Positions 1 through 64,000 of a stretch of DNA of 64,000 nucleotides are shown piece after piece; the stretch's first letter is position 1; each line of letters begins with the position of its first letter. The notes below the pieces were generated by a model that saw only the letters and a list, made by a program, of their open reading frames with translations, did not search any database and had not been told where the DNA came from. This DNA comes from Mytilus edulis. Lineage: Eukaryota. The DNA is taken from the NCBI RefSeq assembly GCF_963676685.1, contig NC_092346.1, forward strand, positions 26,040,001 through 26,104,000, read 5' to 3'. Both the position numbers and the translations under genes were made by a program.

Positions 1-1351
1 GTCTAGATCTGTGTCTAAACTAACTAATGCAATTCTTCGATTGTGGTTTAACATCTCGTCTGTCTGCTAAGTACAGAACGTGACCTATTCCTGAATATGA
101 CTGTTATAGCGAGTGTGAATTTGCATTGCTATACGACGCGTATCTTATACATCCAGTTTCTATTATGGTTTTTGTTGAATAATTTGTTATGTCTTGTCGG
201 TTTTAGTCCAAATTATTATAAAATTACCTTTCAATACCTTCATTGTCATCAACTTTGTTTAGACTGTTATTGAGAAAATAATTATATAAGGTTCGAGATT
301 GCATTTTCGTTACTACAGTGCGTCACTGTTTTTGATGTCCTGTGGTGTCTGTCGTTTTCTGTGGTCGGCATGTTGTGTCGAATATTATATCATTTGATAG
401 TGTGTTTCTCTGTGATTAGTGTTCTTGCGTTTATGTGTGCTGTATTTCTATCACGTAGTGTTGTCATGTTAGCGATATTTTTTTAACATGGTCATATAAG
501 CGGGAGGTTCGGCCAGTAGAGTTGATGTGTTTCCCTCAGTTTTAGTTTGTAACCCGGATTGTTTTCTCTACATCTATTTATGACTTTTGAACGGTATAGT
601 ACTGTTGTCTTTATCTAAGTATGTATTCTAGATTACATTCCATTTACTCAAAAACTTGCTGAGAAAAAATAAGGCGTGAAACAAAGAATCTTAGTTTATA
701 TAGAACTGTAAGAGAATCGTCAACCAATACAACAAATATTGTCTATGTAATGATATTCGATCTTCTGCTAATCATTGGAATAATATTTTCTATATTTATA
801 GAGTTTACACTAATGAATATTTTAAGTCTACGCCCCAAAACTCCATAAATAAAGAAATAGGATTGAAGGCTTCACTTTCTTTCTAGACTAGAACAAGAAT
901 TACAGCACGCTTTAGCAAACATATAGTAGTTTGATATGCGATGTTTTTCGGGCGCAATTTCTCAGAATCTTATTACTGTCAATGTAGTAGACTGTTGAAT
1001 CGATGACCACTTTTTCCCATGGTATCGATCTTACACACATCTGACAACTTAAACTCTTGCAGACCTTCAACGATCTAAGTGTCGAATTAATCATTAACTA
1101 CTAGTATGTTCTATTTGATTGTTCTGATATGGCTATAGAAGTTTCCCGTTGTTCAATCTCGTAAATTGAGTAAACAAATAAAGGTAACAAACAAACAACA
1201 AACAGACAAAAAAATCGTATGAACTCCTAAAATAGCATCGATATAGTAAGCGTCTCTTGTTACATATGTATCTCCATTTTATGAACCCATATTCCTGCTA
1301 TATAAAAACAAATAATGGACCAGTGTTGAGACGAATTAAATGATGAACAGT

Positions 1352-1632
1352 ATTACAGCAGATTTCATTGAGTGTGTAGCTAAGGGTAATATACTAGTAG
1401 TTCGTTAGCTTGCTTGTTAGCTGAACCGTGAAATCATTGTTAGGTTAGGTAAATTACCCTACACTAAGAATAGACAAGTTCGATAGATAACTAATCTATC
1501 TGTCTGTTGGACCATGCTACTTTGAAAGGAGGGTAGTATACCAGACCTAATAATGACTTCACGGTTCAGCTAACAAGCAAGCTAACCAAAGATATAACCT
1601 TTCGCTACACAATCAATGGAATCTGCTGTAAA
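1352..1632. mobile_element. MITE with long imperfect terminal inverted repeats
   Basis: TTACAGCAGATT...GTTAGCTTGCTTGTTAGCTGAACCGTGAA mirrored by TTCACGGTTCAGCTAACAAGCAAGCTAAC...AATCTGCTGTAA. Confidence 0.75.
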
Positions 1633-1868
1633 ATATAGACCACTAAGTACGCGGTAGTTAGTATCTGTGAAAGGATTAATACACCTCTAAGTAGCTATTA
1701 ACAGTCAAGCAGTTTGTTTTGGGGGACTGTAAACGTAATTATTACAGTCACCTTCATAACATTTTATAATTTTCAAGTTAATCAAGGCTTTAAATCTTTC
1801 AGAGCGCTAAAGTAAACTTGTTCCTGAATTCCGTAACGGATACACGTAACCGTTATAGGCTGGGGCTA

Positions 1869-2517
1869 AGGTAGCAATACACAGTTAGGAAAAAAACTTA
1901 AAATTGACACTCATAATTTTTAAACACCCTCTATCCCCTCCTGTCTAACAAAGAAAGCTTTATATGTGTGTTATGCATGTATATACTTATATACTTATAT
2001 ATTTCTAATGGTCATAAGGGTGAAATATAATCCCTCTTGGGTGTAACCATGGCAACAATCTGCATTTCTTAGATACAAAATATAGCAAAAAAGGGGGTGA
2101 ACATGTCACAAAAGTCTCCAAAAGGTCTAAAGGAAAATTTCAATCAATTACAGTAATACCTTTCCTGAATTCATAGGTTTATATCTATCAAGTGGTCCCA
2201 AAAAATCATATGCTTATCTGCTCGTTTTTCCATAAAATTGAATTGAAAAGATCGAGCGCAAAATCTTTGTTGATAAACACTACAATAATGTATGGACCTA
2301 TGAACGGTACGGATAGAAAAATACGGACTGTCAATCATATAAATGGCCTATAAAACATGTTAAAAACAATCTTAATGTTCATATAAACCCACTAAGAAGC
2401 CTATATTATTCTTCAATTATCTAAAAATCAATTTTATTGTACAAAAACTTTCATATTTAAAAAATTCACACAGGGGCCATAATGCGAAACTAAACTTCTA
2501 ACTGTGTATTGCTACCT
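1869..2517. mobile_element. Non-autonomous DNA transposon, TIR AGGTAGCAATACACAGTTAG (Kolobok-like termini)
   Basis: TIRs at 1869-1888 and 2498-2517; diverged sister copy in the opposite orientation at 53638-54302. Confidence 0.8.
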
Positions 2518-2860
2518 AAGGGACATGTAACTACTACAAGTGTTTAAAAAGAGAATACCGCAGTCGCTGTGATTGTATTTTCTATAATTTTAAATGTTTT
2601 AAATTACGAAAGCAAAATCTTTCATGTTACAACCAATTAATCTGCGAAACGCTTCAGCATTATAGTTGCCAGATTTTTTTCTTGATACCAATAGCCTACA
2701 CGCATGAATAGAGATGTATAATCTGACTATATTTTGATGGGGTATTTGGATTAGTGCTTATATGATCTTATATGTATTTCAGGAAGTTATGTGTAGTCTT
2801 GCTGTTGACAAATAAACGATGGAAGTTTAGTAAATATATTTAAAATGTTTTATTGTTAAA

Positions 2861-5800
2861 TTATTCCATCGAGCACTCTGAAGGTGGAATGAAAACATTT
2901 GGATCTGTGATTCCAACGTTGATGTCAAAGAATCTGTAAAAAAATAAGTTAAATTAGTTGCTTGCGTAATATGTATAACTATGTAAAATGTCGATATTTT
3001 GAATAAAAAATTGATATTCAATAAACGAAAATTCAGTAAAATTCCTCAAGAAAATGTAATAACACTCCTAACGGTTTCTTTTGTTTCTACTAGATACTGG
3101 AGAACACAATTGGTATATGGGGAAAAGAAGTGGGAAACGGGATTTGGGAAATGAGCTTCCCCATGCACCCCCTGAAAGCTGTTTTCTTTCTAATCTGAGT
3201 GTTAATGGTTAAACGGATGTATTTGACGTCTTTGTATTATCATCTAAATAGATACCAGGACTAAAATTGTGTACGCTAGACGCATGTTTCATCTTAAATA
3301 AAATCACCAGTGACGCTCGAATAAAAAAGTTTAAAACGCCAAATAAAGTACGAACTTGAATATCAAACTAGAATCATATTCGAAACAGTGTGGTCCTGGC
3401 CATTGATTGACAACCGAAATTATCCCATTGACTGGGACAGATTAGATGAACGTTTGTCGGTAACGACTATTGCTCACTTCTCACTTATTATAGAATTTAA
3501 ACTGTGGGGTCACCAAAGGTTCTTAACGCCTTTAATGATAAAATAATTTGAAAAAGTATTCAGCAATAACCTTTATGTTTTGATTTATATTATTGATATA
3601 AATCAACACATCGAATTATTCCGAATTAGTTTTTCGAATTGCTTTATTTAGGTGTTGAGAACCTTTGGTGACCCCACAGATTCAGTGTCTTTAACAAGTA
3701 CACAGTGAGCGCAGTGATTGTTACCGACAAACGTTCATCTAATCTGTCCCAGTCAATGGGATAATTTAGGTTGTCAATCAATGGCCAGGACCACACTGTT
3801 TCGAATATGATTCTATCTGAATAAATATTTTATCAATTTCATAAAAGTTAAAGATCTATCTGAAAATCCAGTGAATATCTTTTTTAAAGCCACTTACGTT
3901 GTTGTGATCAAGCTGGACTCTTTAGAGTAGAAGGCGTATTCAATTGGAACACAGTCTGGTGATGAGACCATTCCGTAGAACTTGTCGTCTCCGTCGGTAA
4001 GAGACCAGTTTTCGACAACAAGAGATTCGCCTGGTACACCAGCGGCACCAATGGTGGCAGATCCGTCAAATTGGGCATTTGGGGGTACTCCATATGGTCT
4101 GAATGGTCTGAGTAGATTGGTTACATTACACTTTCTTGATTTCAAGTTCAATCTGTATTCTTTTCCCTGTATATGAAAAAATATTACTTTAAACAAAATG
4201 TTAATCCTTTGTTTTGAAGATAGATCGAAGACATTGTAAAAAAAAAACGAAAACAATATTTGAGTCTGAAGCTCTTTTCTAGATTTACCTTCATCAGAAA
4301 CACTCAAAGCCAAGAATGTATTTATAAGAAGCGAAACAAGGGAAGAATCTAAAAAAAAAATAACCAAATCTATCTAAGGTCAACTAAGGATCTAACTTAA
4401 AACTCTTCAATAAGTGATATTTTAACTCAAAATAAGGTTCCAATGTTTATAAACACCCAAGCGATTATGTAATAAAATGGTACTTATTGTTTAACTTGTA
4501 GCATTTCCAAATATTACATGCTGTCTCTAGATTTTAATTGAAGTCGATATCTTGTGATCATATTTAGACTGTTTCGAACATCCTTGACGACTTACTTGGC
4601 CAAGCTGGTTGTATTGTGATATATATATATATATACCACGGCCAGCGAAAGCTCTTTTTTTGAGAGCCCCGGTGGTCGTGTGGTCTAGTGGGACGGCTGC
4701 AGTGCAGGCGATTTGGTGTCACGATATCACAGTAGCATGGGTTCGAATCCCGGCGAGGGAAGAACCAAAAATAAATTTCGCAAATTTTTGGTTCTTCTCT
4801 CGCCGGGATTCGAACCCATGCTACTGTGATATCGTGACACCAAATCGCCTGCACTGCAGCCGTCCCGCTAGACCACACGACCACCTTATATATATAAGAA
4901 AAAGTTAAGTAAGTTACTCTCTAAAATCAAGAAATTTCTAAATATTGATCTAAGAAAATTATTTTATAATGGTTATATTCTCCCACTGATAGATTATTGT
5001 TGTATTATTTGGAGTGGTTGTGCTTAAAATGAGCTAGTCAGAATAATAAAGTTGCAGAAAAGGGTTGTAAAACTGATTTTAGATGCTGATCCACTTTCAT
5101 CATCAGCTCCACTGTTCAAACAGCTTGGATAGATGACAGTAGAGAACAGAATCTCATACCACAAATCAGTTTTGATGCATAAATGCCTTAAGAATGAAGC
5201 CCCTGTATATCTCACTGAAAAAATTAAAGAAATGCCTCTTGCAAAAATTTACAAGTTCCAAAAGTCAAAACAGAGCTTTATAAGAAATCTTTTATATATT
5301 CAGGATCTATTTTATGGAATAACTTACCAATATCCCAGAAAAAATCAACCTCAAGTACAAGCTCATTCAAAAAAGATTTAAAAAATTACTTGATGGAACA
5401 TTAAGAAGCTGTGCGTTTTTTATATGCATAACCATTTTGCCACACTTACTCAAACTTATGATATTGTTGATGCCAATACTATACATGTCATATATGAATT
5501 TGTAACTTTTACCTATTTGAAAATTGTATATTTCATAACAATTTTTTATTTCATTATTCATGTATGTGTGTCTGTTTGATATTTTGTAATTGTTTGTTAT
5601 ATTTCATTGTATTTCATGAGGGCCTCAGGGAAGATTAGCTTTATAGCTAACTGTGTNNNNNNNNNNNNNNNNNNNNNNNNNNNNNNNNNNNNNNNNNNNN
5701 NNNNNNNNNNNNNNNNNNNNNNNNNNNNNNNNNNNNNNNNNNNNNNNNNNNNNNNNNNNNNNNNNNNNNNNNNNNNNNNNNNNNNNNNNNNNNNNNNNNN

Positions 5801-7676
5801 NNNNNNNNNNNNNNNNNNNNNNNNNNNNNNNNNNNNNNNNNNNNNNATTTACTATCACTGTTTCATTGTGTAACTTGAACACAAGTTTTGTTCTTTTAAT
5901 TTTTGACTACGCTTGTGGTCAATAATTGCGCTCTTCTATCGTATTGGTTCGAAACTATTTTTATGACATTTTAAGAAAAATTTAGAATAAACACTTACAA
6001 TGTTGTGGAGATAAAGAACGTCATAATATTCCCTGTCTTGACCAATTTGAACTTCCTCAATTTCTCTGGCTCTTCTGTTAGTTTCGTCATAGCTCAGTTT
6101 AGCCAATTCTCCGAACATTTTTGCTCTGTCGGCCTGCAAAAAAAAAAACCCATCGAAGTGTTAATAGATTCTTGATAGACACAAAATATATAAGTAAATA
6201 GCACATGTTGTGCTTCTCCTTTTCAGTCTAGTATTGCCTATGCTAAGCTCCAGAAGATATCGTTGTCGCCATTTTAGAACAGAACTACGTTTTGGAGGAA
6301 TGCTCTTACTATACATGTATTCAAATTGTTTAACCGCATTTCACAATTTTGTAATCTGTAATATTAGACATGAACTTGCGTATGGGAGAGTAGTCTTTTA
6401 GCGTTTGCTCAAACTTTTGATATTTAGGTATTGGTTATCACTGGATTAATATCATCAGGAATAGTACTCAAAATGGTTTTTTTTTGTTATTTTTCGGTGT
6501 AATTGCCAAAAAAAGATGTCTTTCACAGTATTATTCAAAACTTAACTGGTATTCTTCTAGTCATCTCTCAAACATTAATTAAGTTACATGTAAAACCAAT
6601 CTGCTGAAGATCCATTGGTCTAAGTAGTATGTTTTCATAATGTCGTGGTGTATGATAACTTTTTTCGCCATGTTTCTATTGGAAAGGGATTGAATGAATT
6701 TGAAGGGAAAAAAAACGTGTATTACTTACTCTTAAGAACCTTCCTTCCCATTGCTTTGGAGATTCTAAAATGCAAGAAAAATTTTAAATGTTAAATCGAA
6801 GACGATTGCGGATAATACGTCATATACTTTCCCTCTTCATTCCCGATAAAGTGGAACCCGAATTATATAATGTACGAAATTTCAACAAAACATATTTTTG
6901 CAAATTTTAGTCCGAAAAATCTGAGTATAATTCTGAGGGAATTAATAACACAATTTTCTCTTCGCTGAAATGAACAATTAAAGTTTTCCCGTTTATTTCG
7001 AATATAAAATATTTAAGTTGATGTTGTTCAATATTCATCAATTTTGCACACATAATTTGTGCATTAAACTTTAATTGAACGAAGCAAATATGAAAATAAC
7101 AGCAACAAAGATCGGAGGATGCGTTGTTATTATGATTATTATTCATTATTATTATTTATAATAGTTTATCTTAAAATTCGCTCTATTTATTAACTTTTAC
7201 ATAGTTATCTGACAAAATTTACGTCGATAAAATATACCGGATTTTATGTCCAACGACAAAAGAATAAAGTGACAATCAACGGTTCAATGAAAATATTTTC
7301 ATAATGGTAGGTATTCTTCATAGATATACACGACTTTTTTTAATAATATTCTACACTCCGTCTCTCTCCGCTCACCAATATACCATGTTATAGTTTATTA
7401 AATTTATTTAAACCTAGAGTCATAGCGTTAAATTTTAATCGGGCCGACCCATAATTGCCCCATTTTGATGTAACTAAGCTAACAATTAACTTGATACAGT
7501 TTAGTTCGCATACATCTTTTAAATTTATAAAACGGTTTATTATAAATATCTATTTCGCAAATTAAAATGATTTTAAAATAAATATATTTTAAGAAATTTG
7601 CTAACTTACCACAAGGACGTGGCTCCTGAGCATATACGACGACCAAACAGCAGAGAGCGAGGAGTAGAAGTTTCAT
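2861..7676 (-). CDS. Ependymin-related protein (EPDR/MERP family), paralog A; 5 coding exons, 192 aa, signal peptide
   Basis: Exons (minus): 7676-7610, 6764-6730, 6133-5999, 4166-3898, 2933-2861; all GT-AG, phases 1/0/0/2 consistent, 579 nt. Protein MKLLLLALCCLVVVYAQEPRPCESPKQWEGR...SYDETNRRAR...YDVLYLHN.GKEYRLNLKSRKCNVT...FRPYGVP...PDCVP...FFDINVGITDPNVFIPPSEC carries the ependymin hallmarks (P-C-x-S-P-x-Q-W-E-G-R, YD, F-x-D...GI-x-DP-x-VF-x-PP-x-x-C). Kozak GCCACCATG. Confidence 0.93.
3251..3360 (-). mobile_element. Decayed retrozyme fragment (second subfamily)
   Basis: GATACCAGGACTAAA..TACGCTAGACGCATGTTTCATCT..ATCACCAGTGACGCTCGAAT..AAATAAAGTACGAA aligns to 51345-51460. Confidence 0.65.
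3369..3815. mobile_element. Fold-back MITE in EPDR-A intron 4
   Basis: About 95 bp of near-perfect TIR (TAGAATCATATTCGAAACAGTGTGGTCCTGGCC...) plus inner inverted blocks (CTGTGGGGTCACCAAAGGTTCT); TA at both ends. Confidence 0.85.
4262..4305 (-). ncRNA. Minimal hammerhead-like motif of a different family
   Basis: Minus: GAGUGUUU CUGAUGA AGG uaaa UCU A GAAA A gagc U UC AGACUC; decayed relatives at 14783-14826 (minus) and 17385-17428 (plus). Confidence 0.6.
4671..4885. repeat. Fold-back of two tRNA-derived (SINE-like) heads, ~102-bp arms, 11-nt spacer
   Basis: 4671-4772 is the reverse complement of 4784-4885 with 2 mismatches; each arm has A box TGGTCTAG(T/C)GG and B box GGTTCGAATCC; (TA)n on both sides. 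Confidence 0.85.
5020..5420 (+). mobile_element. 3' relic of a CR1/L2-group LINE ORF2
   Basis: Translates KLQKRVVKLILDADPLSSSAPLFKQLG*MTVENRISYHKSVLMHKCLKNEAPVYL, typical of the region downstream of RT; in-frame stop. Confidence 0.7.
5657..5846. other. Assembly gap (N run) in EPDR-A intron 3
   Basis: 190 N characters. Confidence 0.99.
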
Positions 7677-7720
7677 GGTGGCGATGGATTTGTACAAACT
7701 CGGTCAACCTGGATTCTACC

Positions 7721-7755
7721 TTATATATGACCCGGGTATCCCTCTTATCTTATCT
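7721..7755 (-). promoter_or_regulatory. Putative core promoter of EPDR-A: TATATAA box plus tandem GATAAGATAAG
   Basis: Minus strand reads AGATAAGATAAG (7755-7744) then TATATAA (7727-7721), about 45 nt upstream of the ATG. Confidence 0.5.
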
Positions 7756-8539
7756 ATAAACGTCTTATGAAACGTTATAAGACACATGCATACCCCGGGT
7801 TTTACTGTAAAAGTTAATACACACTTGACTATGTTATGTATCGTACGATTAACTTAAAAAGCGATGATTTTGCATTTCCCAGGAAAGCAGTCATATACAG
7901 ACTGCCATGGTATTACATAACTGAACGCATGTCGCTTTTTTATGAACTTTGGTCAATATACTGAGCTTGAAAATGCCATTGAAGGTTCAGTATATTGTTA
8001 CAAACTATCAGGTGTATCATTTTGCGTTCTATGTGTGCCTGTCCCATATCAAAAGCCTGCATTTCTATGGTTGTCTTTGGTTTCTGATTGCCGTTTTTGT
8101 TTTTCTTTAGTTGTTTTTTTCATATTGGTTTTCTTTTTGGATGGTTTCGCATATGATGACGTCGGGCCTTCTGTAGCTAATTCAGTATACGGTTTTTGGT
8201 TTTGATCATTGTAAAAGGTAATACGGTGACATATAGTTTTACTTGGACTCTGGTGGATAGTTGTCTCAATGACAATCACACCACATCTCTGATGTATGAT
8301 TTTGAACGCGTTTCATTCGTTATAAATATCAATTCTAATTAGGTAATAAAAACCTTAAATGATATTTTGAACACGGTGTTATTTCTTGAATTCTTTTTGA
8401 AGCTGAAGATTGCTTATGTTTGTGTGCACGTTTTTTGTTTGTTTTTATTTTACTTATATCGAAAATCACAACCAGATTCAATCTGAATAAACTTATATAA
8501 GTGGTACTCTCGAAAGATTTGGAAATTGGGGCCAACATT

Positions 8540-9042
8540 GGGGCGATTACTCTCAGATCTGTTCCTAGTGTCTTATTGTTGTTGGAATGTACAAGTACCC
8601 GGCCACGTCCACTTGTATTTTTGTCCATCTGATGAGTTAAGCCTTTTTCAACTGATTTTTATAATTCGTTCTTATGTTGTACTGTTAAACCACTGTCCCA
8701 GGTTAGGGGAGGGTTGGGATCCCGCTAACATGTTTAACCCCGCCACATTATTTATGCATGTGCCTGTCCCAAGTCAGGAGCCTGTAATTCAGTGGTTGTC
8801 GTTTGTTAATGTGTTACATATTTGTGTTTCGTTCATTTTTTTTTTTTATATAAATAAGGCGTTAGTTTTCTCCTTTGAATTGTTTTACATTATCATTTCG
8901 GTGCCTTTTACAACTGACTGTGAGGTATGGGCTTTGCTCATTGTTGAAGGCCGTATGGTTACCTATAGTTGTTAATTTCTGTGTCATTTAGGTCTATTGT
9001 GGAGAGTTGTCTCATCTGCATTCATACCACATCTTTTTTATA
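8540..9042 (+). repeat. Abundant dispersed SINE-like repeat (longest copy in window)
   Basis: GTGCCTGTCCCAAGTCAGGAGCCTGTAATTCAGTGGTTGTCG...GTTGAAGGCCGTA...GGAGAGTTGTCTCA...CATACCACATCT; related copies or fragments at ~8030-8290, 13420-13565, 30768-31022, 39140-39372, 43550-43750, 51517-51610, 55675-55785. Confidence 0.75.
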
Positions 9043-9963
9043 TTCAGTACAGCAAGTTCACCTAAAATTGAGAGCAATCCAATGTAAGGACTTGAACAAA
9101 ATGTCACTAGTAATTTATAGCCTTAAGAAGGTCTTTTCGATGCAATGCAGTTTTTTGATTCTCCATTATGTCCATTGACCGGACCGGGGGGGGGGGGGGG
9201 GGGGGGGGAGGGCATTTCTTCTTGAAAAACTTTTTTTTTAAATTTATTTTTGATTTTCGGTCTTAATTTGTTTTAGGAATATATATATTCAGATCTTAAG
9301 TAAATTCATCAACGTATCCACACGATGATATGAAGTGTGGATTGATATTTAACTAATTGGAGTTCAAAATTTAAAGACTTGTAAGTCTTCTATCAATAAA
9401 ATACTATCTTAGGTACATGTATCCTCAAATGTTTATGCTATAATTTACTTAGTATCTGAGATATTTATACAAACATTCTATCAAATGACCGATTGTACAA
9501 AATTTTCATTGATTGTACAAGTAATATCAAATGGAAAAGGAAGAATATGGTTTTAAGTTTATGACCTAAAATAAAAGCCCTAGTTGCTCTTGACAAAACT
9601 TAAAACATATGAAAAGTGCATCATAAGTCAACAGTGGAGCCTTCAAAGCCTTCAAAGCCAAGTGTGACTGAGGTATAGAAATTAGACCAACTTGGTCATC
9701 CAATCGGCTCAATCCCATGTCCGAATTGGGCAGCCGTTTGGCTATGCAGTATGCGAAAATTCGCAGCCACGGCCTGACAAAATTAGAACGTCCTCCATTC
9801 TTGCCGTCCGACCTTGAAAAATTCGACCAACTGTATCATTGTTACAATATAATGACGAACTTATATACACTTTCACGGTACAATATAGATTAAGTCCAAT
9901 ATAAATACAAGGTTTAACAAATGAAAATGAAATTGTAAATTTTATGTTGAGTTCGATTCGAAA

Positions 9964-12900
9964 ATGTCCCTATTCCGACCACACGTGACTGTGTATTTAT
10001 GCATCCAAATGAAACTTTTAACTAAAGACATAGAGACAAATTCTAGTAAACTTTTGTTTTAATTTTAATCATCGCGAACATTATTTCATCTTTAAGATTT
10101 TTGTGGTTTTTTTTTTAATTCTATTTATGTATTCTTTCGTTTTAGGCGAGCATTCTATTCATTCTAATCGCTACAATTGCCCTAGCGGCCCTCCGCAGTA
10201 GGGTTGCCGTCAGCTTTATAACAACTAATGTAGTTCCTACGAGAATATTACAAAGACCAACGTTCCATGGTCCTAATGAAAAGATCTGGTTAAATCATGC
10301 CAATGAACATTATAGCATTTATACAGATCTCATCGAACCTCGGCGGTTGATGCAGGAAAGTCTTACCGTGTTTTCAACTTCTTTGTAAGTTTTATTTTAT
10401 ACTGCTCATAGAGATAGATACAAGCCAAGATTTTTAACTTTATTATACATACAGTGTATATTAAGATACTCAATACTAAGGTTAGTGTATTCATTATACA
10501 ACATTTATCAAAACAATCTCGTCTGATTCCCGTTGCAGACATTTTACACAAAGCTTTTCACAGTTAAACTACCTATATTTCTACCAAGCTCAGGATTTGT
10601 CCTTTTTTTTTAATTGCTTTTACAACTTTATTAATAATTGTTGACATATAGTCTAATATTCTTTACAGTGAATGCAAAATCGCACATTTTTTTAATTGTA
10701 AATTTACTAACTAGTTCAGAACTGCAGTAGTGACTGTCGTGGTAGTTTACTCGCCTCGATTGTGCGAGATAATTTGTTTGAAACAGCAACAGGTCAAACA
10801 AAATATTTTAATAAGCTGGTCGTAAAATTTTGAAGTAAATGCAAATACTATTGTATAATGTTGGCATGTATGTCTGGTGGAAGTCTTTAACCATTTAATC
10901 TACATGTAACAATGCTTTTGGTGGTGTATTTATTGTCAATATCTATGTTAATCTAATAGTATGTAGTGTTTTATGAGATTTGTTTTCTTGCCATGGTACT
11001 GCCTATTTTTCTTCGAATAGTGTTTTTTGATTATCTTATCGGCACTTCTCCAGTTCAATTTTTTACTTATTTACAGATTTCCTGAGAATGACAGAATTCG
11101 ACCAACACTTGGTAACGGCCATATTGCCACAGTTGTCTATACAGATACAATCTACATGAATGGTCTCTACAATGGGTTACGTGTATTTAGTCACCGAGCA
11201 AGGATACCATCAACATGTGCGATTGAAGTTGTATCCACTACGACCCGCATTACAAAATCATCTTACTCATTGGATATAGAAAAGGGTGCGTATCCGAGAA
11301 AATAATTCCCATTCTTTTTGTCCACATATATCATTAGAGAGGTAGGCCTAGTTTGTAAAGTTTATATGAAGGTATTTATTCATATGGAGCTCTTGTACTT
11401 CACAAATGAAACAATATCAAGTAATATTTTATATAGTCATTAGACTAAAATGCCTTGAAGTGAAAAGTCCGAAGCAGCAATATTTTTTTCTTAAAATCCC
11501 TACGACATTTTAACAAGATGAACTTGAGAAAATGTTGCAGCAATCCTTATTGACTTTTGAGTGGATTTTACTCTTGTTTTAATACCCGTGTTTCATATAT
11601 AACTAGTATAATCGCGTTTTAGATACTGTTGACATAAAAAAAATATTAAGAGTGAAATTAATATGTTTACTTGTACATATATTTTATATCTGGAATGACC
11701 CTTGTAAACTCCAGCTTAGCACACTCTTTTAAAGTAGGCATCGGTTCGCTCTGTTTAAAAACTTCAAATAGAAAGTTTGGTATCATTTTCCTTTCCTCTT
11801 TTAACTCGCACATAATAAATAGATGTTTGCTTTTGTTATAGGAATGTTCATAGAAGTTCGTTCAGGTCCTGGTTTTAAAATAGAATTAAAAAGATATGCT
11901 CATAGATCTATAAACCAGCTCATGATAACAGAGATGACAGTTGATAATTGTTGTCTTGACGATTTCAAAATTGACCTTGAGATGAACTATGGCAATGACT
12001 CGGAGGACATTACCTTAAGGAGTGATATAGAGAGCGGTGTCAGGTATTTTAATGTTAACCCTTTTGTGGTATATAATTTTCATGGAATACTCTGTTTTTG
12101 TGTGTGCGCATAATAACCTCGTTAGCTTATAATGCTTATAGAAAATAGGAAAGAATTGTCTACAGTAATAATCCTTTGACGTGACTCTGTGGCGTTGAAA
12201 AACGTGAGAATGTGAATATACGGTCTTCGTGGTTTTTATGTTCAAATAAACAAGTGATTGTCTTAGCTTCACAATGACATAAAAAGTCTATGAGGAGTTG
12301 CTAATACTCGAGAAAATGTGCAAGATCCGTCGTACACGCCATGATCATTGAAAGACAAACATACAGTTAGATTGTAAGATTCTGTAAAACGAGCAACCTT
12401 TGACAAGGAACCTGCTTTTGAACCGACACAAAATGAACATGATAGGAGAAATATTAGTTCTCTCTCGTTCTCGTAAAACAATACTACACCATTTATATTT
12501 TAAATTATGGAAGAAGAAAAAAACAAAAGATCTCAAAGTGCTGATATATACGGAAGCGTATTAGCGCCACACATTTTTTTTTAATTTTTCTTCCTATCTT
12601 TGCGTTATAACGCAAACCTTTGCGAAATACCACAAACATTTGCGATATAACGCAAACATTTGCGATATAATGCAAACATCTTGATTTCAATTATTCACTA
12701 AGTTTTGTATATATGTCCGTCTGTCATTAATTTCGGTTGTGATTTCCTAGCAGATAAAAAAAAAGAACCATAAATACAAGGCCAAATCATTATAATAAAT
12801 ATGCATAGGCATAAGGGAATACTTGAAGTTCAATTATACATAAATTAAGACTGATCTGTGCATCAGTAAAGTATATAATTTAACAAGAAAATAGATATGG

Positions 12901-15900
12901 TATAGGCATATTTTGATTGAAAGAGCAAAAATAATTATATCATATAATTGTGAAACTTTCAAGTCAAATAGACAAACTGATCGGTCTGCTTTAAAACGAA
13001 TTATTAATAAAGAATCCTTTTGTTTGTAAGTTTGATGCAAGATTTTTTGTTTAAGTCTCAGAATATGATAAAGATTCTTTGATAGAAAGTCATTGAATTT
13101 TCATTTAAATATAGCGAAGTTTTTTTAAGATGCTTGGGGAGCAATTTGAATGGAGAGAACATAATTTTATTAATAAAACCTCTTCATTCTATACATTCAT
13201 TGCCAAAGGGAAGCTTGTTTGAATCTAACCAATTTTACACAGTTCTCAAACGAGAGCTTACTTTAGAAGTATATTTATATTCGGTTATAGCTATATTAGC
13301 AGGGTTTGTGGCACCGTTAAAGTCCACAATTCCTCTAGGGTTGATTTTTTTCTTCGGTATAACCTCCATTTACTCAATTGTCTTTGTTATATATATTCTA
13401 GTAGTTACATTGATATAGTTTTCGGGGGCCTTTATAGTTTGCTGTTCGGTGTGAGCCAATGCTCCGTGTTGGAAACCGTACTTTGGCCTATGATGGTTTA
13501 CTTTTACGAATAGTGACTTAGATGGAGAGTTTTCTAATTGCCACTCATACCACATCTTCTTATATTGTTCTGCTCATTATTAGTCAATGATATGTTCTAA
13601 TTACTCAAGCATTTTACTTTACAATGACTACAAAGGTGATAAATTTTAGTATATGCAGCCTCCTGTATAGATAACTCCTGTTTCCTTTGAATCTTAAATA
13701 ACAAATAAGATAAAACAAACATTTACAATATAAAGCAAAGATAGGAAGGAAAATAAAAAAAAAATGTGTGGCGCTAATACGCTTCCGTAGATATAGTACT
13801 GTCTGTTTTTGTAATATTTTCTTTTCTAGGCACACATATGGTAAAACAAAAGTTTTGGAAGACGGATCAGTAGGTGGACTGCAAGTTTACATGATATCTA
13901 CAGACCTAATACGCTTCCGTAGATATAGAACTGTCTGTTTTTGTAATATTTTCTTTTCTAGGCACACATATGGTAAAACAAAAGTTTTGGAAGACGGATC
14001 AGTAGGTGGACTGCAAGTTTACATGATATCTACAGACCTACCTCCAAATGGAACGGTTGTTGTCAAAAAAGGACAAAAGTCTTCTTATTTATTTTTAACT
14101 TCCATAGACACTGAAAAGGGTCCAGCACTGAATGCGTTCAATAAAGGTAATGTTTCTTTATAAGGCACTTTTATATAGTACTAAACATACTGGCATTCTT
14201 ATGCATGTAAGTATTTGTTGAAATGAAAATATTGTATATTTAAGAAAATTAAATTTACACTCGTAACTAATATTCTACGCCCTGATACTTAAAAAAACTC
14301 TAAATTATTACCTTTTATGCACTCCATGTTAATGTATAATGATTTTCCTAAGTTGATTGTTTAACCTTTTAGTTTTAGTTTTGTTGTTTCATTTTTATCA
14401 TCACTTTAAGTGTAGGTTTTCGATCACTTCTCTATTTAAACCTTTTATTGCATTTGCTCTCGTTTTATCTTTTAAATTCCTAGGTGTTTCTGAGTACTTT
14501 AATGATGTACTAGAAGACCAACATATCAAAGCGTGGAGAAACATTTGGGCCAATGGAAGAGTAGACATAATTGGTGATCCAGAGACTGCCAAAGTAACCT
14601 ATGCTGCATACTACTACATTATAAGTTCTATCCCTATTACTAACGATAGCGACTTATCGTTTGTCGGCCTTTCACCAGGAGATCTTGCCCATGGGTCCTA
14701 TTATAAGGCAAGTATTACCATATCAGAATAAGGCAAGTATTTATTAGTTAAAAAAATGAAAATAACATGTTATACATTTCATGCGTCCGAAACACTTTTT
14801 TAGATTTACCTACTTGAGCACCGCTCAAAGCCGAATATTTGAAAGCCAAGGAAGTAGAAGAACCTAAACAGCTGAAGAACTTTATAACCAAAAAGGACCT
14901 TAAACCTTTATATCAATTTTATTCGGGAAATCAGTAAATTGAACTGACTCGAATATTTATTTGTTTTAGTATTCAAAAAATATTGCCCGAATAAAAAGAG
15001 ATTTGCAAAAATTAGCTGGTATTGGTACAACTGATTTTCAAAAACTACAAGAGAAATAAGTTGCATATGTTTTTATCATTTGACTTGAACTCTTACACAT
15101 ACAATGCTGTGCGATAGCGACTAACGCCTTTCAACATTGTTTTGTTTTAAGGATTACCAGGGTCATGTATTCTGGGACCAAGAAACTTGGATGTACCCTC
15201 CTATACAAGTTCTACACTCTGATTTCGGTAAAACATTGCTGAAATCTAGAATACGGACGCTTGATTCGGCTAAACAATTAGCCAAGCAAAAAGGATATAA
15301 AGGTGTTATGTATCCATGGGAAAGTGCATACACAGGTAAGTCAATCACAATATTTCGTATTTAGAGAACACTGTCAGTTTTTTGTCAGCTTATGTGAATA
15401 TTAATGGAGGAACTAAAAAATGGAAACCAATAATGTATACAAGTCTTGAAGAGGAGTTCAAGCAAAAAAAGTCCCGTCAGTTGCCGACTACAATATTGAC
15501 AGATTTGTTTTAATAAAATGCACTTTACTTTTTTTTTAATTATAGATGATCAATTTTATATTCAGATTTTGTCCGTTTAAAAATCATTCTCTTCGATAAA
15601 AAGCACACAATTCAATATAATAATGTACATTTTAATAAAAAAAAAAAAACATTCCTTTATAGGGTTTGAAACGTCACCATCAGACGAAACAGCAGACTAT
15701 GAACATCATATTACAGGAGACATATCTCAGGCTTTCTATTTCTATCTGACAATGACGAATGATACAGATTTTATGACTGCAGGAAGAGGATCTGAAGTCA
15801 TAAACAGTATAGCCGATTTCTGGGAATCACGGGTGACTCTAGACAAAGATACTGGTCTCTACCATATAAACGGTACTATCATAGATTTTTGTTTATATTG

Positions 15901-18900
15901 TTTCAAAAGTAGAACTACTAAGTCAGATGTAATTTTGAATTTTAAATTCATGCAACCAATTTTGGAAGTTTACTGAAAAAAAATTGAAAGATTAAGAGAT
16001 AGTATTCCACTGGACACGTGATTCCCAAATCACGGCAGAATTTGGCAAAACCTTCTTTATGATGGAAATAACGTACCTGTACTTCTCAATGTAAATGGAT
16101 AAACATGGGTATAAAAATTGTCTAAGTAGCAAAAAGAAAAAAGAAGAAAGAACCAAGTTTGTCGATACTATAAACAAACTGCTTGTGTGCATTTTTCATT
16201 TTTTTTAGTTTATAAGAGCAAATTCACATTATTTATTTACATAGAAGTATTGGCGATTCAAAAAAATGACCTAATGTGCTGTTCCGGTTTGTAAGTCAAC
16301 CGAAAATGCCGTCAACAGTGTTGTTGGTTGAAATATTACAAGAAGCGCACGAAATACTGGAAATACAATTTTTTGAGTCTAAAATTTATGGTCAAGAAAG
16401 AAAAAAAAAGTTATGCAGGCTTTTTCTTTTTGTAGGTGTAATGCCACCTGATGAGTATCACTGGCCAGTTAATGATTCTGCGTACACAAACTATGTTGCT
16501 AAAATCAGTTTAGAGGCGCCATACAAAATCCTATCTACACAACCAAAGAATAGCTATCAAAATATTGCTGACAATCTATTCATTCCATTTAACAATACGG
16601 GACAGTGGCATCCAGAATATGACAGTTATACAGAAGGTATACGTTTTGAGTTTATAGCAAAATTGATTAAGATATCATGCCTCGAGTGTAATTTCAAAAT
16701 TGTATTGTATTGTAAACTACCACTGGGTCAATAAATCCTTTCCAGGCTTTGGCTATACTTTGTAGTCTTTTATGGTTTACAGCTGTTCGTCTTCTTTATA
16801 AGCTTTAGATTTTCAAATATTTTGGCCTCCAGTATCATTGAAGAGACATTTTTTGTCGAAATGTGCATCTGGTGAAGAACAATTGGTACCGTTAATGTTA
16901 TTGTAGCAATAATTCATTTTTTGAAGGACCAATATTTCCATTTCTGGTATTATTGATCAAGTGGTTGGTTTTCACGGGATGTTTCTCCTTATCACTATTT
17001 CCAACACTACTTATTTGTCAAATTTGCTTTTACATATTTTTTATGGAACCTAGCGAATAATGCTGCAAATTTATCTTCATCATCCATCTTTTTTGTATGC
17101 CCCACCTACGATAGTAGAGGGGCATTATGTTTTCTGGTTATGTGGGGTATCCGTGTACTATGGACACATTATTGTTTATTGTTGTTTTGTAAATTGTAGA
17201 TGTCATTGTGAAACAAGCTGATGTTATTTTGTTGGGATATCCTTTAATGATGAATTTATCAAAAGAAGTACGAAGGAACGATCTTCTTCAATACGAAAGG
17301 GTAAAAAACGTTATCTTAAATATGTACAATACGACCTATATATATTCGGTACTTATACATCCTCGACTTTCAATATTTGGATTTGAGCGCTCCTATTGAG
17401 GGTAAATTCAGAAAAGGGTTTCGGATACATGAATATAGAACGTGTTGTTTTCATTTCTTTAGTAGTAATTTTACCATTTTCTTTTAAATTGACTTCAAAA
17501 TTAAATTTATTGTCTTTATTTTATACAGGAATGCATCTTGGCGGATTGTTGGCATGTACTACTTGTACATCAATGATACAAAACAAATAAAGTGAAAGTG
17601 AATATACATACAGGTGTTGCGAACTATACAATTAACGAGCCTGTTTTCGCATTGGAGTTGTTTGCTATGAACTTCTTATTAATTAAGAGTTCATGCATAA
17701 ATAATATTCTTGTCAGTGTAACTTTTGAATTTTATGTATACAGTTCTTTAAAACCAACGAATTAACTAGGCGGAGAAAACACTCTGAGTCTCAAACATAC
17801 TAACACTCAACACTAATAAGACAATTACTATCCACACTGATCTGTGTCCACACTTTATAATTTTACAATATGTATTATTTTCAATTTCTAGACTTAAAGT
17901 TTGGTTTTATTAAATAGGACTTTAACATATTTTCATCCTCAGCCAAATTATTTTAAGAAACAGATTATCATATTGTTATAAATAATCATGATAATAGTAC
18001 TATGTGTATTCAGTAGACAAACAATTTTAATCTGTCAAGGTTACACCTGGAGGACCAGCGATGACTTGGGGTATGTTTGCTATCGGATGGCTGGAACTTA
18101 ATCAGTTGGATAAGGCAAATGCCTTATTTGCTAGACAATTCGACAATGTTAGAGAACCATTTTATGTAAGTGTAACGATAGTTGTAATAGAGATGGTATA
18201 AATAGTTCAAGTTCAAGAGAAGATTAAAGTCAGTGGAAGTGGATCTAGTTTTGGAAAAAAAAAGAACCAAGGTCAAAAATTGAATCAATTTTGGAAGAAA
18301 AAATTACCAAGGTCAAAAAAGAGATCAGTTTTGGAAGAAAAAACTACCAAGGTCAAACATGAATTCAAAGATACATGCTTTCAACAAGATAAAGCATGGA
18401 CACACTACTTATCCCTTTCAAAACGCATGAGTTCGTCTACTTTTGTTTTGGGGTTCAAATAAGCAAATTGTTAGTGTCTTTTATATACAATGCACCTTTT
18501 CTTTTCATAGATTTTTTTTTAATTAAATTTTTCCATGTTTTTTTTCTTCCTATAATCTATTTCCGTTTTTTTTTTTTGAGAAACATACTTTTTAATTCCG
18601 TGAAAACATTTATTAACGCATAAAAGAAGGATTAACTTATTTACCGAAATAGCAGAACAGCTGAATTAGGTCATATGGACTGTATATCTCATTATGTTGA
18701 TACTCCTTATTTGGTAATTTGTCTTTGATATCATTTAAAAATTAAATTCATATTTATGACTTTTTTCATAATCTTTTTCCTTGCCTTTTTTAAGACATGG
18801 TCAGAGAATGCACATGGTCCTGGTGCACACAATTTCATCACTGGAATGGGAGGTTACCTACAATCTGTACTCTTTGGATATGGTGGACTCAGGGTATATG

Positions 18901-19148
18901 ATGATAAATTGACGATTAATGGTGCGCTTCCTTTGACCGCTACTTATATGAAAATCATAGGCATCGATTATCTTGGAGGAAGTTTGAACTTACTTTTTTC
19001 CAAATCATTATTGTATATCACGTTAACAAAGAAAGCGATGACGACTTTAAAATGTGAAGATGAATCGACCGGGTATAGTATTCCGTTGTCACTTGGAATT
19101 CCATTAACATATAAGCTTAGTACAACAATTTCTGTAAGCCCAGCTTAG
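9964..19148 (+). CDS. PGGHG: Protein-glucosylgalactosylhydroxylysine glucosidase (acid trehalase-like, GH65), ~751 aa
   Basis: Exons: 9964-9984 (tentative), 10146-10384, 11077-11285, 11842-12043, 13962-14146 (alternative acceptor 13830), 14484-14707 (GC donor), 15152-15335, 15663-15872, 16436-16636, 17200-17300, 18040-18165, 18795-19148; phases consistent, 2256 nt. GH65/PGGHG motifs: GLSPG, YQGHVFWDQETW, YPWESAYTG, EHHITGDI, GVMPPDEY, VKQADVILLGYP, GPAMTW, WSE, NFITGMGGYLQ. Confidence 0.92.
12545..13797. mobile_element. TIR element in PGGHG intron 4
   Basis: TACGGAAGCGTATTAGCGCCACACATTTTTTTTT..TTCCTATCTTTGC (12549-12603) is inverted at 13736-13789, with further inverted similarity inwards; 20-bp palindromic subrepeats TTTGCGATATAACGCAAAC(A) at 12599-12678. 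Confidence 0.75.
13774..14040 (+). repeat. 132-bp tandem duplication spanning the intron 4/exon 5 boundary of PGGHG
   Basis: 13774-13908 repeats at 13906-14040 with one mismatch; CTA microhomology at the junction. Confidence 0.95.
16833..16874 (+). ncRNA. Hammerhead-like motif of a third family (C3-to-U core change, probably inactive)
   Basis: UAUCA UUGAAGA GACA uuuuu UGUC GAAA U gugc A UC UGGUG; all three stems pair. Confidence 0.6.
18242..18357 (+). repeat. Three degenerate ~38-40-bp tandem units
   Basis: TTTTGGAA(G)AAAAAA..ACCAAGGTCAAA three times in the last PGGHG intron. Confidence 0.7.
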
Positions 19149-20507
19149 AATTTAATTCGTTTATATACTAGTATATTGTAATTGTCAGACAAAAATATCG
19201 GTATCATAAGAAATATGTAGAGTTTTTGTTGTTAAAATGTATTTATTTAAATCCATACCAAATGCTTTTTTAAGTATTCATATTTGTAATTGCTTGTTAT
19301 TTTGTTATTTGGCTTGAAATACAAAGAGGTATGGCTACTGTTACTCTGTATTTATTTCATACCAGTGACATTTTTAAAAAGTCATCCAATCTTGACTTAA
19401 ATTTACAGTAAAACAGCCCATGTTTGTACTTTACATTTTTTATCCGAATATGGCTTATTTCCTATCAAATCACCAGCTTGACAGATTTTGATTATCAAAA
19501 AAATGTACAATAATTACATCGTTAACTTTAACCAAATTATGCTATCATGTATTGATTTTCGTATACAAATTAATTACTTCCTTTTGTTAGCGACGTTTTT
19601 AAGAGAATTTTTTTGACAAAAAATATAAAAGTATTCTTTTTTGTATCAAAAGCCTTCCGAAACAACATGTAGCACTTTATAGCATTGGGGCTTTATTGAA
19701 ATATATTTAATTGATGTTGATCCTTGTAGTGTTACAACCACCGGAGAGATTTATCCTTCCTAATAAATAATAAATGAGCGCAAAGAATGGAACACACTGT
19801 GTTGCAAATAATGCTATCCTTTATTTTTGTTCTCCACAGAATAAACTTCATTTCACCATTCATCAAGTCTCAATATTCAATTACATCAATTCAAGGCCGG
19901 GCAAAAGATAACCCTTTGATTTTGTTAAAATGAGTATATAGCCGTCGAGTGACTTGCATGACGTATCTTATTGCAATTCCTTAATGTGGTTATTTGAGAA
20001 ATAGTTATAGTTTTAAATACGTTCTATATGGGTTTCTGCTGAATAAAGATGGAAATTCCCAAAATTGAGATTTTGAAAGGTGCATTCAATAACTACATAC
20101 ACAGCCAGTTTGTTTTTAAACAATCTATGAGATTACAAGAGCAGAACAAGTCCTGACTTGCTAAAGGAGAAGAAAAACTTATTTTTACTGATGTACATTT
20201 GTCCTTGATTTTAATAGTTATATCGTCCTAAAGATTGTACCCAAAACATATCTCTAAGTACATCGCATGTGGATAACGATATTTTGATCACTCATGTTCT
20301 TCAATGGATAACAAATGTGTCCTGAAGATTATTTCTCAATTTGGGTTGAAATGTTTCTGTCGCCAAGCAAGCGACTAACCCATCATTTTGCTCTGGATTC
20401 TACCCAGATAAGTAGAAAAATCAGTCAAGGGTGTACAGATAAGATAGATCTGAAATATATACATAATTCTCAGTTCCCTTACCTGTTTTGACCAAACTAT
20501 CTCCATC

Positions 20508-23500
20508 ATGAAAGTCTTCATTGCCATTTGCTGTTTGGTGGCTGTGTTTGGGCAGGAGCCACCGCCATGTGGTAAGTTTTTATTGCATTAATTTTTATAA
20601 TAAGATATTAAATTGATAAATTTTCCAAAACAAAACTGTCCCAAAAAAACTGAAACCTCCATTGTCGGGCACACGCAGGGGCCAGGCCAAATAGAGCTGT
20701 CCTATGGATTCAAGCCTGTCTGAATCAAAACCACATTAAAAATATGACCAATCAACCATCAACGTAAATATCAGTCATTGCTGAGACATTTTGACTTCAT
20801 TATCTACAATACTAAAATATTCGATTGTATATGTATAGTGGCTGTTTTTACTTTACTATTACGTTACGAATCTATTACACCGTCCAACTTTCGAATAACT
20901 AATCGTAAAACACATCGTAATCCTTGTTGTAAAAGTTATTTAGTCACCAGGAAATATGACGAAAAAAAATCACTTTATGACATTGGGAATTTGGTATATG
21001 CAATAATGAATTTAATATCCTGAGCATATGTACTGTGGAGTAGGGAAATAACTGTTAAAGTTTGTCTTCTAAAAAATATAATACAAGCATTGCGACCACC
21101 TTCGCCGACGGAATACAAAACGCATTGCAGTTCCACAAAACATTAGAATTAAAACCAAAGGCAGAGCCATATGAACCACATTCACTTGCAAATTTCAGAA
21201 TTTTCAGCACTTGTTTAAAAGGTTGTGAATTCATGGTTAATAATGTAATATAAAAGTTGGACATAGCTGTATCGTTTTAGTAAATTTTCTATTTCATAGT
21301 ATGTGTAGTGTCAGAAAAATTATTGTTATAGTTATAGTGTCATTTCTCTACAAAACATATTTTTTTATTCGCATTCCAGAATCACCAAAACAATGGGAAG
21401 GCCGACGTGTGGCGGTAAGTAGGCAATGAAATTACTAATCACAATTTGATAGGGCCTTCTCGTACGTCGTACGTCTTTAAAAACAACAAAAAATACAACT
21501 CACCATTAAGTCATATTCTTCTAAAGATAAAAGGTGGTACAGCTAACAGCAACATAATTATCTGATAAAAACCTTCATATAAGCTTTCCATCACTCCTAC
21601 TTTTATAGAACACAACAAAAATCATAGTGTCATAAAAGACAATATAAAACGGATTCGAAAGGTACCAAAAAGGACATGCAAACTCATAAGTCGGAAATAA
21701 ACTGACAACGCCATTGGAAAAACAAAACCGAAAAAGACCAAGAGACAACAGTATACAAAACACAACATAGAAAATCAAAGATTGAGCTTCACGAACCAAA
21801 CAAAAAACTAGGGTTGCTCTATAAAATAAAGCCATTTTAAGGATGCTCTATAAAATAAAGCCATTTTAAGGATGCTCTATAAAATAAAGCCATTTTAAGG
21901 ATGCTCTATAAAATAAAGCCATTTTAAGGATGCTCTATAAAATAAAGCCATTTTAAGGATGCTCTATAAAATGAAGCCATTTTAAGGATGCTCTATAAAA
22001 TAAAGCCATTTTAAGGATGCTCTATAAAATAAAGCCATTTTAAGGATGCTCTATAAAATAAAGCCATTTTAAGGATGCTCTATAAAATAAAGCCATTTTA
22101 AGGATGCTCAAATCTCACATAAATCCTCTAACAACATATAAATCAAGGTAAATGACTGTAACTCCAATGCCAGAGAAACCGGATGCTTTGACAGAACAGC
22201 TTTTCGTATGCAGCCATCACTTGCCATATGGATCCGCAGTCAGTTACAAAAGTCTCATCCAAAAAAATGACACATTCAAAAAAATCAAACATATTAAGCT
22301 TAATGTATATATGATTCAGAAAGTCAGACGAGCGTTTCTTCTACATAAGACTCGTAAGTGTTGCTAAAACCAAAGCAGGCGACAAGCAATTCAAAAAAGA
22401 GGTATCTTCTATTGTTATTAATACTTAATGTTCAATATAACTATAATCCAATTTCTGATTTTAATTGTTGTCATTCAAAATCTAATTCAGTATGACAGGT
22501 CTAAAATGTTTGAGGAAAGATCAAAGGTCAGCTACGATGAAACAAACGAAAGAGTGAGGATTATAGAAGAAGTAGAAATTGGTCAGGACAGAGACTACTA
22601 CGATGTTCTATACCTCCATAACATTGTGAGTAAATTGGCGAAGACAGAGATATAGTTACTATATTCTTTACATCCATAACATGTTAAGTAAATAAGGACA
22701 CAGAGATTACGACGATGGTCTATACCTCCACAAGTAAGAAAATTGATGAAATCGGAGATTACCTAAACGTTCTTCGCCTTTTAAACATTTTAATTAAAAT
22801 GCTAGAGCATGTACTACTACGATGTTTTATACCTTCAAGACATTGTTAGTAAATAATAGGCAACGATAGTAAACTGGTGTTAAAAGTCACCAAGATTATA
22901 CATTGGTACGCCAGACAACCTTCTATTATTCGTTTACATAAGACTCATGAATGCTGCTGGAATCAAAATACTTAAAAGGTTTAAATATTGACTTTTTCAG
23001 TGCTCTTCAACTTCGTTCTTCTAAGAACGCAGTCGAAGAGCACTGAAAACCAAACATTCATAAAAGTTGTGCCAAATATGATAAGTACAGTTTCATAAAT
23101 CTATTCTTATTCAAAAACCTGGATTTTATGTAACATTTCATTAGTTTAGATCGAAATTTTGCAAACATTTTGGAGAATGATTTCCAAGAACTGTTTGAAG
23201 ATAACTAGGGGAAATCAGCAACCGTAGGTATACTCGTTAGTATATATAAGTTCATATATAACATATTTACTATTGTCATAAATTTACAGTTTTAAAAATA
23301 ATGCATTGATATTTTTACAGGGAAAAGAATACAGATTAAATTTCAAAACGCGTCAATGTAATGTAACAGAACTGACAAGACCATTTAGACCTTTTGGAGT
23401 ACCTCCAGGGGCAGAGTTTGAAGGATCTGCAACTCTCGGGGTATCAGGTCTACCCGGAGAGTTTATTACCATAGAAAACTTTTCAGGAGATTTAATGCGT

Positions 23501-24165
23501 GAAAAGGCACGGTACTTTGGTCTTGTTACATCCCCTGACTGCTATCCTGTTCAAACCAACTTCATGAGCACCGACACCGGTTTAGTTACCATGTCGTAAG
23601 TATTTTTTGTTGACAAATGCTGTATTTTCATTTAAAGACATACTTTTAGTATTATTAATCCTGTTCCAAGTAATGATTTTTTATGTTTGTATTTGTGTTT
23701 AAAAAAAATGGGGATTGTCAATTGAAAAGAAAAATTTATTTTTACATGTTGATCCACCTAGTTCTTAGTTATGATCTTTAATTTTTGTATTGGCCTTGTT
23801 AAATGAAACTAATGGGAGATTGTTCATTAAAAAAACTTTTTTCATATGGAACACCTTTAAAATCTGAGGTTTAGCGTCCTTATTAAATGGCCCGGGAAAA
23901 AGTGTCGAGGAATCGAAGTAAGTTTACACACGTTAAGTATTATTTACCTCCTAATTGTATGGATTTACATTGGAGCGACTATTAACTTGATTTACTTTTC
24001 TTCTATTCCTTATTTTAGTTGTTATTTACTAATAAGTTCAAGTAAATCAAACTAAACTGAATTTTGTCTAATAGTATAAATTAACTTTCTTTTAGATTCT
24101 ATGACATCAACGTTGGAATCACAGATCCAAATGTCTTTATTCCACCTCCAGAATGCTTTAAATAA
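20508..24165 (+). CDS. Ependymin-related protein (EPDR/MERP family), paralog B; 5 coding exons, 192 aa, signal peptide
   Basis: Exons: 20508-20571, 21380-21414, 22491-22625, 23321-23595, 24096-24165; GT-AG, same intron positions and phases as paralog A, 579 nt. MKVFIAICCLVAVFGQEPPPCESPKQWEGR...CNVT...PDCYP...FYDINVGITDPNVFIPPPECFK. Confidence 0.93.
21815..22109 (+). repeat. 29-bp minisatellite, ~10 copies
   Basis: Unit TGCTCTATAAAATAAAGCCATTTTAAGGA, one substitution in the array; in EPDR-B intron 2. Confidence 0.95.
22880..23080 (-). mobile_element. Decayed retrozyme fragment with internal rearrangement
   Basis: TACGCCAGAC...TACATAAGACTCAT...GAAGAGCACTGA..AAAAGTTGTGCCAAATA resembles the 355-bp unit; another decayed core at ~22322-22365. 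Confidence 0.55.
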
Positions 24166-24592
24166 AGTTATAGAATATTACCACAATAGTTTACAGTGTA
24201 AAAAAAAAACTAAACGTTGCATATCTCATTTTTGAATGTGTGTCATGATAGTTTGCGTTACATTTTATAAATAAAAATAAATGTATACCCATAAGAGTAT
24301 CGTATGTGCGCAAAATACTGTAAGTTATGATTGTGAAAAAAAAACATCAATGAAGCAGATGGTCAGTTTCCTAATAAAGGTTGATTTTGTTTTTATTTGT
24401 TATCACTCATTTCATGTTCTTATTCGATATTTCAATAAGTTTGAGTATTTAACAGTTAAACAGGTTTTATTTACTTCTTATTTATTTCTTTTTCTTGTGT
24501 GTGTATTTTTTCTGAAGATCTGTTGTAGATTATGAATTGAAGTAAAATGGAATCCTAGGAAAAAAGAATAACAAAAATACCGAACTCCGAGG

Positions 24593-24787
24593 CTTACCCT
24601 TCCGGAGCACCTGAGATCACCCCTAGTTTTTGGTGGGGTTCGTGTTGTTTATTCTTTAGTTTTCTATGTTGTGTCATGTGTACTATTGTTTTTCTGTTTG
24701 TCTTTTTTCATTTTTAGCCATGGCGTTGTCAGTTTGTTTTAGATTTATGAGTTTGACTGTCCCTTTGGTATCTTTCGTCCCTCTTTT
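24593..24787 (+). repeat. Dispersed repeat (retroelement 3'-end-like), well-preserved copy
   Basis: CTTACCCTTCCGGAGCACCTGAG...GGTATCTTTCGTCCCTCTTTT; decayed inverted copy at ~21645-21814. Confidence 0.6.
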
Positions 24788-25925
24788 AAAGGGGTCAATC
24801 AATGTAATACATCGAGACAAAAAAAACTAAGATTACATAATGCAATGTCAGAGTAAGAGATAAACGAAAGAACACAAAAAAAAAGCAGTCCACAAAACTC
24901 TGCACAATATAAATGTTTGAATAACGCTTAAAAGGCAAGTCTCTGAGAAGCCTTAATTCATGATAAGTCTCGTGCATTGGTCATGTTTTAAAGTTTAGTA
25001 TAATTGAGGTAAATTTTGAGGTAAAAAAGTACCGTGACACGTCTTATAGTAATGTGAATTCACACTAAAATATAAGAGAAAACAAACGTTAATTTCTCGG
25101 TTATATTTATATAAATAAGACCGTTGGTTTTCCTGTTCGAATAGTCTTACACTATTCACTTTCATTTTTCTCAAATACTGATTTCTCAATTTTTATGCAA
25201 TAATATATGTGAAAGGATTAAGTTTTTTCTACATATCCAACCAGTATGTACAGTTTCCACGACCTTGAATATCTATTTGATTTTTTTTAAAAGTAAACCT
25301 TAGATGAACTCGTGTGCAAGTACTTTGAGGATCTTTTAATATTGTGTCATTTTTCTAATAGATCCAATATTGACTTTGCTGATTATTGTATAGTGATGGC
25401 TCTTTTAACATGATTTTGCACGTTACTCTCCAAAACCTGGCACAATGATGTAAAAAAGTATTAACAAAACTACCGAACTCCAAGGAAAATTCAAAAAGGA
25501 GCAGGTAAAAAAAAACTGACAATCTCAGGCGGTAGTATTTTTCAAACAAGAATGGTAAACAATGGTCATATTCCTTATAACAGCACTTCATAAAAACTAA
25601 TTGTACACATACGTTGGGAAGTTATAAACAATCCCTATTGACATAATAGTCTTAATAGTTGTGATAAAATTGACAATAATACTTTTCTTTTTCAATTATC
25701 GAGTCTGGTATTTTAAATCACATTCGTAAAGAAATAAAAGAAACCAATAAAATGTATACATAAATGTTGTAAACTGTGAAAATATATTACGAAAGTCTTG
25801 AAATTGGACGTTAAGCAACCAACAATCATTATATTACGAAAGTTGAATATAATGATGACAATATCATGATAAAAAAAAAAGAACACGTATTTACCGATTT
25901 ATTATATGAACTAAGAAATATTCCA

Positions 25926-26582
25926 TCATAAACTCTCGTCCAATGGTAATAATCGAACAGGATATTTTATACGTCTTATAGGCGTAGGTTTTCCATAGTT
26001 TGTTTCCCATAGAGGTGGTTTCTGTTTCAGTTGTTCCATTCGACGCCTTTTCATTTCCTGTTTTAGAATTTCCTCTCGTCTTTCGGCTCGAAGACGAGAA
26101 GTTCCAGCATTAAGCAACGTGGAATTTTCCATAGACAACCGTACTACATCACTTAGATCTTTTTTCTTCTTTTTCCAAGAAATCCACGTTGTATCTTCGG
26201 GTTCCAGTCTAAATCCTATGGTATGATAAGAATCCGGAGCAGTGCAGGGGAAATGTGGGCACTGTCGGTCTCTAAGGACTCCATAAACACAAGAAACACT
26301 CCTTCGTATACTCTGTCGTGAATCTGGGGTCACTGATAATCTACCGTACATTGAACTTGAAGTTATCCTAGGAAAAGCTACGCCTGCCCTGCTATTTTCA
26401 AATTCCAAATTTTCCAATTGTTTCTTCACTAATTTGATAGAATTTTCCATCTTATCCTTTTGAATATTGCATTTCTTGTCAATCGAATGTAAATGGTGTT
26501 CCATCTGATTTTCACAAACTCTTCGAATCTTTCTGAATTTTAGCTCGGGACTAATATTCAAAACTCTGTTCTTCTGCTTCAT
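25926..26582 (-). CDS. Uncharacterised single-exon basic protein (218 aa from first ATG), coiled-coil-like N- and C-terminal segments
   Basis: Open frame 25926-26633 is long for this AT-rich DNA; first ATG at 26582 (MKQKNRVLNISPEL...); protein-like composition; AATAAA-like signals downstream; no family recognised. Confidence 0.65.
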   Translation of the reverse strand: MKQKNRVLNISPELKFRKIRRVCENQMEHHLHSIDKKCNIQKDKMENSIKLVKKQLENLEFENSRAGVAFPRITSSSMYGRLSVTPDSRQSIRRSVSCVYGVLRDRQCPHFPCTAPDSYHTIGFRLEPEDTTWISWKKKKKDLSDVVRLSMENSTLLNAGTSRLRAERREEILKQEMKRRRMEQLKQKPPLWETNYGKPTPIRRIKYPVRLLPLDESL

Positions 26583-28332
26583 TTTTATTCCGAATGCGAT
26601 AATATCCTTTAATTTATTCAAATTCTCGACCAAACTTCAAAGCTATTTGCACATGTAACATATTGCAATATTTTAACCTTTTTAAAATCTAGCTCCGAGT
26701 TCAAAGCATTTTTTAAGAGTAAAAGTATAATTTTTCTTGATGCATCCAAGCAAATACTAATGAAAGTTTAAATTCGCCAATCACTCTCTACCTGTGCTTA
26801 GTTTCTTTTACAATAGTCTATCAACTGTCGATAGAAGCCACAATACGTAAGCAAACATTATACAATTTATATAGTATATATAAACGCAACTGCCAAGTGT
26901 GAAAACATTGAGAAATTTATATCTGCATTCTCTATACAAATGTAAATGAACTTGGGCTTTATGCTATTAATCTATCACTTCAAGGGAATTTATAAAGCTA
27001 ATAAATTAATATAAAATGGAAACTTTGTAAATTAAACATTTGATGGATAATATTGTTTAGTTATGGACATTTTTTGAATATATGTATTGACATAATCTAT
27101 ATAAACCCTGTTTGCATAAAACATTACAGCAGAATTTGGTCCTAAATGGTAAACAATGTATACACATTCAATACTAAAATTTAAATATTGAAAATTTGAT
27201 GCAGAAAGAGAAAAATCAATAAGAGTTTTCTAATAAAATTGTATGTTAAAGGGGAATACTATTGATTGAGGACAACGAAACAATAGAAATCTATAGTATT
27301 GAAACCACGATTCAATAGAGAATTATTACACTCGGTTTAAAGATATCATTGAAAGTTCTTTGTCTGGTTTATGTATCACCATAACCGTTTAACATTATTT
27401 CCAGCTCAACGGAAATTGAAGGATAAAAGGAGAATATACAAAATAAGACGGGCCTCATTTTGTAAACCCACAATTTGACAATTGTAGTATAAAAAACAAT
27501 TACAAACAAAGAGAACGTTTTCAAGATTTTGAATACATGTGTGAAAGTGTGGCAAAATGTTCAATGCCTGTTATCTCTGTAGATGAGAAGACACTATAAA
27601 TAAATTTGTGAAATTATGTCTAATCCTATTTGAATCAATGATCCAATAAAATGATAATATAAACTTATCTTTAAATTCGTCATAATTTCTTAGGTACTAT
27701 TTTTTGTGGACTTTATTGGCAATGACAAATCGTCATTTTTTTTATAATAAAATATATCAAGTTTTCTACTGACGTGTCAAAAGTACGAAATCAAGAATCA
27801 ACAAAATATCAATTTTCATAACTCCAAGAAAAATTCTAACCTACAAATATACAGAATATAGTGAGACAATAAACCGTTTAAATGGTATTTTTTAACACGT
27901 TGTAATTTTTTAAAAGCTTAGAATGACTCTTATCGTGAATAATCTATAAGTTTTCTTTAATTTAATTGATATCGTATTTCAGTTGTTGTGGAAGCTGAGA
28001 AACCATGGACAGCAATGTATCCAGGTGTTAATAAGTAATTGGATGCCAGAATACAATGGCTAGAACAATCCATAGAATTACTTTCTTTCTTTTGTTCATA
28101 CTTTTCGTCTATTTGCGAACAACAGTACTGTGTAACATTATACTAAATAAACTTTTTATCATATAGATTTATAGGGCAATACTCATTAGATATTTGCTAA
28201 GTGAACTTTAAATCTGATTTATAGACCATTGAATAATTATCTGCACTATATATACATATATTACTTGTTGAAGTGAGATTGTAAATTATGACTATTCATC
28301 TCCATGACGGATGTATTAGAAAGGATATGGGG

Positions 28333-28485
28333 CAGTGGCGGATGCAGGAATTTTCGAAAGGGGGGGTGCTAGCCCAGGGCAAAGGGGGGGGGTGCAAAAC
28401 ATATGTCCCGATTCAAATGCATTGATCGGCCAAAATAAAGGGGGGGTGCGCACCCTCGGAACCCCCCCCTCTGGATCCGCCACTG
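28333..28485. mobile_element. GC-rich MITE, TIR CAGTGGCGGAT, 5-bp TSD TGGGG
   Basis: CAGTGGCGGATGCAG...CTGGATCCGCCACTG flanked by TGGGG on both sides; relative at 58634-58734 flanked by CATGC. Confidence 0.8.
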
Positions 28486-31400
28486 TGGGGTTTGTAACTC
28501 TTTCCTAGGTAAATTTCTAGAAGAAAAATATAATAATAAGTAGACATGGGCTAACTGTTTCTCCAAGTTGAAAGTCCAACAGAAAAGTAATTCCCATCAA
28601 AGTTTGTGAAATCAGCTAATACAACGTTTAACTATGCCATAGATTACCAATAAAACTTTCGGACATGTTCATATTTGGCAGATTTATAAAAAGAAATCAG
28701 TTCCAAACATCCAAGTTTAAAAAGAAGGCATATAGGCGTGAATAAATGACTATATTATGTCAACTGCAAAATGTTATGGATTTTTTTCTTAGTCAGACAT
28801 TTTTCTTTCGCGCAAAGCGAATTTAATTGGTTGTTCCCTTAGTAAAATTTATTCTCAGATCCCAGAACACTGAAATATGATAGAAATTAAATTTAAAAAG
28901 AGATACCGGTATAGATCATTTACGATATCACAACTGCATCTGCAAGTTCACAACAAATAAAGATATGACTGGAGAAAGCAGCACAGTGTAATATTCGTGA
29001 CATTATTTAGTTTCTGCATGTATATGTTGATACAAATAACGGCTTTAGTAGTTTATAACTTTATACTCAATATATATCTATAATAAAGAGGGACCTCGCT
29101 GACATAATGGTCTAAGTAGTTCAACTACTACACCATAACCTCAACCCCCGCATGTATCAGGTGCGTTCGACTTAAATTTTAGTAATTGCCTATCGGTGAT
29201 CAGTGAATATCTCCAGCTTCTCCAACAAACAAAAATAGACCGCCACGAAAGTGAGTTTAACAATAGAATGTGTATCTGTGATCAAGAGATCGCAACTCTA
29301 TCCAAATGGTGGAACTTTCCTCAATATATTATAGAATTATAAAAAATAAACATCTTTTCAGCATTGAATCAACACAAGGGTACATAATCCTTAAGGGTAC
29401 ATCATCCCTTAAGAATTATGTACCCATGTGTTGATTTAATGCTTAACATATAGAAATTTGATAGAAAATCCACCACTTCCCTTCCCCTTGTACTCTCATA
29501 TTTGGCAATTCAGTAATTGATAGATAGAGGATAATGGCACGCAGTGCTGGTAATGCTTTCCTTAAAACAAGTTTATAAATTTAGATATTGGTTTTAAAAC
29601 AAATCAAGTAAACCTTCTAGGGTGCGCTCGACTTTAGTGACTCAGCACAATCTTTCTTGGATGCTTAGGACTTTTTGTAAAAATTAAACGCTAGCACATC
29701 ATAGAAAAACAAGTGACTTATCTATGTGTAAAGGATTTTCTGCAAGAACCTTGGTTTTATTTGCCACAAAATCCCCCTTTTCTGTTAAATGCAATGAAAC
29801 AATAAAAAATTATAATGCTTTGTACGAAGTTTCCCCTTGGTATATGCACACAATGGCCCATCTCTATTATTCATAATCTTTGCTGTTTTGATACTATTGC
29901 AGTTTGAAATATTTTTAATTCATATGGCTTTGTGCGGGAATTTCTCGCTACATTGAAGACCTGCTGGTGACCTTCTGTTGTTGTTTTTTTCTATGGTCGG
30001 GTTGTTGTCTCTTTGACACATTCCCCATTTCCATTCTCAATTTTAAAAGAAAGGGTCATAAACCTAAACTGAATGTTGATTTTAATTTTATAATGCTGAT
30101 CAAAACATATTAACACTCTACTCAAGGTCACACAAAATGCATGTGTATGGCGTGACTACAAAACATAATAATTTATTAGAAATTTTAATTGCTTTTTTAT
30201 TGCCTAGTACATACTATTTGCGTCGATTTCCGATGAGTTAATGAATACTTTACTTAGACATAATAGGTATTTCACACTCCACTAAATGATCACATTTACT
30301 TTTCTATATATTAAATGTGATGTCATTATAATCATCATTAAATTTTATATTCATCTGACATGCATCATGTCTTCAGTAAACTGTCAATTTATAAATTAAG
30401 ACTTGAATGTCTGTATTGATAAATTGGGTGTAGTAAATTTTCAAGTCAATAGTTCGAATGAAAACACGACTAAATGAAATTTAATTCAATGGTGGTTTGT
30501 GAATATAATTGTATGGGGGTAACTATTAACGAACGTTTGAAAATATAAATAATTGAGGGGAGTGGTTGGAAAGGGATAGCTTCAACATAAGGGTTTAAAA
30601 CGTGTGATTTCTATTTCGAAATTAAAAGTGTCTTCGTACTTATTTTAGAAACCGCAATAATTCTTAACCATCTTTTATCTTATTGTTCTTATCCATATTG
30701 TCACGAATTGTATTAGACGATAGGTGCCAAGGATGATGATTGTAATGACGCCCTAATTGATATAAGACTGTCCTAAGTCAGGAACCTGATGTTCGTTGAT
30801 TGTTGTTTGTTGATGTGGTTCATAAGTGTTTCTAGTTTTGTTTATATGTATTGGACCGTTGGTTTTCCTGTTTAAATAGTTTTACACTAGTCATTGCTCG
30901 GGCTCTTTATAGCTTGCTGTTCGGTGTGAGCCAAGGCTCCGTGTTGAAGACCTATAATGGTTTACTTTTACAAATTGTGACTTGGATGAAGAATTGTGTC
31001 ATTGACACTCATACCACATCTATGGTTTAGCAACCTGTACTGGTATTGGAATGGTCCCTGATGTAGTTGTTGTAATACACTCTTCATCCATGGGAGAGGA
31101 GGAAAACAACTACGGTTTAGGCTGTGACATGAAAGATTCATCTGAGTCTGTAACAACCATCATTGGAACCAAGAACGAGCTGGCCTAAGCCGGTGCCACA
31201 ATAGTTGCAGTGTTTACTGGAATTGTGTTTGCTGTCAATCTCAAAAATGTTAATATCTTGGGTGTTATCTTCTGGGATCCCAAAGAACTCTTCAACGTGT
31301 CTAGTAGCCTCTTTCTTGAGGAATGGTATGGGAGAAGTTGTCTTCCTGAACCCTCTTCCTTTGATAAGCTAATTAGATGTCATCACAGAGTCTGTTATTT

Positions 31401-32544
31401 TACTTGTCTTGTCTCTCGAGTATTTTCTGATCTTACATCGTCGTCGATTTTTGCTTAACCACTCGGAGCTTGTACTCTATGGCTAACAACGATTTCGGAT
31501 GCCTCCGTCTTCGATACCTCATAAAATCACTTTTTCAGCTGATAGCATATGGACAAATGTCAGAAAGGTATTTTTTATCAGCAGACCTATTCTTAACACA
31601 TGCTATAACATGCTATAACGTGGTCCTCAAAGTCCTTCTCAGTTTCAGTCTCGGTCATCCATTCATTTGATGTGTTTGAACTTTTGATTTTGCCATTTGA
31701 ATACGGAGGATCCGATTTGAATTTTCCTCGGAGTTCAAAATTCTTGTTATTTTACTTTTTGAACAGTAAATTTGGTCGAAATTATCTCGGACTTGGTCGT
31801 CTATTTCGGATACATTGTAATGGTTCACCTTATAAACCTAATAAAAGTTGATCCTGCTGTTAGCCTTTTTGTCGCCGTTAAGCAGATATGTTATATCCGA
31901 GTATTGCTTTAACTTGTAAACTTACGGAATTTCCTAAACTTACGTACAAGAAAAAAACCCAAAAAAAACACTAAGTCATTTTTATTAAATCTTTATTGGA
32001 TTGTGGATGATATGGTTTTGTGCGTGTTTTGGTGATTGGAAGAAGATTACACATTTCAGATAATAGCTCACTATCAAACTGTTTTCCCTAATTGGAATAG
32101 ATAATTGTTGGTACGCCGAATCTGCAATCTAGAGTAAAGGTTTTTCAAACTTTTTGTATGGTAACTCTTGATTTTTGAAAGAATATTTGGTTTACCATTT
32201 ACCATTTTGTTTTACTTTATACCATGAGGTAAAATACCCAAAATACTTAATTTACCGATTTGGTTTACCATTTACCATTTTGTTTAACCATCTACCATTT
32301 AGGAAAGTACTTAAATCACCAAAAACGGAACTGACTACATTGTCATTTGAACTAAACAATTCAGAGGTTTTCCGAATGTAAAAACATAGTTAAGAATAAT
32401 AAAAAGTTTTAGAGTTATCAATGTTTGAACATAGTTATAAAAGAAATATATAATAAGAAGGGTTAATTATCGGTACGATTAAAACAACGTCATCACACAA
32501 TTTTAGGGGAAACAAGTTCCATTTCAAGCAACCGACATTTCGTT

Positions 32545-33160
32545 ACAGTCTTTCTCCAATTGCAGACTGACTTACATCCATATCGAGTATGAAAGGTATA
32601 GAAATATTTGGATGTGAGAGTTTTGGCGCCCCAATGATCTTGGATTTCAATGTCTTAACTGCATGTTGACACTCTCCCGGTATATGCGACCCTTTTCTGA
32701 TAATTTTTGTAGACATTTTGCCATGCCTGCAAATGTTTAACTGTAGTCAAGCCATAACTGTTTTCCATCATCCGTTCAAACGTTAAAATGAACTCATCAT
32801 AGATACCAGGATTAAAATTTTATATTTACGCCAGACGCGCGTTTCGTCTACAAAAGACTCATCAGTGACGCTCGAATCAAAAAATATTTAAAAGGTCAAA
32901 TAGAGTACAGGCAAGCCCAAATGGCATTTTTTTTAATTGGAAGAGGCAACGTAGTGTCGCAAACGCAGTTCTAGTGCTGCAACTCTCTTCTACCTGTACC
33001 TGCCAATAACCTGAACTAAGATCTAAAGTTGAGAACAACTTGTTGCAAGTAAGCTGTTCCAATGAATCGTCTTCGAGGGAATGGATACGCATCTTATACC
33101 GTAAATTTATTGATAGGACGATAATCTACACAGAAACGAGTATATCCGTCCTTTTTTTGA
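32545..33160 (-). mobile_element. Decayed Ty3/Gypsy pol fragment (RT to RNase H), interrupted by a retrozyme piece
   Basis: KKDGYTRFCVDYR, FSTLDLSSGYWQV, TAF..MPFGL, [insert], TFERMME, APKLSHP..PFILDMDVS..AIG; stops and frameshifts. Confidence 0.85.
32828..32871 (-). ncRNA. Type I hammerhead ribozyme (intact) in a retrozyme fragment of a second subfamily (~32784-32908)
   Basis: Minus: GCGUCA CUGAUGA GUCU uuugu AGAC GAAA C gcgc G UC UGGCGU; flank CATCATAGATACCAGG differs from the 355-bp subfamily. Confidence 0.88.
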
Positions 33161-34819
33161 ATTCTTTCTTTCGGCTTGATGACGCGTGTGCTAAAATATT
33201 TAAATATGTGTGTCAAGTTCTTCACTGATGGCTACCAATGTCTGCTTTCATTACATTATCAAACAAGCAAGACGTCTGTTATTTTACTTCATGCCATTGT
33301 ACGAAATCTTACCCACTATACGCAATATTGGTGCCGTGACCAGGACTAAAGTTACGTGATTTTGAATGCTAATGCACTCGGAGTTTGTGATTTTGGTAAT
33401 TTTCGCAGTCACATTCAGTAATAAAATGTGAGTCTGCAGAAATTTTCATTGGTAGCTGTAGTCACATGTTTTACGATATACATTTGACATTTACCTCTTT
33501 TCATAGACAAATGGTTAGCGCTAAGTTTTCGTGAGTTGGTCAGTTTCTCACATTCATTTGCACTATGAGTAAAAGGTAAGTTTTATTTAATTTTAGGAAT
33601 GATTCCGAGTTGTAAATATCAGTATGGAAGTGTTCATCTGATCTTGATAACATGTTAATGGTTCATCGACTGTTTTTAGTTTTCATGATTAATAGATTTA
33701 GATAATATAAATTATAGATCAACTATTCTTAATATAAAGAAAGTATTTAAGATGTATATGTCGGTCTTAGAGGGTTCCTCTGACTATGACCTCATTATAA
33801 GTCTCACATGGGAGCCTTTTCTGGCAGGATTCATATGACCTTTATCTCACTTCCATAGTCCATTGATGATAATGCCTTTATGATACGTGTACCACAATTG
33901 CAATCTAGTTACAGCCCAACCAATGGTATACTAGTCCTATAACTTAACTCAACAGATCGATACAACTGAGCACAATTCAAAGTGCTAGTGAGAGATGAAG
34001 AGTAAAGATTGCTTTCATTTTGCAATTTTGAGATTTTTTTATTCATTGAATTGTATTTTGGAAGGCAAATTAAACATTTGTGTTGTAGTTCTCTAACTTT
34101 ATTTATGATTGTACATTTGTAGTTGAACCTACTTTTATTACAGATTTATACATCATGCATTACTTACAAATGCATGTAATTTAAAAAAAAAGAAACCTTT
34201 TCTTTACAATTATGGTAACTGAAAATAATATACACATCATGTTGTACAATGTATAGAAGAGCATATAAATCAATACATTGCATGACATTGACTGGATGCA
34301 AGTAATGATCACTTCGCTGTCCTATTTTGTTTAATCAAAAGTAGTGATAAACCTTTGAAGATATATGAATCAAGTTAGTACTGTACCATAGGGTTTTGAT
34401 TACATTTTTTACCTAAAACTTACAAAACTTACAAACAACAAACCCACTTAAGGCGCAACGTACAGATATGAGAGTACTTGTACTAACTGAAAGCTAGTGC
34501 AAAGCCAATAACAACTATTAAACCAATCATGTAATCTAAGACTAAAAATAGATGAGTTGATACATGCATGTTACTTCTCATGAACGGCTTACTATACATA
34601 TCTACTCAGGAATATGACTTAGATTATAGTAATTTTTGGTTAAATTGACACACGTTATGGAAAACTTCATACTCAACATTGTACCATGATATTTGCTATG
34701 TGCACTTATATACCCTTAATATCTAGTTAGACAATGATATTTCATTCATTTGTTGCTAAAACAAAGTACAAATAAGAGGAAATCATTTTATGTTTAAGTC
34801 ACTAAAATAAATGAATAAA

Positions 34820-35867
34820 TTATACACATGTGATAGAAAGTTTGTGGATTTTACAACCGTCACAGGCAACCAAAAATAAATCTTTCACAATATTTGTTAT
34901 GCAGTCAATTCTTTCTAAATCAATTGGTTTCCTATAAACAAGATAACCGTCTTGAGACAATACTAGCAAAGTCTTATCAGTAAGTATGAGTACATGGCCA
35001 CTATCCGTACAAGCTATGCCACCTGGACAAAAAATCTCCTCGGGTTCATCGAATGGTCCGTGAAACATCCAATGAATGTTCCCTGATTTAGATAAGCCAG
35101 CAACTCGAGTTGAAACTTCACAATTCCAGTCTATTATTATAATATCTCTATTCAATGGATTAACAGTAATGTGTTGAGGCAATGCATCAATAAAGTCAGG
35201 CGTATCGACAATATTATATTGGAAAGAATTCGTCAATTCTCCATTTTTGTTGTACATAACAATCTTATGGAATGGTTCTGCATCAGTCTCATTTTCTATT
35301 ACCCCAACCACAATATCGCCTGAATCATTGCGTAAATTCCACAACACCCAAGAGGAGACTCGTCGGCAAACTTTTCATATTCTCCTTTTAAATTAATTCG
35401 TCCTATTTCGCCATTTTGAGTGAGATAAAGAAATCCAGCTTTAGAATAAGAAATTTCAAAAATTCTGTCAGCATTATAGACACGTTTTATTATAAAATCC
35501 TCTCCCAAAGTAATATAAAAAACAGTTGCATCACCAAATGCCCAAAAAGTTTGTTCATCAATGGCACAGATAGTTTCAATTTTTACGTTTTTCCTATTAT
35601 CTCCGATTACTTCCTTGTCAGCTAGTGCTGAAGATAAGTTGCATATTTTCAATGTGTTTACGCATGTTACAATTGCATTTTCTTCTGTGTTTCTTAATTT
35701 ATCTGCTGCTTCACGCCGGGCAACCTCGTTTTCGCTGAATTCAATTTTGTGATCATAATGTCTTAGATGCGACATTTTGGACAAAAAAGACTTTTAGGTT
35801 TACATGTTGTACACTTGAAACGAACATCGTAACCTGACAAGCAGCCGGAACACACCACGCTTTGCAT
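34820..35867 (-). pseudogene. B-box + NHL/beta-propeller (TRIM2/3-like) intronless gene with two frameshifts
   Basis: ATG 35867: MQSVVCSGCLSGYDVRFKCTTCKPKSLFCPKC, frameshift ~35770, then HLRHYDHKI (B-box pattern CxxC..CxxC..CxxC..H..H). Continues in ORF 35299-35784, second frameshift ~35331, then ORF 34820-35347 with PQHITVN, IIIIDW, PGGIACTDSGHVLI propeller blades. Confidence 0.7.
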
Positions 35868-36949
35868 TTAGTTGAATACACAAAACCAACTTTCAACTAA
35901 ATTCAGTGCAAGCTTCCTTTAATACTTAACCACGTTCAACATCATCTTCTTCTGATATTTATTTCACAACACTTGTTTGATTCTGGTTTCCACCGTTTTG
36001 TTCTGTTTTGTACAGGTATTTTCCTCCGTTATATATCGGAGCACTCTTACTTGGGATATAGTTTAAATACTTAACAGATATTTACAGCGTGTGATCAGGT
36101 GCTAAAGTCTAAAAGTTTCTGTGTGTGTATGTAACATTTTAATGTTGTGTCATTGTTATCCTCTTATATTTATTGCGTTTCCCTCAGTTTTAGTTTATTA
36201 CCCCGATTTTGTTTTTTTGTCCATGGATTTATGAGTTTTGAACAGCGGTATACTACTGTTGCCTTTATTTATATACAAGTGAGAATTTTGATTTTTAAAA
36301 GGAAGTATTTAAAAGTATGTGCTATTTATAGTTCTACCTATGTTACAATTAAGGATTAAGATAACATTTGAGTTTCTTTTGAATAGACAGAGGAATGTTA
36401 ATACCATAATTTATTTAAAAGTTAAAAAAAAAAGTTAAAAAATTATACGATAAAAATAAAGATAATTAAAACAAAAACAGAAATTGAAAGGGAGTAAATT
36501 AAGTCAGTATGGTATCAGCTTTACAAGAGAAAAAACAAAAACAGAAATATATCAGTAACTTTAACTGGATTATGTGTCGTAAAATTTGGATATATGGTGC
36601 CCCCTGTCAAAGTTTAAGCATATAATTAATGCAAGTAGCTGCTCTAGTCTTAGATGGGGTCGTTAGTTTGACATTCTATGCAGACTGCTTTGTCCTTAGT
36701 TCATGTTATTTATATGCATTGTACTAGTATGTATAGTTCAATACAATATTGATGCTATTATAATGAACTTGTTAATGGTCTTGAAGAAATATTTGGATGT
36801 TTCAGCAGTTTCAATGCAGCCTCTGATGATCACTGTGATTATGGATTTTCAGTTTTGAACTTTCCTCGGAGATCATGATCCGTATTTTTGTAATTTTGTT
36901 TTTTTCGTATGCATTTGGTGACAGGAACTTGGAGAATGTGTTTCTATTT

Positions 36950-38760
36950 CTTTCAGGTCATCTGTTTTACATGGGATAAGGTAGTTGTTGATAACTTTGA
37001 ACAGTCCATTATAATTTGACGCACATCACCTTGTTCATAATTATCTTTTCCACCTCTCCCTTTCAACACGGTTAACGATAGAAGATTGTTCATCTGTTTT
37101 TATTTACGACTCTCTACAGACTCACGTTAAAGCAAATAGTCCGCAACAACCTTTTCCGCTTTGCAGCAGAGCTCACATATTCCAGATGTTTGATTTTTAC
37201 TAAATTTTGCTTTTGATGATTGAAGCATGTAGATTCCGCTTATTATACTACTTTTGACATTTTCTTTTTGAATGTCATTCTGATTGTTTCTGACAGATTT
37301 CAATATATTGTATGGGTTTTCAGTATGGTTTTCTTAGATTGACAAGTATTGAATTGTTGTATTTTTTAAGCATTCCTCTTTCCAAATACTTAACCAGTAT
37401 CTATGGCTTTTGCAGCATATTTTACCACTTGTATTTTGATGATTCTATAACATCTTTTGGATTTGGCAAACTATATTAATTTAAGAATTTTTCTACTCTG
37501 TTTATAAATGATTCTGTGAATTCCTTTCCAATTTCTAGTTCCCATTGAAGAATTTTCTTTTCTATTGCATTTTCAATCTGAGAATTTGTAAGCATATTTC
37601 AATTAACCGGTTCTCCGCTTGAAGAAGCCTTTCCTTTTATGATACGTCTAATTCTTAAAAAAAAATGTTTATATTGTCAGTTATTTCATCTGTGATTACA
37701 TCAATGGCATGTGTGTAGTATTCATTTACGATGCCGTTCTCATCAGAACCTTTTCATGATTTAATTTCCGAATAGCAGACTCAATTTTTTTTTTATGTAG
37801 CTTTTGTTATTTCTTTATTTTGGAAGGTCTAGTTCCAGTATGATTTTGTTTTTAATTTTGATAGTATTAAATGTTTCCAAGTCAAAGACATATTCATCAA
37901 ACTTTGGTGTTCTTAGTGTTCCATAATGTATGAACATTCTTTGGTTCTCTAGATGCTTGGCTATTTTTTTCTGTTTCAAATATCTATGCCTACAGTCATT
38001 AAAAGTTTTAAGTTTATCTATTTCAGTATGGATTTTTTTCCTGCCTTGTGTATTGAATTTTCAAGAAATTTGATACGTTCCTCAACGCTAGAATCTTTTT
38101 TCGACTTGTGCCTTCCAGCACTTGTTTTCACGTTGATGTGTATGTGTTTGTACGGCATTTTCCTCAGTTTGATCTAGTGTAGATTTTGACTAGTTGAGAT
38201 TTGGTTTTATTAAAACTCCATGGGTAAATTAGCCTTCACTAGAGTATGGTCCGAGGTGTTCGCAGGACTTTTTGGGAATTTTATATATAAGCCTCATTTT
38301 AGGGGAAATTATGTAGTCTTTCTGTTGGCTCCGGATGAGTGGATCATGAATTCTTTAATTTTTGGTCGCATCTTCTGTTATCTCTGTGTAGTGGATCATT
38401 CATGTCCCCGCAAATAATTGTCTGATAATAATCTTTGTACTTTTCTGATCTCCTATCATTACTGAGAACTGATCCATTGTATGTGTCTTTAGAATCAAGA
38501 TTTCCAACTACTTGAAGGGATGGCATATAGACATTAACAAGGCATGTTTTCAGTTGACTTTCTAATGATCGAGATCACTTGGATACGATTGTTGCCATTA
38601 TGCATTATATTTATTGATCTTCATATCTTTATTCCACAATAATGCTGTTACCCCGTACCCTCTATTTGCTCTATGATCTGTTATGGGGTCTCTCTATGAT
38701 CTATTATGGGATCATCATCATCATCAACAGAATTGAAGTACGATGTAAAGTCATTATTCT
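36950..38760 (-). mobile_element. Decayed LINE ORF2 N-terminal region (APE endonuclease)
   Basis: Minus-strand fragments RGYGVTALLWNK (~38630-38663), IICGDMN (~38397-38417) and NTSDHT (~38243-38260); left boundary approximate. Confidence 0.65.
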
Positions 38761-41080
38761 TAATAATATCCTATTCTAGTGATCTAATTAGATAGAGTGT
38801 ATATCTAATGATTTTTAGATAGCGTGAAGATAAATATATTTGCCCTTTATATTCTAGATGTTTAGAGTTTATGTTGTGATGTTGGCATTTTGAGTGGCCA
38901 GACAACTGTCGGGGTTCTGCCTACGGCTAAAAATTGTTGTTCAGTGGAGTGTTTAATTTTGTTTCCCTCATAGGTTTGCCCATCTTGTTGTTCATCACTG
39001 TTGATGGTAGTTGTGGGGTGCTGGTTTTGTATATTAGCCGCTATGTGGGTGCCAATAACCATTGGGAAGTCTGGCTGAGGTGGTTTATTGGTAGGTTTTT
39101 CTTTTTGTGACTTTTTCTGTTCTTGAAGATGTTTTACTCGCGTGTTGTTGTGGTTTGAAAGTGTTTCTTGTTTCTCGTTTAGATATAGATTAGACCGTTG
39201 GTTTATCCGTTTGGATGGTTTTACACTAGTCATTTGTGGAGCCCTTTATAGCTTGCTGTTTGGTGTGAGCCAATGCTCCGTGTTGAAGACCGTACTTAGA
39301 CATATAATGGTTTATTTTTACAATAATGATTTGGATCGAGAGTTATCTCATTGGCACTCATACCATATCTTTCTTCTGCTGTTGTTGTTAGAAGTTGGTA
39401 TCTGTTCGTGTATTGTGTTATGACTTCGGTTTTGTATATTACTATTCCCTGTATGGAAAGGACGTTGTATTTCTTTGACTAAATGGAAGTATCGGTGAGT
39501 TCTGGAGATTCATGGCTGGTTTGGCTTGGTAATGCAAGTCTACCATATCGGTTGATGATGACGTGATGTTTATTTCCATGCTTGAAATGTGCCTGATATT
39601 ATTCAGGATTTTGGTGTTGTTTAGAAAGATCAGCTAGCTTGGCCTCCCATGCATACTGGTCATTTACTATAAACTATACCATATTTGCAACTCTTGATGT
39701 TGTTGAGTAGATAATCTAAATTATTTAGGACCAATATTGATTGAAGTAAGCACTTGTGATTTGCTGTTAAATAATTAGCTGATCTGCAAATTAGCTTGTA
39801 TTCCATGCCGACTGCAGCAGCAACTATTTAACAAAGTACTTTCCAAATTATTCCTGAGTTTTATATCCATTCCCGGTGATCAATTTCATTAGTTTTGCAA
39901 TTTCTCGAAACCAGATTTGGACTAGGTGTTGACTAGGGTGAATACTGTCTCTATAAAGGGTGTAATTAAAGTATTACAAAGTGTCTCTATGTGAACAGGT
40001 ATGGTGTTATGATCTGGATTTTAAGACGACTGAGAAATCTTGAGAGTGTGTATTTTTACTGACTGGTTTTAATATTGTATCTTTTCGTTGACAATATGTA
40101 TTTGCTCTGCTTATGCTTTGTCTTGATCTCAGTATGTCTTTGATGTTGATTGTAGGTTTTGATACAGTATATTGGAATTTCTTGAAATGTAAGTTGACCC
40201 GAAGATATTCAGCAATAAGAATTTTGCAGTTTTCCAGATGCTTTATTATATGTTTGATAGAGCTTGTTTTTTCTGAAGTAAGGGTTATATAATTTTGTGT
40301 CTGTAGTTTTTGTAGTAAGGTTACATGTGCCTAGCCATGTTTACAAGACAATATCTTTAAGCTGATATAAATGTATTGGTAATATTCTCTATAATTCACA
40401 AGGTCAGTACCCTTGTTGGAACTCAAGACCAACAATACCTGAAATCACAAGATTATAACATGTTTTTGCAATCCACCAAAAAAGATGAGAATTTCCAGAA
40501 AGCAACTACACAAGATATATCACATATTTTTTATTTATATTAATATACAAGTAAATAGCACATTGTAAAAATATCAGTAAAATATCACAGAATATTTATG
40601 TCTAAGATCCACTTTAACCTTCAACCTAACAGTACTTTGGACGAACTGTGGTTTAACCTGATTTTTCAATATCATAACTGGTTTTCACAATAATACAATT
40701 TAAATTAATTGAATAATACTTTTCAATCTATCAAAATAGTCTTTTTAGTGTTGCAAAATCATAAATTTAAGGTGTTTTTTTTTATAAAACGGAAAATTTA
40801 TTATATATAAAAATACAATAAAGTTTAACTTCTACTTTATGATGAAAACATTTATAGGTAGTAACCATCTTTTGATTTCTAATTCTATACTAACCATTCA
40901 TACATGAAAAGTTGCATTTAGTATTCAAAATTACAAAATATACTAAAAATTTTCTGCTTGAGCTGAACCTGCTAGAACTATGAAATCTTTTTAAGGCAGA
41001 ATCACTTCCCTTCAAAGCCTAAATGCACTTTATCATAAGCCATTTTCTGTCAAACGATTGTTTGTTGTCCCCTAAGGATG

Positions 41081-44000
41081 TCATGTTTTTACAGATTCAT
41101 CGAAATGTACACGTTCCTTTGGACCTGAGAAATAAGCCTCCTTTTCCTCTGAATTTACCGTTGATATTATTTCATCTACTAAAGGTTTGTTCGATGATAA
41201 AAATTTGTTAAGATCTTCTTCATTTGATTTGGCGATTTCCTTGCGTAAAAATTCCACTTCTCTAACAAGTAACTGTCTGTCTTTCATCAGACGACTTTGA
41301 CACGCTATAAGCTCTAAAATCTGCAAAAAAAAAAAATTAATTGATAAACAATGATAAGAGATTAGAAATTCCAATGCAATTCGTTTAAAATTATAGTTTT
41401 CATTGGATGTTGATAAATATTTTACAGGGTTAGATTCTACGTTAAACCAGTCATAACTAAAGATAGCCACCATTTTGAATTCCTGAATCTTTTGGTATGT
41501 AATTTTTCAAATAATAAACAAACAAGTCACATTTCGTTTTCAAAATTTCTTTTTGTCAACAATTATACCATTGAGAAGCGAAAAGTATAAATATGTCTAG
41601 TGGTTTTGTTTGACAATGGGAGTATACATATGATGTCATAGTGGGTCTCATTGGGGTCTAAACGTGACGCGGAATTGCCGATTTTTCGTAAGCGTGACAC
41701 GGGAAAGTCAAATTATTGTGACGTGAAACGGGAATTAAGGTCTAGCAGGACACGGGAAATTACAAAAAAATGAGACTTGCTTAGGTACATAGTATAAATG
41801 GGATACGGGAATCTGACAAAACAGTAAGCGGGATCCGGGATCAGAACCCCCGAATGAGACCCCAGTCATATTGTTTTACATAATGGTATGACAAATCCAA
41901 TCCCATTTGTTTCTTGTAGGTTTTGAGGAGAAAGTTGTATTGAAAAGATATACAGTAATAAGTCAAGTTAAAATAATGAGTAACAAGAATTTTAACATAT
42001 GAAAGAATCTTGTAACTAAAAATTGCTCAAACAATTTAAAAACATAAACTTTATAACAAAATGTAAATCCTAAACAAATGCTAACTTATACCAACTGAGT
42101 GCTATAGAAAAATGTAAAAAGAAAGACATGACATTGAGATCAAAATAATGTTAAAGGTTGCATCAATTACATTACACATTGATAAAAGTTATTGAAAATC
42201 TATTTTCAGTTCTTGTCAAACTATGAGACACTTTGTGTACATATAAAATGTAAGCTATAAGCAACAATGGGGAGTAATTTATTGAGAATCTGAAGTATAT
42301 ATATTTAATCCTTGAACAAACAAAATAAATGCTACAAATGGCAAGGGGAGATTACTCTTTAAGTCTAAAAATTGCATCAGAAAATTTATGTTTTTCTGGC
42401 TACATGAAAAAAGATCAGCCAACAATCTCTAAGAAAAAGATGATATCTGAAAATATTTATTTTGTTTTAGTTATCTCCCCTTAATGGAATGATTACGAAT
42501 GCCATGAAACTGACAATGAATATATACACATGGCTACATCCATATTTTTTGGTTCTACAAGGTTATACTTTATATAGAATTCCAAAGATTTTTTTTATAA
42601 CTTTTCTTTATTCAAACATTGCTGTATAGCTCTTTTTGGATAAAGCAGGGGAGACAATTCAAATTTCCTGAAATTTGAATAAGCAATTGTTTTGTCCAAA
42701 AAACACTACATCTACTTGTAACTTATATAAATTGTAACTCTTTTGTTGTAATTTTCTTAGATTAGAAATAAGAGAATTTGGTAAATCATCATATTTTGAA
42801 AAAGAAAAACCTGACATCTAGCAGCAAACATACCTGTTGTGACTGATTTTGACCATGGTCATCCAACATTTTTAACCTCTCTGTCATTTTCTTGTGTACT
42901 CTGTCATGTTGTTCACTCTGCTCTTCTAAAGTGGTCATATGTGTTACAGCTCTTTCTAATCGATGTCGTAACTCATCATTTTGAGTTCTTAAATTACCAC
43001 ACTCACTCCTGCAAAGAAAATACATAATAAAATAAATGCCTTGAAACCAGTTTGAAAAATTGTATATGAACTTTTTTCTATGTGTTAAATGCAGGTTATA
43101 ATTGTTTTTAAATGCTTGATTCTACAAAGAGTTATGTGAAAATAATGTTGACAATACTACCTCTAGCCTCTTAGAAATGTACAAATCTTTAGAAAAATGC
43201 AATACTATAGGGTTATTGCATGAATATTGGGGAATATTGTCCCGAGTAGAATTTTATATTGCACGAGGTTGCTAGTGCAATATATGTTCTACGAGGGACA
43301 ATATTCCCCAATATTCATGCAAAAACCCTTTTATTGTATAGCAATATAATATTTGAAAGTAAAAATTGGTTTAAATTAAGATTTTGTCGTTGGTGACATC
43401 ATGAATTTTGAAGATTTATTGCACTAGTGCAATATTAGAATTTATTGCATGCTAACTTTTGGTTATTTTCTGTGGGAAATATTATATTGCTATGCAATAA
43501 ATATTCTTTTTAGCTTTTAAAAAAATATTTTCTTCCTTGGATTGTTTCACATTTTTATCCAAGGACCAATTATAGCTTACAGTAGGGTATGGATTTTACA
43601 TTATATGTTGTTCACATTTTGTCATGATAAGCATTTTATAGCTTAGTATACACTACGGAATTTTCTTGCTGCTGAAGGCTGTTCTGTGACCTTTAGTTGT
43701 TTACCTCTGTGTCCTTTATTGGTGACTAGTTTTCTCATTGTCAAATCTTCTTTTTCTTTAATCAAATTATAACAAACAAACCTATTTTTCTTGACTAGTT
43801 TTTCTACTTGAGCTGTCTGCCGTTTACATTCCTCCCTCAACTTTCCAATCAGACGATTTTGTTTCTTTAACATTACATCCATGTCATGTGTTGTTCTGGC
43901 TACAATTAAAAGAAAAATAGCTACACGTCATTTACTTTCAATGATACTACTAAATAGAGTTTAATGACGACTACACTTGCGGGTATTGCGCCATTTTACC

Positions 44001-47000
44001 TTATATAAAAACATATCTAATATATGTTTTAAATTTATTATTATTTAGGAATTAACCTTTATTATATATTCATATTATAGAATATTGTGAGGTTTTTATT
44101 CCCCCTAAATTTAATCTTAATTTAAATCTAAACTCTGGTGTGTATTTTAATTACCTTATTTATCTTGTGTTTAATTTATAGAGAGAAGAAAAGTTTATGT
44201 GAGCTTATTATTCCTTCATATGTAATTTAGCCTGCTTTGTTCGCAAATATTAAATAATTTGGTAAATAGGTGTGTTTGTTGTTTATACATGATATACATG
44301 AAAACTGTCAATATCAAATACTCTTGGATAGACATATCTGACTTTTCCAAATATGCAAATCCTAGAAGGGGTCTGACATATTCTCGTACATGGTATATAC
44401 ATTTATACAAGTACACTGTGGCTTGTACATCCTTGGCAATGTAATTCTCTGTATATTGAATTTGACTGAAGATAGCACCTTCACTTATAAAAGATTCTTA
44501 AACTTACGTTCTAGAAAAAAATATATATAGTATTACAGTGTATGTATAATTAAGAACTGTAAGATTAATGTATTGTTGTAACAGTTATCAAAGGTACCAG
44601 GATTATAATTTAGTACGCCAGACGTGGTCGAGGATCCAAAATTCCAAAAAGTTGTGCCAAATACGGCTAAGGTAATCTATGCCTGGGATAAGAAAATCCT
44701 TAGTGTTTCGAAAAATACAAAGTTTTGAAAACAGGAAATTTAGAAAAATGACCACATTATTGATATTCATGTCAACACCGGAGTGTTGACTACTGGGCTG
44801 GTGATACCCTCAGGGACATATTTGTGTGTAATAAATTGTGTAATAAATTGCAAGTGTTAATGTTTTGCTGTTAAATACAGTATTGATACCAGAGAGTGCT
44901 ATCTTGGTAGTACTTGTTTTAGTGTACTACTTTAAAAAACTTTCGTAAAGTTTTTAGTGTATATGATATTTTCAAGATAAAAGTAAAAGCAGAGCTTTTG
45001 TAGTCTCTTTTAAATTTTTTTCATAGCTTGTATAGACTTTGGGTACTAAGAGCTAACACTTTTTCATTGTTGCAAATCCTTTGTTTACCTCTAGATGATT
45101 TAATAGTGTTGATTGGTTTTAATGTAAATGTAAACTATGCTTAAATCAGTCTAGATTAAAGGGGTTCAAATACTGACAGGCATTAATCTTTTTAAAATCA
45201 CATTTTCAAAAAAGAAGAATCTTCATCCTTGTCAGATCAATAGAGAAACATACCATTTTTCTCTTCAACATCTTCAATAAAACTGCCCAATTGTTCTTCT
45301 CTCTGTTTGGCACGGATAGACACAGCTTTCATATCTTCATTTCGTCCCCTTTCTATACTGTCTCGTGCTAATTTAGCCAGATGCAGCTAAAAATAGATAT
45401 CAGAGTAATTTATTCATGTAATAGAAATAAGGTTTTTGAAAGTATAATTTCTAATTATGCAAGAATAAAATTAACAGTATTGTGGAATAAATTTTTCTGA
45501 CATATACACAACATTTCTTTAGATATAATTATAATTATCTATTTTTCTTTCATTCTTTTAATAAGGCAACCTTTATTTCTATTGATAACTCAAAACACCT
45601 GTATTATATAGATCAAAACATTATTTAAAATGCAGGTTTAACTTCTAGCAAAACCTCAAGTTTGAATGACATACCTTAAGTTTCTGAGATTCCATTTTAG
45701 GTGACGAATATTTTAAAATCCTTTTCTTGTTTTTTTTATAATTTTTAGGTTACTTTTCATCATACATTTGATTTTTTTTCTGAATTATCATGAAATGTAA
45801 CCAGAATTTTCGTGTTACCTGAATTTTCACAGTGCATGCATGCATGGGTCACACATGGATAATCCTTTTTGTTGGGTAAGTTTTCATCATCATTTCTTAT
45901 CAATTTTCCAGATTTAATTTTTTTTCAGATTCAAATACATGTGTAATTCCTTGTTATCTGTGTAATCTATTTACCTCTCTTTCTAATGCCTGTGTATTTG
46001 ATGTGAGATGAATACATTCTTCTTTACTATTTACTAAATCTCTCTCTGCTTTTTTCAATCTTCTCCTTAAATCTTCAATTTCCATTGACATTCTGCTCTT
46101 TTCCTTAAAGAACATATATAAACTCATAAGTCACCAATAATAAAACTAAAAGAGTCAACAACACAATTGCATAATTAGGAAAATTTTGTTAAATCTTCCT
46201 AAAATAACCTCAAATTTAGACTATAAGACTTTTTTTTAAATGAACTCTGTTTGAATTACTAGTTTTATAACAAGTTCAGAAGACACTTGACCACTAGCCT
46301 TTGTTTTATTATAAATGTATTGTCACCTACCTGTTTTGTCTCTACCGCATGTTCTTCAAATGCCTTCTTTGTTTTGCTTAGTTCTAGTACAGCATGACTC
46401 TTTTGGATACTAGCATGAGTTGATTCTTGTCTGAATGTGTCATGGGCCTTTAAATTTAAAGAAATACAAATAGTTCATACTTGTACATCTTTTCTGTGTG
46501 TAAATACTCTTAAAAGAGTCACTGGAGAAATTCCTTTACTTATTCTACTTGAATTGAATTTCACTTAGTCAATGTTATTGCTCTTTTAAGAGACATATAG
46601 GAGACAAAATATCATGTATCATGTGTACTTTTGAGTTTTTGTTCCAGCAATTAAAGATGACATCAATGTTCAAGCTTCTATTGTTTATACTAAAATATCT
46701 TTCCTAAGTAAATCGAGTGTATTCATTTTATGAATTAAAACAAAGCTGAAACATCTTTATTTAAATTGATTCCCAATTTTTATTTAAAATAAGCAATGAA
46801 AATCTTTCATCAAGAAGCCGTTACTTATTATTTCAACTTTTTCTATGCACTGTATATGATTTGTATAGCAACATCTAGGTTTTCTTGATTTGTATAGCAA
46901 CATCGGTTTTCTTGATTTGTGTTCCTGAATCTGTATTTTTAGTATATAAATAACTTACAATAGATGATTCTTTGTCAAATCTTTTAAGTTGTAACTTTGT

Positions 47001-50000
47001 TTCATCTAGTTCTCCAATCAGAGCCACTTTGTCTCGAGACAGCTTCTCTAACTCTGCAGACCATGCTGCATTCTTTTCCAAGGTCTCTCTGAGCTAAAGA
47101 ACAAAAAAATAAACCGAACCAAACATCACTAGTTCCTTTAATGCCATTTTGTTTTTCTTTAACAATTTTTTTAAGAGGCTAAAGATAAAAGCTGTAAAAA
47201 TCGTTTTAGAGACTTGGGTTAGGGAGAAATTATCATTGTTTCAGGTGAATTTCAATGAATTATGCTGTACTTCTGCTTTTAATTTCATTATAGCTTTATT
47301 CAAAATTTTCACGGTAATTTTCAGATTTTAAATAATTTATTTAAATCATTATTTTGCCCATTTCAAATTTAATTCATATGAAAGGATATCAGTTTACATC
47401 TAAAAATTGAAAACACAACTTATTATTACTTTTACATTCTCTTTTCTTAAATACTCTATTTTTTTCTATCCTAGATATTAAAATCAATACCAATAACAAC
47501 TTGTTATTTTCAATAAATTAAAAAAATCATCAATACCTTAGCATTCAGTTCGTCAACAAGAAGTTTATTTTCTCTACGGACAGATTCTCTTTCCTCATGG
47601 AGTCGAGCCTGAGTATCAAGAATGCTTCTGTCAAATCTCTCCTTCATATTGTTTAATTCTTCCGCTAATTGTTCTTTCTGTACTAATGCCTGAATATAAA
47701 ATGAAATAGCATATCAATATTTCTTGTACAGTAAATCATACACACTCGCTATTTTTCTTGCATTTTGTCATTTTCATTGAAGACAACGAAGCTATATATT
47801 ATATAAAATAAAATATCAGGAAACCTGAATAGCTTTATCAACAAACATTATCACATTGGTTGCAGTGAAATACAATGATTTCCTATTAAATAAATTTGGT
47901 GTTTTTATTGTCTTCTGATTGGTTAAAATTATTAGTTTTATTTTCAATGTTGATAATTTTGATGGCGACACACCCACTCTGACGTTGTGTATTCATACGC
48001 CAACATGTGTGTACGTTGTTATTGTTAATATAGATAATACAAAAAGTTGTTTGGGCCTTATTTTTGATAGAAATTTATTCATAATGAATGGCAATAATTT
48101 ATTTTAACTTTATTGAACCATAAAACTAATTTTTGACTCTTCACATTTTACATAATCCGCTTCGCGGATTATTCAATGTGAAGAGTCAAAAATTAGTTTT
48201 ATGGTTCAATAAATTCAATAGTTATCAAAGGTACCAGGATTATAATTTAGTACGCCAGACGCGCGTTTCGTCTACATAAGACTCATCAGTGACGCTCAAA
48301 TCAAAATATTTATAAAACCAAACAAGTACAAAGTTGAAGAGCATTGAGGATCCAAAATTCCAAAAAGTTGTGCCAAATACGGCTTAGGTAATCTATGCCT
48401 GGGACAAGAAAATCCTTAGTTTTTCGAAAAATTCTAAGTTTTGTAAACAGGAAATTTATAAAAATGACCACATTATTGATATTCATGTCAACACCGAAGT
48501 ATTGACTACTGGGCTGGTGATACCCTCGGGGACGAAACGTCCACCAGCAGTGACATCGACCCAGTGGTGTTAATAGTTATCAAAGGTACCAGGATTATAA
48601 TTTAGTACGCCAGACGCGCGTTTCGTCTACATAAGACTCATCAGTAACGCTCAAATCAAAATATTTATAAAACAAATCAAAATAGATAAAAACCATTCAT
48701 TAAGTATAATAAAACAGATGTTTTAATCCTCTGACCTCATTCAACAATACACCGTTTTAGAATCTAATGCATTCTGGGTAATATTTTCAAAAGCGTACAC
48801 CAAAATGTTTCATACCTGTCAACCTGTGACGATGAAAATGCAGGTCATGACCTGCATTGAAGAATCAAATCTCAGGTCATAACGCATACGAACTTTTTCG
48901 AGCTGAATTTCAGTATTTATGGTACATTTTCTTATAATGTATATCAAATATACCAAAACATCAATGCATGTTCACTTTGTTAAGTCATTTTAAATCTTAT
49001 TAAATATTATTTCATTGCACTTTTAAAGATTTTTATAAATTTGTGTAGCTCAGTCTTATGTGCTTTACTTTTTGAGGAAAAATACTGCAATCATCAAACA
49101 CTAGAATTTAATGTAATTCTTAAATGTTTGAGACTATTGACTATGTAGCCTTTAACCATACTATACTTCTTTCAATAATTTCAACAAGGAAATTAGACTA
49201 TGATAAAATATAGTAATACAGTTAAAGGAAGTATAAATGTAAAAAATAATTTTCAACTTTTTAAAAAAAATGTATAAAGGTATAAAAATAATGAAAAGTT
49301 ATTTTTCAATGTGTATTTGAATTTTATATTTTTATGATTTAATCTTTTTCACCCATAAAACGTAAATATAAGGAATAATTTTGAATGGTGACAAATAAGG
49401 GGAAGTAACTCTAGTTCAGTTTGTAAACCAATGCCATTGGCAATGGTGCAATTTATTTACGACTTAAAGCTAAGGTAATTGGTGTTAATTAACAGTGTGT
49501 TTGACACCAAAACTGTCAAGTGAAGCCATGCACTTAATGGGTCACTTAATTTGACAGTTTACATAGCTAGATGAACTTCCTGTTCATGGAAGAATTACGA
49601 ATTTGCTGGTATTTCAAAGGAATATTACTTATGAAATCAATCTCAAGGCTAAGAAATACGGGTGAAATCAGGTCATTTTCGGAATTCCTGGGTTATTTCA
49701 ATGACCTGGCGGGTGTTCCGGGTGATCCCTCAGAATTATGAAAATCTCGGGTCACACCCGCAGAATACGGGTCAGTTGACAGGTATGATGTTGTGATTGG
49801 TTCAAAACGTTTTAAACAATGGAAATCCATCCAATGACGTAACATTATTTTCATTTTAATGTACGAACAATGAGATTACTTTAGTCCTTTAGATTCTGAA
49901 AAGGTGAATTGCTGTTGTCAGGGCCTTGAATCAATATACCGTGGTAAACTGAAAATGCATAGAAGATATAGTTTCATGCATTTTCTACTTTATTCCCATA

Positions 50001-53000
50001 AAAAGAGTTCATGGTCAATGTAATTAAAAAATAACTAATCCAAAAATTCAAACATTGAAAAATACACATATTGACCAAGCAACACAGATAATTAAATCAT
50101 GCACTGTATAAAATAGTGCATTAACGTGTCGTTTAGGTCACTTGTGAAATATTTTTCTACAAATGTATATTTCAATTCTTTGACCAGTTATTTTATAAGT
50201 ATCTACACTAACAGTAATGCAGACATTACCTGTGTCTGTTCAAGTTGAGCTTGTTCTACCAGTTCTATGCCTTTCTTCATTTGTCCATAAGCTTCATCCT
50301 CTCTATGGTTCATTTCATGTACCCGAGTCTTTAAACTGGTAACCTGATCCATTAATTCATCTCTTTCCCTGTTAAATATTAACAATAAACACATGAAATA
50401 ACTTGGTTGTTTCAAAGAAATAATAAAAATGCCATGATTCACTGTAACAAGATTCATTCAATGTTGATACTTAATTTTGAAAACGCCACTATGAAAAGAG
50501 TTTGGTAAGTAAAGTTGTCTGCAAACTGAAATTAATTATGTTATATGATAATAAATATATTACTCTAATTTTTTTGTGTTCATTTATTTTATGTTTTACT
50601 AATTTTTTTTTATCTCTATATTTAACATGGCACCACAAAAATATATTAAAACTTAAAGCATACATAAAAGATTTAATCTGTTTGCCTTATTTAAACAAAA
50701 TATGCTTGTATAATATCTATCTACAGGCCTTCAAAACATTTGATTTGATTTTCTGACTTATCATTGCAAAAAATTTAAAGATTAAAATCAGCAATAAAAA
50801 GTCTTTTCCTATGCTGTTCTTGGGAAGTACATTTTGTGTTTATTGCTATTTCATATGTGTCTTCACCCTATTTTTTTCTAATTGATTGGTTAATTTCAAT
50901 CAAAAACAAATACCAGGGGAATGTCAAACCTATCTTTGTTCTCAATATTTTTTTAAATATATAAGTTCAGAAAGGGAAAAATATTCTGTAATGTTATTTC
51001 ATCTGGAAGAAATATTACAGTATTTGTTTCTGACAGAATAAAGGTTGAAGAAAATTTGTTGGTGTTGGTTGTCTTTTTTGTTAATGTGATTTTTCATATA
51101 TTTTTTTAATAATTTAAATTAAATAAATACCTTGTTAATGAGTTTATAGTATGTACATGGAAAGAGTTGTGACCATCAGCATAGGGCAGGAATCCATTAT
51201 CTCTTGTTGGAATGGAGTCATGAACACGGAGTTGTGATTTATAATCTTCTATCATCTGTTCATATTTTTGTATTTCTGATCTATAAGAGAGAAAAAAAGA
51301 TATCATGGAACAAAAACATTTCAGTTACAAATAAACTCATCATAGATACCAGGACTAAATTTAGTATATACGCCAGATGCACGTTTCGTCTACAAAAGAC
51401 TCATCAGTGACGCTTGAATCCAAAAAAGTTAAAAAGGCCACATAAAGTACGAAGTTGAAGAGCATTGAGGACCAAAATTCCTAAAAGTTTTGCCAAATAC
51501 AGCTAAGGTCATCTTAGAGCCTGTAATTTAGTGGTTGTCGTTTGTTTATTGTGTTTCATATTTGTTTTTCGTTAATTTTTTTATATAAATAAGGCCGTTA
51601 GTTTTCTCGTACTCATAATCCATTGCTGTTTAGACTAGATAGCTTTTTTCATATTTATGATTGGTTAAAATTTAACATGTATAAGGGGAGATAATGAAAT
51701 ATATTTTAAAGAAACCTACCTTGAATGTTCTAACTGTGCTTCCAATCTGTTACATTTAGCTGCATGTAGAGAATTCAATCTTTCCTACAACATAAAAACC
51801 TTTTGAATAGAGTAACACATGAACAGAAATATTTCAATCATTTTCTTTCTCTTTGGTTAATGGAACTTCAATAAAAGGTTCCCTTATTTGTAAAATTATG
51901 GATCTTTGCTAATACAGGTTAAAAGGAACACAAATATACATTGGATATCAGTATTTTTTTTTTTTTTTAACTAAAATCATTTTCATAATTTTAGTTTTTT
52001 AACTGTGATTGAATGCATAAAAGAAGACCCACAAATTTGAGTATCTCCCCTTATGCATGTTGAACTGAAATTATGTTCCTTTTAGCACCAGTTGAGTTCT
52101 CAAACTTTGTAATGTTTCTTCAATATCTGTGCTGCAGTTTTGTTGGCATTAAGCATAAGAGAGTATACCCACACATTAAAGTTATCAGTTTGATTATCTC
52201 CCCTTAACAGTTAGGACTTAATTTATTTAATGTACATGTGGTGTTCTATAAATGTGTCCGAAATAACACTTTCCAATTTTCTTATGTCTGAATTATTAAT
52301 TTGTATATCTGCAAAGAATGATAAACAACAGAAAGTACACAACTGATAGATTTTTTTTATCATATCTTACCATCTCAACTTGTATGTTTTTTAATTCTCT
52401 CTTCTGAAAGATTCTTCCTCCAGTTTCTTCCATGAATAAATCATCCAACTATAAAATTAAAAGAAAGTTAATATTCAAATTAGTTAAAACACAGATTTTT
52501 TTTTTACTGTTTTTTGGTTTATTTTTTGTGCAATTGAATTCTGTCTCAAGAGTCAAGTGTACCTATACCTCTATCTCTTTTATTCATACTTTCAAACTCA
52601 GCCCTGAATTTGACCTCATTTTTGGAATAATTGTTTTGTTTCAGTGGGTTTGATATTTTTTACTTGTTATTTGTTAATATATTCATTGATTTCAAGTTTT
52701 TACTTTAAACCAATCTAGGTCAAGGGTAAGCTTTAAAAGTATAAACAATTTCTTTAAAAAAGTACAAAATTTATTTAGAATACAAATTCATTTGAAACAG
52801 AAAAGAAGAGCTGCAATGTACTAATTTATGACATGTAGTCAAAGGAACATGATGCTGTTTATCATCTCAAAGTCTACAGAGATGCCTCCATCAAGAACAA
52901 TAAACTCATACCTTTCTTCAAATTCAAAATATTGCCTTGAATCAACTGAGTAGATTCTTTGCTAGAGGTAGATAACATAACATCTGATCATTGAAAACTG

Positions 53001-56000
53001 ACACGACAGTAATATGAAATAATCTTGAACAATGACAATGTAACCCATAAAAATGTGTTGAAAGAACATTAATGTAACTGGTTATTTATAATAAAATACC
53101 ATTGACACCTATGTCAAACTGATCAGACTTTATTTCCTCTATTTTGTGCAATACCTTGTGTATTTCTTTATCGTCTCCCATGATTTCTTGTAAGACACTT
53201 GACTTCAGTTCTTCATGAAGACGTTTATTTTCTTCAATGAGTTCACTTAATCTGGCTCTCATTGCAAACAGCTCATCCTAAAAGAAAACAATATTAACAT
53301 TTTAGTACAATCTCAACATTTACAAGTTATATATTTATCAGTATAAACTCAACAAGACTTTTTCTAAGTTTCTTTTGTGTCATTGAGTTTAATATTGATT
53401 TTCACAAAAACATTTTTTTTTACTTCTGAAAATTGAATTCATTAGCTAGTTCTCTCATAAATATCTGGTCACTGATGCAACCTCAGATAGACAGGACAAC
53501 AATTACATTCCGTTAAAATTTTGCATTTTTTATTTAGGTATGCCAGGACAATTTTTCCGTTTCGTTTTTAAGGTTTTGCTTTTAAAACACCACAGAAATT
53601 TTGTGAATGTTTCTTAATTTCTGATTTTCAGTATTAAAGGTAGCAATACACAGTTAGGAGTTTAGTTTCGCATTTTGGCCCCGGTGGATTTTTCAAATAG
53701 GAAAGTTATTGTGTAATAAAATTCAGTTTTAGACAGCTGAGTGCTAATTTAGCCTTCAAAGATGGTTTATAAGAGCATCAAGATTATTTTTTACATGTTT
53801 TATGGGCTGTTTTCTGTTTGACAATCCGTATTTTCATGGCTAGATCGGCCATCCGTCCAGAAATTAATGTAATGTTTACAAATACTTTTTCTCTACAAAA
53901 AGTTTTTGACGCAATTTTACAAAAAAATCAGTTAAAGACATATGATTTTCATTGGATTTGCTGAATGATATATGTACACAGTTTCAGAAAAGGTATTACT
54001 TCAAGCGATTGAAATTCTACTTTTAGCCAAATTTTGGGGAAATATGTGACATTTTAAGACTTTTCCCCCCCTTTTTGCAATATTTTATAACAAAGAAATG
54101 CATATTGTTGCCATGGATACACCCAAAAGAAATTATATTTTACCATTTTAAATACTGGATATATAATCTATGGAAGATTCTGATTACATACATATGCCCA
54201 CACAAACAGTAAGGTTGAAATTGCAAGAAAGAAATGAAAAGGGGATGGTAAAATTTATAAGGGCAAATTTTAATATTTTTTCCTAACTGTTTATTGCTAC
54301 CTAAAGGCTTTTCAATTTGATTCATAGTTTGTACGTGGCATTTAGTATCATTATTTGTTGAAATTGAGAATAGAAATTGGGAATGTGTCAAAGAGACAAC
54401 AACCTGACCAAAGAGTAGAAAACATCCAAAGGCCACGAATGGGTCTTTATTACAGTTAGAAAATCCTGCACCCGGAGGCGTGCTTCAGGAGGCCCCCTTA
54501 ATTAGTAAACATTATAACTTCACCTTGCAGTATCTATTTTCTGATTCTAGTTGATACATATAGTCTGTCTGTGTCTGTACAATAACTGCCAACTCCTCTG
54601 ATGATGGCAACCCTGCCCTCTGACCTGGACTCCCTGATGATGGCAACCTCTACAAATTAGAGAATGTTATCAAACTTTACGTGTATAAATATATAAAAAG
54701 GTGTATGAATAAAAGAAGATGTGGAGATCTTAACAGTCACATAAATTAAAAATGTTAGATTTGAAATTCAAGTCATACAGGTACTGGTCAACTTTATATA
54801 TTCATGGGTGGTAGATCTTTAATAGTCTATATCAAATAAACTACCAGTACCTTTTTAGTCTTGGTTTGAAAAGTTTAAAGTCTTATATTTTTTTTTGGTG
54901 CAATTAAACTAGATTTTAATCTTTATTCAAAATAAAAGTTTAACAGTTACATGTACATGTAGAACTATTACCGGTATACATGAAGTATAATTATAAATTA
55001 ATGCTTCAATATTTTTTTTTGTGACCATATAACTTGGCTTCCTACAGTAGTTTAACGTAAAGTTAAACAGTCTAGTTTATGTTTTTGAACTTGAACTAAC
55101 TTACCTGTGGTTCATGACCCAAGATTTGGTTGAGTTGACTAGCTGCATCTTTATACTTTGTGGGGCGATTATTTTCTTCATACCATTTTAAAGTACGAGG
55201 ATGTAACACAGACTCTAGCTGGTGCTTAGCTTGAGATTGCAGTGTTGTATGATGTGAAGTTCCTTGTAAAATATCCTCTAGTTCATGCAGACTTACATTT
55301 GCTCTGTCTAAAACCAAAGACAAATAATTTACATACTTTATTATATGTGTGACTAACTACTAAAAGCTATTTCAAAATAACTTTTCCAGATACATCATTG
55401 TCTTAACTGATACATTAAACTGGGAAATATTTGCAACGATTTATTTTCTCTAATCTCATGAATATTAAGACAAAAATTTCTGGATCCCTTACTTCATTTT
55501 TAGCATAAATCAGAATAAGGGACAACAAATGGGGAATATTACAATTTTCTGCCTTTGATTCAGGATATACATAGTATGTTAGAAATGTTTTAAAGGAGTA
55601 GATTTTTTTTTTTTAAATTAAATTATAACAAATTCATAAAGTCATAAGACTTGCTATATACAAGACATGTACCATGTGAGCCAAGGCTCCCTGTTAAGTT
55701 ATGAATGACGTACTTTGGCCAATAATGGTTGGCAAAGTGACTTTGATGGAGAGTTGTTTCATTAGCACTCATACCACATCTTTTAATTTATAGTTTAATA
55801 ATATTTATAGGTTTCATAACGAGTGAGCATTAGATATCGATTGATATCAACTCGAGTAATTTAATTTCAATAATAATAAACGAGCCTATGGCGAGTTTAT
55901 TATTATTGAAATTAAATAACGAGAGTTGATATCAAGCGATATCTAATTCTCACAAGTTGTTAAACCTATTTCTCTTATGGCAAAAAGTTGTATGTGCGTG

Positions 56001-57585
56001 ACCTATTTGTTGCGAGTTGTGTTGCTACAGCCGTTTTTCGTTGCAACGTGTACTGATCTGTATACTTTTTGAACTAATATGGTTTTATTTTATTGTGTTG
56101 TATGTTCTTGTGTGAACAGAATACTGTTCCATTGACTCCCAGTCAGATATATCTTTTTTTATATTTTTATAGGTTTCATAACGAGTGCACGGGTTCCTTT
56201 CTTTATTTCTTTGTCCATGATAAGATTTATATTAGATAATGCAGACGAAAATTGCGAAAACCGGAAGTAAACAATCAGTTGTCAAGAAAAAAAGTAGTCC
56301 CGGCATGACCTTTTCCGGTGAATAATGACCTGATCAACGGCCAATGAAAATATTGGAAATTTACAAGATAAGCCAATCAAATTAACGTAATTTTGATATC
56401 ACTTTTTCATATCACACTCCATACGGTGTGATACGAAAAATATCTATTCACGTGGGTGTTAGATAACAGGCCCCAACCATAAGAGAAGTATTTCTCTTTT
56501 TTTTTGTAAGTGTCATTAAATGCTATCAATCAAGTATTTTTTCCCTCAGTATTGTTATTTTTTAGTTGTTTAATATGCGTAATGGTATATTTTCATGTTG
56601 CCCCTTGTGGGTCCTTTATTTATGAATAGAGTATATACTTTTCGATTCTACTGTATAATATAAATATAAAACATTTATAAATAAACCCTTCTTTAAATTT
56701 TATATTATTTTGTTGTTATTAAAATGAATGTTTCAGAATAGTCTTTAATAAATTAATTACAGTGCTACATTTTGTTGAGTTCAGCAGCAAAATATATCTA
56801 TGAGTATGTTGTCAAATTATTAATATAATATCATGAAATCTTTGATATATGTTTTTAAAATTCTTTTTCTTCTTCTTCAGTTACAGAAAACCATCAACAA
56901 ATACATACTTTCTGGCACATAAATTTGTACAAGCTGGAAGAATTTTTCCAAATTTTATAATTTATTTATAAATACTGTTTAACATAGTTTGTCAAATTTT
57001 TGTATACCATATTTTTTGTTATGTTACATATTTGTTATATTAATTAAGAAATAAATTAATCCAAGATGAAATTTATTGTCATTATTGACCGTAAAAAATG
57101 GGTTCATAAATTGGTTGCTTGCAATATTCTGTATAATAAGAAATTGAAAGCAGCAGGATCAATTTTGTGTAGACTAAATTTTTATATGAAATGCAAGATT
57201 TTCTTCTATGCATAGCTTTGCTACAAAAAATGTAAGAGTGTAGTTTCCTAATGAAACATGTTCATACATGTCAGATTTTTTTTTAAAAGTTATAAATTTG
57301 CTAATTTTTGTTACTTTCTGCATGAAGCTGTGCAATTATAAACAGTACTATAATAATGAAATGCTCCCAAAATAAGGACAACACAGTAATGTTATTATTG
57401 AGGGTTCTAATTTTTTGTTTCCAAGAGAAGATAAACGATACAGTACTCAGTAGTCTGGCAGAGGGGGCCTACATTTACTAAATAAACGATATTTTAAAGC
57501 CTTGGGCATACAAAACTATTGAATTTGCACCTCTCACTGATCTGTGGTAATTTTCTACAGCATCTTCATCTGTATATGCATACAT
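41081..57585 (-). CDS. SDCCAG8: Serologically defined colon cancer antigen 8 homolog (centrosomal coiled-coil protein), 16 exons, 712 aa
   Basis: Exons (minus): 57585-57531, 55307-55105, 54649-54524, 53277-53155, 52448-52371, 51784-51720, 51280-51131, 50368-50230, 47689-47537, 47093-46959, 46447-46331, 46103-45975, 45386-45254, 43899-43782, 43008-42834, 41320-41081; all GT-AG, phases consistent, 2139 nt. Recognisable segments: YHRSVRDRANVSLHEL, QTDYMYQLESENRYCKDEL, LTRERDELM, REDEAYGQMK, QNRLIGKLREEC, HDRVHKKMTERL, QSRLMKDRQLL. Confidence 0.88.
41642..41862. mobile_element. Small MITE, TIR GGGTCTCATT
   Basis: GGGTCTCATTGGGG...CCCCGAATGAGACCC; GTCATA near both ends. Confidence 0.6.
43212..43500. 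mobile_element. Hairpin-containing MITE-like element
   Basis: TTGCATGAATATTGGGGAATATTGTCCC...GGGACAATATTCCCCAATATTCATGCAA (43215-43322), followed by TTATTGTATAGCAATATAATAT...ATATTATATTGCTATGCAATAA. Confidence 0.65.
44583..44817 (-). mobile_element. Internally deleted copy of the 355-bp retrozyme (hammerhead core removed)
   Basis: Matches 48220-48261 then jumps to 48347-48533; the deletion begins just after TACGCCAGACG. Confidence 0.8.
48110..48212. repeat. Perfect ~36-bp inverted repeat (centre of a fold-back MITE) next to the retrozyme array
   Basis: TTATTGAACCATAAAACTAATTTTTGACTCTTCACATT / AATGTGAAGAGTCAAAAATTAGTTTTATGGTTCAATAA with inner ATAATCCGC-TTC-GCGGATTAT. Confidence 0.8.
48252..48295 (-). 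ncRNA. Type I hammerhead ribozyme (intact)
   Basis: Minus: GCGUCA-CUGAUGA-GUCU uaugu AGAC-GAAA-C gcgc G-UC^UGGCGU; stem I GCGUCA/UGGCGU, stem II GUCU/AGAC, minimal stem III with palindromic GCGC loop; predicted cut between 48258 and 48257. Confidence 0.9.
48607..48650 (-). ncRNA. Type I hammerhead ribozyme (intact)
   Basis: Same as 48252-48295 except stem I 5' arm GCGUUA (one extra G-U pair); predicted cut between 48613 and 48612. Confidence 0.88.
48811..49787. mobile_element. TIR element (CATACCTGTCAAC) nested in an older MITE (~48746-49910)
   Basis: CATACCTGTCAAC...GTTGACAGGTATG; the flanks rejoin as CAAAATGTT|GTGATTGG; outer TIR AATACACCGTTTTAGAATCTAA / TTAGATTCTGAAAAGGTGAATT. Confidence 0.7.
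51334..51512 (-). mobile_element. Retrozyme fragment (second subfamily) with partly decayed hammerhead at 51370-51413
   Basis: Core CUGAUGA and GAAA plus stems I and II intact; stem III reads C-GUGC-A (mismatch, CpG-type decay). Confidence 0.75.
53638..54302. mobile_element. Second copy of the AGGTAGCAATACACAGTTAG-TIR element
   Basis: Same TIRs; internal similarity (TTGTTGCCATGG..ACACCCAA, AAAGGTATTACT) to the reverse complement of 1869-2517; TTAA on the left. Confidence 0.8.
55807..56490. mobile_element. Hairpin-containing MITE-like element in SDCCAG8 intron 1
   Basis: About 70-bp imperfect inverted arms at 55808-55968, followed by TTCTCTTATGG...CCATAAGAGAA. Confidence 0.6.
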
Positions 57586-57627
57586 TTTCACAAATATGAC
57601 ATGAGTGGTTTTTCGTTTGTTTTCTTT

Positions 57628-57686
57628 TTACCGGAAGTTGTCGGCCTGAAATAAATCATCCAATCAACGACCCCGTTACAATTGGC
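57628..57686. promoter_or_regulatory. Putative SDCCAG8 promoter: ETS/GABP site plus two CCAAT boxes
   Basis: ACCGGAAGT at 57630-57638, CCAAT at 57660-57664, ATTGG at 57681-57685, 45-100 nt upstream of the SDCCAG8 ATG. Confidence 0.45.
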
Positions 57687-58768
57687 AATACATAAATGCA
57701 TTTCCTGTGTATTCAATGATCTATTGAAGCGTGAAGAAATGATAAGTCACTGTCATATTTTCTGCATAGTGAGCAATGCAGTTATCATTTCTTGAAAATA
57801 TGTAGCAGGAATATTTTCCTCAGCAAAGTGAAATATAATGACATCGGTAAGAAATTAGTATTGACAGTAAAAACATCAACAATGTTGCTGAAGTTCAACT
57901 TCGTCTGCTATAATTTTAAATGAGTCATTTGGTCTGCAGTCAATTTTTTGTCAATTCGGTAATGACAAAACAATTATGTATGAAATTGTTCTATTAGCAT
58001 TGAATATTACATACATTTGAGTCAGTTTTGACTCTCCTATCAAGAAAAATTTCTGCAGCTTGAAATTATATCGGTTTTGTTTACCTCTTTGCTTCATTGT
58101 AGTTCTTATCAAAATATCAATTACAATGTAAACAAATGAATATGTAAACATGTTGTGTAATTTGTGTAATTATCAAAGGGATAGCTACCCAACAATGTCT
58201 ACTGGTAAAAAAATGTAATCACAAACTAATGGTAAGAATATTACACAGAATAAACACTAATTAATACATAACATAATCTATATACATGTATCATATTATG
58301 TACAATTGTACACATTAAATATTCATATACCTATTAATACTGCAATTTGTTTGTGCTGAATTATCCAACTAGCTGAAAAAGGAGCTTTGGCTTGGAAAAC
58401 ACTGTATGTAAACATGCACTGTCCGCCACTGAAAAAAAAATTTCAACAAAGTAAGAGTCTTTAAAAAGAAGATGATTGCTTATGGTTTACTGTATAGATC
58501 TATACTTACACATGTATAGAAAATAACATCTTCAAGGTAATTTTATGAACATGATACATTGGTTATTATTTTGAACTCCTTAGTCCTGTGAAATTATTAA
58601 CTAGGACAGCTTTAGCCTAGGCATACAGCATGCCAGTGGCGGATCATGGGGGTCTGGATGTTCAATGCATTTGAATAGTGACATGTAGTTGGACACCCCC
58701 TACCCTCATTTTCAAATGGCTGGATCTGCCCCTCCATGCACACGTAGGTGCAGATTGGTCTATAAATA

Positions 58769-60010
58769 GCTTTTCCCATCACTTTGCGTCCGTCGTCGTC
58801 CGTCGTTAACTTTTACAAAAATCTTCTCCTCTGAAACTGCTGGGCCAAATTTAACCAAACTTGGCCACAATCATCATTGGGGTATCGAGTTTAAAAATTG
58901 TGTGGCGTGACCCCGCCAACCAACCAAGATGGCCGCCATGGCTAAAAATAGAACATAGGGGTAAAATGCAGTTTTTGGCTTATAACTCAAAAACCAAAGC
59001 ATTTAGAGCAAATCTGACAGGTAAAATTGTTTATCAGGTCAAGATCTATCTGCCCTGAAATTTTCAGATGAATCAGACAACCCGTTGTTGGGTTGCTGCC
59101 CCTGAATATGTAATTTTAAGGAAATTTTGCTGTTTTTGGTTATTATCTTGAATATTATTATAGATAAAGATAAACTGTAAACAGCAATAATGTTCAGCAA
59201 AGTAAGAATTACAAATAAGTCAACATGACCGAAATGGTCAGTTGACCCCTATAGGAGTTATTGCCCTTTATAGTCAATTTTTAACCATTTTTCGTAAATC
59301 TTCGTAATCTATTACAAAAATCTTCTCCTCTGAAACTACATGGCTAAATTAATCCAAACTTGGCCACAATCATCTTTGGGGTATCTAGTTTAAAAAATGT
59401 GTGGCGTGACTCGGCCAACCAACCAAGATGGCCGCCATGGCTAAAAATAGAACATAGGGGTGAAATGTAGATTTTGGCTTATAACTCTGAAACCAAAGCA
59501 TTTAGAGCAAATCTGTCTTGGGGTAAAATTGTTTATCAGGTCAACATTTATCTGCTCTGAAATTTTTAGATGAATCGGACAACCCGTTGTTGGGTTGCTG
59601 ACCCTGAATTGTTAGTTTTAAGGAAATTTTGCTGTTTTTGGTCATTATCTTGAATATTATTATTGATAGAGATAAACTGAAACAACAATAATGTTCAGCA
59701 AAGTAAGATTTACAAATAAGTCAACATGACCGAAATGGTCAATTGACCCCCTTAGGAGTTATTGTTCTTTATAGTCAATTTTTAACAATTTTCATAAAAT
59801 TTGTAAATTTTTACTAACATTTTCCACTGAAACTAATGGGCCAAGTTCATTATAGGTAGAGATAATTTTAAGCAGCAAGAATGTTCAGTAAAGTAAGATC
59901 TACAAACACATCACCATCACCAAAACACAATTTTGTCATGAATCCGTCTGCTTCCTTTAATATTCACATAGACCAAGGTGAGCGACACAGGCTCTTTAGA
60001 GCCTCTAGTT
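58769..60010 (+). mobile_element. Non-autonomous Helentron/HINE-like element with ~2.3 internal ~500-bp tandem units
   Basis: (CGTC/CGT)n microsatellite near the 5' end; TTACAAAAATCTTCTCCTCTGAAACT at 58813 and 59312; 3' end AGGTGAGCGA + hairpin AGGCTCT-TT-AGAGCCT + CTAGTT. Confidence 0.75.
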
Positions 60011-63000
60011 AGGTTTACACATATGGGCACTGTAAAACCAAGTCCAACCCCTTACTTAGTCAAAAGTCATGTATGTGACAGAATTTTTGCATTTGTTCCA
60101 TTACAGAGATTCATCCTTCCTTGGTTCATTTGTACATAATACATTTAATGTCTTGAGAAATATAAAGTCATTTTATTACATGTATGTGCATAATATTGGA
60201 TCAAATATTGTGTTTAAGACTACTACTAGCATGACTAGTCTAAGGCTAGTAGAGATAATCTTGAGAAACAATACATTTGTAATTGTACCTGTACCTTGTG
60301 AAACCATTATTCTTTTGGACAAGTATAGGTTTACAGAATACATGTAACTGTAGTGTTTTGACTGTTTCAGTCCAGTAAGCTACATGTATTACCCTTAGTA
60401 AAAAAATAATTTTGCCCAATATTGAGAACATAACTTAGTAGATTTTTGTGAGTATCAAATGAAACTATTACAATTAACACATTGAATACAAGGTCAACAT
60501 TTGGTCAGGACTCATTAAGGTTTGTAAGGATCCCTGAAATAAAATAAAAGATACTGGAAACTCAGCTTCATGTATGGTACTATAAATACAACTGCAAATA
60601 TAAAACAAAAATTTCTTACATAACATTGGAAAATATCCAGCTTCCTCTGACAAAGTTGTAAGGTTATTGGCTGTCTACTGGGAAAAGACAATGACTAGAA
60701 AATTTCTTTGTAAATGTACTTGATGTTCTGTGATTGTACATTGCTTACAAATAAAAGCATGTCATTTCTGTCATACTGGATCACATCAGAAGTGTAGAAG
60801 TATCTCAGTTCTCAATCCCAAACAACTGTGTTATATAACAAGGATTTTGAAAACCTACATGAGGCAGTCTTTTGGTTATTGGTTATCTTGAGAGAAAAAG
60901 GGGCAATGGATTCAAAAGATTAATGGAAACTAGTATGTGCTTCCCAATGGCAATGCAAAGATTTGTCTTTTTCAAAATGTTAAAAAAAAAAGTGGAAGAA
61001 AACTTTTATGTATTTTTAGACACTGTTTTCATTTTACAGAGTTCTTCTACAACATTACTTTGATAAAAATCAAAGTTTAAATTTAATCCATTGATGATGT
61101 CAGAAAAAAATATTACCATGATAAAGGACGAAATCTTATTTCTAATTTGGACATCATTCACAATTTGTCTGAGTATTTGAAATAAACTAAAGAGTTCACT
61201 CAAGGTAAACTCTTACTGGTGGTGATGATTATGAATTGCATTGAAATTTAAATGTGAGTGGAGGTGACAACACTCTGAATTACGACCTTAATGTCTTTTG
61301 AATACACATAGATAAATATTTCAGAATAAATAACCCTAAATCACCTGCATTTACTGTGAGAAACCACCACAAAAGTGATTTTAATGGAATTAACTTATGT
61401 ACACTGTCATTTGACTGTATTGTGTACTTTTATGTTCTGTGATATTACATAATATTTTATCTTTAAATCAGTAAATGAATGAATTTTCTTTGTAAGTGAA
61501 AGAGGAACAAAATTATCCTGTAGGGATAAATAATTCAAACTGATATGAAAAATCAAATAAATTTTCTATAATGCACAATTTTATGCATTATAGTACATGT
61601 ATATCTTAAGGGTTTGAATTAAATTCTATATAATAAATATCGGACCTTTGAATATTGCAGGTCAAACAGATTTTTGTTGATGGATAATATTTTGTGTGTT
61701 TGATTTTTATTCCAAATCATTCATGAAACTTTTCATGAACTAAGTCATTGTGTAAGTCACACATGGAAGAATCTAATCTCTTTCACAAAAACAGAAACAT
61801 ACATGTATTATAGGTAATCTTGTAGAAGGGAATTTGCAGACGTGTTTGTTACTTATGGTAGTGATTATTTTTCAGTAATTATACAGTAGTACTATAACTA
61901 AAAGCCCATTGACTAAAAAAAACCTGACTACACGTTACAATGTATGTCTCCCACTTTTTGAATATTATTAAAAAAGGGAATAACTTTGTGAACATGAATA
62001 GTGCATCAAATAAGCTTAGAAGGCCAAACAGTAACTAGTATAGTGCAGTACCTATAACGCTTACATTCATGTCACTTGAAATGTTGCAGATAGTTGTCTA
62101 ATTGGCAATCAAACCTGCTCTCTTTATTTTTATATTGTTACTTTTTAAAGTTACATTTTAGTCCCTTTAGTGTTTTCTGATAAGTCAGTGTCAAAAGATT
62201 TTGGTATTTTGGTGCTTAAATATATACAATTGCAATGATAGAGAATACACTGCTTTGGTATGACTATCATTATGGGTGTCCAAGCAATAGAATTTCTATC
62301 GTGGAATGAACATATGTTCCTATATGTTCACAACATGTATGATGGCTGTCATTTTATAATTACATGTCAAATTATCAAAGAAATTAAAGTATACTAAATC
62401 TTATTAATTGAAAAACTATGTTTATTGAAACTATGTCATAATGCACTACATAATTTTATTCATCATACATATGTATTTATTCCTGGTCATATGGTTTTGT
62501 AATATAATGTAAAAAAAACATTTCCTTGGGGACTGACATCTGAAATTACCTATATCAATGCTGGCGAATTTTAGATATGATTTAGATGAAATATTCTTTT
62601 CATGTGAATATCAACAACCTCATATATTAAACGTAGATATGATTACATCATGGTAATAATCTCTTTTGTCTATATGCATTGTGTGTTTTGTATTGGAAGA
62701 TCTAAATGTTCAGTGAAGAGGAACGGTAATTGCCGATAAGAAAAGGAACAAACTGTTGATAGTATACTTGTTTAAAATCTGATAATCTTGACAAATATAA
62801 AGATTAATGAATGGTTGAGTATTTCTGTGTCAAAAGGCCAGACTTTTTGTTGGTGTTGAAAAGGCGGAATTAATGCGTTGAATACCTATATTATTATTAT
62901 ATGTAAAAAAAAATAATAAGTCCTGTTTCCAGAACAATATTGTATGTAGGTTTCTCACTAAGGTCAGTTCATGGGTCCTTGTTCTTTTATCTCTTAATGG

Positions 63001-64000
63001 TATTGGTGTCTTCCTCCATCTTGGATTGTAAAAAACAGAGAATCAAAGGTCCATATTTTCTATCAAGCTAGCAAAATTTGATGCAGGAAAGCAGATATTT
63101 AATGTAAATTTTCATTTAAAAGAACCAATTTATAAGATTATAACTTATAAATATTAATATTTTTGCAAATGTTGATAATTTTTGGTTGTTTTTAATTTTT
63201 TTTTTAAATTGGCATTTAAAGGGGAGGTAACTCTAAAACAGTGCATTTTCTGAAGGATTCTACATGAAATTTTCCTATTTTGTATTTTAACCGGAAATAA
63301 CGTACGGTGACCATATCTTTTCTTTTGATATTCTCAAAACATTGTCTGAAAGCCATCTTTTCCTTAAGTATTTAACAATTCTATCATTTTGTTTAGTTTC
63401 TAATCACAAAATGGTGTTTTTTCCTGTATAATCCATACAAAATGTGTCATTTTGTCACGGTCTGTAGCTTGAGAAAATGCGCGGTGACCTATCGTTTTTA
63501 TTATATTTTTGAACATTTATTTATCAATAGATACTACGTTTTGGCAAAATATGAACAAATTCTATCATTTTTATTTTAGACTCCCGTACCACCTTAAGAC
63601 TGAAATAATAAATTATACAGCAATAAAAATTTCTTCTTCTAACTGTTGGACTCGCCTTCCAAAATTCTAAGTAAGAACCCTGGTATGAAAAAAAAATAAT
63701 GTAGTTCAAATACATGTATACATGTACAAAATGTATACATGTATGATACAGGCAGTTCAATTTAAAAAAAATGTTTTTATGATTTCAATTGGATACTGAG
63801 CAATTACGTATCTTTTGTCATCAAAGTTGGGGTGTTAAGATTAACATTGAAGTGAAGGGTATACAATTACATCATGTACTGTACATGTTGACATTGAAAT
63901 TAATGATGTCTCTCCCCCAACACCATAGGTCCTCCAGCTTATATGATTATGGAATTGAGTCATGATATTTTAAAGTTACACCTGTATTTATTGTGTTGAG

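Follow-up and report, generated by a model that had tools for sequence, protein, structure and literature searches.

The 64-kb window (the whole stretch of mussel DNA that was analysed) contains dispersed copies, most of them broken, of the retrozyme, a self-cutting RNA repeat already known from mussels. Profile HMMs built from real tandem units detected retrozyme sequence at all 12 sites listed in the original prediction, in 13 segments (Table 1), and gave no matches in reversed controls of the window and of 400 kb. The hammerhead ribozyme was covered at 11 of the 12 sites, and an exact CUGANGA...GAAA core remained at five (4262, 32828, 48252, 48607, and 51370). A strict three-stem descriptor was passed by three sites (32865, 48289, and 48644), which Rfam Hammerhead_1 also recovered at 30.2-33 bits, slightly below its gathering score of 34. 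The expectation of about a dozen hammerhead copies, from intact to decayed, was therefore borne out, except that the family 1 unit at 44614, listed as a hammerhead copy, has lost model positions 228-309, including the core, by deletion rather than decay. The partial tandem at 48217..48679 carries two intact hammerheads spaced 355 nt apart, and its insertion end lies 41 nt beyond the last cleavage site.

Table 1. Retrozyme and Naiad features in the 64-kb window (window coordinates)
Feature	Positions	Strand
Family 1b fragment; hammerhead decayed (core CUGGUGA, stem II lost)	3248..3364	-
Family 2 fragment; exact core 4297-4276, stems weakened, no 3' tail	4259..4385	-
Family 2 copy; 5'-truncated, 3'-complete, decayed core	14751..14903	-
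Family 3 copy; 5'-truncated, 3'-complete, single core change C3 to U	16734..16902	+
Family 2 copy; 5'-truncated, 3'-complete, decayed core	17345..17458	+
Family 1a fragment, short, decayed	22313..22374	-
Family 1a copy, decayed, small insertions	22882..23166	-
Naiad N3 (candidate helper) 3'-end fragment, young, 99.5% identical, same breakpoint	24592..24785	+
Naiad N1 3'-end fragment, 79%	31658..31759	+
Family 1b copy; 5'-truncated, 3'-complete, hammerhead intact at 32828-32871	32786..32908	-
Naiad N2 3'-end fragment, 90%	36117..36267	+
Family 1a copy, hammerhead core deleted; model 38-227 joined to 310-353	44581..44817	-
Family 1a partial tandem: 108-nt 5' piece plus one full 355-nt unit	48217..48679	-
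Type I hammerhead, downstream copy; predicted cut between 48258 and 48257	48252..48295	-
UUCG-capped hairpin, then ATG at position matching Naiad start codon	48484..48506	-
Hairpin domain (stems P1-P4) common to Naiad 5' end; 87% identity over 71 nt to Naiad N3	48508..48565	-
Type I hammerhead, upstream copy; predicted cut between 48613 and 48612	48607..48650	-
Family 1b copy; 5'-truncated, 3'-complete, exact core, mismatch in stem III	51329..51516	-

A density of a dozen copies per 64 kb is ordinary for the mussel genome. Hammerhead-covering matches numbered 11 in the window compared to 29 in a 400-kb, evenly spaced genome sample (≈2.4-fold higher in the window). Tandems cause the hammerhead matches to clump. 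The search for an adjacent Penelope-type reverse transcriptase (RT) or GIY-YIG reading frame, using eight proteins of Penelope-like elements (PLEs) as queries, found none in the window; the nearest intact Naiad PLE lies ≈20 kb before it.

Genome-wide, families 1, 2, and 3 consist of homologous ≈350-bp units. At least three families had been predicted, and three were indeed found, each with exact cores; they are not independent, because whole units align end to end, with bodies 57-79% alike between families. We conclude that they form one superfamily of Mytilus non-LTR retrozymes, a class already described (PMC7229834). Each unit (335-366 bp) holds, in order, a hairpin, a vestigial ATG, an AT-rich body, a single hammerhead, and a tail of 40-50 nt that finishes with a U-rich run, and units are repeated head to tail, as in other non-LTR retrozymes, whose repeats measure 150-450 bp. 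Reading frames from the conserved ATG are mostly 2-22 codons long and not conserved; a small protein was rejected, since the frame reaches 58 codons in one of eight family 1a units and only 4-24 in the others. The earlier view that the copies are ribozyme-bearing, non-autonomous retroelements is supported. The tandem arrays that had been anticipated were found, some with at least 9 exact units. Exact ribozyme copies number 10,429, 4,297, and, for family 2, 1,042, giving at least 15,768 exact cores in the three families, in addition to a fourth family unrelated in body. Because every family contains young arrays, in which adjacent units are 96-100% identical, as well as thousands of exact cores, the proposed radiation is not solely an old one, and, judged from sequence, all three families are still amplifying.

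These properties match those of the non-LTR retrozymes of Mytilus galloprovincialis, which have type I hammerheads in non-coding tandem repeats of 350-390 bp and thousands of copies (Cervera and de la Pena, 2020, PMC7229834; preprint 10.1101/721605). The available text of that work gives ≈5,000 hammerheads in two families, fewer than found here. It also describes self-cleavage of one Mytilus clone at ≈0.1 per min and accumulation of retrozyme RNA as abundant circles, which predominate in mussel tissue, and it proposes PLEs as helpers, naming no particular one.

The hammerheads of families 1 and 3 are type I, with the CUGANGA, GAAA, and UH core and stems I-III; Rfam places family 1 matches slightly below its gathering score and misses family 3. 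Checking the genome-wide consensus, as had been proposed, revealed intact cores in the majority of families 2 and 3. Moreover, the compensatory stem changes around a kept core that had been noted in the window hold between families, with changes on both sides in 7 of 12 pairs and 56 of 58 cells paired among five sequences. An 8-nt palindromic stem III is retained in all families, and the RNAs may accordingly be cleaved as dimers.

Family 2 departs from this pattern. Its stem II had been described as a 3-bp AGG/UCU helix, which the majority sequence contradicts: an A·A mismatch occupies positions 10.1/11.1, followed by two G-C pairs. A10.1 is present in 31 and A11.1 in all 34 of the copies found from a decayed query; genome-wide, 1,042 exact copies have A·A, compared to 5 that lack A11.1, one of which has A-U. 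The core letters CUGANGA, GAAA, and UH are retained, both in the majority of the 34 copies and in the 1,042 exact copies. We interpret family 2 as a type I hammerhead variant with a fixed A·A mismatch, for which slow cleavage is predicted. Two known cases are similar: axolotl HHR_Amex2 has a mismatch at the base of a 2-bp stem II (PMC7229834), and the U10.1-U11.1 hammerheads are mismatched at the same position (Perreault et al., 2011, PMC3088659); according to the available text, however, both have U·U instead of A·A. The family 2 ribozyme is missed by Rfam, and family 2 implies that descriptor and Rfam searches undercount natural hammerheads. Family 2 is transcribed: reads were present in all of four raw RNA runs chosen by species label, with a sense bias in the three runs of one study. 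Some reads join the end of a unit to its start, which circles and tandem read-through would produce alike, and RNA read ends did not pile up at the family 2 cleavage site in the four runs.

A covarying hairpin of ≈60 nt is present in every retrozyme unit and also forms the 5' end of Naiads, PLEs that lack hammerheads. Three mussel families, N1-N3, which are 56-64% identical to one another in pairwise comparison, are provisionally assigned to the Naiads by a GIY-YIG domain N-terminal to the RT in one ORF with a DKA motif and RT motifs, and by a match, read by eye, of N1 to the published Naiad_Mgal protein. The elements are 3.4-4.5 kb long, in line with the 3.4-4.4 kb typical of Naiads, and form partial tandems (pLTRs); in all nine full-length copies the hairpin stands at the 5' end directly before the ATG, and a hammerhead core is absent. 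A second RT-based search for further Naiad families returned only N1 among 150 scored of 38,814 candidates. Retrozyme hairpins are identical to that of N3 at 50-52 of 60 positions and to that of N2 at 42-44 of 60. In stems P1 and P2, 96 of 96 cells are paired and 8 of 12 pairs change on both sides, compared to at most 52% pairing in slid controls, and the whole fold is paired in 105 of 105 cells; these counts come from 5-8 related sequences, from which the structure was also drawn. The motif opens 11 published Naiad consensus sequences from bivalves and hemichordates (11 of 12 matches), where compensatory changes were read by eye. No Rfam family matches the hairpin. Three other identities were rejected: an antisense hammerhead, which the reverse strand of the family 1a hairpin resembles in degenerate form, loses its letters in families 2 and 3 and in Naiads while plus-strand pairing is kept; a pseudoknot between the invariant inner segment and a 5-nt internal loop is broken in N1, N3, and oyster Naiads; and an HDV-like hairpin does not fit in helix order.

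Insertions of retrozymes and of Naiads share one stopping point at the U-run, ≈2-7 nt before the hairpin. Among copies not running into a next unit, 3' ends fell within -12 to +2 nt of the hairpin in 27/32 (family 1a), 40/45 (1b), 49/53 (family 2), and 30/34 (family 3) retrozymes, in 16/17 N1, 12/12 N2, and 26/28 N3 copies, and in 23/26 copies from an unselected sample plus the window; in these counts some loci derive from queries that included the 3' tail, cross-family anchor matches were allowed, and a few duplicated loci remain. Hundreds of N3 junctions in RNA reads lie at the same four positions. The retrozymes thus share with Naiads both a cis element and an insertion end, as would non-autonomous partners. 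The Penelope-like helper postulated earlier is supported by this hairpin and breakpoint and, from sequence comparison, is probably a member of the Naiad clade. A near unit-length copy in the N2 3' UTR raised the idea that retrozymes are simple deletion products of N2; it is 62-65% identical to family 1 compared to 49-55% to families 2 or 3, and because it is nearer family 1 we read it as a captured dead copy. N3 RNA reads cover both strands and are 3'-graded; across the opening 560 nt of the ORF region their depth is only 0-20, and a full-length helper mRNA was therefore not observed.

The shared hairpin and insertion end imply that the Naiad RT likely starts on RNA just 5' of the hairpin. A PLE RT studied in vitro starts internally and needs RNA 3' of its start (PMC11167929). 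We put at roughly 0.7 the probability that the window copies are 5'-truncated ≈350-bp retrozymes copied by the Naiad RT, which likely docks on the hairpin, probably with circular RNA as template. Tandem transcripts would be cut to monomers, probably as double hammerheads formed through the palindromic stem III, and then ligated, and closure of the circle would bring the hairpin into place immediately 3' of the U-run. The RT/GIY-YIG protein of the Naiad would nick AT-rich DNA; cDNA would start 2-7 nt 5' of the hairpin, cross the ligated site, and run on, and onward copying around the circle would yield 3'-anchored fragments, partial tandems, and arrays. Linear cleaved monomers were rejected as templates, since among the first 100 family 1a tails listed at most one starts at the cleavage site and 95 extend through 10 nt upstream of it.

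The Naiad RT could instead copy uncleaved tandem read-through transcripts, leaving the hammerhead a passenger in mobility and the family 2 ribozyme possibly dead. Naiads, like the 3' fragments they leave, spread although they have no hammerhead, hammerhead mutations had no effect on insertion in vitro for the one PLE studied (PMC11167929), the read-through of the cleavage site in the family 1a tails suits uncleaved RNA as well as circles, no RNA reads end at the family 2 cut site, and 10.1-11.1 is among the most conserved hammerhead pairs. We nevertheless regard this alternative as unlikely: between families with bodies only ≈58% alike, the core letters do not vary and stems I-III covary, which argues for selection on the ribozyme; circles predominate in mussel tissue, and hammerheads that have a 2-bp stem II or are mismatched at 10.1/11.1 do occur in nature.

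Alternatively, the hairpin may only mark Naiad descent, as a promoter or translation leader, the present movers being hammerhead-bearing canonical PLEs or LINEs. Its position directly before the Naiad ATG would suit a leader; the genome contains young canonical PLE families that are intact and have hammerhead-like motifs of their own, and Xenopus retrozymes resemble pLTRs of annotated PLEs (Li, Clavereau, and Pollet, 10.64898/2026.07.22.740005). However, five families of PLEs with a C-terminal endonuclease, checked as alternative helpers, lack the hairpin; canonical PLEs share only interspersed fragments with retrozyme units; and (TA)n closes all of their terminal copies (17 of 17), compared to 1 of 76 retrozyme flanks. 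Retrozyme insertions have no poly(A) and no excess of target-site duplications (6/76 compared to 4.7% in shuffled controls). A leader role would leave the shared breakpoint unexplained, and in the non-coding units the hairpin is more conserved than the body. We consider such movers decidedly improbable.

It is more improbable still that the hairpin acts as DNA, as an endonuclease target or internal polymerase III box, with the fixed end set by where DNA is cut or transcription begins. Within the hairpin domain the inner letters do not vary, and part of P2 resembles a B-box; but P1 and P2 tolerate G-U wobbles on one strand, and in N2 the letters that resemble the box show compensatory changes, as for an RNA helix. 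In favour of a DNA role, the Penelope endonuclease of D. virilis required that its tail sequence be present in DNA (PMC11167929).

Returning to RT docking on RNA, we hold a broader reading to be slightly better than an even bet: the Naiad RT would recognise a conserved bulged hairpin 3' of its start, which is the element's own 5' end from bivalves to hemichordates, and not a 3' tail as LINEs do; mussel retrozymes would be minimal parasites in which hammerhead cleavage and circularisation place the hairpin behind the U-run; and one thriving family would do so with an A·A-mismatched hammerhead working as a dimer.

Naiads show the 5' truncation and partial tandems seen in the retrozymes, with the same hairpin and breakpoint, and Naiad_Mgal occurs in this genome; unlike the retrozymes, they code for EN-RT and have no canonical hammerhead (Craig et al., 2021, PMC8557442). 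The available sections of that description mention neither a 5' RNA structure nor a hammerhead-bearing non-autonomous partner, and the hairpin and fixed 3' end go beyond the Mytilus retrozymes as presented in the available text of PMC7229834. Xenopus retrozymes likewise have sequence in common with PLE termini; in the available text of that study molluscs, mussels included, are absent, and Naiad appears only in coral, unlinked to retrozymes (10.64898/2026.07.22.740005). In the literature covered, which excluded Repbase/Dfam annotations and most subscription journals, no paper was found that connects Naiads with retrozymes or describes the hairpin, and the shared hairpin and fixed 3' end are apparently new to print.

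Published accounts, in their available text, leave open which enzyme copies animal retrozymes and what it recognises. On sequence grounds, the hairpin shared at the point where copies end likely identifies the enzyme that spreads mussel retrozymes. Together with the breakpoint it names a clade for the helper, a candidate signal of 60 nt, and a point where copying would start, so that an in vitro test is feasible with one protein and a 350-nt RNA. If true, Naiads, which are dominant in bivalve genomes, would thereby gain their first cis signal.

Profile HMMs built from real tandem units identified 13 retrozyme segments at the 12 window sites where the original prediction had placed hammerheads, and reversed control sequences gave no matches to the same profiles; all 12 sites thus carry retrozyme sequence. 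The hammerhead region was covered at 11 of the 12, the exact core was retained at 5, and 3 passed the strict descriptor and matched Rfam, but the hammerhead proposed near 44614 has lost its core through an internal deletion. Forty evenly spaced 10-kb stretches of the 1.37-Gb genome contained 29 hammerhead-covering matches, which extrapolates to roughly 100,000 genome-wide. Therefore, such matches are about 2.4 times as dense in the window (G+C 32%) as in an average stretch, which is unexceptional. The 5′ ends of copies were dispersed.

Tandem arrays, proposed originally as a check, were found, and monomers cut from them measured 354-362 nt (family 1a), 366 nt (1b), 349-353 nt (2) and 333-358 nt (3). 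These monomers were alignable over their whole length, with unit bodies 57-79% alike between families. Exact ribozyme patterns (35-39 nt) occurred 10,429, 4,297 and 1,042 times genome-wide for families 1, 3 and 2, respectively, reversed control patterns did not occur at all, and adjacent units in arrays were 96-100% identical. We conclude that the families form a single superfamily that is still active. The predicted separate families hold in their distinct stems, but the whole units are homologous end to end; likewise, an old radiation is only part of the history, given the near-identical array neighbours and thousands of exact ribozymes. The repeat class is already known: Cervera and de la Pena described ~5,000 hammerheads in two families of 350-390 bp in M. 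galloprovincialis, and these non-LTR retrozymes are of the same class as the window units (PMC7229834).

In a comparison of five sequences, family 4 included, the hammerhead core is unchanged and 7 of 12 stem pairs are altered on both sides, bearing out the compensatory changes predicted. In all of the families, stem III and its loop together make up an 8-nt palindrome, and covariation extends to the pair that would close a 2-nt loop; pairing between two copies would explain this more easily than a hairpin. Dimeric cleavage is known for axolotl retrozymes (PMC7229834).

The CUGANGA/GAAA/UH core, on which the prediction had staked family 2, is complete in the majority sequence of 34 copies retrieved with a decayed window query and hence unselected for an intact core. 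The stem II read originally as AGG/UCU was not recovered; instead, the 10.1/11.1 pair closing stem II is A·A (A at 10.1 in 31/34 copies and at 11.1 in 34/34), followed by two G-C pairs. Genome-wide, five otherwise exact copies lack A11.1, one having A-U. Rfam gave no match on family-2 and family-3 arrays. Natural hammerheads with a U·U mismatch or a 2-bp stem II are on record (PMC7229834; PMC3088659). Family 2 is transcribed: its specific positions were covered in all four RNA runs, chosen by species label, and reads connect the unit end to its start. The presumed sense direction exceeded the other by ~1.4-5 fold in three runs of one study, and the fourth run showed no strand bias. Read ends did not accumulate at the predicted cut site in the four runs, and cleavage and circles of family 2 are predicted.

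A GIY-YIG search of the genome returned many young Penelope-like elements (PLEs). Five families with a C-terminal endonuclease had nothing in common with the retrozyme units except interspersed fragments and lacked the hairpin described below; (TA)n ends occurred in 17/17 terminal copies of four C-terminal-endonuclease families and at 1/76 retrozyme flanks. These differences speak against the five as helpers. One match with an N-terminal endonuclease held the most conserved retrozyme segment in its leader, and a search with this element yielded three young Naiad families, N1-N3, whose proteins are 56-64% identical and carry a DKA motif. By eye, one element of this genome matches the published Naiad_Mgal protein, which points to a Mytilus mussel as the source. 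In 9/9 full-length N1-N3 copies the segment forms the 5′ end, immediately before the ATG, and none of the nine contains a hammerhead core. An ATG also persists at the corresponding place in the retrozyme units, and its frame is not conserved. Thus, the predicted Penelope-like mobilisation is favoured for Naiads, which have the same hairpin and insertion end, but not for the five C-terminal-endonuclease families.

Other repeats and motifs were noted (see table). The 3′ UTRs of Naiads resemble patchworks assembled from captured 3′ ends, and Rfam gave no twister match on loci L251 and L256.

Additional repeats and motifs in the window and at other genomic loci (L-numbers)
Feature	Location	Observation
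Fourth hammerhead repeat	L168:5300-10000 (G000:C12:20.005-20.010 Mb); L099, L199, L209, L211	Core family-3-like, palindromic stem III different; unit 518-546 bp, body unrelated; Naiad hairpin pattern not matched; 12 matches in 400-kb sample, 0 in window
Dead family-1-like retrozyme copy in N2 3′ UTR	N2 unit ~3740-4030 (L256, L257, L258)	280 nt, 3/3 N2 copies; 62-65% identical; hammerhead ruined
Conserved 18-nt motif	Window 8761-8778 (+)	Once in window; 6/6 N1/N2 copies (~120 nt and ~340 nt before 3′ ends, respectively), 0/3 N3 copies
Hammerhead-like motifs 3′ of PLE ORFs	L207, L204, L212, L206	Four young C-terminal-endonuclease families; off consensus (one U·U at 10.1/11.1, three with altered core letters)
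tRNA-like element	Window 4671-4885; L205	In window, perfect 102-nt inverted repeat (98%), B-box-like motif; in L205, after hammerhead-like motif twice, 440 nt apart
Exact 15-17 nt word upstream of family-2 hammerhead	e.g. L090:1455-1470	Recurs in N1 and N2 3′ UTRs; weakly supported (score reached by 2 and 7 of 200 shuffles)
MITE-like inverted repeats	Window 3369-3815, 48104-48218, 29337-29466, 55798-55978	
29-bp tandem array	Window 21815-22109	10 copies
Seven-copy dispersed repeat	Window 8241, 8987, 13510, 30974, 39323, 55734, 62074	Families D4, D7, D8, D17; common 3′ end; possibly 3′ ends of another Naiad

The common segment folds as a bulged hairpin. In P1 and P2, 96/96 cells are paired and 8 of 12 pairs are altered on both sides, and the whole fold has 105/105 cells paired, counts drawn from few, related sequences. 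RNAalifold yields the same fold, as do circular monomers (P1 probabilities 0.76-1.0), and Rfam holds no family for it. The motif also opens 11 published Naiad consensus sequences from bivalves and hemichordates (Craig et al., supplement, PMC8557442), which, read by eye, add further compensatory changes.

Retrozymes and Naiads also have a common insertion end. Among copies without continuation into a next unit, 3′ ends fell within -12 to +2 nt of P1 in 27/32 (1a), 40/45 (1b), 49/53 (family 2), 30/34 (family 3), 16/17 (N1), 12/12 (N2) and 26/28 (N3) cases, and in 23/26 of an unselected sample plus the window, concentrated at -7 to -2 nt; some loci were retrieved by tail-containing queries, and a few duplicates were left. 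Independently of these loci, RNA reads place N3 junctions, hundreds of them distinct, at four neighbouring positions at this end; no full-length N3 mRNA was seen in the reads. Sequences before the breakpoint differ among all seven families except for a U-rich run, implying that the common part lies 3′ of the cDNA start. This is consistent with in vitro work on one PLE, in which synthesis begins within the RNA and requires sequence 3′ of the start (PMC11167929).

The breakpoint lies 40-50 nt beyond the hammerhead cut, and among the 100 family-1a tails listed first, at most one starts at the cut. Cut linear monomers were accordingly rejected as templates, leaving circles or uncleaved multimers. 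For a M. galloprovincialis retrozyme, cleavage at ~0.1 per min and abundant circles were reported (PMC7229834); since the hammerhead was dispensable in an anole PLE assay (PMC11167929), the templates may instead be uncleaved tandem transcripts.

PLEs had been suggested as helpers, none being named in the accessible part of PMC7229834, and a general retrozyme-PLE connection was argued for Xenopus in a preprint (bioRxiv 10.64898/2026.07.22.740005). Our literature search found no paper on a Naiad-retrozyme link or on the hairpin; supplements of PMC7229834 and of the preprints may bear on which families have been described. The unit anatomy, common hairpin, common end, cut-site read-through and transcription are seen here, and cleavage and circles are published for a Mytilus retrozyme (PMC7229834). 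With circles as templates, Naiad protein would bind the hairpin, prime on nicked AT-rich DNA and copy around the circle. We infer that Naiad protein probably moves the retrozymes of this genome through the hairpin that both kinds of element carry.
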